Assembly: GCA_013115125.1 (NCBI GenBank)
Contig: JABANN010000032.1
Location: forward strand, 62,001 to 114,642
Direction of reading: 5' to 3'
DNA: 52,642 bases
From: Perkinsus olseni
Lineage: Eukaryota
Both the position numbers and the translations under genes were made by a program. Position 1 is the first letter of the stretch. Each line of letters opens with the position of its first letter. The notes under the pieces are model-generated. The model had not been told where the DNA came from, did not search any database, and worked only from the letters and a program-made list of their open reading frames with translations. This document shows, one piece after another, positions 1 through 52,642 of this stretch.

Positions 1-64
1 GGGTCTGGGCGTCGGTGTACTCCCTCTTCTCCCCTGTACGGAAAAGGGTGCTAGGCGTGACGGG

Positions 65-1340
65 CTCTCGACTGCTCTGCTGTCTGTGGGGTCCCGCGGC
101 CCATGGCAGCTCTTCCGCAGTGGTGCCTCTACGCCATGGCGGAAGCGCCGTTCCAGTGGTCTGCGACTGAACAGGGAAAACCTCAAGGGCACCAATCGTC
201 AAGAGCCAGCTCACCCCAGCCCGAGCCGGCGGGGCCCTCTGCTTGACCGTGATAGTCTCTCGAGGAGCCGTGATGAGCATGGGCTTGTCCAGCTCCTGCA
301 GGTACACGTCCTCGTGCTTGTGGTCTTGGTTCGCCAGGCTGGACTGCGGGGTGACGTCCAACTGAACGAGTTACGATCAAAATGATACCCATGAGCTTCG
401 CTCCGCTCTCCTACATCCTTTATTTCCTTCACTCCCTGCGTTGTCCAATCGCTATCAAGCGTATCCTTATTCCTGCGCAAGGCGGCCCTCACCACGTCGA
501 TGGCCCGATACGTCCCCACTGGCGACTGGCCGGGTAGGCCGCCAGAGCGGCCACAGACGATCACACCTGCACCACGGACCGCTGCGCAGGCTTCAGCTGA
601 CGAAAGATACTCCCCTACCCGCAGCAAGCCTTTCACGATTCTCCTGACCCTCGATCTGGACGTCACCAATTACAAGTCCCACATAGTTGGTACATAGCAT
701 GACATGGGTGATACGAACCTGGCCCCGTGATTTCGCGAAAAGTTGGTATGAACGCATGCACATGTCATCATTACCTCGCAATTATCAGTATCCATAGAAG
801 CAGGCATGGGCGTTGGGAGCACCTTCGATCCTCGAGAATCCAACGGGCGGAATACTAGCAGCTGGTCACACCTGCAGACCGACCATGCCGCTACCATTCC
901 CACGGGAGGGACTACACGCGACGAGACACGGCGATTGAACCCCCGGCGGAGCTAGTTGAAAAGAAACCTTTCACGGTGTCTCCGTCATGGCAGGAAAAAT
1001 CGTCACGCACGGTTGTGAGCCCTTTCTGAATGTGGAAAATTAGTATTCCTATTCACTGCCCTCCGCTACCCACTTCTTCTATTGTTACATTGCGCACTAC
1101 AATGCTGCATCACAACACACTCTGCGAATACCGAAGCGCTCCTCGAGGAATGCTCACCAATTCCAGGTGGGCGCCGCCCCTTCGCCCTCCGTCTCCAGAC
1201 GTTTCTTCCAGCTGGTCGTGTCAACGTGAATATCATATTGTCTGCAACAAGCACGCTTCGACCTTGGATACGTCTGAAGCCTACCTAGAAAGCCTCTGTA
1301 AAAAGTGTTTCATCGAAGTTATGCACTGCTGCTTGGCAGT
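65..1340 (-). CDS. Multi-exon hypothetical protein, 3' end runs off the window start
   Basis: Chain of AG/GT-bounded exons on the minus strand reading e.g. CDQLLVFRPLDSRGSK / VRITHVMLCTNYVGLVIGDVQIEGQENRERLAA / GVIVCGRSGG...YRAIDV / GVKEIKD / LDVTPQSSLANQDHKHEDVYLQELDKPML. No family recognised; boundaries approximate. Confidence 0.5.
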
Positions 1341-1988
1341 GTTCGAACGGCTGGCGGAAATGACAGATAACTGTCGATCGATGATCTGCCACAAACAACA
1401 ACGACACCATCACACTTCCACACGACCAACCAGCCCCGCCCACCTGTTGCTGCTGCTGCTGCTGTTGCTGGATATTACGTTGGGAATTGTCACCGCCGCT
1501 TTCCGCCTGAAATGGAGCTACATCGACAAGCGAAGAGAAATTAACAGAAATTAACGTGACCGCAGAAAAAAGCTAAAAAACCATTTTCCTCTACGAGAAG
1601 TGAGGGTTGCTGCGCGAAACTCACACCAATCGAAAGCTCTAGAAATTTATGATTCCGGTCTTTATGGGTCCGGTCGCGCTCCAATATTCAAACTTTCAAC
1701 GCACGCGATCAGCTGTAGAGACTCTCTTTGACCGGATGGTGAGCATAAGGTAGACCACTACACTACTCTCACCCGAAACTAAAAGAGCGCTAACTCAATT
1801 CCAGCGCCCCGTTCGAGGTTTTAACGGCCATAACTTGTTCAGTTCGGTTGGTTCCAAATGGAGGTGTTCGAGAGCAAGTTGGGAGAAAGCAACGTAGTTT
1901 TTACGAGAAAATCGAGAAACACAACTTCGAAGTAGTCTGGGAGAGCCCTTACAGGACATTTCAGTAAACGTAAGCCACGAACTGCGGA

Positions 1989-4900
1989 TTAGAGAGCCAC
2001 AACCCGAAAATCTCGAGCACCAGACCAGCTACCCGCTATACTAGACCAGCCGCTCCACAACGAGTCGCATCTATAGTGTTGAATTGCGCATGCTTCAGAT
2101 CGACAGAGAGACAGAATGATGACAATAATACTGGCGCCCTGTATTACCTTGGAAACCTCTAACTGGTGGAGCCTCTCCTGCATCGCCTTCATCTTCTCCT
2201 CGAACTCCTTCTCTCGTGCCTCCATCGCGGCTTGCATGGCCGCCAGGGCTGCCTCCTTACGCTCGAACTGAGACCAATAAACAAGCACTGCTGCCAACAC
2301 ACGCAGCCCAGGAGATACCACTCCTCGCCCGCATCTAGTGTCCACGCCCGGGAAGGCCACAACGATAGGAATCCGAAGGGCTGCATTGGCCGGACCCGAG
2401 CGCATCATACAGGTAAGAGTTAGTCTATTACTCGCAAGCCGAGACATAAAATACCGCACAGGTTCGATCCCGGGCTCTAGTACCGCCTGCTCTTGTTGCT
2501 CCTTTCCCGACTCTGCCTCCTTAGCAGCCTGAGCCTCTCTCTCTTCGTTCTCCTTCCGCAAGCGGTCAGCCTCCAGCTGCGACTGTCGAGCGGCCTGCAA
2601 ACAATCAAATATCGCCAATACAAAGAGTGAGGATCTTGCACCTCTTGAGCCTCCTTGAGTTTCCTCAACTCCTCGTCACGTTGCTTCTGCAGAGCTTCTT
2701 CCCTCTCCTGTCGCTCCTTCTCTTCCTGCTCTTTTTGCCTCATCATTTCTTCCTTCTCCCTCCGGACAGCTTTCTCGATCTCCATCCTGCGCTTCTCTTC
2801 TTCAGCCTTTTGAGCAGCCTCTAGTTTTCTCTTGCGTTCTTGCTCCTCCTCGCGTTTCCTCAACTCAATCTGGCGCTGTTGAGCTTCTTCCCTTTGTTTT
2901 CTCCACTGCCCTTCTCTCTCGAGTCGAGCCTTTTCCTCCTCCTGTTGCCGACGGAGCTCCTCTTCCTCCGCTTCAATTCTCTTGCGTTCCTCCTCCTCAG
3001 CCTTCTTCTTTCTCTCAGCTTCCTCTCTCTCAGCGGCCTAACAACGGCTACTGCTGACAGCAACGCTTAGGTATACCTCCAACACTGCAAACTCAGACAA
3101 ATTTCTGTGTTCTGTTATTCTCATACCTACTTTTTCTCGTTTTTAGATAGCACTACTCGATCTTCGATCTACTACCACGAGCATGCTTCGAGTAAGGAAA
3201 ATGTTCCGGAGGGCGTAATTTTGCAGAGAGGGTTAGCATCATCGAATCCGAAGAGATTCGCAAGCACGACGGTCGTGATATGTCGATGGTAATAGACGAC
3301 TCACAAAAAGAATCCTCCATCTCTCCCCTCTCACTACCTGGTGCTTAGCCAACAACTGCAACATCATCGTATCACTCGATGCCACCACCGGCAGTTGAGG
3401 GGCGCTCTAAAAAGCAACCGAGAATGGCATGTTGAAACGACGCTCACAACGACATACCTTCTCAGGCTTGGTCGCCTCCTTTTTGGCAGACGGCGCTGCC
3501 TTCTTCGCATTCTTTTTCTTCTCCCTGACCAGGAGCACTCTATTATCTAACCCCAGCACCTACGACAACTCACTTTCGACTCATCGCATGATACACTCCG
3601 CCATCAGCAGCAGCAGCTGCGTCGTCATCGTCATTGATAGGGACAGCAGGGAGAGACGCAAACAGATCTTCCGTCTCCTGCTGCTCTTCCTTCAACTGGG
3701 TATCCAGTTTCTACCAACAGAGGCAAGTCCAGAAAAGTCTACCCCTTCTCACTCCGGTTTACTACCTCGAAATCTTGCGGGCGCTCGTGAGCCTTGTTTC
3801 CGCGCAACCTCCGAGGCTTGTCACGCTGCGTTCTCATCGCACCGGGAACACTCGAGCCGGGCGATGGCTCCTCCATCGGCCACTGCCAGAAGGCATTTGC
3901 CGACGACGAGGCAGCTGCGTTGAGCTCGTCGTCGGACGACTCGCCATCATCACTGAATCACCGGCACTCAGTTCGATCCAGCCCGAAACAGTAGTGGTAT
4001 TACGCTCTGTTCCGCAACCTCCTCCCCGCCATATCTTGTTTCAATTTACGCTGAGCTCTAGCGTTATCAAAAACCTATACAACAAAATCCACCTCTACCG
4101 CAAGAGCCGTCGTCCTCTACCTGCAACAGCTGCATTCCAGTCAGTTTAACTTGTCCCTTCCGCGAGGCAGTACCGTACACCTCACTCAGCTCAGGAGACA
4201 GAGAACGCGATCGATCTGCCAACGAGCCTTCCACCGGCCTAGGGAGACGCGTCGCTGATAGTACCGTTAGATCGGGTGGGGTCGGCCCAGACTCCCGCCG
4301 GACGAGGCATCGACCCGGCCATTGTCGCTCGGGGGAATTCCGAACTCGAAGAGGGGCGGAGGTTCCCAGTGGCGGCGCGGCCTTTAGGTGCTACAGAAAA
4401 GGCGGATGGGAGATCCGGTGCTGCTCGGCTAGCGACCTCGTACCAGTCGTAAGTGGTTTGCGATGCCGCGTCAGTACGCGGCCACCATGACCTTCATCGT
4501 CACTGTACTGCTGAATTGACCTCTCCTGTGTTATGCCCAGCATGGTCGTAAGGTCCCGACCTAATGAGAGGTAATCGACCGCAACTGATACCACTCCTCC
4601 CCCTACTCGTACCGGTAATCTTCATAGGCTTGACCTTCTTAGCCCTAGGTGGTGGGGTTGTGGCCCTCGGTGGCGATGGAGTGTCCGGAGGTTGATGTGA
4701 GGAATCCTCGCCACTTGGGCTCCAAAATTCTAGATCATCGGAAGCTCTAGCTGAAAACGGGAGGCATAGCAGCGAACACCAGTGCCACCCCAAATTACCA
4801 GACATTTGCTGCTGATGGCGTTGATGAGGTTCCCTGTCGGACGAGGTGTCAACCTTGTCCTTAAGGCTAGTAGGCGGCAACGAGCCTTCAACAACAGCCA

Positions 4901-5331
4901 CAATTGTCCGGCTAATGGAATTGGCGCTCGCCCTCTTGAATCCGGCCGTAGTGAGGTACTTCCTCACTTGCGTGACACGGTCCGCCTTACGAGGGTGCTG
5001 AGGCAACAATCAAATGCTGCTGGTGCCCTCTATCTCCCCAGCGCCTTCCCGGGCGTTTTCGATCGCGAGTTACGAATGGAGCGGTACCACGGCCCAATGC
5101 CCGTAGAACTCACCTGCTCTAATAACGTGGTAACTAGCTTGGCACCAGCGGCTCCATCCAAGCCAAGCGAGCCCAGTCTGAGAGCAGCAGCTATTGATGA
5201 CCTACTCGAGTTGGCACTATCTTTTAGTACTCATCAACCATCCATTTATTAACATCAATCTGACCCTGTTGTTGCTGCTGGCCGGAGTGCGAGGCAGCAG
5301 CAGTCTCACTGGTCTTCTTATTCGCGGGCAT
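1989..5331 (-). CDS. Multi-exon low-complexity / E-K-R-rich coiled-coil protein (possibly two genes)
   Basis: Exons MPANKKTSET..., LPQHPRKADRVTQVRKYL..., KKKKNAKKAAPSAKKEATKPEK, and long charged runs (RKREEEQERKRKLEAAQKAEEEKRRMEIEK; FERKEAALAAMQAAMEAREKEFEEKMK) separated by short introns. Confidence 0.55.
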
Positions 5332-5620
5332 TATTAATAGAAAATGCGATAGAGCAAAAGAGCTACTGCACACCACCAACACTACAACGTTGTTTCTCAC
5401 CCGATAGCCCAAACTTAGCTCACTTTCATCAGTAAAAACCGCTCCGTACTAAGGCCGCCATGAAACTTTCCCGGGATGGCATTGTCTACGCAGGCCTGAG
5501 TCAAGACTCCCTCCCGACTCTTACCCATGGACAGAACGCAAAGTCGCAAACTCGTTATCGATTAGTCTGGCGCGCGCTGATGATCTACGCACGCGTGCTT
5601 GCCTTGGCCGAGGCGTTAGA

Positions 5621-6215
5621 CGGGGTGTTCAGAGAACCTATTCTGAAATTCAGAATAGATTCCAGAATGCAAAACACCAAAATCGCGTTCAGAGAACTGG
5701 CCCCGAAATGCATTCTGGAAAGTGTTCCAGAATGGATTCCGAACGCGTTCAGTAGACTTAAGATTGTATTCCGAAACGTATTCCAGAAGGCGAAATTTGG
5801 ATATGAGAAAATCGTTTTCTGAGCGAATATTTTACGGCGCGTAGCTTTTCGTGGCGCGTGAACGTTCTCCCCGACTTCATGATCCGTCCTGCCCATGGAT
5901 CGAACTCGCGGTCTTGCGGATAGGGACTGCGCACTTTACCGCTAGGCCATTCGACTGGATTTCAGCGGCGACGCCTGTCAGGGGGCCCGGCGCTTGTACG
6001 CTAGCGGACGTTGCGCATGAAACGTTTCCAGAATCCATTCTAAGAGTGCGTTCTGAGAATGCGATCCGTTGAACACGTTTCGGAATCGATTCTGGAACAT
6101 ATTCCGAGATATTTGAGAATGGAATCCTCTGAACACGATTCGAGAATCAATTCTGAGAATCGATTCTAAGAATACTTTCTGGAATTGATTCCGGCTGATT
6201 TTTCTGAACACCCCG
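5621..6215. mobile_element. Non-autonomous TIR element (MITE-like, 595 bp) with 3-bp flanking duplication AGA
   Basis: Perfect 13-bp terminal inverted repeats CGGGGTGTTCAGA (5621-5633) and TCTGAACACCCCG (6203-6215). AGA lies immediately outside both ends (5618-5620, 6216-6218). Both subterminal regions are packed with TTCCAGAA/TTCTGGAA-like motifs; no credible coding content. Confidence 0.75.
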
Positions 6216-7512
6216 AGAACCTCTAAAGCTTTACAACATATTACTGAACTTTCGGGGTGTTGGATAGTCTCAGTTGAGCCCATTCCCTATAGCGCTCTTC
6301 GAGGGAGTTTCTGATATTCTGTCCAATGGGCATGCTTCTGAAACTTTTCAGGAGTGCTCCCGGTAGAGAACTCAACCCGTGTTCAGTAAGCACGCTCTTC
6401 AGAAGCGCAGGAAGGCTTCTGGGAGCGATCCATGGCTCGCTTCGAAACGCTATTACGCATTTATGCATACAAGATGCATCAAGGGCGAATCGACCTCGGG
6501 CGTTCTCGAGTTTCAGGAGAGGTCCATTGAGCGCCTCGACTCTTTTCTATGATTTACCGTGTTAGATGTGTCTCATTTCGTCGGCACTCATAAAGACTCT
6601 TTCTTGAAGCTTTCCTGCTTGCTTATGAACAGCTGGGACTCCTAGCCTACGAAGCACTTCCTGTCAAAAATCTGACTTGAAGTGCCTTCCCTGTGCCTTG
6701 GGCCTTGCATTTGCTTGGAAGGCTTTGAATCCGGCTGTGGTTCTTTAGCAGTTTCGAGGAGCGGGTTCTTGAGGAGACCTGATTTCACTGACGGTACGCT
6801 GTCAACTGCGAAGTATGCGCGTAACGCGCAGCGCGTTCTGTGGATACCATGGTTGCGCTACTGGGCTGACACGCAGATCCTCATTGATGACTCGCGGCCA
6901 TTCATCAGAATTGACGAATTGGGGTGCTATATTCGACAACAGGCGGTTAATCGGTCCTGCCCTCCGCACGCTGAAATGCACCGGGGTAATTCGTGCCCTA
7001 CTTGAACCTTCTGTCGCTGTTTCCGCTTTGCCGCCAACCATTCGCAACTGCCGTCTGGATCGGTCGCTTACAATGCTCTATTACTTGCTGCGGGCACTTG
7101 CTGGGAATCCATCTGAGTTGCCGGAAGGAGCGAACAGGCACGAATTTCTGATTTCGAAAGTCGTCCCAGGAAACGATACGTGCTTGGAGAAGTTTGGCGC
7201 AGAGGCCTAAAACACGGATGAACTTGGGCGAAATGGCGAGAAAGTTTCGTCGAAGTCGGGTGTCGAGCCACCGAGTCCCGAGTAATTGCTAACGGTCGCC
7301 CTCCCAAGCAAGATCCGCAAACCTTGGGCGGCACCGAAAATGCCCCACGCGCGTCATTAAGTGGAGTGTATGCAGAACCCCATCCTTACATTTCTATTCC
7401 CTTGTGATTGTGGTGCTTTGAAGCACTATGGGGCGATGCTGAATTCGTAAGATTGTTCCGCTTTTGAGTAATCTGCGAGATTCATGATGCTGATTCTTGA
7501 GTTCTGAGTAAG

Positions 7513-7534
7513 ATTATAGTCTATAATTTATAGA
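7513..7534. repeat. 22-nt scar X1-7/revcomp(X)/X2-8, X=ATTATAGA (perfect)
   Basis: ATTATAG TCTATAAT TTATAGA. Confidence 0.85.
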
Positions 7535-7944
7535 TTCAAGATGCCGATTCATGACGCGTTCTGCCGGCCGACGCTGGCTCGGATTCAGAAGATTTCCCGA
7601 GAGCAATCACTCAGCTCTGCCAGCAGCCTTTTCGACTTTCTGGCGAGCTTCTGGGAGTGTTTCGACCAAAGCGCGCAGCGGTGTATGCCTAGTACGGTTG
7701 CGATGAATCAAATCTGCCACGCCCATTACTACTAACAGTGTCACTTTCACAATTGGAACGCGAAGAGGAATCGCCTTCCCGGTATCATCCTCTGTCCCAC
7801 GGCGCAAAGCTCTATGCATCATAGCCTGACTAGCTTAGAAGATACCGGTGGCTGCTATTCCTACGTCGTTCTCGAATACTTTTGTTAATGTTTTGGTTTG
7901 GTATCCATTGTTTCATTGTTAGTCTTTTCATTTGCTCTGTAGAA

Positions 7945-9708
7945 ATGCTTTCACTCACGTTGGCTCTATTGGCCTCGGCCGGTCTGAGCGCAGCGGCCCC
8001 TTCTGCTCCTCGTGATCGTCTAGATCATGACCATTGTACAGCTACTGCTGTTGATTGTGCTGCCACCGCTGACGGCGGGTGCATCGCTGCGACCAGTGCC
8101 GATGGAAGTCCTCTTGATTTCCGAATGGTACACGTCCCTCCGAAGACTTATGGGCCAGGCGAGAAGAGAGCTGTCTACAAGCAGTTTCAAAACTACCCGA
8201 GGATCGTCGATGCCTCTCGAGCCTCCAGCTACGCCCCGATCTCCCCTGACCAGAAGCCCAGTGTCCCCATCGGGTATATTGACATGCCTGAAGGGACAAC
8301 TTACGGCTACTGGGATGCCGCTTATGGTGTTATGAACGAAGCTGGTCTGTCCATGGGGGAGAGTAGTTGCAGCGGCCGTTTGAGTTCTGTTCCGAGAGGA
8401 GAGGGTCCGAACGGCAGCGGTGCCTTGTTCTGGGTCGGCGAGTTGTCTGATATCGCCCTTGAGGTTTGCTCAACCGCCAGATGTGCCATACAGACTATGG
8501 GTAAGCTCGCTGAGGAGCACGGTTTCTATGGTTCTGTTGGTGTGAAGGAGGCTGGTGAGGCTTTGACCATTGCCGATGGTACGGAGGTCTGGGTCTTCCA
8601 CATCCTGGCTGATGACACCGCCGAAGGTGCGGTGTGGGCGGCTCAAAGGGTCCCCAAGGGTCATGCGACTATCGTCCCGAACGTCTTCGTAATTCGAGAG
8701 ATCGACCCTACCGATGGTGACAACTTTATGTTCTCCGACAACATCTTCGATATCGCCTTGAGACTTGGTTGGTGGAATGGTGAGGGTCTTTTGGACTTTG
8801 CTGCCACGTACAGTGTCAGTGAGTACAACAACCCTTATTACTCCGGTCGTCGTGTGTGGAGGGGTCTCTCTCTTTTCGCCCCTTCGCTCAACCTTGACCC
8901 CACCCTTGGCGTCGAGTGGGACCATCCGACTTATCCCTTCTCAGTGGAGCCCGATGAACCCGTCACCATCGACTTCATGAAGCGTCTCTACAGAGATCAT
9001 ATGGAGGGAACTGCTTATGACTTGACTGATCATGTCGTTGCTGGCGGTCCCTTCAAGACTCCCAACAGGTATGCTGGTGGACGTGCTGAGGCTACTTTCC
9101 AGCACGGTGCTTGGGAAAGGGCAATCTCTCTTTACCGTACTATGTATTCTTACATTGCTGTTACGTACAAGGACTACAATGTTATTTATTTCGCCCCCAT
9201 GACCCCTCATGCAAGTGTCTACATTCCTATTATTGTCAAACACGATCAGACTGTCAATTCTATCCCTGCTCTCGAGTATGCTTGGCAGGGTGAGTTCAGC
9301 AAGAAGTCTCTCTGGTGGGCGACTGAGGCTGTCTCCAACGTCATGGATCTCAAGTACATGTACATGATCAATGACGTTAGGAAGGCTCAGTACGAGATCG
9401 AGCATCAAGTTGATGTGATGATGGCCACCCAAACCCCTGATGAAGTTGAGTCGCAGATGGCTGACTTCGGCGACTATGTTACCGAGAAGTGGCTCAATCT
9501 GCATTATACTCTTCTTGGGAAATATCAGAATGGTTATTCTGATTGGGGTTACACTCAGGTTGGCTATGGTCCATCAACTGAGTGGCTTCGTGCAGCTGGC
9601 TTCCAAGACTTCCAAGCCACACCTGAGCAGTTTGCTGAATTGAGACTTCGTTATAAGACCACTCAGAAGGAGGCCGATGAGATCCGTGATTCTGCATTGG
9701 GTGCATAA
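7945..9708 (+). CDS. Secreted peptidase family C69 (dipeptidase A/secernin-like Ntn hydrolase), intronless
   Basis: 587-aa ORF from the ATG at 7945 with signal peptide MLSLTLALLASAGLSAAA. Contains a candidate N-terminal nucleophile in HCTATAV, plus YGVMNEAGLSMGES, TARCAIQTMGKLAEEHG, GEALTIADGTEVW, WAAQRVP...VPNVFVI, YSGRRVWR and WERAISLYRT. A T-rich tract and AG precede the ATG. Confidence 0.9.
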   Translation: MLSLTLALLASAGLSAAAPSAPRDRLDHDHCTATAVDCAATADGGCIAATSADGSPLDFRMVHVPPKTYGPGEKRAVYKQFQNYPRIVDASRASSYAPISPDQKPSVPIGYIDMPEGTTYGYWDAAYGVMNEAGLSMGESSCSGRLSSVPRGEGPNGSGALFWVGELSDIALEVCSTARCAIQTMGKLAEEHGFYGSVGVKEAGEALTIADGTEVWVFHILADDTAEGAVWAAQRVPKGHATIVPNVFVIREIDPTDGDNFMFSDNIFDIALRLGWWNGEGLLDFAATYSVSEYNNPYYSGRRVWRGLSLFAPSLNLDPTLGVEWDHPTYPFSVEPDEPVTIDFMKRLYRDHMEGTAYDLTDHVVAGGPFKTPNRYAGGRAEATFQHGAWERAISLYRTMYSYIAVTYKDYNVIYFAPMTPHASVYIPIIVKHDQTVNSIPALEYAWQGEFSKKSLWWATEAVSNVMDLKYMYMINDVRKAQYEIEHQVDVMMATQTPDEVESQMADFGDYVTEKWLNLHYTLLGKYQNGYSDWGYTQVGYGPSTEWLRAAGFQDFQATPEQFAELRLRYKTTQKEADEIRDSALGA

Positions 9709-10333
9709 AATGATGCCCCCTTGCCTCTGTTCTCACTTGACTGTTATTTCACATTATTCGTATTGCCTGTTCTCCGGCGCTTTTACTTGTGCCGCGGAAC
9801 GAAAGGGTCGGCTGTTTGTTCGAACGATCAGTCGGCCCAGTGCGTCGAGGAGGCGCTTCTATTCTGTCATCGCTATGTTCATTGCCATTGCTTAGGCTAA
9901 CCTTTGCTAAGTAATAGGAGATGTTTCTCCAACTTATACGAAAGAGGGTTCGAGGCTTATTTCAATGGTGCGACGGGTCTGAGCGGGCTTTGGCAAATGT
10001 TTTCCCTTTGCCGAATACGTTAGCGTGAAGTCGGGCTGAAGTGTTGGGCGACGCATTGGACCGTTCGAATGATCGGTCGCCGAGCTGTTGGCGCGACAGA
10101 AGATGTTCAGAGGGCGTCGAGTGGATAGAAGCATATGCATGCACATGAGCAGTTTCCTGTTGAGAGGCGGATGGTGGCTCTCTCTGCTGATGCTTATTCC
10201 TTAACAGGGCTAGATAACGCAACCAGTATTTTGACGAAATCGTCATTATGTGCGAGCGGGCAGAACATAGAGATAGAAGTTCGCCTAGTGACAGCCCTTC
10301 AGACGTTTCGGGTTTTGATAGTTACAACGATAC

Positions 10334-13300
10334 ATGAGATACAGCATAGTTCTATTCACCCTTTGGCGCGGTGACCCGTGCGAGGGCTGGACACCGGGAA
10401 GTAGCTCTCTAAGTTGCGAGGCTGGCCCCGAAGAGTGGACTACTCTACGAAAGTCCTTCTATCGACTTTACTTCACTGAGGGTAGCAGAGAAAGCTCTAG
10501 AGAGGTCGTCGCTCTTACTGAGGAGCTGACGGAATACGCAGGCAAGCCGAACCGGGAATCTCTTCTCACGGAGCAATACCGCCTTGATCACGCCATCAGC
10601 TATTAGACCTTTGCTGCAGCCAACATGCGCGTCTCGTCGCACATGCTCTGTGTCGACTGGTCCCGATTTCCCAACCGTTATAACCTGAATAGGGGGATCA
10701 TGGAAACCGCATATAGTGGTGTAATAGGTGCGTGTCCTCTCGGTTACATCACCGCCCGGATGACCTCACTGCAGCTGGTCAACGCCCCCTCTGAAACGGA
10801 GAACACATTCGATGAAGTCGAAGACCTTCTACGTTTTATCGACAATTACAACCCTCCGGACATTGTCTCCTCCGGTTAGCCGAATAGCACTATACTGAGG
10901 CGCGATCCTCTTTGGTCAGGCTGGCCTTTCTATCGAGCTCTACGCGAGCTCCGTATGCGCTTCGCCGAGGTCTTTCAAGGTCGGCACAACACATCGGTTT
11001 GTTCTTCGTCCGCGGCAATTGCCTTCCGGGAGTATATGGAGGCGTTGTTCATTTCAAGGAGATACGTTGGTAGGTTAAACTCCGAGGGAAAGGCACTTAT
11101 CACCGCGGTCACTCAGGTCCATCGGTCGTAGCGGCTGTAAGCAGTTTCCTCCTGGAAATGGACGCCGCGTCCCTAGACGAATCCGCCTGTGGTTATCTGG
11201 TCTCTGCGGCGTATCTCGCTCTGGCCGTTGATCGCTTCCCTACCTTCGACGATCATGTGAGTCCCTTACCACGATTGACGTTCTTGGAGGCGCTGCTTGG
11301 TCTTCGCTGCCTTGCTAGGCTCCTCTCTCTAGGTTCCAGAGCTCCTCGGTATGGCATCAACTCCACCGCCGCAAGCCTCTGATTTGCTGATAGATGCCTC
11401 AAAGGAAGCGCAGTTGCTCATCCACATGCTGGGCGAGGTCGAACATGCATATTTCACTTTCCTGGTAGCACTCAATGCATGAATGCATGCCCCGGCACTT
11501 GACGCCAAAGCTCGGCATTATTTGTTGATAACCTTGTCTCTCAGTAGCTCTACTCCAACGCGCTGTATACTCCCTCGGACCCCTCTACAAGGAAAGCCGA
11601 GGCTTATGCGCGCCATATGGTGTCTGAGAGCGAGCATGGAAGGGACCACGGGGAACATCAGCAGTGGAAGAGTGGCGCTTGCTTGGGTGAGTGAACGGCA
11701 GGCCTTGTCAGCGCTAAGGAGGGCTTGCTCGAGTGACTCGAGTCGCGTCGCCATGCCCTGTTGCTGTCAGTGCCTCATGCCACTACACCGACTGGCAAGT
11801 GTAACCCTTATGCACCTATTGCTCACACTCTGAAGCGGTGGAGGTCCACGGGAATCACTCGAGATGAAGTCAGAATGGCCATGAAGCAACGAGCCGATCA
11901 GAAAACTATTCTCATCACCGTCAAGGACAATGTTCTCTACTTCAGTGTTCCAGTACATTCGCATTACTTCGGGGAGGTGAGTTTCCGAGGGGATCTTCCG
12001 TCGTCGTCAACCATTGACTCTTCACCGTCGCTCGTTTCTTCAGGTTGTTCGACACGACGAGCTGCTCTGTCTGGTCACCCATTTCCTCAAGCTCTTCTCG
12101 CTCACCTCGCTGCCTGACCTCGAACTCGCCCTCAACCACGGCGATCTCCCACAAATTAGGAAGGCCTTCAACAAGCCACCATTTCATCACTTCAATGATC
12201 GGGAAGTAAGGGGAGACTACTCAAGGACGTGCTAACCTCTGTTCAGGCCACCATACCAGTCCCGCTGTTCTCGATAGCGACGTCAGACGACTTCTGGGAC
12301 ATCCTCTTCCCGAACGTTTGTCGACCGAAGCTGGTGAACATGTCACGGGCAGATAACAACGCTGAGGAGCTATCCTGGCAAGATAGAGCCCCGAAGGCCA
12401 CGTGGCGTGGAACTGACCGTGGAGCAGTTAACTGGTTCACCGGCTTCGACCTGGACGGCTTGCATGGTAGGCCGACGTGTCTTTCTTTTCGAAGTCTCTG
12501 CGCCGTCTCTTCAGCTCGACTAGAAAGCCGCCCAATAGATCTTCTGTTCATCGAAATCGTGCAGCACCTTATTAAACTAATTGCCGTGAAGTTCGTGCCT
12601 CATTTTAATGTCGCTGGTGCTGGCGGCTCGATGGACTTTCCAGGTACCCGTTCCCTCCGGCAAATAGTAAAAGATTCGAGCTCCAGCGAGTTTGCTGATG
12701 TCAAGTTCCTCGAAGACGACCTGACCGACTCTAGCGTGGCCGCCAGCGATCCCAACTTCATCCCGATGGATCATTCAGCTCGCCAGTGGAGATATCTTCT
12801 TGACATACCAGGTAGAGCTCAGTTGATGGTTGAAGTGGCGACATGAATATTATTACGCTTGAGAACACTGGGACTTACTTGAAGCGCATTACTGAGTGCC
12901 ACTCAAGAGCGTTCTACGGTAGAACGCTTTTGAGTGGCACTTTACTGAGTAGAACTTCTACCAGGACTATTGGTCGGAGGATCATAACACAGCTTCTGAT
13001 ATCACGTGTATACATACCAGCCCGCGTGCTCGGCAGTGGCGAGTCAGCATCACCATCATAATACGAATCCTAGGTAGGGACTCTAGGAACCCCGGAATGA
13101 TTCGGGCCGAATCCTAGGCTACGAAAACGATACGAATTCTAGTTTGTCATACATCTATGCTATCAGTGAGTACTACACAGCTCTGTCGGACAGATTCCGT
13201 CCATCGTGATGCGGTGGGGCAGTACTCCTGGCATCACCTGGAGTCGGAGAATTTCGAAGTCTCTTGGGAAGATACAACCCCGCAGGGAGGCAGCGCGGAT

Positions 13301-15298
13301 GATCCTCCTGAGGTCGTCATCGCGTGCGATGGCTAAGCGACCCTCCCGCGCTGTTAGAAGCTTCCATGGTCGGCGCAGGGATTCAAACTGCAAGAGGGGA
13401 GCAGTTGGCTGGCTGGTGGACTCGAGAAGATATACCGTCCTGAATGTCGTCGGGTTCCTTCCTGAAGTTGAGAGACGCGTCGGCGAAAACCTTCGTCAGT
13501 CGATTGGTAGCAAGCGCTCGCCAATGCATCGAGCTGGTGCCGTCCTCGGGGCCGCCTATCACGGTGATAGTATCACCGAGATACAGATGATCCTATTACT
13601 AGCCAGAGCGGAGGTCGCAGCGGCCTTCAACTCGAAGCCGAGAAAGATGACATTAAGTGCTACAAAGAAATTCCTTCTATCCCGTGAGGGAAGGAACTCG
13701 CTATCATTGATAAAGCGACTTGTAGCCATGAGCTTTCGCTTCTACTCGCACATTGAGCTGCGACGGAGCCACGATGATGAGCGGACCGGGAACAAGGGCC
13801 TTTAGAGTAAGGTTCTCCGCAACGGCATTGGTCAGGTGACATTCGTTCACTGCAGCGCCCACCGACTGGCGTTGGTGGCGAAAACGGTCGCGGATTGCCT
13901 CCAGTCAAGGGTTGAAGCTGTTCTCGATAGTGTGCAAGAGCTCTACGCAATCTTCGCTCGATCCAACAAGAAGTCGGTCATTCTCGAGGCATCACTGAGG
14001 TATGGAGCACGAAAGGGGCTTGTTGGGTGATGCTGGTAAACATCCAAACGCGGGGACTGACTAGGAATGAATCGCCTGGCATATCTCCACCCTGAGGGAG
14101 GTTCATCTAATCGTATTGCGACGCCTGGCGAATCGCGCGTTCACTCCGCCGAAGGCGTGTCCCTTCGCCAAGGCAACTGGAACTCCTCCAGGCATCCTTG
14201 ATGTACGAACAGCTAGCTTGCTATCTTTCACGATCATTAGTAGAACTTACGCAGATTTTATATCTGGGGCTGCGTGATAGGCAGCATCACTACCGGTCCG
14301 TTGTTGAGTTGCACGATTCCTGCAGTAGAAAACCGCTAGGAGCACTGAACGGTCAAGAGCTCTCCTGTGCGGCGCAGTGCACAAATCGCGCTGGGTATTC
14401 GGATGTGTGTCAAGTGAGGTCTGAGCGATAACTTTTCGCTGATGAGCGACACCAGTCTTGCATCGCTACTTCCACCCAGCGCGTGTGACGGCGAGGAATG
14501 CCCTAACTCTTAATGGTAGAGAGCGGGGCCGGGCAGTGCAGCTGGCACCGCACTGTGCAAGGGAGGCACTTCCGCAGTGGCGTGTAGCTTGTCGAGGCTC
14601 TCATTCCTCAGGAAATGGCTACTCCGGGTCGCTCAAGCAGAAGCTGACGTCGGGTGCACTCGTTCTTCCCGTACGACAGGAAATTCAAGGCGTAGCGAGC
14701 CCTCTCCACGAGCACTTCTATGCTGGTCTCCAAGATAAAAAACACGTCCTCTTGGTTGAGTGCGACGAAGATGCCTGCGACGTAGATAAGAAAGTGAGTT
14801 TGTTAGCAGTCTCGTAACGCGCGGATTCATTAGCCGATTTTTTGTCCAGAGGTTCTCGACCTGATCATTCTCCCCGATGCTCATCTGCACTCTCCAGAAG
14901 AGATTTACGGGAGCCCTGAGAAGAGTCTCTTCTCATGGCTCCTGTAAATCAGCTCATTACTCGATTCCATCTCTCTGGAGCCTCATGATCGAGAGTCCGT
15001 AATTCTTCCTTGTCCGGCTTAGGTGCAGTTCGCTTTAGCCAACGACGCCGAAGCGCGCCAGACGGTTGAACACGCAAACTCGTATATGGCGAGGTTCGAC
15101 CACTACTCCCTGTGCTACACTTGGAGGCTCTTACAGCTTTACAGCGACCTCTTGCGGTACCCTCTCGAGGACGAGCCTCGGAACACAAACCCCACAGTTC
15201 GGGTTCACCGGTACGCGCCACAGCATCTGCCGACCAGGGCAGAGGAAGAGGCTTGGCGTGAAGCATGTTTACAGGATATGGATAATCATTCAGTCTGA
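10334..15298 (+). CDS. Glycosyltransferase family 90 (CAP10 / POGLUT-KDELC-like), multi-exon
   Basis: Motifs LPDLELALNHGDLP, PLFS...DILFP, WQDRAPKATWRG. RYLLDIP(G) (donor at 12812) splices to (G)NGYSGSLKQKLTSGALVL...HEHFYAGLQDKKHVLLV (acceptor at 14611). Last exon FALANDAEARQTVEHANSY...YTWRLLQLYS, stop at 15298. Start uncertain. Confidence 0.85.
12895..12962. repeat. Long double-foldback scar, X=GTTCTACC
   Basis: 23-bp arms (one mismatch) around a single G at 12918, filler TTACTGA, then GTAGAA-C-TTCTACC. Confidence 0.8.
13092..13113. repeat. 22-nt scar, X=CCCGAATC (1 mismatch)
   Basis: CCGGAAT GATTCGGG CCGAATC. Confidence 0.55.
13200..14100 (+). pseudogene. Degenerate hAT-superfamily transposase remnant inside the GT90 intron
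   Basis: LSCDGATMMSG (about 13753-13785, catalytic DGA..M.G motif), then after a frameshift and stop TFVHCSAHRLALVAKTV...VQELYAIFARSNKK (hAT CxxH signature). Lies inside intron 12812-14611. Confidence 0.75.
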
Positions 15299-15358
15299 TT
15301 GTTTCCATCTTGTGTGTCTTCGCGTTCAAGTTGAAGGACTCACCGTCTGGCTCGACTC

Positions 15359-15915
15359 ATGGGCAATATGCGTGGCTCACTGTCCTTGGAAACGCCCACG
15401 GAATTTCTGATAAGAGCTTTGTGCTGCTCTCATTGCATCTGTTCTATGATGAGGACGTTTTCCCCGACCTAACTGCTATCAGCCTCACGGTGTATGTCAA
15501 CGAAAACGACTCTGAAATTGAGGTCAGAACCCGGCTCCCCCCAACACCGAGCATGCAAGACCTGTACCATAAGGCGCAGGACTCCCTCGGCTTGGGCGTG
15601 TCCATTGAGCGCGCATTCCTCGGTTGCAGGGTAGAGGTGTCAGACATGAACCTCATAGACTTCAGACTTCAGACCTCTATCGGCAAATCTCGAAATCTCG
15701 AAACATTGCCAACTCCGTCCTTTAGGTAACTCTTGGGGAAGGCGGCTATGGCGAGGTCGCGAAGGCTGTTGATGCCACAACGAGTGAGGAGTTTGCCATG
15801 AAGTTGTTGGAGAAGTCCACCATCAAAAGCTTCGAGGATATCCAGCGAGTGTACACTGAAATCCACACGCTGAGAGGTCTTCGGCACACGAATGTCATCC
15901 GCATGTTTGATGTGG
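15359..15915 (+). pseudogene. Ser/Thr protein kinase (CAMK/SNF1-like), N-lobe only
   Basis: Exon from 15726: VTLGEGGYGEVAKAVDATTSEEFAMKLLEK...IQRVYTEIHTLRGLRHTNVIRMFDV (subdomains I-IV). No HRD/DFG/APE found downstream before the convergent minus-strand gene. Confidence 0.65.
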
Positions 15916-16072
15916 CCCTAGAGCTGTCAACTCGGGCTGAGACGGGTATTCTGCATAAGAAAGAGCTGGGTGGCGCTTGGCCTACCTCTGTCGTGGATTG
16001 ATTCTACTTATGACAGTCTCTGGGTTTACTCGATGCTCAGGCGACCACGGACCCGTGGCTGAGTCGAGGGCG

Positions 16073-18230
16073 TTATGCCCAGAGCAGCACCATCTCAGGT
16101 GGTATTGCCAGGGCGCATTCCGTTTCAGATTGTGAACTCAGAAGCGTCTGACGCTCGCGCGACGATTCGGGAGATGAACACACGCAAAAATCGGAAGCAG
16201 CCGTTCTCAGAGAGATCTGAATCAGATCTCTGAGAGCATAATTATGGCTGCTCCCGACGGTGCCATCATCACACTGATCCTCGAATCCAGCGCCGTTCTG
16301 CAGTCCCCGAGACCCACAGACTCGATATAAACGCGACAAGGCGGTCCCATGCACGAACAACAACTGTGACACACCAACAAACGCCTCTTTCTCTCAATGC
16401 ATGTTCGCATCATCACTACTCTTCCCTCAGTCTAGCCGAGCTTCTCTCGGAGCTCTCTCTTCCTTCTTGAGCCCCTCCTCCATACAGTGCGGGAGATCCA
16501 GATCTCTCCGCTCTATACCCGCAGCAGCGGTGAGCCTCTCTCAACCGTCACTATTTACCTTCGAGGCGCTTCTAGCGTTCAACCATCAGTCGCTTTATCC
16601 CTATTGATCTTCTCGAGCATGCCCTTGAGTCTCAACCACAGAGCGGCGCCAGACGTAGTCGGTGGCTCTGCCTCCTCTACTGGAGTCTCGAGCTCTCCAT
16701 TCTTCACTAGCTCCTCTTCAAAATCAACCGCACTACTCTGCGAATCAACCGCGGCGGCCACGGCTGGCTTCGCTTCTACCCTTGGCTGACTATCATCCGT
16801 TGTTTCACGATGCTTGAACTTTTCTAACGCCAATTCTATCTCCGTACTGATGATCAGGCTCATCCTCGCGAGCAAGGTGGAGTCCCTTTCTAGGGCCTCT
16901 GGTTCATTCTCCGACGCTGGTAGCCTCGCGCGTTGTGTCTCCCCGCACTCGCCGCCATCAGTCGCCAGTTCTGTTTGAGCTGCATACCCTTCAGTAATGA
17001 CCTCACCGGTGCGAGATGTGGCAACTATACTCTTCGCTGACTGCGGCTCCTCGCCGGATGCGCGCACATACTTACCACTATTCCTGAGGGGAGCACCCGA
17101 GACGCCAGCCTCCTCGCCGTATGGCTTCCCTTGAGGCCCACTGCTTTCCAGCCTAGAACTCACGCCGTTCGAGAGGGCCGCGAAGGGTTCATGCTTTCCC
17201 CACCTCGCTTCCAGGCTCCCGGAAAGCCACTGGCTCGGCTCCTGCTGTATCGCGGAGTCTCGCGCCCTGGATGATTCGACCTCATCCTGAGCTGTGGACT
17301 TTCCCTGCTCTCCTGAATCGTTACCACGGTCCCGGAAGTAGTCAAGAATCCTGTCAAATACATCGCTATTTCCAACCGTTGTTTCACCGTTGCTAGTCGA
17401 GTCAGGTCGCTCTTCCTCACCCTCGACGTCACAATCCAATACCGATGCCTTCAAAGCATTTTTTGCGTTCGCGACAACTCCTCCCTGTGAATCCTGCACG
17501 AGTTCTTGCGAGCTCGCCAGGTTGTTTTGAGAACCCCCTCGAGCGTTCATCGAGTCCTCTTGTCGCTGTACTTCTCTCACGTGAGCTATCCACTCAGTAG
17601 CAGCGATGTGCTCGCCGCTGGTGGGTTCTACGGGTGTCTCGACTGACTCATTCCCATCGTCATCCTCTAAATCTCGGTAGACGTTTTCACCTCTCACCGG
17701 AGCAGGTAGGGCCCTCTCGGCCACCCTGGATGAGAAAGAATTCTCCGCGCTAAGCCCTTTAAGAGAGTCTATGCTCCTAAGCCGCTCGTTGATGCCAGTT
17801 TGACCGAGGCTTCCGAAGGGAAGGGAACTTGTGCGATACAAGCCGACTGTTGGTGACTGGTCATCAGAGGTCGTCTGACACCCGACAGACTCTGTCTTCC
17901 GGGCTGTGAACCTGAGCGTGAGCGCTTTGTAACGGTGGAAGGCGACTGAGAGGAGCGGAGACCCATTGAGCGCCTCGAGGAAGGGAGAAGCGATGAATCG
18001 AAAGCGATGACACATCTTCCGCAGTGGAGGGATGAACGCACTTACGCTTCGTCAACAGCTACTGCTCCCGACAGAATCGTCTGCGAGCCCACAGTTGTCA
18101 TTAAAGGCGGCCGACAAGTTTCGCGAGCGGTGATTCTATTTTTGGGCGAGCGCGGTTTGTCCGCAAAGTTCGCTGAAACCAGTGGGAAGGACGCTCTCCT
18201 CTCTGGAGGAAGCATCGTCATCTGCCTGCA
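16073..18230 (-). CDS. Uncharacterised acidic low-complexity protein with C-terminal coiled coil, multi-exon
   Basis: 478-aa open stretch 16579-18015 with biased composition, plus flanking exons. No recognisable domain; limits approximate. Confidence 0.55.
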
Positions 18231-18529
18231 GGCTTGTTAATGATGGGGTGGGAGCGAGGAGGGTGGAAGAGCGTGTTACACTCCATTTGAAGCAAGTAGA
18301 CCGAATATTAGCAGCTTCCCGAATTTTCAAAACGACGTGAGATGATTTGGGGAATGTACGGTATGAGAAGACCTCGATCAATCGTGTCCTCAACCAGAGA
18401 GCATTCATCGCTGCTCGCGGCGTTTTCTCCAAAGGGGGGCAGGCTGGTGGATTCCGTTCCGAACCAGGGTGGATCTGAACCGCCTTCTTCAGTGGTATTT
18501 TTATTCCCTCTCGTCGGTGGTTGTTGAAC

Positions 18530-19630
18530 ATGCAGATTCTAGCTTGCATCCTATACAAGTATGAACCGGACAAGGCCACGGAGGTGGCGACATTCTATGA
18601 CCTTCACAAAATATCGTAATACGGGGTGGTTGGGAGGGCTTCCATGGGGAGGGCTCTAAGGCGGCCCACAGATACTTCCAGCGGAAGACTGTGAAAGAGT
18701 TCATCAAGTTTCACGCCCGAGCTATCGTCTCTCGAACTGCCAAGGGGCAGAGGCAGAGCGTTCAGTTCGAGCAGAACATCGGCAAGTGTCATGTGTAGGT
18801 GTTGGTGCTGAAGCACTGGTTAATTGCAGCTGATGTGCTCAGGTATGTCGCGCCCGACGGACTAGGAGCTGCCTGCCTCACGGACGGCGAGTATCCTATG
18901 CGCGTTGCTTTCGCGTTCATCAGTGAGGTAGTAGGGTATCGCCGTATGTTGGGTATCGTAAGCCATGTTAAGCATACTACGCAGTGCCATGGTGGCACTG
19001 CCATCCTGAGTAACAACTTTCATTGACGGGAAAACGCGGTTACAACGGTATTTCCATGCGGCGATCGTCTGTCGCCTTCCTGGCGTACCTCTCATCTCAT
19101 TTGCTCTTCTCATTTCGGATGGCCGCCTCAGTGAGTTGGAAAAGGAAAGATGTGTTTTCGCTTCAGTTGATGCGAGGGTTCGAGACGAAGCATCCTGTAT
19201 CGGAGTGGACAAATGTTAGAAAGGACACCAAGTGATACTATGGGCGATTGCGCTTCTGTTGTGACTATTTGCTATGATCTTAGCATCGACTATCCTGAGG
19301 GTGATGAGCTGATGGAGAAGTTCCAAGACCCAAGCCAGGCTGATAAAATCGCCCAGATTCAGAAGGAGCTGGATGATGTTAAGGGCGTCGTCATTAAAAG
19401 TACTAGTGATCAACTTTTCGATAACCGACAAGAACGTTTCCGTGCTCTGCAGGCATGGATGACATTTTGCGAAGGGGCGAAACACTCGACAGTCTGATGC
19501 AGAAGTCGAATGACCTCAGCAATACATCGTAATAGCTCGGGGCCATCAGAACGTCGTCGAGGATGCTGTTTCTAGATACCAATTCTACCGTACTGCCAAG
19601 AAGAACAATCAGTGCTGCAAATATTACTAA
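18530..19630 (+). CDS. YKT6: Longin R-SNARE Ykt6
   Basis: Exons MQILACILYK / YFQRKTVKEFIKFHARAIVSRTAKGQRQSV...KCHV / YVAPDGLGAACLTDGEYPMRVAF / KFQDPSQADKIAQIQKELDDVK / MDDILRRGETLDSLMQKSNDLS / YQFYRTAKKNNQCCKYY*. C-terminal CC lipidation motif and no transmembrane helix. Confidence 0.93.
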
Positions 19631-19944
19631 GTCATTGTCATCTTGTATAACTACAAACATCCCTTCGGGCAGCGTCATCAACTAGGAGGTTGCGTTAGTG
19701 ACAAGTTGCATGCCGTGCTCCTCTGGTACGGTGGGGCTCTAACTTTGTATAATGTTAGCATCCTGAAGGGCGAAGGTTCCATTCCCATGAAGAGCATCCA
19801 TCGAGACCTCGTGGAGTTTATGCTATGCAGGCCCGTTTCCATCGGCAGCGTAGCGGATTCCACAGGCCATCAGTGGCTTCCCCACGGAGACTTTGAACAC
19901 AAAGAAGCGAGAAATTGGATGAAACCATGCTGTTTGGTTGCTAG

Positions 19945-21196
19945 TCATGATCCAGGACTGCGGCCGATACTCGACTGCCGTCCCTCAGGGGAAGGAGGGA
20001 AGGACCAAATATCCCAGAACCCCGATGGAGTATTTGTGGGTGGTTTGTAGTAACGATGTCGACTAGCTGCATTAACGACCTCGCTAGATCCGTGAGTGCA
20101 TGCGTTACCTGCTGGAAAAGTCGGGCAGAAAAAATCGTCAAAGTGGCTACTCTTGGGATCGAACCCTGCTGCTGAGTAGAAAGCAGTACACTCTGGGCAT
20201 GCAAAGCCATCCAACTGTTGCCGTGCATCTCGACCACGCACCTGAGGGGAAACGGTCGTGGCCGTGGAGAGGGGGAGAATTCTCACCACCGCACGTTCGT
20301 TCGGCCGTTCCTCTGGCCTGACCGGGCTTGGCACTGTGGCACGGTGAGTGTTTACCACTTCCTTCTGCGGCGGAACATTCTGGTCGATCGGCTCAAGCGG
20401 CTGGGGAGAGTCATACCAGCGCACGGTGATCGGCGACCTACTGGTCTTGCGGCACTCTCCGGACGCTCGATGGGAATCTTAGGTCGCTTCGGTGGCCGCT
20501 GGATGCTGACCGACAAGTTTGTCGCGATAGTTGAATACCGGAACTCACTCAGAACGCCTAGGAGAACTTGCAACTTCAACAACCTCGGCATCGACGTCGA
20601 AAACCAACGGCCGTGCGGGCGTGTGCGGACTCAGGGTTGACGCGCACGACTCTCTGGGACCGAAAGTACCATCGAAGTGAAGAGTCGTCACATACCTGTT
20701 TTCCTGTTGGTCGAGTCCCTTGCCAGCCTCGCTAGAATCACCATCGCGGGACCGCTTAGTGTAAGGACGCAAAGGAGTTAGCTCCACCTTCTGGCCGGCG
20801 GACGGCAGAGCTGGCGAGACGTCTCCAGTCGGGCTGTCCTCTGAAGGATCATATGGGAAGTGATTCCCTCACAGCAAGTCCCTGAGCACCCAAGAGCTCC
20901 TTATATGAAGGCAGTCGATTCTCAGTCGCCGTCGGCTGTGGCCTCCTAGCCAGAGACCCTCGACTAGCTGCACTGCCCATACCAGGCAATGCCAACTGAG
21001 CCGCAATGTTAGCAAGGCAAGAACCGACCACAGGCAGGCGTACCTTCATAGTGTCCTTTTTGTCTTCCTGGGCCTTTCGAGCAAGATCGGCTATGAGCTT
21101 GTCCTGCTGCTCGGCGAGTCTGACGATCTCCTGTATCCTCTCGTCAATGTAGGAATGCAAATCCTCAGCTAACCGCGTCGCTAATGTCGCCAACAT
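19945..21196 (-). CDS. CtIP/Ctp1/Sae2/COM1-family DNA end-resection factor
   Basis: C-terminal SAE2 domain VRGRDARQQLDGFACPECTAFY...SRHRYYKPPTNTPSGFWDIWSF (CxxC, RHR and TPxGFW motifs). N-terminal coiled coil LAEDLHSYIDERIQEIVRLAEQQDKLIADL. Confidence 0.85.
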
Positions 21197-21275
21197 GCCT
21201 CTCCGTCGTCCAAGCTAACTGCGCCGGATGGCCGAGGAAGCAACACAACAGACAGAAGCCAGAGGGCCAACCTCA

Positions 21276-24200
21276 TCATGCAGGGTTCACAAGCAGACTT
21301 GTCAAGTGGGACGAGAAGACTGAGTGATCAGCACAGCCGGTCGAGCCGGAGCACCAACAAACGTTGAGTCTAAGCGGTTCGAAATCAAACTCGTGAAACC
21401 AGTTGAGTGCAAAGAGACGGCTGGTCGTACCGTCACCAGTAGTGCCAACGATCCCTCCAGGCTCGGTCCTCAGTCGGGCCGTCTCGACCAGACGGTCACT
21501 GTGGACATCACTGCCCGATTGACCACATACGGCAGGAGTCAGTCTCACTCGGTCGGACTCCGCTAGGCCAGTGCCGAGGATCTCTAGGGAGAACACCTCC
21601 TGCTCTATGAGCACTCTCGTGTCCATCTTGGTCTTGAGATCGACGATGCTGATGTTAGAGGCACCAGCTACCGCGACCCGGGCCACCGCTGTCCCGTTGA
21701 GACTGGAATGATTACCCCAGCAGATGGTATAAATACCACCCATAGTGATCGTGACGCCTTGCCACGTTCTTGATTCGGGCAACGAGCCAGGGACGCTGAG
21801 GCCCCCCTCGACAGAGGTGTTCATCGGTCCAGAAACGTAGCGGCTTATGAAACTGCCGTTTCGGGTCGCGCAGTTGCTAGCAGAATCATCAAAGTAAATA
21901 GTAGACCACTGGTCCTGGTCGATGGAGCTGACCTCGAGGTCGAACTGACGAGTGGACATTACGTCAAGCTCATGCCCGGTACCATTGAGGACGCCACTCA
22001 CTACCAGGTTACCGAGCTTGGAGACGAAGTCCGTCTTATTCTGGCAGGGACCTCCGCCGCCGAAGGCGCCTACACAGTAACAGAGGACATGTTGGTTCGG
22101 ATGGGCCAGCAGGTGCGCCCCAATAGTTGCCCGCAAATCAGCGTCAACCTCGATGACGAAATCTTCGCTGTGCGCGGTGTTGGATCCGCATGCATCATTG
22201 GGGTGAATGACCATGATCTTATCTCCAACAGCAAGATACGTTCCTTGGATTGGACCAAGAAGGCAATCGATGTTCTGGGCACAGACGACGAGCGCGTCGT
22301 CCTGGGCCGGACCCGAGACGTTGAAGCTCCCGAGGTAGGTGTCGAAGAAGCCAGAAGCCAAGCAAGGGTCTCCAGTAGCGTTATCCACGCTACTACCACC
22401 GCCACAGTAGCATACGCTGTAGAGCCCTCCTGTGGCCAGGGCGACAGGCCATCGTAGAAAAGATGGACCGGGACCTCCCGAGAGCTGTGGCGAGGCTGCT
22501 AGCGGGCCTTGGAGGAGGGCCGAATGAGACGAGTTCGCACCGAGTGCTGAACAGGCTGCTGACCCACCGCGGACCACTCTAATACGGGCATTCGAGTCCA
22601 ACTGGTAGCCACTGACCGTTAAGTTGCGCATAACGCCAGCAGGGAATCGTCCGATGTCGGTCCCTAGAGGGCTAGGGCCGTGGACGTTGATTCGAGCGAC
22701 TTCAGTGGCGAACAACGCAGGTTGATCGCATTCACCAGTCCCACCAGCGCACCAGCAAATGACGTACGAGCCGCCATAGAGGAACTCTATCGGTCCCCAG
22801 GGCTGAGTTGAGTTGCTGCGACCCTCAGGAGAGGAGACGTTCGGGGTTCGGACGAAGCTCGAAGATTCACTGGCGGCCCCGCAAGTAGTGTCCCGGCCGA
22901 AGAGTATGACAATGCGGTCAGCTACAGTGAGATTATAGCCATCCAAAACGACAGTGATGTTTCTACCAACGAGAAGCCTGTCATCGCTCAAGTCCTCGTC
23001 GAAGACTCTGGTCTGCTGGGGACCGATGACCCGGACCGTTCTAGGGACTTTGAAGTAAGGGTCAGCACAGCCCCCTGTGTGATTGAAGCACCAACATACG
23101 TCAAACGGCCCTCCACTATTCAGAGACAAATTGTAACTGCTGAAATTAACGTTAGACTGCTCGTTGATGATAGGGCGAAGGGACTCAACGGCGTCGCTTC
23201 GGATGCATATCCCGCACGCAGCGCCTTGCGGGACGATGGCGATGGCGTCATCGGCTGCTCTCAGGCCCAGGCCCTCGAGCGCTAGTATCAAGCTCGAACC
23301 TGCGAAGCCGAGGCCAGAGCCGTTGACAGATGATAAAGACATCGTGGATGGCCCGACCATCGAGACTGATCCGGCCGAAGCAATACCACAGGAGCCCAGA
23401 GGGCAGTAGCAGATCGAGTAAACACCACCACCATGAGCATTGGATGCCTCCGGACCAACGATGGCGGCGTACTGGCCTGCGCGTGTGATCGGCTCGAGCA
23501 GGGTGTGGTGAGCATTGGACGCTTCTGTAGGGGAGCAGCCGTGAGGTGACAGGTAGACGGTGTCGTTGGTCCCCCAGGAGTAGACTGGCTCTCCGTAAAG
23601 GTTACAGGGAATGCCAGCAACACAGGAGAACTCGAGATCTGAGGTTGTCGGCCCGGACACCTCAATGACACCTTCAATGGCAACGGGACAACAGTAGTCG
23701 GGGCTATGACCCCAAAAAAGCCGGAATCTGCCGCCACGCAAAGGAGTCACATTCTCGAACGGGTAACCGTCCGCAAGATTGAGGAAGTCTGCTGTGGCGA
23801 TCGTACCATCGACATCGTCAAAAGCTTGAAGCTGCGACTGTGGGAACAACTGTAGCTGCGTGCTCACTAGAGACAGGTTGACCATAACCCCCGCGAGCAG
23901 GTGCTGGGTATTCGAGTGCACCGCTCGAGGCCCTCTCATGGTCAGGTCCCCAATGGCCTCGCTGAACTTCGTGTCGTCGTTGATACATCCTGTCCCACCG
24001 TGCATCTCAGGACAGTAGCAGAGGGCGTAGTCGCCACCGGGGACCGATGAGCCAGCAGGGAGGCGTCCGACCAAGTCGGGGTCGATGAAGAACTTGACCG
24101 AGAGATGAGCCCGGCCGCAAAGTCGGGCTGTGGCGTTGTCTGGGTTGGGCAGAAGTCCAACCATATCGCCTTCACTGTAGCGGTAGCCGACCACTACGTT

Positions 24201-26034
24201 GCACTCAGCTCCGGCCGTGCAAGTCACCTGGAGCAGCGGCCCTGCAGGGAACTTGATGATCGTCAAGTCCTGCACTTTGAAAGAAAAGTCTTGGGGCATC
24301 GAGCAGGCATACCCTGCAGACTGGACTGTGGCGCAGTAACACACCGCCCAAGTTGTGACGTTACCACCTGCCGCTGTGACAACAGGACTTCCCGGGTGGA
24401 GCTGAGCCCGGCCAAATCGGCCGACGGTAATAATCTCGGAGACTGTAGAGAAGGTCAAGTTACTAGGTCCAGGGCACGACGAACCAGGCGTGAGGAGGAC
24501 GCGGTCGGTCCGGCTGAGGCCGAGGCCCCCGAAGGGACCCAGCACGCAGGAGACAGAGTCGAGAGAGCAGACCACTGGGCCTTGCTCAGCAGGGCCACGA
24601 ATCTCGAGTACACCGATGTCTTGAAGGAAGTCAGCGTCTGCGTCACAGGCTGTGACGTTAGCTCGACAGTAACACTGCTTGTACTTCCCCCGAGCCCGTG
24701 CAGGTCCCCAGTTAACGGTCCCCTCATCTCGCCCTGTAGAGACGGTGATGCTACTGCGAGGTAGAGCCAGCGCTGGCGATGTGCCACACTGGGCGTCCAG
24801 GGAGATCAGCTGGACCCTGTCAAGAGGACTTAGACCGACACCTTGCAGTGTTGTTGAGCAATTGGTAGCAACGCTCTGGGCACAGCGATGCTTGTTCCAC
24901 TCGAGAGACTCGGCAGTGACGGAAATGCTGTTGTCGCTGCCTATGATGGACAAGATAGTGTTATTGGAAATGAGGGCCTCCTGCAGACGACGAGATGCCA
25001 GGGCCTGGCCGATGGGTGGATGGAGGTCGAGCTCAGCGGCGATAGGGTCAGCAGCTACACCTGTTAGGTGGAGGACTATTTCGAGATCATCTTCGGGAGA
25101 ACCGATCCCTATCCGATCCAGAGTAATCGAGTTGATGCTGGACAGCCCTTGAAGGGAAGCAGTGGCGGCAGACCCTAGGAGTTGAGCGAAATGTGGTATC
25201 AAGCCTTCTGTAATGTTGTTGGCTAACCCAATGGCCAGACTGTACGAGAATGGTACGGGTGATTTGGTGGCGACCCCCTCGACGACCAAGGTACCAACCA
25301 ATGCACTGTACTTGTCCAGACGGCTGGTACAGAGGTCACCCGCGCAGTAGCATGCACAGAATATTCCTGCAGATTCAAGAGAGCCAGCTGGGATGGTGAG
25401 CGTCGGTAGAGCGGTGACAGTCAGAGGCAGGCCTTGGTGCACAGCCCTAGATGTAGGGGACTGTGAGCAATTGTAGCCGGAGTTGGGCGCATTGCACTGA
25501 GTAGAATCCTCAACTTGAACGAAACGTACTGCGTCTCGACCGGCTTGAAGGCCATAGGAGGAATTGACATGAATGTAGCAGTCTCGAGATGCAACGCAAG
25601 TGACGGTCGGTGGAGCTGCCAAGTTCGGACCTGTGGAGCGTAGCGGTCCAGAGATTCGAGAAGGGCGTGATAACCTCACCTATCAGAGAGAGATTGCCAA
25701 CGTTGGTGGAGCCGATGCAAAGGTTCAGAACGTATTCGGTGCTGTGGAAGCTTGAGCCGAGATCGTAGCCTAGCCAAGTCGCAGTCACGTTGGTCGGCGA
25801 GACTGTGGTGGAGGCAAAGCCGCTCTCAGCGATGCTGGCTGCAGAAGCAGTGGCACACGAGTCGTTCGAAACCGTGGTTAGGAAGAGTTGATCGCTCGAA
25901 GTTCCACCAGTGGCCGGGATGGACACGAAGCACGACGAGTAGCGGACGCAGGAATACTCCCGGGGCTCGACAGCAAGGCTCGCCTCACACAGGCTCACCG
26001 ACACGAAGCCCAGCAGGAAGGCGATTGGATGCAT
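21276..26034 (-). CDS. Large secreted cysteine-repeat protein (about 1570 aa, about 12 repeats of roughly 110 aa)
   Basis: Signal peptide MHPIAFLLGFVSVSLCEA and one 49-nt intron (25631-25679). Repeated unit GL...D(R/K)(V/I)...CG...G.Y.(V/I)C(Y/W)C...(V/I).GP. No C-terminal TM segment seen. Confidence 0.8.
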
Positions 26035-26877
26035 GATGGCATGGGGCGGTATGCGTTTCCAAGCAACCAAGTGGATCTGCATAGCGAAGAGTTGTCAGCG
26101 ATTCACGTTCTTCCCTGTCATTTTCCTTCTAAGCTGAAGGGCAGTTCAACAGAGCTCAATCGCAGAGCAACCGAGTTCTACCGGCCGAGCATGCTCCGAT
26201 ATACTCAGTCGGAGAAGATTTTCTCCGCTCAAACTGCGGGAGCGGTTCACGAACCTGGCCGATGGCAGATCGGCCGCTACTGCCGCAGAATGAGGGTGCC
26301 CGGACAATTCCTAAACTCAGATAGGAAACGGTGTAGCGGAGGTCCCATGACGATAGGTAGAAGAGCGCTCCCTATCCTCAAACTGGTGAACCCCATCGAA
26401 TGAATCTAGTGCCTCAGCTGGAATTGACCTCTCCTTTAACAACTCGAGACGGTGTCATGTAGTGCCGAAACCCACAGATTCCTACCGTGCATCAGCTACG
26501 CTCGTCTTCGACGAGAACTCAATAGGTCACTTGCAAGCAGAGCTTTTCAAGAGCTTTGATGACGAGCGAACCACGCACTCGGTACGACAGATGATCCAGT
26601 ACTGCTGCTACTATCTGTACTGCAACAGTTCGAACGGAACACAATTCGGCTGAGAATCTCCATAGTCTTCATAACCATAGTCTTCATCATTATTCTACGA
26701 CTACTCATTGCGAAAAATTCAAGCTGTTAATAATATGGCCTCTCACAGAACAATTATGACGACATATCGTCGAGAGGCAGGACAACAGTGGATGCCCGAG
26801 CATCACCTAAAACTGGAGGCAAGATAGTAATGCCAGCATCATCATCATCCACCATCAATGGCACAGCCGGCGTTGCC

Positions 26878-28107
26878 TTAACCAACAGTGTCACGTCGAG
26901 CGAAATCACAACCGCTATACATCTCCAATCGAAGAGACACCCCCGGCTTAACTATGAGCTCTCCGTTCACAGTGAGCCCCAAGGCTCTCAAGGGCGAAAA
27001 GTCATCGGTGAAGACCAAAAAGCCCATCTCAGGAGCCATGGTAAGACTCAAGTCAGAAGAGTTCGAAAGTCTTGACTGACAAGACGCGACCTTACAAGGG
27101 AGCATCAACACGTGCTTAACGCAGCCAGAATCGCCTAGTACGGCTTCAATAAAGTACTTAATTGTAACAGAGTTGTCCATACCGAGCCTTCCCGCTCGCT
27201 TTATCATCAGCACTCGATTCTTCTTCTCGTCACGCAGGACCCGTACAGCGTCGCGATACGCAATTAACGCGCAGCAGCCGGAGGATCCATCTTTAGCCTG
27301 GAATGACTTGCAGATCTCAATGGTGTGCTCCTCGTCTATGCAGGGATGATAGGGCTTCACACTTGCTGACCCTTCCATGACGAAGTCCGATAATTCTGTG
27401 TCGGACTGCAGTAGTGCCACTGCTCGATCAACTTGTATAGGCCCACCGTTTGGAATCATCCAGCTTGGTGACACGACGAGTATCCTTCGCAGTGCGGCGC
27501 CGAGGCGCGTCATAATGTAACCCAAGTCTACGGGAGGACTTGCGGGGATGATTTCGACCAGCGGTCCCAAACCGGAGACGTACAGAATTTCTGCGCTCCT
27601 AGTGAGCTCGCTAAGGTCGCTACAGAACGCCACCTCAGGAACGAACCCTCGTTGTGAGAGTCCTGGTCCTTGAACAGAGGCAACAGGAGGCAGCTTCGGA
27701 CCAATAAAAGGGACATGAGAGGTACTCGGCGTCTCCGAGGGCAGAGAACTCGCCGATGACGGGGTGAATGTCGCAGTGGTAGGATCAGTTCGTCGACGAG
27801 GCAACGACGAGGATGCAACAGGCGAGTTAGAATGAAAATACATGTTGCAGAATGGTACTGTGTACTTGTTGTTGCTTTTCTTCACAAAAGCGGCTGAATA
27901 AAAAAGCTGACCAGGAAGACTCCTCAAAGCTGAGCTGGCCCCCACGACTAAGGGAAATAAAAGGTTGAACTCGAGAAAGGGTAGGTGGTAGAAACACAGA
28001 AACTTGGAATGATGAATCACATCTTGGACGGAATCCAATACTCGGTACTCTCCTTGGATACGCCCTTCACAAGCTCCCCCCACTGTCTCTGAGAACAATG
28101 ACATCAA
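26878..28107 (-). CDS. Hypothetical protein with C-terminal RRM-like region
   Basis: 409-aa ORF. C-terminal RVLMIKRAGRLG...CVKHVLML...EMGFLVF resembles a divergent RRM (RNP2/RNP1-like strands). True start uncertain. Confidence 0.55.
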   Translation of the reverse strand: MMSLFSETVGGACEGRIQGEYRVLDSVQDVIHHSKFLCFYHLPFLEFNLLFPLVVGASSALRSLPGQLFYSAAFVKKSNNKYTVPFCNMYFHSNSPVASSSLPRRRTDPTTATFTPSSASSLPSETPSTSHVPFIGPKLPPVASVQGPGLSQRGFVPEVAFCSDLSELTRSAEILYVSGLGPLVEIIPASPPVDLGYIMTRLGAALRRILVVSPSWMIPNGGPIQVDRAVALLQSDTELSDFVMEGSASVKPYHPCIDEEHTIEICKSFQAKDGSSGCCALIAYRDAVRVLRDEKKNRVLMIKRAGRLGMDNSVTIKYFIEAVLGDSGCVKHVLMLPCKVASCQSRLSNSSDLSLTMAPEMGFLVFTDDFSPLRALGLTVNGELIVKPGVSLRLEMYSGCDFARRDTVG

Positions 28108-28191
28108 CTACTCCGCTGCAACTCTCAGAGCCAGACCAACGGGTCAAAAGTTTCAACTGTGAATTTTATGGAATCGCGAAGACCGCACCCC

Positions 28192-28213
28192 GCTGAGGAC
28201 CTCAGCCTGAGGC
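28192..28213. repeat. 22-nt scar, X=GCTGAGG(C/T) (1 mismatch)
   Basis: GCTGAGG ACCTCAGC CTGAGGC. Confidence 0.7.
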
Positions 28214-28581
28214 GAACCACGAAACCGTTACGCCTAGGCGATCGACGCTTTGATACTCGTCATTAAAACTCCAGAACAGATGCTATTCTCGACATATTTG
28301 AGTCACGGCAGCCCTGTCTCACGACAGGGTTGGCAAAAAGCGGACTAACCGTCGGTGACCACAACGGTCAATGCGACCTGTGGTCGGCTGGACTACAGCC
28401 CTGGTACTGATCGGATGATCACACCTAAGGAAATATTTGAGTCAAACAAGTTGACAGCGAGTTTCACTGTGCTAGCCAGCGGAATACGGGGCGGCACTGC
28501 CGGCTTGGCAAATTGCAACACGACCGTACAATACACAAAGAAAGAAACGAGGGCTGGAGGATTATGAAGAAGCGAGTGGTG

Positions 28582-28603
28582 CCTTGAGGCTCAAGGCTTG
28601 AGC
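28582..28603. repeat. 22-nt scar, X=CCTTGAGC (perfect)
   Basis: CCTTGAG GCTCAAGG CTTGAGC. Confidence 0.85.
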
Positions 28604-29849
28604 GATGATAGTTAGGGAACGAGAGGCACCTTCAGGCGACACCACCGCACGATCCTAATCGGGGGTCACTACGACCCGGGAGAGACCCTCTCCGTTCGTT
28701 CCCTCCCTTCCCATGTGGGGAGAACTTTCGAGCTGTACCATCATCAGCCACACTCTGCTCTTCAGCACGAGCACGATCTCCTGCTTCATGGCTATACGCA
28801 GCCATAGCTCTGTCAACTTTAACGACCGAGAGCTCCCGATCACGGAGGTGATCTCTCTTCACTCTGCAGGTCCACCCAGAATTGTGAGTCAAAATCAGTG
28901 ACCGCAAACTACCAACATCATATAGTATAATCACCGAGCGAAGCCGTTAACGTTAACCATCCTTGTACAAGAGTCCCCTGTCATGCAAAGTCAGTGAGCC
29001 TTGTCCCAGAAAGAAGCTCTGATCCATGAGCCCTGGCAGTCGACAAACTCTGCCGAGAAGAACTCCCCGCTGATACGACGGCCAGAGCCCGGCGGAACTC
29101 ACGAGATGGAATTCGCGTTGCCGCGCTCACTATGACAGCCCAACTGAACAGAGGATTCTGAAGGCACGACAGAACTTATCTTCATCTCGATTGTCCCGAG
29201 TTACTGGTCTGAGTGATTGGTGAGGGGATGTTCGTCGGACAGGGTTGAAAGTTCTACAATAACTGGAACACGTCATGTGGTCCGACGTGATGGCTGCCGA
29301 GCGAGCTGCGACAGCCTGCTTGGTACCAGGAGCAGCCGTCACTCAGCAAAGACGACCTCTTCCACGCTTTCTTCCCACCAAGGCGTGTTAAGTGCGCTGC
29401 AGTCCTCCATTGGCTGCCTTTCGCAGTTCCCTATTAAACTAAAGTTCGTACTCTGGATCATGGCAAGACCAGTTTGTTAGGGCAGCTCTGTCATCGACAA
29501 AAACGCGTCGCCAGGAGTGGCTTGATTTGACATCGGTGTATGATCCAACGAATGGAAGGGGCCCTTGTTGAGGTTTAATGGTGATAATAATGTCATTCTC
29601 TCAAAGGCAAATAGTTCCTTCACTACTATGCTGATGCATAGAGACACTATGGCCCACAGCCTGTTGATCCTTTTGTGACCTCTTCCTCGTGACAAGCCGT
29701 ACGGTCCAGTTAGATAGAGCAATATTGTTGTAACGAAAAACTTCCAAGCAGGTTAGACATTCACTCGATCGCACGGAGTCAGCCCTCCCAGCGGTTGTAC
29801 GAAGGCTCAGATTAAATGAGTCTGCCCAGAAAATAAAGCGAAACCTACA

Positions 29850-31667
29850 TGTGCGGTGGTAATGACTTCGAACGCCCTCTCCAGCGGCAGAGCTTGGCCA
29901 CCGTATCCGATCTCGTTCTCTGGTTTGCCCTCGAGCATCTAACACATCAGACCCGAACAAATACAAAAGACACGCTCCTGGAGTAGAGTAGTCCGTAAAG
30001 ATACCTTGTAAGTCTTGAACCAGTGCATGACCTCCTCTACGCGACCCGGCATGTACTTCTCGACATCGTCGAGGGAGCCTAGTCTCTTGCTCCACGCCTA
30101 CGAAATGAGGTAAATTCCGAAAGCCGGCTCGCAACGAGCGTGGATCATGATCAGAGCTCTGGAATCACCTCAAGACTCCGGCCATCACTGATATGTGGTT
30201 CTCTGGGAACGCAAGATATAAATCCCGAAATATGACACGTCTTGACGTCTAGGAACGACTCGCGAGTCCCGAGGGCAACGGCATATCAATGAGGAGTTAT
30301 CAACAGAGAAATCGACTACTCTCGATTTCCTTCTCTCATGTGGAGGGAGGAACAACACAAAATGGCGCACAAGACTCATACGGTCCAAGTCAAGCCCAAG
30401 AGAACACTTACGTCGCCTGTATTTATTGCCAAGACCTTCCAGTCCACCTCGCCTTGGTCGAGCAGACAGAAGCATCCAAGAATCTGAAGGTACTCGTTTC
30501 CTTCCAGTACATTGTAGCCGTCTCGATCATTCGGTACTATCAACGCATCGAAAGTTGGTGCGTGAATTGAATCCACGCCGAAGCAAATCCCGCATGACCT
30601 TGACTTCAGTTAGAGTGCCGGTCGGCAAGGGCGCCTCACTGAGCTCTACGAGGTCCAGAGGGTCCCTGTCGCCGTACAGCTTCGTCTCTGCGTCTTGAGC
30701 AGACGGATCCTCCCAAGTCTGAACAGAGGCTATGATGAAGTAACTCATTACCCGGAGACCACATCGAGCGGCAATTTGATGCATTGTATGTCCTGAATTT
30801 CAACTATAGCTCCGGACCAATGCGCGTCCTCACAAGTCGACTCCCCGATCACGCATGACGATGCTGCCGGGATTCAGCGGTTAGGAGTGAAACGAACGAT
30901 GAACTCTAGGAACCGAATCACGGACGGACCCTGATATTCGCTAGTATGTATTCTCAGCGTAGACAGGCGACGAGACCCGACCGTGGCACCTGGGGTAGTG
31001 CGCCGTAGTTGAAGCAGGGCTCCTTGCCGTAGAACCTCAACTTGCCATCGCTCTTAGTATCCTGTCTGATGGGATTGTGGGGCTCTTTAGTGGCGACCTG
31101 ATGACCAACAAGGAATTTCAACATACTCATGCTTCTCGCATAGCAAGTTTTGGGAACCGTTGAAGTCGATCGGAAACACGTCCGCAAGATGTGGCCGCTG
31201 TAGGCTAGCAACCGTGGCCCCACGCCGCAGATAAAAATCGCGCTGTCAGTGTTCAAAACGACTCCGCAAGAGCTCCCTCACAGCTCAGTGCTACCTCGAA
31301 CTTAGCTCGCATTCCATGTTGAATCTCGGCGATGTAGTTGCAGTGTAGCCCAGTCTCCTTCCATTTCTCTCCTGGCCGAGACCACAACGGTATCTGTAAC
31401 AAGGAGCATACACCAGGTCGGAGACAGCTATGTGCATGCGTGCAACTTCTCTACATCATGCCAAGGTGATACCACACTTCCCGCTTCTCCCGTTATGAAG
31501 ACTCGATACTTGTCCGTCAGGGTTTGCCCCTCGGTCCTCACACTGTAGGTAGGCAGGGAAGGAGACGACGCAGTGGACAGGCATCGAGCAGCCAATGGCC
31601 TCCACAAGGCACGGGCGGTGACAAAGGCGAACGAGGGCCTCGACAATAGCGACGAGGTGGACAACAT
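29850..31667 (-). CDS. Soluble inorganic pyrophosphatase (family I), probable mitochondrial presequence, multi-exon
   Basis: SPWHD / IAEI...RAKFE / VATKEPHNPIRQDTKSDGKLRFY...FNYGALPQ / TWEDP...GDRDPLDLVEL / ILG...LLDQGEVDWKVLAI / WFKTYK / EGKPENEI. The N-terminus is rich in R, S and A. 3' end not resolved. Confidence 0.92.
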
Positions 31668-31949
31668 CGGCTTAAAAATGAATTCTAAGAAGCTTCATAA
31701 TCACTCATCCCCGCTTCAGGCTCCTACAATACGGGCTCCGAAAATTAGTGGAACGATACCGACCAAGATCAAATGGGCTTTTGGCATTCGAGGTCCCTCA
31801 ACAATGGGAAAACTTGTGACACACTCAACCAAAGACACGTGGTCGATACTACTAGAAAACGTTCTACTCGGAAGGCCGGGATCGACTGGTTCAATACGGA
31901 GATGCCCGATGAGATAGTGAACGGCGAGCCTGAGAAATGGGCGGCATCA

Positions 31950-32970
31950 AGATGGCTCTGGGAGACATGAGACAGCCCTCACATTGTCCTGCGACGGTCC
32001 GCTAGGCAGCAAAGAGGAGGCCTCCCCCGGGCAGCCGGCATGGGCCTCCCTGAACCTCCTCTCGATCGCTTGACTGTCTATCTGACCCGACAGAACTTGG
32101 GCCGCCAACATCATACCAATTTTAACCTGGACAGCAACAATATGACCGTAGTGAGTTCCACGTAGCGGGAGAGGTAGTCGGCCAACTCCAGCACTCTTGT
32201 GTGTAAGAAAATCAAGCCAGTCTGCAACGCGCTCACTATGCGGGGCACTGGATCTCTCCCCCGGGCCAGCTAGAGTTCACTCAGGTCCGCCGGCCTACCT
32301 GCTCCGCGCTGCCAACGATTGTCAGCATATTATCATCTGCATCCGCATCAGGCCGGGCCAAGGTAACCTCCATTCGACATCCGCTCCTCTTCTTCAGATC
32401 ATCTATTACCGAACTTCTGTAGCCTTCCATCTACACAAAGGCCTTCACCGTTGACACCTCGCAAGGCTTCATCACCTTCGCAGCATCTGCGGCGTACATC
32501 GGCAGGAACTCTTGGGACTCTCCCGGGCCCGGTATCGGCTTCTCGCAAGTGAAGATAACCTCCTCCAGCTCTCTAATAGCAGACTAAGAGGCACAAGCGG
32601 ACATAGACAATGACATTATAGTAAGTAAGTAGTACATCCACTGCCGCCTGCGAGGCGGCTTCCAACAGGAGTGTGGCTTGGCCAATCTCGTCTCGACCCG
32701 CTAGTTCGCTCTGAAGCAATGCAATGGAGAGTAAACGCGATACAATCCCCAGCCAGAGGAACCATCAACGAAGTCATGAGGCCTCCGGGGCAGCCAGAGC
32801 GCCTGCCGTGCTGGTAGAACCGCAAAGAGATTGAGTGCCACCACATTCCCTTCCTACGATCTGTGAAGAAGTCTCTCGACTTATCCTACGAAGGACGTCA
32901 TTTTCGACGCCCATAACCTTGTCATACGCGAAGGTGGGGATCTTGAACTTCAATATGGCACTGACAATGA
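31950..32970 (-). CDS. Degenerate KH-domain exons (continuation of the upstream KH gene, or a separate paralogue)
   Basis: AILKFKIPTFAYDKVMGVENDVLRRISRETSSQI and MEGYRSSVIDDLKKRSGCRMEV...MLTIVGSAEQ have a KH-fold pattern with altered GxxG loops. Confidence 0.6.
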
Positions 32971-33097
32971 TGAAAGATACTCACGAATCGATCACCCAGC
33001 CAAACCATATATATATTCTCGCATTGAAAGTCTATCGAGCCGAAGAGTAAACCAGCGTTAAATTCCACAGCAGCCTCGAATTTAAATTTCGGGAAGT

Positions 33098-34790
33098 TTA
33101 GATCGGATTTGAATCACCCCAATTTTCGTACTTTGACGCCATCATACCATGGCCAACAGCTGTCTTTCCTGCATAATTTCCAACTCCCTGAGACCCATAC
33201 CCGCCCGCCGGGAGAGGAGGGGGAGGAATACTTTGCCAATTTCTGCCTGGATTTTCGCAGGGTCGACTCCAATGACCCTGGGGCCCCATCCCATCACCAA
33301 AACGGCTTCCCGCGCCCTTCCCTCCGCCGTAAGGCGAAGTTCGGAAATTTGGTCCGCCCATATCAGCGTAGTTTCGGGGGTTCTGATATCTTTCTGGGGT
33401 TCCGAAATTGCCTTTGCCGAAATTGCCCTTGCCCCCCGGGACGCCGCCAGGGCCACCGCCTTTTCTTCGCATGTCATGATCCGGGTTGAATAGTTGTTGT
33501 CCAGTCCTTTCCGAGTATTTTCGGATAACTCCGCCAACATCGAAATTTCCGTTAACGACTTCATTCACCAAGAATGCGCCAATCGCGCACTGAGGATAGA
33601 AAAAAGAATTCTCTGCAAGAGGAAAAGGCGAGGATCCACATCGCTCGATTACAAATTTCACAGAGCGAACCGAATTTGAAAATTTATTTCTGCGATATCA
33701 AGGGGCGGGAGATGACGACAAACTAAGCAAACTAAGAGAAAGAAACATGAAAATGATGCCGCACGAAGCAATGGTATCGTTCGCGAATGCGCCGACATAT
33801 CTTAGCTTAGACCACGGCCTATCCAGTAGCTGTCGACGACAAGAGGAATCCTACCGCTTCGGGAGGTCCAACAATCCTAGCATACTTCATCTCGCCCACC
33901 GGAACTTTGACAACAACATCCATACGGCAACCACTCCGTCGCTTCAGTTCATCCAAGACGCACCTTCACACCGAACAGTCCTTTAATCAACAATAATCGC
34001 ATCTTACGCTCGGGGACCTATGACGTCACCAACCTTGTCCTCTGGCAAAGGTACGCGACGCTCAGTGTCTCCTGGGCGAAGGAAATCGCAGGACTCGCAG
34101 GAGCGTATGATCTCGTTGAGCTGCTCAACCGCTCTCTGAGGGGGGACACAGTGTCGAGGGGCTGCTGCAAAGGGCTGTGAATGCTCCCACCTCAACTTGG
34201 TCCATGTGAGGCGCCGTGACGACAAAACGACTGAAGCCTTGCTCCTTAGTGCTCTGGTCAACCTAAGATTCACAAGGGAGCCACTACAGCAAGCTGTAAA
34301 AAAGTGAGAACATCAATGCGGCATCTACCGTAACGACGGAGATCCTCAAACGGCAAAATATACAAACACCCATGCCCCAGGGCCTCAGGGCCGGATCACG
34401 GGGCTGATCTTCAATTGAGCGTCACCAAGACATGCCGGCAGGACCAGTACAACGCCTCCATCTACTCGGACAACGAACGATATCTATCTGAAATTCTCCC
34501 GCGGCTCTGAACGTCTCACTGCCACACGTGATAAAACTCGCCGATTTGATGCTGCTCATGTCGGCTGTAACGCTCCGCACTAGTCGACTGTAAGCCACTG
34601 GAACCCCATAAGAGCCAATCGAAATCACCTCGACCCGCGCTCCAGTTTCATTTCTTATTCTCTTGATCGAGTCGCCTCCCTTGCCGATGGCCTTTCCCAC
34701 TGCTTTCTGTGGTACTTCAATAACCCTCTCCATCGGGTTCGCCGACTCGGTTGGCCGAGAGAAGCTACTTGGTATCGGGGGAGCCGACAT
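33098..34790 (-). CDS. KH-domain RNA-binding protein with Gly-rich (GKG) tail
   Basis: ERVIEVPQKAVGKAIGKGGDSIKRIRNETGARVE (canonical KH) and a second KH, ERRVPLPEDKVGDVIGPR / LDELKRRSGCRMDV...ARIVGPPEA. Followed by a GGKGNFGKGNFG low-complexity region. Confidence 0.85.
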
Positions 34791-34989
34791 CGACGGCGAC
34801 AAACGCTGCTACTACTGCCCATCGCGATAGCTTTCACACAGCTAGAGGTGTCAGAAGAAAGACCACACCCATGATTGGACTCACAAAACACAACTCATTT
34901 CCATGTCCAGGGTAACTCGTTGGTTGACCAGCACCATTCGCTTGCCAGAAACAACACCAATCACTTTGCAGTACAAGACCACGAAGCGA

Positions 34990-35560
34990 TTAGTTGGTCT
35001 CCTCAGCGGCCATCCTGGCGTTCCTGTTGAGAACCTGGACGCCGATCTGATCGGCGCGCTCGATGATGGCCTTGCGGGTGCGGCCGGAGAGGTTGCTGGC
35101 GAGGACGGCAGCGTACTTCTCGTTGTGCATCATCAAGAGCTCCATGTCAGCAGGGGACTGAAAACGGCCAAGTCAAATTTTATCACCGAACCAAGCCCAA
35201 CCAAAAAGCAAAAAACGTGCGGAATGACCCCTCCACCAAGGCGCTCTATTATTACCCTGATCTGGAAGGCGTACTTGCCGTTGGAGAGCTGATAGCGGGT
35301 GCGCTTGTCCGAACCGTAACCGATGTTAGGCATCAAAGGGGTGCCACGGAAACGGCGACGGATACGGGAATCGATACCCTTAGGCTTCCTCCACGATTCC
35401 TACAGAAAAAAAAGATACTACCACTCCACACGCACATCACACGACTAGATTCAATTCAGCCCTTCCCACTAATTACCGGGACACGCATGAAGTTGTCAGA
35501 CTGGTGGCGTCTGAACTTGTTGGTCTTCTTCTTCACGATTCTCTTCACAGCAGGCGCCAT
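34990..35560 (-). CDS. RPL32: 60S ribosomal protein L32 (eL32), 3 exons
   Basis: [28 protein letters not shown] / [36 protein letters not shown]... / [51 protein letters not shown]. Confidence 0.97.
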
Positions 35561-35759
35561 AGTGCTTATTAACGATGACAAGTACAACCAACTGGGCCGG
35601 GCTTCAAAAGGGGAAAATCACGTGACCAACTCAAGCGTGATCGATTTCATGGGCGAGCGAGATTCGAGAAAAGCGGAGCGACGCACCTTCCTCCCTCCTA
35701 GCTCTCATGACCCCCAACTAACTCCCCCCGCTTATGAGAACGAATTAAACAAGTTAAAT

Positions 35760-37127
35760 TTACTCCTGCGGGAAGCCAGCAGGGCTACGCTTCCGTCGGA
35801 CACGACGCTTTCGGTCGACGCCTGTGAAGTCCTCCATCACAGCCTCGGTGAGCTCAGGCCACTCCCTTATTAGATCGACCAGCATGTCCACATCGCCTTG
35901 TGCAGTGTGAACCCCAGGGGCCCAGCCGCCGACCTCATAGTGGTACAGCGAGGACAATGAGAAGCCGTTGGAGAAGCCCCCGGGCCGACCAACTCGTCTC
36001 GCTGCTATTAACGGGTCGATTTTCCTCATCAATCGCCATCCCAGCAGATGGTACTGACTGAGCACGCGATGGTCAAATAGCTTTCCATTGAAGGCTGCCA
36101 TCACCAGTGGCCCTCGACGAGCCTGGTCTCTCAAGAAGGGCACGACGGTCTCCCTCCAGGCCTCGGGAAAAAGTGGTAGGCCGACGCCGAAGGGCTTCAT
36201 GCCGTACCCCGAGACCTTGCAGAACTTCTGAGCACTGCTGGACAGCGCTGACCATTTGTACGGCGACCGACACTCGACAAACACTCCCTCGCCGGTGAAG
36301 AAGTTACGTGCAGCTAATTGAATGACCCTGGTTCGATCCAGCCACCTGAGATCTTCTCTGTCACCAAACACCGCAGGACTGTCATGGACCGTCTCTAAAT
36401 CGTAGAGTATCAACTGCTTAGTCGGCCACCGCTCTCGCCTCTCTCTATTCTCAAGGAAAAATTCCTTTCGCCGCGAGAGGACTTCAACGGCCAGTTGAGT
36501 AGAGGCTGCCGTTTCCAGCAGAAGCCACAGCCGGAGCTGTGCCCTCGACGACCTGACTTGACCTGACCGTAAGAGCCTCTTCAAGTGACTCTCAACCTTC
36601 AACTGAGCCAAGGGATCGGAAACGCCACGACTTAGATCGTGTTGAACCCGCCGAATAGCATCCCAGCACTTCATCTCACAGACGACAGACTCTCTCCGTA
36701 TCCGAGAATAGTCAACACGCATAGCCTTTATGGTAGCATCGACCTTGAGGACAGTGTCAAGGTCACCAGTTGCCAAGGCGCATTGCCGTACCAGACTTAG
36801 TTGCATTGGATGCTTCGACCAGTTAGTTAGGCCTTGAAGGTAACCATTCGCCTGCCTTGGTGACTTTCCCAACACCATAGAATGCAGGCAGTAGGCCAAG
36901 TCGTCTACCATAGCGATTCGTGGGAACGTCGCAAACTGCAATGGCTCGGGAGCCCTCAGCATCATCAGCAGCCGGGGGAAGCTTCTAGCGTGACCAAGCT
37001 CGATAGGCTTGTCACTGACCTTCGCCTGGAGTAAACGCTGCCACCGCAAAACGCTCTGGCCGGCGATCTCGACGCCGAAGGCCTGAGATGGCAGTAGAGT
37101 GCCTGCTGCTGGGGGTCGTAGTGCCAT
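35760..37127 (-). CDS. DEDDh 3'-5' exonuclease (DnaQ/TREX-like) with long N-terminal extension, intronless
   Basis: ExoI LYDLET and VIQLAA, ExoII AFNGKLFDHRVL, IDPL...SLSSL, ExoIII HTAQGDVDML. Probable start MALRPP at 37127; the ORF is open to 37334. Confidence 0.85.
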   Translation of the reverse strand: MALRPPAAGTLLPSQAFGVEIAGQSVLRWQRLLQAKVSDKPIELGHARSFPRLLMMLRAPEPLQFATFPRIAMVDDLAYCLHSMVLGKSPRQANGYLQGLTNWSKHPMQLSLVRQCALATGDLDTVLKVDATIKAMRVDYSRIRRESVVCEMKCWDAIRRVQHDLSRGVSDPLAQLKVESHLKRLLRSGQVRSSRAQLRLWLLLETAASTQLAVEVLSRRKEFFLENRERRERWPTKQLILYDLETVHDSPAVFGDREDLRWLDRTRVIQLAARNFFTGEGVFVECRSPYKWSALSSSAQKFCKVSGYGMKPFGVGLPLFPEAWRETVVPFLRDQARRGPLVMAAFNGKLFDHRVLSQYHLLGWRLMRKIDPLIAARRVGRPGGFSNGFSLSSLYHYEVGGWAPGVHTAQGDVDMLVDLIREWPELTEAVMEDFTGVDRKRRVRRKRSPAGFPQE

Positions 37128-37339
37128 CCTTAGTGCCTCTACTGCGCGCGACGAAATTGTCAACTTCGAAAGCAACACCGACTGAATCGTGCATGATGAG
37201 TTGTATTGAATTATATGCATCGGCAGGTTATCAGTTGAATGCACAGGCTTCCAGCACTCCGATGAGGTCATGAAAGCGAGCCAGGCAATTGGCTCGATAC
37301 TTGTCGGCATCAGTATCTCTCCGCTGTGCAGCAAAGGAA

Positions 37340-40160
37340 GCCTGAATAATGAGTACTGGATCCGTCAACCGAGCGCTCCCCACCAGCACAGCCGACTTGA
37401 AGTCAGCGAGAGTGTCCAGCTCGTGTTGAGCGAGTTTCTCTGAGATCCTATCTATGTCTACCGCATAGGGGCCAGCGAACGGTGACAGCCTCTCACAAAT
37501 GACCTGAAAGGAATGGGTGTACGTTGTCCAGCGCGCTGGGGGGAGGCGAACTCCATCGGGCGGCATCATTGTGTCACCACGATGCTGGCAATTCAACCGT
37601 TCCGTGTGAATGTTAAGCTACGCAACTCAAGCCGCGTAGGGTCTGTAGACCAAATTAGATCTCACGGCAAGGATTGACCGAAATTTCCCTAACCATCTCT
37701 GATAATCCACTGTACAGTGTTACAGTGGTGCAAGATCGACTCACCTTCGCCCCGCCTCTCCAGGCGTCTCTAACAGCATCAGCGCTCTCTCGATGGCCTC
37801 CTAGTGCGAGGTACAGCACGTCTACAAGCTGTTTCGAGAGGCCTTGGTTCGCCAAGAACTGGCCTAGGTTCGAGTTGAACAGAGTCTCGTCAGAGGCTCT
37901 CGCAGAAGCGATCATGTCAGCAAAATGCCGCCGCTCCCGCGTCAGAGCTCCAGCCTGGCTTTTGGCCTCCGGGCAGGTCTGACACCAAACTACGAGAAGT
38001 TGGGCATGCGAGACGACAAGTAGAGTCGCAGACTGAACCCCCGCGTAGGAACACATCATTGCTGAGCCATGACCCATATAAGAACTATGATACCCTCCTG
38101 TGAGTTTATACTCCATCGCCGGTTCCGGTCCTGTTATGCTGACGGATCCCAAACGACCCAGAGAAAGCCCGAGGCGCCCTTTGAGCCGCCATACGTGGCT
38201 AGCTGTGCCATGCACTGCTCGATGTATGAAGGAACACCTCAATCGACACTAAACGGCGGGTCGCCGCGTCAAGCCAGCACTCACCTCCACCGTGGACACA
38301 GGCTGTAGCCCTCCACACAAAGCAATGATCAGTCCAAGCCGGATCCCCTCAGGCGGCGATGTAGTCGTACTGCCATAATGGGTGAGGACTTCCTTGTAGT
38401 GCTTCACGGCTTCCTGTGTGAGCCCTTGTAGAAGGTACAGCTCGCCTCGGATGCAGTTCGCCTCCTGACATCATGGGAAGCGTCCGAGAAGTTTCGTGCC
38501 GTGGATTCTGAGCGATGCAATCTCGTCAGTATCACGGCGATGATAATCAGTAGTCTACGAAGGCCGTTGCCAATTGCAATCCCAGAAAACGAAACAATAA
38601 ATGTACCGCTTCGCTCCGCCCGCCGGAAGACCCACTTCGGCTCGGGGACTCGGGAGTCCCTTCAGGGGCCCTCCACTCGAGCACATCTTGACGTTTAGGT
38701 CGGCCTCTTGGCCAGCTTCGGAGTACCACTGTAGCTCTATCAGACAGCAGATGAGGTTGTACCTTCAAAATCCGCTGCTTGTTGCAAGTACCAGAGCGGG
38801 GTGTGGTCTACAACGTTATGAGGTTTTGTGCATCAATGCGGAGATTGTAGGACTCGTTCCGGGCTTATTGAACCACCAGCGAGACCTCTAGCGGACAGAT
38901 GCAGTTTTCTAAGCTGTGCCACAGACGATGACCGACAACCCGCCGGTCACAGGTTTCCTGCTCCCAGGCGTCACGCGATGGTCATCTACAAGTTAACTCG
39001 GTACCCTTTCGCCCTAGCAACGAGTTGAGCACGGGCTAAGCTAAGATTTATTGAGCTTATAATTGGCCACTAACTCTGAAACGTTTGCGCGATCAGTCTT
39101 ACATTGCAGGTGCCCGGACGTCGTAGCGATACCCAAAGCGTCACAGTCCGGACGTACCTAGTGTCATAGATAACTTCATGATCCTTATCATCCGCCTTCT
39201 CCAGGAGCTCTAATGCCCGGCGGCAATGGCCAACAGCCTCGATATACTTGAGCGCCCCAAAGGCATCCTTCACTTCCTGCAATGCCTTCTGAATATCTGC
39301 CAACAATCAGCGCCTCTCTGAGAAAGAACGACAAGCACGTTCCCGCCAACGAATCTCCCATGCCCGTCAAATGGTCGCGTTCGTTCTCGCCCCATTTCAT
39401 GACACCACTCCACTTTGACCTCACCCGTATTTATACTGCTCGGAATATTTTCTTCTCCAAATGTTTCGCCGTATTCGATCCAGCGATCCAAGGACGACCG
39501 ACGCCGAGGGCCACTTCGAGTGACCTCATCGCTCGACGCCTTCCGCTTCACACCACCACTAATCGGCACGAGTTCGAGTGTGTCGTCGTGCTCGATGCCG
39601 GCTGCCTCAATCTGCACATCGCCACATTGTAACGTGGCAGAAAGAGCAAAAGCGCTGGTGCCTCGAGAGGCAAACCGCGTCGGGCCAGAGCAGATTCACG
39701 AGGCTCTTCAGGGAACAGCGGTGGCCATCCAATGGATGAAATGGATTTTGAGTTGACATCACACTAGACAGAGTGACACTCACAGTGTGGCTGCCGGCAG
39801 GAACCTCTTCTCCCTTCAGTGGACCTGCCTTCCAGACCAGACGCCATAGGTGAGGCTCCCATAGGCCGAAATGGTCGCACGTCTGGGCGATAAATTTCTG
39901 GCAGGTCTTAGCACTGAACAAGAAGGAAGATCTCTCCATAATCGGCTAATGAACTTACGGTGCTGCCCTGAGTTTCGCGGCCGTGAACTTTGCTCGAGGG
40001 TCATCGCAGACAACGATGATTCGGACAGGCTCCAATCTGACTCGTTCGATGGGGGAGGCACAGTACTCGCTGGGTAAAGAAACTCTAGCCATATCAACAG
40101 GTGAAAAAGAACTAGCTACCGCAGGATCGTCCGTTGATGAGTCGAAGAAGCCCGATCCAC
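37340..40160 (-). CDS. TPR-like family paralogue A, multi-exon
   Basis: TPR-like exons KDAFGALKYIEAVGHCRRALEL and CIRGELYLLQGLTQEAVKHYKEVL...LIIALCGG. Shared family block RRHFADMIASARA...LYLALG...AWRGGAK followed by an intron. Confidence 0.6.
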
Positions 40161-40769
40161 ATTCCCTCAGTTTCAACCGACGAATTCAATATCAACATCC
40201 GCCAGCCTATGACTTTCGCTCCAAATATAATTTTGCCAACCTTCAACGTATGGGTTTTTCACGGTGTACACTCATCCATCTCCCCGCAAATTCATGCAGG
40301 ATACAGTTACACGAAATGTTCGGAGCCAGTTCGAAACTCGTTTAATTGAGACGGCCCCAAGCGCACGAATCTCAGGCGGTCGAACTCTGTAATCCCTTCA
40401 GAAACCTGCTCACAACACAACTCGCCAAACCGCTTAGCGAATCCGGTGTGAGGAAGAATCCCTAGATAGCATTTCTCAGCAGCCACAAAAGTGACAACCT
40501 TCCTTGGCGTACTACCTTGCTACAGAGGGAAACTACGACAACGATGACGAGGAGGAATGCATTGAATTTCGAGACTTGGTAGATCCTCAATGTAAGAGTG
40601 GCTCCAAGACCTCGCAGAAATTGTCAACTAGTCTTCGGCAGCGCCGGCTACATTCGACTGAGTACTCCACGAATGACGGCGGGCAGTTAGGTGGCACTGA
40701 TAGGAGCACCTGAGAGGGTGGAGGGAGGAAATGAAGAAGTCATTCTCCAGCTTAGTCACGACATCGCTA

Positions 40770-41836
40770 TACGCTGAGTGACTTCGAATTGAATTCAGTC
40801 AACATGATAATACGCAGTAGCCTTGGGGTCACGCATTTCGCACTGGGAAGAAACTCATATCCCATCTCCAAGCGTAGCGTAAAATGAGGAGCTACGAATC
40901 TAGCAGCACTGTGGCGCATACTGTCTGCCCGGATGAGGGAGAAGAAGCCGCCCATAGCCGCATACCCGAGCGGCTCGGGTTGTCCGCCCTTTGTTGACAA
41001 AGGTACAACGATTGTGATAGATGCAACGCAAACACCAGTATAATAACTGTCCTTATATGCAGGATTACGCGAGCTCACGGGACTTCTTATATTCGGTACT
41101 TTCATATGCTTCAGCAAAAGGCTCAAGACTGACTAGCTTCTCGAGCGTCTTTGACCCTTCTGTTTCATCTAGGCCCAAATTATTCCTCAGCAGGTCATAT
41201 GGCTGAGGCCGAGACCAGTGCCAGCATGAAAAATTGGACTTCCCCGGAGTTCAGAGCATCCCTTGGAGCGCTCTCTACCGCCCATGGGGCTGGGAGATTC
41301 CCGTATGGCAATTTGAAAAACCTTCATGTAGACACGATACTGCCCGGACTTAATACTCTGGTATCGGTGAGTGAGGCTAGCTCATCACTCATGGCTAGGA
41401 GTAGCAAGGCGTCGCTGATATCCAACATCGCATATAACTCAGGAAACCCTGACATGCTTGAAGATCTCGTCGATCTTCTCTTGCCGAATTGATTGCTTCT
41501 CGCAAGGCTCTTCTAATCCACTACTGACGTATAGCGGAGTTAAGACCACGCGCTATCGCTAACCTTGGACGACATAATACTTCTGCACTACAGAATCTAC
41601 AGAGTCTTCGGCTTCCTGTTCCTGGGTACCGTTACACCTTCCCAGAGGCCAATGAACCATAATGGTTCAACCATTCCATATCTCATCAACAGCTGAACTG
41701 TTCCTCGCTTGGCAATATCATAGTCTAGTAACTTCTTCCATACTGGACTACTACTACCAGCACTAGTGGCAATGACCCGCAGAAGCGATAATAGACAGAG
41801 CGATCCTGTCACTAACGTTCCCAATGTCAACCTCAT
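40770..41836 (-). pseudogene. Probable secreted hypothetical protein gene, frameshifted by a 14-nt scar
   Basis: Signal-like MRLTLGTLVTGSLCLLSLLRVIATSA. Removing the scar at 41654-41675 gives YGMVHWPLGRCNGTQEQEAEDSVDSVVQKYYVVQ ending at a GT donor. A downstream exon-like stretch reads YDLLRNNLGLDETEGSKTLEKLVSLEPF. Confidence 0.4.
41654..41675. repeat. 22-nt scar, X=GAACCATT (perfect)
   Basis: GAACCAT AATGGTTC AACCATT. Confidence 0.85.
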
Positions 41837-42092
41837 GTTCAAACTGGAGGGAGAAAACCAGCCGGGATCGTGTATAACAGATAGTATCTCCAGGACCATC
41901 ATGGTCCAACCATGCCACAGTGGTGGCACCTGCACCATCAAGTGCTCGGAGCATTATGCTCCACGCACAACATGTCGTATATGCTCCACGATATTGCTCC
42001 ATTCAGTGTGAGCGTTAGCTGACTAATAGCGGCAACCTCGTTGGCTGAAGGTGAATTAGAACCGAACTAATTGACTATTGACCCCAGTCACC

Positions 42093-42114
42093 GAAGCAAG
42101 TTGCTTCAAGCAAC
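42093..42114. repeat. 22-nt scar, X=GAAGCAAC (perfect)
   Basis: GAAGCAA GTTGCTTC AAGCAAC. Confidence 0.85.
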
Positions 42115-42135
42115 GAACGGCAAAATAGAATCCCG

Positions 42136-44630
42136 CTAGGCGCTAGCGGGGGTGACTCGGGTGAGCAGCCTTACCCTCATCCTCTCCCTGAACTCATTAA
42201 AGCTTCGAGGGCAACGACACTCATCGAGGTCATCAAGGTCCTTAGCCAGGGATTTGAGGCTGCCTTCGAAGGGCCGTCCGATCGGCACGCCGTTCTCGGT
42301 AGCTCCGCTCAATAAGTTGCACAGCCTCTGAGGGAGCAGAAAAAACTTGCACGCCAATAATCTCAACTAGCAGAAACAATCGATTAGAAAAAATCTTGCC
42401 AACGCATATGATACAGAGGATCTGTTACAGATCGCCTCCAGGTGATCAGGAATGAATTCAGCACTCAGTGTGGGCATACGTTCCTCAATGACAGTCTGTC
42501 ATTGTGGAACGTATGCCCACATCCCTCACCTTGGCTGCTGCACGCCAGCTCTGCTGAAAGCTCGCATTCCCGAGGGCATTGTAGAGTGCCTTGAGTATCA
42601 CTGGGAGGAGCCGAGGCTCTCCAATTGACGACAATAGGCTGTCAACCAAGGCCTTGAAAATTTCAAATTCGCCCCTGCCCGCAGCGTCCATGATGTTGGC
42701 GAACCTAGCGCCGTGCTGGCTACGGAGGTGTCCCACTAAACTCTTCGCACGTGGGCTTACCTGAAGAACGGGAGAGAGTAACAAAGGAGAGCACAGAATA
42801 GGAAACTAGGGCAGAGAAGGATGAAAGCTCTATGAATCTAGTGACCTGCCGCTGGCGAAGAGAAAACGATCAGCGTGTTAGTCTCCTGTGCTGAGTACCC
42901 CGACCTTACAAACAGCCAACTGCCGCCCAGCTGCTGGTCTGTCACCAGGCCGTAAACGGCCGAGAGCGAGCGAGCGAGCGAGATAGCCACGAACGGTCGG
43001 GCGCACGAAGTTTCGGACACATCATGCAAGCTGCTTGTGACGAGCAGGTACCATGTAGTACAGAAGCATAGTGTTCGATAGGCCAATATTTAGCCAACAA
43101 GCTAAAATGTTTTTTTCATTCTCTAATAAGTCGCCATCATACACTTCTCTACACCATGAGACGATACATCTCCTCAGTGCCGCACTGACAGTTCTGCTTT
43201 TTTCAAGATATTGAATGGATGACACAGACGACGGTAGTGCGACACCGATTCAAGTGGGCTCACCTCGAAGGGCCGAGTGGAAACCGCTCCACCACAGTGA
43301 GCCACAATGTTGCATAAACGTGAACGGACCCCCGCGAGCCCGTCCAACTCGATGAGCTTATTTAAGGCCTCAATAGCTCCGTCGACGTTGTCATTGAGCA
43401 ACTGCATATCCCCTAGTATTCGATATCCGTTCTAACAACAGGGAAACAGCGCTACCGAAACTTGCGCCAAGAACGGTAAGTGCAATTCTTCGCAGGAAAG
43501 GCTGCGACACGACAACGTCTTACCTTCCAGCGGAGCCCAAGCGATCCGTCGCATCCGCCAGAGCCGGCGGGCGACTGATCTTGGCCATCTATCCAGCCTA
43601 TATCAAGTAACAGTTCCGCGAGGGAGCACCTGAGCAGGCTCCTGAGCATAGTAAGTAGCTAACGTGGGAATGAATGATCTCGAACTGATGCCCGAAGACT
43701 AGCAGCCATACCTGGCTCCATGTTGCTCATTCACGGGGATCATGTTCGGCTCCGCCGGGCTGACACGAGCTGACAAAAACAAGTGGGAGATTTCGCATGC
43801 GAGAACGAGTAAGGCATCAGACGAAGGGGGTGGATGAACTCACGCCTGCTCAAGACCTCCTGTTCTCCTTCGTGGCCAGTTTGGCCCTCCGATTTGACCT
43901 CGGTCTTAACGACTTCTCTATCGACCGGCGGTGGCATCCCAACGCTGCCGTCCGCAGACGCTCCAGTAGAGGCCTGACCTAGTGAGCAGGGGCTTGTTCA
44001 ATGGAACAGGACCCTGGTGTACGCTCACTTTGCCCAGCCTGAGACGATCTTGGGGTCCACTCCGCAGCCGTTCTCTTCTTCTTAGTGTCTGGTTCTTGCG
44101 AGCAGCCAGAAGCGGATGAGGTCACGGGAGCTTGGGCAGATTCAGTCGAGCTAGGCAAGACCATCGGGGATGCATTCTTCTCCACGAATCGAAGGATGAG
44201 TTTATCGCCGTCTCTCACACCAGAGGCACTGACCTGTGCAAAACACTAACCACCGAATCGGAAGTCTTCACATGCCAAAACTCTGATCGACGGCAACCGC
44301 GATGAGCGCTGCCCACCGAATTGCGTCGCTTCGGCACGTCCATGCCCTCCATCGGTCCCTCTAGCCAAGTGAGCCTCCAATCGCCTTTAGGATAATAGCC
44401 AGCGGTCTTGCTGCCATCAAGGCAGAAGTATCTCCGAGCGGCGAGTACGAGATGGCACGGTCGACTTCTCCTGAAAACAGTGTTGCGAAATTATTTCCGG
44501 AGAGGACATGAATACGGGTCGACGATGAACTCTTTCGCCGACTGAGCTCGTTCAGCATATTGTTCACGGCATTCGATGTTAACACGGAACGAGCCTCCCT
44601 CGGGAGTAGCGATTGGAGGCGACGGCGGCA
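42136..44630 (-). CDS. TPR-like family paralogue B, multi-exon
   Basis: YRILGDMQLLNDNVDGAIEALNKLIELDG...LCNIVAHCGG; HGARFANIMDAAGRGEFEIFKALVDSLL...LYNALGNASFQQSWRAAAK; ATENGVPIGRPFEGSLKSLAKDL. Confidence 0.65.
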
Positions 44631-44781
44631 TCTCAGACGGCATCAACCGACAAGCGGGAAACAACTGTAGGACCGCTTGGAGGTACGCGAAAGGCTAGCA
44701 TGTGCGGCGACTGTGACAGACATATGTGACATGTCAAACTCCGAGGGACAGCTCGACTCTCAGGGGGCTAAGCATTCCTCG

Positions 44782-44803
44782 ACAGTGTAACACTGTCAGT
44801 GTT
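44782..44803. repeat. 22-nt scar, X=ACAGTGTT (perfect)
   Basis: ACAGTGT AACACTGT CAGTGTT. Confidence 0.85.
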
Positions 44804-45919
44804 GAGTCAACACCCTGCATGCCCGATGGCAGGTGGCCCATACAGCGCACCGGCAACACATTAGGAGTCATTCAAATCGGAAACTTCGGAAGTATTCGCC
44901 TTAAAAGTTACCCCTGTAGCAACTCAACTCGCGCAAGTCCTCGTAGCGCTTTGGTTTTCAGGGCCCCAGTGCAGCAGTGCATGATAAATTTCTTGATTGG
45001 ATACGAGAGGGAACTATTGCAGCAATTGCTACGATAGGAGTGCAGCGAATTCTAGGTCCTGGTGGAATCCCAATGCAAGAGTGGCCCCAGGACTTCGCAG
45101 AAGTCATCAAGCATTCTTCGGCAACGTCGGCTGCATTTGACTGAGTACTCTGCAAAGGACGGGGGACAGCTGGATGGAACCGATAGAGCAACCTGAGCGA
45201 AGCAGGCAACACTATGAAGTCCGCAACGCGCCACCGCATGGAGGCCGTGCAGATCTGAAGCAGGTGCAAGAACTGTGGAAGTTTCATTTCACTGTGACAG
45301 ACTGACATTTTGAGGCTGCAACTTACGGTCTTGCAGTTAAACTCGCACCGTGACTAATCACAGATCATAATGAACGATCGCCCTGCAGTGTGCATGCTGA
45401 GAGCTGTCAACGTGAACTCAACCGTCCACCAAAGAAACTCGTCTGCAGTTCTGTAGACCGATTAATTTGGAAACATCAACCGGCATAGCAAGGTTTCTGC
45501 ATAGCATGAAGCCCTGAAGTCGAGCTGCCCCTACGCGGGCATTTTCCATATTGTAAATGCCGCGGCGACCCAGAACGAGCCTTCCGAAGAGACCAACGTT
45601 GCGGGGCTGACGGCAACCAAATCGGTTGAGCTTTCAATTCGTTGAGCAGCACCGTTCCACCTTGTTTTGGCAATCCCCAACTGGCCTAACGTGACCCGCT
45701 GGCGACTATATCCATCAGCATCCAAATAAAGTGAGCAATACATATACCTTCCATGCCGTACGGAGTTCATAGCCTCGTTCCAAACACACATTCTGTGCGG
45801 TCAGTGAATTATTGACATAGTATGTCGGTCACATCTATCAACTACCATCTGAGTTGGAGGCGGTTGATAATTTGCAATGCTTCAGTGAAGCCACAATCAT
45901 CTCCTAATCCACTATAACC

Positions 45920-45997
45920 AACACTAGTGGTGTTACACTACGCAGTGTAGACTATGCTGATACTTCAGCTGAAGGCCTCCACTGTGGGGGCTCCACA
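45920..45997. repeat. Two adjacent 22-nt scars, X=AACACTAC and X=CCTCCACA (1 transition each)
   Basis: 45920-45941 AACACTA GTGGTGTT ACACTAC; 45976-45997 CCTCCAC TGTGGGGG CTCCACA. Confidence 0.7.
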
Positions 45998-46115
45998 AGA
46001 GTCCTAGGATCATTGTCAGGATACCCCCAGTCCAGGACATTCTTTCTCAAGGTACCCTTGATGTCTGTGAAATTCCGATCCAAGAACCACACATGCTTAT
46101 TCACATCATACTTCT

Positions 46116-46184
46116 AGAAAATAGGGTACTACTGAAATTCAGTAGTACTCCATTTTCTGAAAGTATGAAATTCACTAACTGAAT
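46116..46184. repeat. Long foldback scar, X=TACTGAAT
   Basis: 21-bp arms (19/21) around a single A at 46137, then ATTCACTA-ACTGAAT at 46170-46184. Confidence 0.65.
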
Positions 46185-46995
46185 AATATCAGCGAAGGTT
46201 GGCCGGATTCAACCGATCCTACTGATTCTAGTGTCTCCATCTTCGAGACTCATTTGAGTTTCAATTCTGCTGATGACAAGAATTCCATGCCTGGGAGATC
46301 AATAAGAAAGAAATGAGCCCTGAGATCCAGGCTCTGGACTTCAGAGCGCGGGCCACGCAACTCGGCGGGTTTCCGCAACTCTTGACCACTGATGCCGCGA
46401 TAGGGGGGCGCGGATTGACAAGGTAAGTCTTACATGCATCCTTCTCTTGAACTCCCCGAATGACCGAGGAAATCCATGCCCAGCGGGGTCTTCGAGATCC
46501 CTGGCCACAGATTTGAGAGCCTCTTCGAAAGGCCTTCCAATTGGCATCCCGTTCTCTGTCGCCTCGATAATGACTCTGATCAGTCTCTGAGGGGAATTTC
46601 CGCATTCGATCAAAAACGCGCAACACTCTCTATACCTCACCTTAGCTGCTGCATGCCAGCTGCGGTGACATCCCGCATTTCCTAGGGCATTGTACACCCC
46701 TCCACACATTCTTAGCATACATGGTGCGCAAGTCATAATTCCTCGAAGAAGTCGAATTTCGCTCTGATATTTGAATGTCAAAGCTTTAATAACACTATCA
46801 CTAACCTAGCAAGATCTCAGACTCCCACTCCACGGCTACTCCGATTTGCACACTCGACGCACTCAGAGACCTCCACATATTCTTAGCATATTTCTGAAGC
46901 ACCCTAGGATTTTGGTCATAGGGCACCGTCGAAGCACCCAAATTGCCCCGCCATCGGCCAACACAATCACCCAAGCCCCGTCATCGCTTCGCGTT

Positions 46996-48030
46996 ATGTC
47001 CAAGATCAAAAACCTGACTCCAGCAGATAAGGCGCGTATCAGCGCCATGCACGCGGAGAGAGGTCCAGATGGTCGTCGTCGTTACACCCAAAAGGAGATT
47101 GCTCGAGCTCAGCAGGTCAACCAAGCTACGGTGAGTCGAGTAGTGAAGGCCCGGGGGCCCCGGGCCGGGGCCAATGTGAGCCTGTATCTAAGCGGGGACC
47201 GAAGTTTAAAATGGATGACCGGACCCGACGCCGTGTTGCTCGCTACTTCTTTGACAACTGCGGGGTGTCTACCGGTGATGCAGTGAAGGAGCTCGGTCTG
47301 CAAGTCTCACCAGAGACAGTGCGCAGGTTTATTCGGAACGAGGGAGCACAGTATGTTAAGCTAAAGACTACTCCACCGCTGACTGACCGGCACAGGGCTG
47401 CTCGCACGAGCTTCGCGCGGCACCACCTTCAGGCTTACACCGATTTCCGTAAGTGGATATGGAGCGACGAGAAGCGGTTCTGCCTGGATGGTCCTGATGG
47501 GCTCTACCATACCTGGAGCCTTCCTGCTAGTGCTGAGCAGCTCAAAAGCAAGAGGGCCTTCAAGGTGCGGTGGCATCATGGTATGGGGTGCGATCAGAGA
47601 CGACCATACGGTCGCTCTAGCAGAGGTTACGGTCCGCATGAACAGCGAAGTCTACCAAGAAGTCCTTTCTCGTCATCTATTTCCCTACTGGGAAGAGTTT
47701 CAAGACGAGGGTCTCACGTTTCAGCAAGATAATGCTCCGTGTCATGGGAGCAGGAGCACTATCGACTGGCTCCGTGAAAGAGATGTGGTCCCACCTTGTT
47801 GGCCAGCCTTGAGCCCCGACCTCAGCCCCATAGAAAATATATGGGCCTACATGGTAAAGACCCTGTACGGCCCAAACAAACCGATTTTTCGGACTCTGGG
47901 GCAACTTAGGGCGGCTGTCTTTCGAGCATGGGCTCAAATTCCTTCTGAGGTCATCACAAGCTGTACCAGCTCTCTCCCGAAGCGACTTACTGAAGTTCTG
48001 GCACTGCAGGGGAAGAAAACAAGTTATTGA
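46996..48030 (+). pseudogene. Tc1 DD34E transposase with two frameshifts
   Basis: HTH YTQKEIARAQQVNQATVSRVV, then VSPETVRR, WSDEKRF, GGIMVWGAI, FQQDNAPCH and WPALSPDLSPIENIW (34 residues between the second D and E). Frameshifts near 47150-47171 and 47567. Confidence 0.92.
47150..47171. repeat. 22-nt scar, X=CCCGGGGC (perfect), inside the Tc1 transposase
   Basis: CCCGGGG GCCCCGGG CCGGGGC; collapsing it to X restores the reading frame. Confidence 0.85.
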
Positions 48031-48322
48031 ACATCTAATGAGTAACTCGAATCTGATATTATCATCGTAGTTTGCCTTTTGAATGAGTGACACAACTAGT
48101 ATGCTAAGATTATGTGGAGGTCTCTGAGTGCGTCGAGTGCGTAAATCGGAGTAGCGATGGAATGGGAGTATGAAACCTTGCTAGGTTAGTGATAGTGTTA
48201 CTTAGACTATGACATTCAAATATCAGAGCGAAATTCGACTTCTTCGAGGAATTATGAGTTGCGCACCATGTATGCTAAGAATGTGTAGAGTGGCCTAATT
48301 ATCACTGGGAGGAGCCGGGGCT

Positions 48323-48382
48323 CTCCAGTTGACAGCCTATTAGCGTCGACTGGAGTCCAGTCGACGCTAATAGGCTGTCAAC
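48323..48382. repeat. Perfect 27-bp-arm palindrome with 1-nt centre (long scar, X=CTCCAGTC)
   Basis: GTTGACAGCCTATTAGCGTCGACTGGA-G-TCCAGTCGACGCTAATAGGCTGTCAAC, overlapping CTCCAGT at its left edge. Absent from paralogue B. Confidence 0.9.
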
Positions 48383-50999
48383 CAAGGCCTTGAAATTATC
48401 AAATTCGCCCGTCCCCGCAGCTTCCATGATGTTGGCAAACCTAGCGCCGTGCTGACAACAGATGTGGGTCACCAAGTCCGTCGCACGCCCGCTCATCTGC
48501 AAACGTAAAAAAGCACTGTGTCTATGGAACTGACTGGTTCAGCCTAGCTCAAGAGCTGAAACCGTTCACAGCGGGCGAGGCCGCCTAGATCGATGTATCC
48601 TTCTACTCTCGTTTGAACGAGCAGCCGAAAAGAGTGTCACGATTTTATCGCTCATGCGAAGAACGTACGCTGAAGAAGCCACTCGCCCGAATTGGCTCAC
48701 CTCAGAAGAGCATATTAATCCACCACTATGAGCCACTATGCTGCACAACCTTGAACGAACCAGCGAAGGTCCCTCCAACCCGATAAGATGATCGAACATT
48801 CTGATAGCCTCAGTAGTATTGTCGGTAAGTAATAGCATATCCCCCAGTACCCGATAGGCGTCCTAAAAGTACCACTATGATTTGCACTATAGTTTAGAAA
48901 TGATAAACGAAAGCCTGTGGCATCTGATATCGCAGAAGGCAGCTTACTAGGGCATGACGAGCGTCCGGTTCCGCCCATTCTCTACCCCGTTAGCAGACCC
49001 ACCTCGACCTTTCGGAGCCCTCCAAAGACCTCTCTAGGTATACCAGAAGGTATGCTGGAGTCAGTAGGCCTCGGCCCTTGGCCAGCCATCCATCCCATCT
49101 CAGTAAGTAGCTTTGCAAGAGTGTCCCTGATGGCAGATGCGCCGACGCGGGCATGTAAGCTCCATGGTGGGACGAGCTGCTCGGGGCGTTATTTCTCGCC
49201 GTCTGAGAGCGTATTCGCCTGTCTCACCTGCCTTTGTCCAACCCGTTCCGGGGGATGCCATTGAGGGCCGGTCCCGACAGGTCCGTACTCTCTGAGGCAG
49301 CGAAAGCTGATGCTCATTTTTAGGATGACAAAAGCTCCTCACGTCGTCCGCTAGAGGCCTCTTCGCTCTCTTTATAGCCAGCCCATCTCTCAGGCAAGCC
49401 CCCGGCTTCCATGCCACTACCACATCCCGCCTGTCGCACCTTACAATTGTCATCAATGGCTACTACGCTGGAGGCGCGACCTGACCCATTCTTGTTCAAG
49501 CAGAATAAACCGAGCGACCAACCCACTCCGTTGAGTCCCTGGCGGCACGGTGCTCCCTCGTCGATGAGCCTCCATCGCTTGAACCCTGAGCCTCTTAGCG
49601 TTCGGTTCGATCGATCTTCTCGAGACGGGGGGCGGCAAAGCAACTCGAAGGAAACGAATAGCGGAAAGAGAATAACTATCTCTTACTAGGAGGATCGTCC
49701 TCTTGGACGCATCGAAGGATTAGTCGGTCGCCGTCCTTCACACCGCATCTACCGATCTGCGGCACGTACGAAACGTAGCAGGAGAAGCTCTGGGGCTCTC
49801 CGAGCTTCGGCGCCGAGCGTAATGATTTCTACCTACCCCTCCGCGGAGATCGAGCACGTCCATGCCCTTCCTCGGCCCCTCCAGCCAAGTGAGCCTCCAG
49901 CTGTCTTCGCGATACTGACAATCAGCTTTGGCGCCACTTAAACGGAAATATCTCCGGGCGATAGTCAGCAGATAACAGAGTGGGTTGCTCCTGATAACCA
50001 CGCTGTAGCTACGCAAAGGAGTCCTTCACTAGGACTTCATTACGCATGGATCGAGATCTCTTTAGTCGACTGAGTTCGTTGAGCATACTTCTCGCGGCAA
50101 TTAATATACACATGCAGTAGGCTTTCTCCGGAGTTACCACTTGGAGGAGGAGGAGCCATAGCGAACAGAAATAAAGTTGCAGTGGACTGAGGGCACTCAA
50201 GAAAGCTCCCGACACGAACAGATGAGGGAGTGCAAGACTGGGTACGCTCCAGCAATTTGCTGGCAGCAAAGTCTCAGTTGGGTGCAAGTCCCGGGAGGGG
50301 AAGACAACGGCTGGAAGATGAATTCTGAATAGAAGAAGGCCGACCTCAGCGATGATCTCGAGTAGCCGGTAGCTCGTGAGCAGTTGTCTTAAACCGCCAG
50401 GGCCTCCGCGTTGAGATGAAAGTGTTCAGAGACGGATTGTCGAGAGTTCCCATAGTGAAGCAGACTCGCGCCCATCAGATGAGGGTACCCGGGAGGAGCT
50501 ACAGTCGAGGGCGCGGAGCCTTAGTTCGAACATTGATGGACCTTGGGGGGCACCATAGAGAGTTTCTATTAGGAACTCTTGAGGATAGGATACAGAATTA
50601 GGGAAGGCATCCCGCAGAGGCTGGCTACCAATAAGCAAAGGGACACGGAGCGACTCCGTTGGAGTTGAACTGAGCCTGATGCAGGAAACAGTCTGTCGCC
50701 GATTCACAGATTAACCGAACGTACAAACCACTAAAGAGGAATATGATAAGAAACGAATCATAAGAACAACTTCATCGTCACCGAGTCATAGCATCGACAC
50801 CTCAGCGATCCGGCATAGTTCCTTGAGCTTTGCTTTGCACAACTTAGTGCACATAGCATGCATTCCTGGGCACGCCTGCTGCAGAGCTGAGGGCTTATCG
50901 AGGATGCTCTGAGAAGAGACAGACGAATCGCCGATGATTTATTGGCTCCCCCTTGAACATAGAGTGAAAATTGAAGCAGAGAAGAGACTCAATTCACCT

Positions 51000-52140
51000 C
51001 TCATGAGCACTGTAGTTCAAAGCAGACCATTGGCGGTCTGTAACCAACGCAGAGCACAGGAGGGTCTTTTCGAGCAATCAGTGACCCTCAATAGGGTAAT
51101 AATCAGTGAAAGAGAACGCCCGGCCATCGTGATGTTACAGAGCATCCGAAACTCACCTCAACGAGATCCTTGAACTCCTGAAAGCTCTTGAGAGGCTGCA
51201 AGGAGCTGTCAAGCCGTAGGCGGACAGCCTCGAGTTGAGGTCGACAATGCTCAGAGACACGCTGTTGGTTTACTTCGTACTCCACCAGGCTTTGACAGAT
51301 GAGCTGAAGGAGGATGGAAGAGCGCATCAGGACACATGGCTGTTCATGCCAAGGACCAGCATCAAAGACTATTGGACACCGCAACTAAGGCGAATTTGCG
51401 AACCCCTTCGAACCAAGGAGGAATGCCCGAGGTGAGTTGCGAGAAGAGAGCTTGCTCACTTTGGCAGCCGCTCTCCACCCTCGGGCTCCTGTTTGCGATC
51501 CGAGTGCCACAAAGAGCGCTCGTTGTACTCTCGGCAGGGGTACATCCTGGTCGAGGTTCAAGAGGAAGGTTCGCAAGGCCGCTTGGAACTCCTCCATGCA
51601 GCCCGCCTTCGCCCGCTCGACAACGCTATCAAAGCGCCTGTCCGGCGAGCTCACCAACCCCTGCAACTGGCTGAAGGCGAGAGAACAGGTCTGAAGAGGG
51701 GCAATACCGTAAACTACAGCGCGACGAAATCTATCGAGGAGAGCATCCTCACGACTCACCTCAACGGGCTGAGTATCGTCCAAGCCCCCACACAAGCTCA
51801 CTATGTACGACAGCTTAGTATTGGTGCAAGGCACATCAGTCCTGACTGCTGCCCTCAACACCTCCTTCGCCTCATCAACTCTACCCGATAGCAGGAGCAG
51901 ATCTCCCAGCATGGATCGGGCCTACGACAAAGACGATCGAGCAACGAACTACAAAGCAGCGGGCTACCTCGAGAAGTCGGCGTTGATCGTCAAGACCATC
52001 ACTGCCGGACGAGACGTTGCTGTCGGGGTCAATGTGGCCCAAGCATAAGTCTAGATTAGTCTGTGCTTCCCTTACACAGTCCTCGTGTCGCTCCATTTCG
52101 AGCAGGCATATAATCATCTGGTACCTGGCACCAAGCTCCC
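51000..52140 (-). CDS. TPR-like family paralogue D (5' part unresolved)
   Basis: YQMIICLLEMERHEDCVREA; MLGDLLLLSGRVDEAKEVL...LSYIVSLCGG; RRFDSVVERAKAG...LFVALG...GWRAAAK followed by an intron. Confidence 0.6.
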
Positions 52141-52569
52141 TGGAGAGAAATTCAATTCCCGGGCCCTCGTGAGCTCAGAATTTCTAAACTCGCGAGATTC
52201 AGGAAATGGGACTGTGAATCAAAAAGGCCACTGAGATATGCGAGCACGGCAGGAGATCTGCCGTCAAAAATCTGCGGCAACCACCGCTCCGTAGATTACC
52301 GGCAGTCGTACAGCATCTCCCAGCGCATCCCTTGGACACCACTGGTGGTCGCCAGACTCTCACGGAAGGTCTCCACTGCTTTGGCGAACTGATTGTTATG
52401 CATCTGTTCCTCCGCTTTACGCCGCAGCCTCACTAACACAGAGATATTGTACTCACCAAAAAGTACGAATGAGAGGGTAGCTAGTCCTCAGTCGGAAGCT
52501 AACCCCGCGCAGGTTCGATCCCTGGTTACGGCATGGAGCGCGAGAATCCCAGGTACCCTAGCTCACCAT

Positions 52570-52642
52570 TAGAGGTGGGCGACAGTACGGGTACGGTCTA
52601 GTACGAAGTACGGTACGGGTACGAGTACGGCTCCGTACCCGT
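52570..52642 (+). mobile_element. Probable hAT-type transposon terminus with GTACG(G) subterminal repeats, truncated by the window
   Basis: TAGAGGTGGGC followed by about 7 GTACG/CGTAC copies in both orientations within 60 bp, resembling the TAG-starting TIR plus short subterminal repeats of Ac-type ends. The other end is not visible. Confidence 0.5.

What the first reader, a model, noticed from the sequence alone, without database searches (positions are those of the whole stretch)
7513..50576. Window-wide stereotyped scar X[1-7]+revcomp(X)+X[2-8]: a dense record of hairpin-mediated transposon excision
Seen: a 22-nt structure that shares a rule rather than a sequence. For an arbitrary 8-mer X, the DNA reads the first 7 nt of X, the full reverse complement of X, then the last 7 nt of X (net +14 nt). 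Perfect cases are at 7513, 28582, 41654, 42093, 44782 and 47150. One-mismatch cases are at 13092, 28192, 45920 and 45976, and a two-transition case is at 50555-50576. Long-armed variants are at 12895, 46116 and 48323. Fourteen bases are fixed by the rule, so about 52642/4^14 (2e-4) perfect hits are expected under uniform composition, against 6 seen. Established: hAT transposases (Ac, Tam3, Hermes) make 8-bp TSDs and leave hairpins on the flanking DNA, and their footprints show inverted flank copies with the TSD base next to the element replaced by its complement. Inference: both hairpins were opened and rejoined through their shared inverted-TSD overhang, giving one dominant repair product. 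At about one scar per 4 kb, this would mean very heavy past hAT turnover and a microhomology-biased repair route. Homology-based repeat annotation would miss it completely.
Basis: partly seen in the sequence, partly recalled or inferred. Interest (0 to 1): 0.9.

Follow-up and report, generated by a model that had tools for sequence, protein, structure and literature searches.

The report
Transposon excision scars in Perkinsus DNA
This stretch of a shellfish parasite's genome is peppered with small mirror-image insertions that all follow one rule, best read as the scars left each time a jumping gene cut itself out, so the genome keeps a countable record of past jumps.

Summary
The rule X[1-7]+revcomp(X)+X[2-8] has 9 perfect hits, 15 with at most 1 mismatch and 22 with at most 2, against 0, 0.01 and 0.19 in shuffles. 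It occurs only at n=8 and only with a one-base offset. It belongs to a wider excess of palindromes with a single central base: 37 against 3.8 expected, while even palindromes are absent. Four long-armed variants obey the same 8-base logic.

Four independent comparisons show a single X as the other state:
- a divergent strain lacks exactly 14 nt at 41654 and exactly the predicted 47 nt at 46137;
- a paralog lacks the predicted 32 nt at 48355;
- a Tc1-like transposase gene carries exactly 14 extra bases at scar 47150 relative to its P. marinus homolog.

The window is Perkinsus olseni. The geometry matches hAT-type excision: an 8-bp target duplication, flank hairpins offset by one base, then annealing of the two inverted copies. 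No 8-bp-duplication element or hAT transposase was seen, so the family assignment is inferred. I found no published description.

The parts
6816..6837 (.). perfect 22-nt scar, X=TGCGCGTT
7513..7534 (.). perfect 22-nt scar, X=ATTATAGA
11728..11749 (.). 22-nt scar, 1 mismatch
12895..12962 (.). Long-armed scar, X=GTTCTACC. x1-7 at 12911-12917; centre 12918 (complement of x8); 23-nt left P tract 12919-12941; 7-nt copy of the left flank 12942-12948; 7-nt right P tract 12949-12955; x2-8 at 12956-12962.
   Evidence: exact partner 7-mer at 12956
13092..13113 (.). 22-nt scar, 1 mismatch
13181..13202 (.). 22-nt scar, 2 mismatches
13556..13584 (.). Perfect 22-nt scar (X=CTATCACC) with a fourth arm. The overlapping 1-mismatch hit at 13563 gives three centres, 7 nt apart.
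14889..14933 (.). Long-armed scar, X=ACTCTTCT. x1-7 (1 mismatch) at 14889-14895; 6-nt left P tract 14896-14901; 24-nt right P tract 14902-14925; centre 14926; x2-8 at 14927-14933.
18984..19005 (.). 22-nt scar, 2 mismatches
28192..28213 (.). 22-nt scar, 1 mismatch
28582..28603 (.). perfect 22-nt scar, X=CCTTGAGC
41654..41675 (.). Perfect 22-nt scar, X=GAACCATT. Strain X12 lacks exactly 14 nt here.
   Evidence: table 4: depth 33.3 of 33.3, 1 contig
41893..41914 (.). 22-nt scar, 1 mismatch. The X12 difference at 41908 removes that mismatch.
   Evidence: table 3
41941..41962 (.). 22-nt scar, 1 mismatch. The X12 difference at 41942 removes that mismatch.
   Evidence: table 3
42093..42114 (.). perfect 22-nt scar, X=GAAGCAAC
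42412..42433 (.). 22-nt scar, 2 mismatches
42469..42521 (.). Long odd palindrome (26-nt arms, centre 42495) with no partner 7-mer; not explained. It sits at the edge of a paralogous block and next to an X12 joint.
43174..43195 (.). 22-nt scar, 2 mismatches
44782..44813 (.). Perfect 22-nt scar (X=ACAGTGTT) followed by a one-sided odd palindrome centred at 44806. I read this as a second event 3 nt away.
45920..45941 (.). 22-nt scar, 2 mismatches
45976..45997 (.). 22-nt scar, 2 mismatches
46106..46184 (.). Long-armed scar, X=TACTGAAT. x1-7 at 46130-46136; centre 46137; 31-nt left P tract to 46168; one base; 8-nt right P tract 46170-46177 (1 mismatch); x2-8 at 46178-46184. Net +47 nt. X12 is 47 nt shorter here.
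   Evidence: tables 5, 5c
46695..48283 (+). Context: a 1.59-kb Tc1-like transposon with 194-nt terminal inverted repeats, flanked by TA. It is absent from the paralog at 42583. Its transposase reading frame is broken at scar 47150.
47150..47171 (.). Perfect 22-nt scar, X=CCCGGGGC, inside the Tc1-like transposase gene. The gene has exactly 14 extra bases here relative to the P. marinus homolog.
48323..48362 (.). Long-armed scar, X=CTCCAGTC. x1-7 at 48323-48329 joins a 27-nt right P tract (48328-48354) through a 2-nt overlap; centre 48355; x2-8 at 48356-48362. Net +32 nt. The paralog at 42.6 kb lacks 32 nt here.
50249..50270 (.). perfect 22-nt scar, X=CCAGCAAA
50555..50576 (.). 22-nt scar, 2 mismatches

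Best explanation
These are donor-site scars left by a cut-and-paste DNA transposon, most likely of the hAT superfamily.

Inferred steps:
1. On insertion the element duplicates 8 bp of target (X).
2. On excision the transposase nicks one base into each flank and joins the flank's 3' end to the opposite strand. Each flank then ends in a hairpin whose tip base is the complement of the lost x8 (left flank) or x1 (right flank).
3. The host opens the hairpins far from the tip, at least 8 nt and up to about 32 nt away.
4. Opening exposes 3' tails that carry revcomp(X) on one side and X on the other. These 8 bases anneal perfectly.
5. Trimming, fill-in and ligation then give x1-7 + revcomp(X) + x2-8, a net gain of 14 nt.
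6. When the tails are joined elsewhere, one-sided long palindromes result, sometimes with a short copied filler.

Shown here: the pattern itself, its restriction to 8 bases with a one-base offset, the single-X alternative state, decay by substitution, and a symmetric target bias.

Inferred: the element, the hairpins and the repair route.
For: 1. Only n=8 with offset 1 occurs: 9 perfect and 22 with at most 2 mismatches, against 0 and 0.19 in shuffles.
2. Palindromes with a 1-nt centre and arms of 7 nt or more number 37 against 3.8 expected. With spacer 0 there are 0 against 3.5, and with spacer 2 there are 2 against 3.9.
3. Of the 37 centres, 21 have the exact partner 7-mer predicted by an 8-base X, against 0.03 in shuffles. 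The 21 are 18 centres from the 9 perfect 22-nt scars plus 12918, 46137 and 48355. 14926 fits with one mismatch.
4. Intermediate products, where the left and right P tracts sum to 4-7 or 9-16 nt, are absent (0 hits). Only the fully annealed form occurs.
5. Single-X states exist. X12 lacks 14 nt at 41655 and is 47 nt shorter at 46134-46187, exactly as predicted. The paralog lacks 32 nt at 48355. The Tc1-like transposase aligns to P. marinus residues 3-64 in one frame and 63-196 in another, with the switch inside scar 47150. The excess is 14 nt, which sets the polarity as an insertion.
6. Two one-mismatch scars lose their mismatch in X12, so the mismatches are later substitutions (table 3).
7. 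X shows a symmetric bias. G at symmetrised position 3 occurs 1 time in 50, and C at x6 occurs 0 times in 25.
8. None of the 22 hits lies in the five longest ORFs, which cover 19.9% of the window (binomial P=0.008).
9. From papers (passages read): Ac/Ds footprints are P-nucleotide palindromes centred on the complement of the base next to the element, and are joined by microhomology (PMC5873905, PMC1978519). Hermes makes 8-bp duplications (PMC10368747).
Against: - No element flanked by an 8-bp duplication was found in the window: 1 candidate against 0-1 in shuffles. That scan required a perfect duplication and at least 10 of 12 matching terminal inverted-repeat bases.
- No hAT domain was found in the 25 ORFs scanned.
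- The only transposon seen is Tc1-like with a TA duplication.
- X does not show nTnnnnAn: T at symmetrised position 2 occurs 13 times in 50.
- Footprints of known hAT elements are heterogeneous and mostly short. Here one product dominates.
- The 14-nt gap in X12 could by itself be a slippage deletion. Only the transposase case fixes the direction.
- The palindrome at 42495 does not fit the model.
- I found no report of hAT elements in Perkinsus. All 6 papers that hold 'Perkinsus', 'hAT' and 'transposon' were seen only as a listing.
Confidence: 0.78

Rival explanations
1. The chemistry is the same (8-bp duplication, offset flank hairpins, annealing of inverted copies), but the element belongs to another superfamily: Merlin-like, Mutator-like or undescribed.
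For: - Merlin elements make 8-9-bp duplications, and Merlin-related ORFs exist in P. marinus (PMC8101967, passages read).
- Muta1, a Mutator-like element, makes 8-9-bp duplications and flank hairpins (PMC5499845, passages read).
- X lacks the Hermes/Ac consensus.
Against: - The Muta1 hairpin is 43+43 nt, that is even, and more than 90% of its excisions in yeast are precise (PMC5499845). Here every palindrome is odd.
- No hairpin step is known for Merlin (my recollection; not covered in the passages I read).
- The Merlin copies in P. marinus had no detectable terminal repeats or duplications (PMC8101967).
Confidence: 0.13
2. Replication template switching (quasi-palindrome mutation) copies the opposite strand for a few bases and then returns.
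For: - It produces inverted copies of adjacent sequence without any element.
- A 7-nt copy of the left flank at 12942-12948 looks templated.
Against: - It predicts a continuum of lengths. Here there are 0 hits at n=6, 7 and 9-15, and 9 at n=8.
- It does not predict the single complemented centre base, or that long-armed cases still carry an 8-base X.
- It does not predict a symmetric target bias.
Confidence: 0.03
3. They are functional hairpin elements or tiny hairpin-defined introns removed from RNA, like the repeat-bounded non-canonical introns of Amoebophrya.
For: - The architecture resembles a direct repeat plus an inverted repeat at the borders of the 14 nt (PMC7789003, passages read).
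- Removing those 14 nt would restore the reading frame at 47150.
Against: - RNA-derived contigs of X7 and X8 run through scars 41654, 41893, 41941, 42093 and 47150 with no gap. The same runs show ordinary GT-AG splicing at 31-35 kb (tables 5 and 8).
- The sequences are unrelated between sites, decay by substitution and vary between strains.
Confidence: 0.02
4. Assembly or sequencing artefact.
For: Palindromes can arise from library chimeras.
Against: - The same scars stand in contigs of runs from three studies (X1; X7; X8) with no differences.
- A divergent strain (X12) shares some scars and lacks one.
- Mismatched, evidently old copies exist.
Confidence: 0.01

Closest known systems
Ac/Ds (hAT) excision footprints in plants, budding yeast and Candida
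   Same: Palindromic P-nucleotide insertions centred on the complement of the base next to the element. Hairpin opening is followed by microhomology joining (PMC5873905 and PMC1978519, passages read).
   Different: - Those footprints are heterogeneous and short. The longest P tracts were 3 nt in Candida, and arms reached at most 20 nt in yeast (PMC5873905).
- Here one full-length 22-nt product dominates, arms reach 31 nt, intermediates are absent, and no element is in view.
- I could not read Yu et al. 2004 or Lazarow et al. 2012. The same 22-nt product may have been seen experimentally in those papers.
Hermes transposition (hAT)
   Same: 8-bp target duplication (PMC10368747). Flank hairpin with the first nick one base into the flank (recalled from Zhou et al. 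2004; not read).
   Different: Hermes prefers nTnnnnAn. The X sites here do not show it.
P nucleotides at V(D)J coding joints (RAG plus Artemis)
   Same: Off-centre opening of a flank hairpin writes a palindrome at the joint (recalled).
   Different: RAG and Transib hairpins have no one-base offset, their duplications are 5 bp, and P tracts are a few bases long (recalled).
Muta1 (Mutator-like) excision
   Same: Flank hairpin and 8-9-bp duplication (PMC5499845).
   Different: Even hairpin (43+43 nt) and mostly precise excision (PMC5499845).
Template-switch (quasi-palindrome) mutations
   Same: A local inverted copy is inserted next to its source.
   Different: No fixed unit length, and no complemented centre base tied to an 8-base target.

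Membership tests
hAT-type excision footprint | 8-bp target site duplication | tested here: met
   Only n=8 gives hits. Four long-armed scars also resolve to an 8-base X.
hAT-type excision footprint | Palindromes centred on the complement of the duplication base next to the element (one-base offset hairpin) | tested here: met
   Odd palindromes: 37 against 3.8 expected. Even palindromes: 0 against 3.5. Offset k=1 only.
hAT-type excision footprint | The ancestral or alternative state is a single copy of X | tested here: met
   X12 alleles at 41654 and 46137, the paralog at 48355, and the transposase homolog at 47150.
hAT-type excision footprint | Heterogeneous short footprints from end joining | tested here: not met
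   Only the fully annealed product occurs; intermediates are 0. Footprints with P tracts summing to fewer than 4 nt cannot be told from chance.
hAT superfamily element | hAT transposase (BED finger, DDE core, hAT dimerisation domain) encoded in the genome | not testable with these tools
   No whole genome is held. None was found among the 25 window ORFs scanned against Pfam.
hAT superfamily element | Element with terminal inverted repeats flanked by X...X (occupied site) | tested here: not met
   Window scan: 1 candidate against 0-1 in shuffles. No occupied allele appears in the rows shown for X12 (many rows were not shown).
hAT superfamily element (Ac/Hermes clade) | Target consensus nTnnnnAn | tested here: not met
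   T at symmetrised position 2 occurs 13 times in 50. A different symmetric bias is seen instead: x3 is rarely G, and x6 is never C.
Mutator-like element | Even flank hairpin, mostly precise excision | tested here: not met
   No even palindromes with arms of 7 nt or more. The features are taken from PMC5499845.
Transib/RAG | 5-bp duplication, hairpin without offset | tested here: not met
   At n=5 there are 4 hits against 0.78 with offset 1. There are no even palindromes.
Template-switch mutation | Continuum of inverted-copy lengths | tested here: not met
   0 hits at n=6, 7 and 9-15.

The most novel reading that the evidence does not exclude
Perkinsus may process hairpin-capped breaks almost only by opening them far from the tip. 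It would then join the tails by annealing of 8 or more bases, or by short templated synthesis, with little or no tip-proximal opening or classical end joining. Each excision of a hAT-like element would then write a deterministic +14 mark. That element may be rare, still active, and has not been described.

At roughly one scar per kb, such marks would number tens of thousands genome-wide. They would be a major source of insertions and frameshifts in this parasite. They could also be used to date and count transposition after the elements themselves are gone.
Probability: 0.3. Interest if true: 0.85.

Novelty: new variant of a known kind. Interest (0 to 1): 0.72.

Why it matters
- It gives a rule-based way, needing no sequence homology, to read past cut-and-paste transposition from a genome. 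Repeat annotation cannot see these marks.
- The single dominant product and the very long palindromic tracts point to an unusual way of resolving DNA hairpins in a perkinsid. That bears on how breaks, including those made for genome editing, are repaired in this group.
- The scars are mutagenic: one breaks a transposase reading frame.
- They differ between strains, so they could serve as markers.
- The window also implies an 8-bp-duplication element that I did not find reported for Perkinsus in the papers searched.

Tried and rejected
No genome-wide scan or repair-gene inventory was therefore possible.
- Read laying was sent one base too long and was corrected.
- The window scan for X-TIR...TIR-X found nothing above chance.
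- Pfam on 25 ORFs gave no hAT, Merlin or Mutator domain.
- The 1467-aa ORF is a single-copy hypothetical P. olseni protein, not a transposase.
- Literature: a search for Perkinsus end-joining genes returned only unrelated papers. The Perkinsus CRISPR paper says nothing on its repair genes. Yu 2004 and Lazarow 2012 are not held. The Perkinsus genome and transposon searches found no description of these palindromes.
- Supplements are closed and might list Perkinsus repeats.
- The X12 joint 42515->42910 and the palindrome at 42495 remain unresolved.
- One search shows only 12 of 106 indel rows and 40 of 1232 substitution rows. The state of most scars in X12 is therefore unknown, and other differences inside 41893 and 41941 cannot be excluded.
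- The tiny-intron, template-switch and artefact readings were rejected for the reasons given under rival explanations.
- Single odd palindromes at 5648, 16221, 24649, 34122, 35048 and 40972 have no partner 7-mer and are left unassigned.

Full report
**Organism.** The window is nuclear DNA of Perkinsus, almost certainly P. olseni. A 1467-aa ORF is 100% identical to a P. olseni hypothetical protein. A C69 dipeptidase ORF is 99% identical to a P. olseni fragment and 93% to P. marinus. No rRNA, tRNA or Rfam family was found. No whole genome is held.

**The observation.**
- A scan of the whole window for n=3-15 against 100 third-order Markov shuffles gave, at n=8, 9 perfect hits, 15 with at most one mismatch and 22 with at most two. 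Shuffle means were 0, 0.01 and 0.19.
- There were no perfect hits at n=6, 7 or 9-15.
- With 200 shuffles, hits with exactly 0/1/2/3/4 mismatches were 9/6/7/14/32 against 0/0.01/0.185/2.09/17.2. About a dozen three-mismatch hits and perhaps fifteen four-mismatch hits are therefore also real but decayed.
- One of the 22 (13563) overlaps 13556, so there are 21 separate places.
- On a grid of unit length 6-11 by offset 0-3, only n=8 with offset 1 stands out. The apparent n=10, offset-3 hits are the same sites shifted by one base.
- Small excesses at n=4 (30 against 13.4) and n=5 (4 against 0.78) were not followed up.

**A wider class.** The 22-mer is two overlapping palindromes, each with a single central base.
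- Perfect palindromes with a 1-nt centre and arms of 7 nt or more number 37 against 3.8 in shuffles.
- With no centre base there are 0 against 3.5, and with a 2-nt centre 2 against 3.9.
- Four long palindromes, each with exactly one base between the arms, lie at 12918, 42495, 46137 and 48355, with arms of 23-31 nt.

**Long-armed variants.** I took X as the 7 bases beside the centre plus the complement of the centre base. The predicted partner 7-mer (x2-8 to the right, or x1-7 to the left) is present exactly for 21 of the 37 centres, against 0.03 in shuffles.
- Those 21 are 18 centres from the nine perfect 22-nt scars, plus 12918, 46137 and 48355.
- 14926 fits with one mismatch.
- These variants read as x1-7, a left palindromic tract, a right palindromic tract, then x2-8. 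Tract lengths are 24+7 (with a 7-nt copy of the left flank between them), 6+24, 32+8 and 0+27 (joined through a 2-nt overlap).
- Templates in which the two tracts sum to 4-7 or 9-16 nt have no hit. Only the fully annealed form exists.
- The palindrome at 42495 fits none of this.

**The other state is a single X.** Four independent comparisons agree.
1. Contigs of a divergent strain of the same organism (run X12; most pieces are 90-99% alike) lack exactly 14 nt at 41655 (depth 33.3 of 33.3, one contig).
2. The same run joins 46134 to 46187 with five letters between, making it 47 nt shorter. That is exactly the net size predicted for the scar at 46137.
3. A diverged paralog at 42.6 kb aligns across the scar at 48355 with a 32-column gap, the predicted net size.
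4. Scar 47150 lies in a Tc1-like transposase gene.
   - One frame aligns to residues 3-64 of the P. marinus homolog, and another frame to residues 63-196.
   - The switch falls inside the scar.
   - The window has 14 more bases than a colinear gene would. Because the uninterrupted coding state is the conserved one, this case shows the 14 nt were gained.
   - That gene has a second frame break further on.

**Age and reality.**
- X12 differs at 41908 and 41942. Each change removes the single mismatch of scars 41893 and 41941 (table 3). Those scars therefore predate the split of the strains, and the mismatches are later substitutions. Only 40 of 1232 differences were shown, so other differences cannot be excluded.
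- Contigs of two RNA runs from other studies (X7, X8) show ordinary GT-AG introns at 31-35 kb. They cover scars 41654, 41893, 41941, 42093 and 47150 without any gap. The scars are therefore not assembly artefacts and are not spliced out.

**Distribution.**
- 12 of the 22 hits lie in 41.5-50.7 kb, which is 17.5% of the window (P about 1e-4).
- None lies in the five longest ORFs, which are 19.9% of the window (P=0.008).
- The dense region has only short ORFs, diverged paralogous blocks and low RNA depth.

**Target bias.** Over 25 inferred X sequences, G at symmetrised position 3 occurs once in 50 and C at x6 never in 25. G is favoured at positions 1 and 4. The Hermes/Ac pattern nTnnnnAn is not seen (the consensus is taken from PMC10368747).

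**Mechanism.** The derivation is mine; the hairpin chemistry is recalled from Zhou et al. 2004 and agrees with PMC5873905 and PMC1978519.
1. A nick one base into the left flank, followed by attack on the other strand, gives a hairpin reading x1-7, x8', x7'...x1'.
2. The right flank gives the mirror form.
3. Opening each hairpin at least 8 nt from the tip leaves 3' tails that carry revcomp(X) and X.
4. The tails pair over 8 bases, and fill-in yields exactly the 22-mer. This includes both complemented centre bases.
5. Any pair of opening points whose tracts overlap gives the same product, which explains its uniformity.

A 7-bp duplication, an even hairpin or a centre base derived from the element would each give a different pattern. 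Even palindromes and other offsets were tested and are absent.

**What is missing.**
- No element with an 8-bp duplication is in the window.
- No hAT domain is in the 25 ORFs scanned.
- I found no paper on hAT elements or such palindromes in Perkinsus.
- The known Perkinsus DNA transposons in the papers I read are Dada (PMC3706591) and Merlin-related ORFs (PMC8101967).

A few mobile copies could write many scars over time, so absence from 52 kb is weak evidence against an element. The superfamily remains inferred.

**Verdict.** The pattern is real and highly non-random. It is well explained as hairpin-type excision scars of an 8-bp-duplication element. The footprint logic is known. The stereotyped product, the tract lengths, the density and the host are new.

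Noticed in passing
46695-48283: A 1.59-kb Tc1-like DNA transposon with 194-nt terminal inverted repeats (91% complementary), flanked by TA. It is absent from the paralogous site at 42583. Pfam finds HTH, HTH_Tnp_Tc3_2 and DDE_3 in three different frames. Depth in run X1 is about 3-fold at its left end, and several contigs break there, so it is probably multi-copy. A published Tc1-like family (TRT, PMC5630946; listing only) mentions Perkinsus.
   Followed up: partly
46774-48205 (run X1 joints): Contigs of the likely source run join 46774 to 48178, and 48205 back to 46793, with other letters between. This suggests an alternative arrangement or allele at the inverted repeats of the Tc1-like element (table 5c).
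   Followed up: no
42516-42909: Strain X12 joins 42515 to 42910 with five other letters. It therefore lacks about 394 nt that in the window begin at the end of the unexplained palindrome 42469-42521 and include a paralogous block.
   Followed up: partly
5600-6200: A cluster of short direct and inverted repeats built on TTCTGAA/GAATCGATTC-like units, including an odd palindrome at 5648 with no partner 7-mer. It looks like a small satellite rather than a scar.
   Followed up: no
34800-36140: Very high RNA contig depth (about 108,000 in X7 and 11,000 in X8), against tens to hundreds nearby: a very highly expressed minus-strand gene. One minor X7 joint (35005->35074, not GT-AG) skips the odd palindrome at 35048.
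   Followed up: no
whole window: Even palindromes with arms of 7 nt or more are absent (0 against 3.5 expected), while odd ones are tenfold enriched.
   Followed up: no
11737-12846: Two ORF pieces give weak, sub-threshold matches to glycosyltransferase family 90 (profile positions 5-49 and 103-169). Five scars lie in or just downstream of this stretch (11728, 12918, 13092, 13181, 13556). It may be an intron-rich gene or a gene broken by scars.
   Followed up: no
13556-13584 and 44782-44813: At two places a scar is followed by a further odd palindrome 7-10 nt on. This suggests repeated events at nearly the same target.
   Followed up: partly
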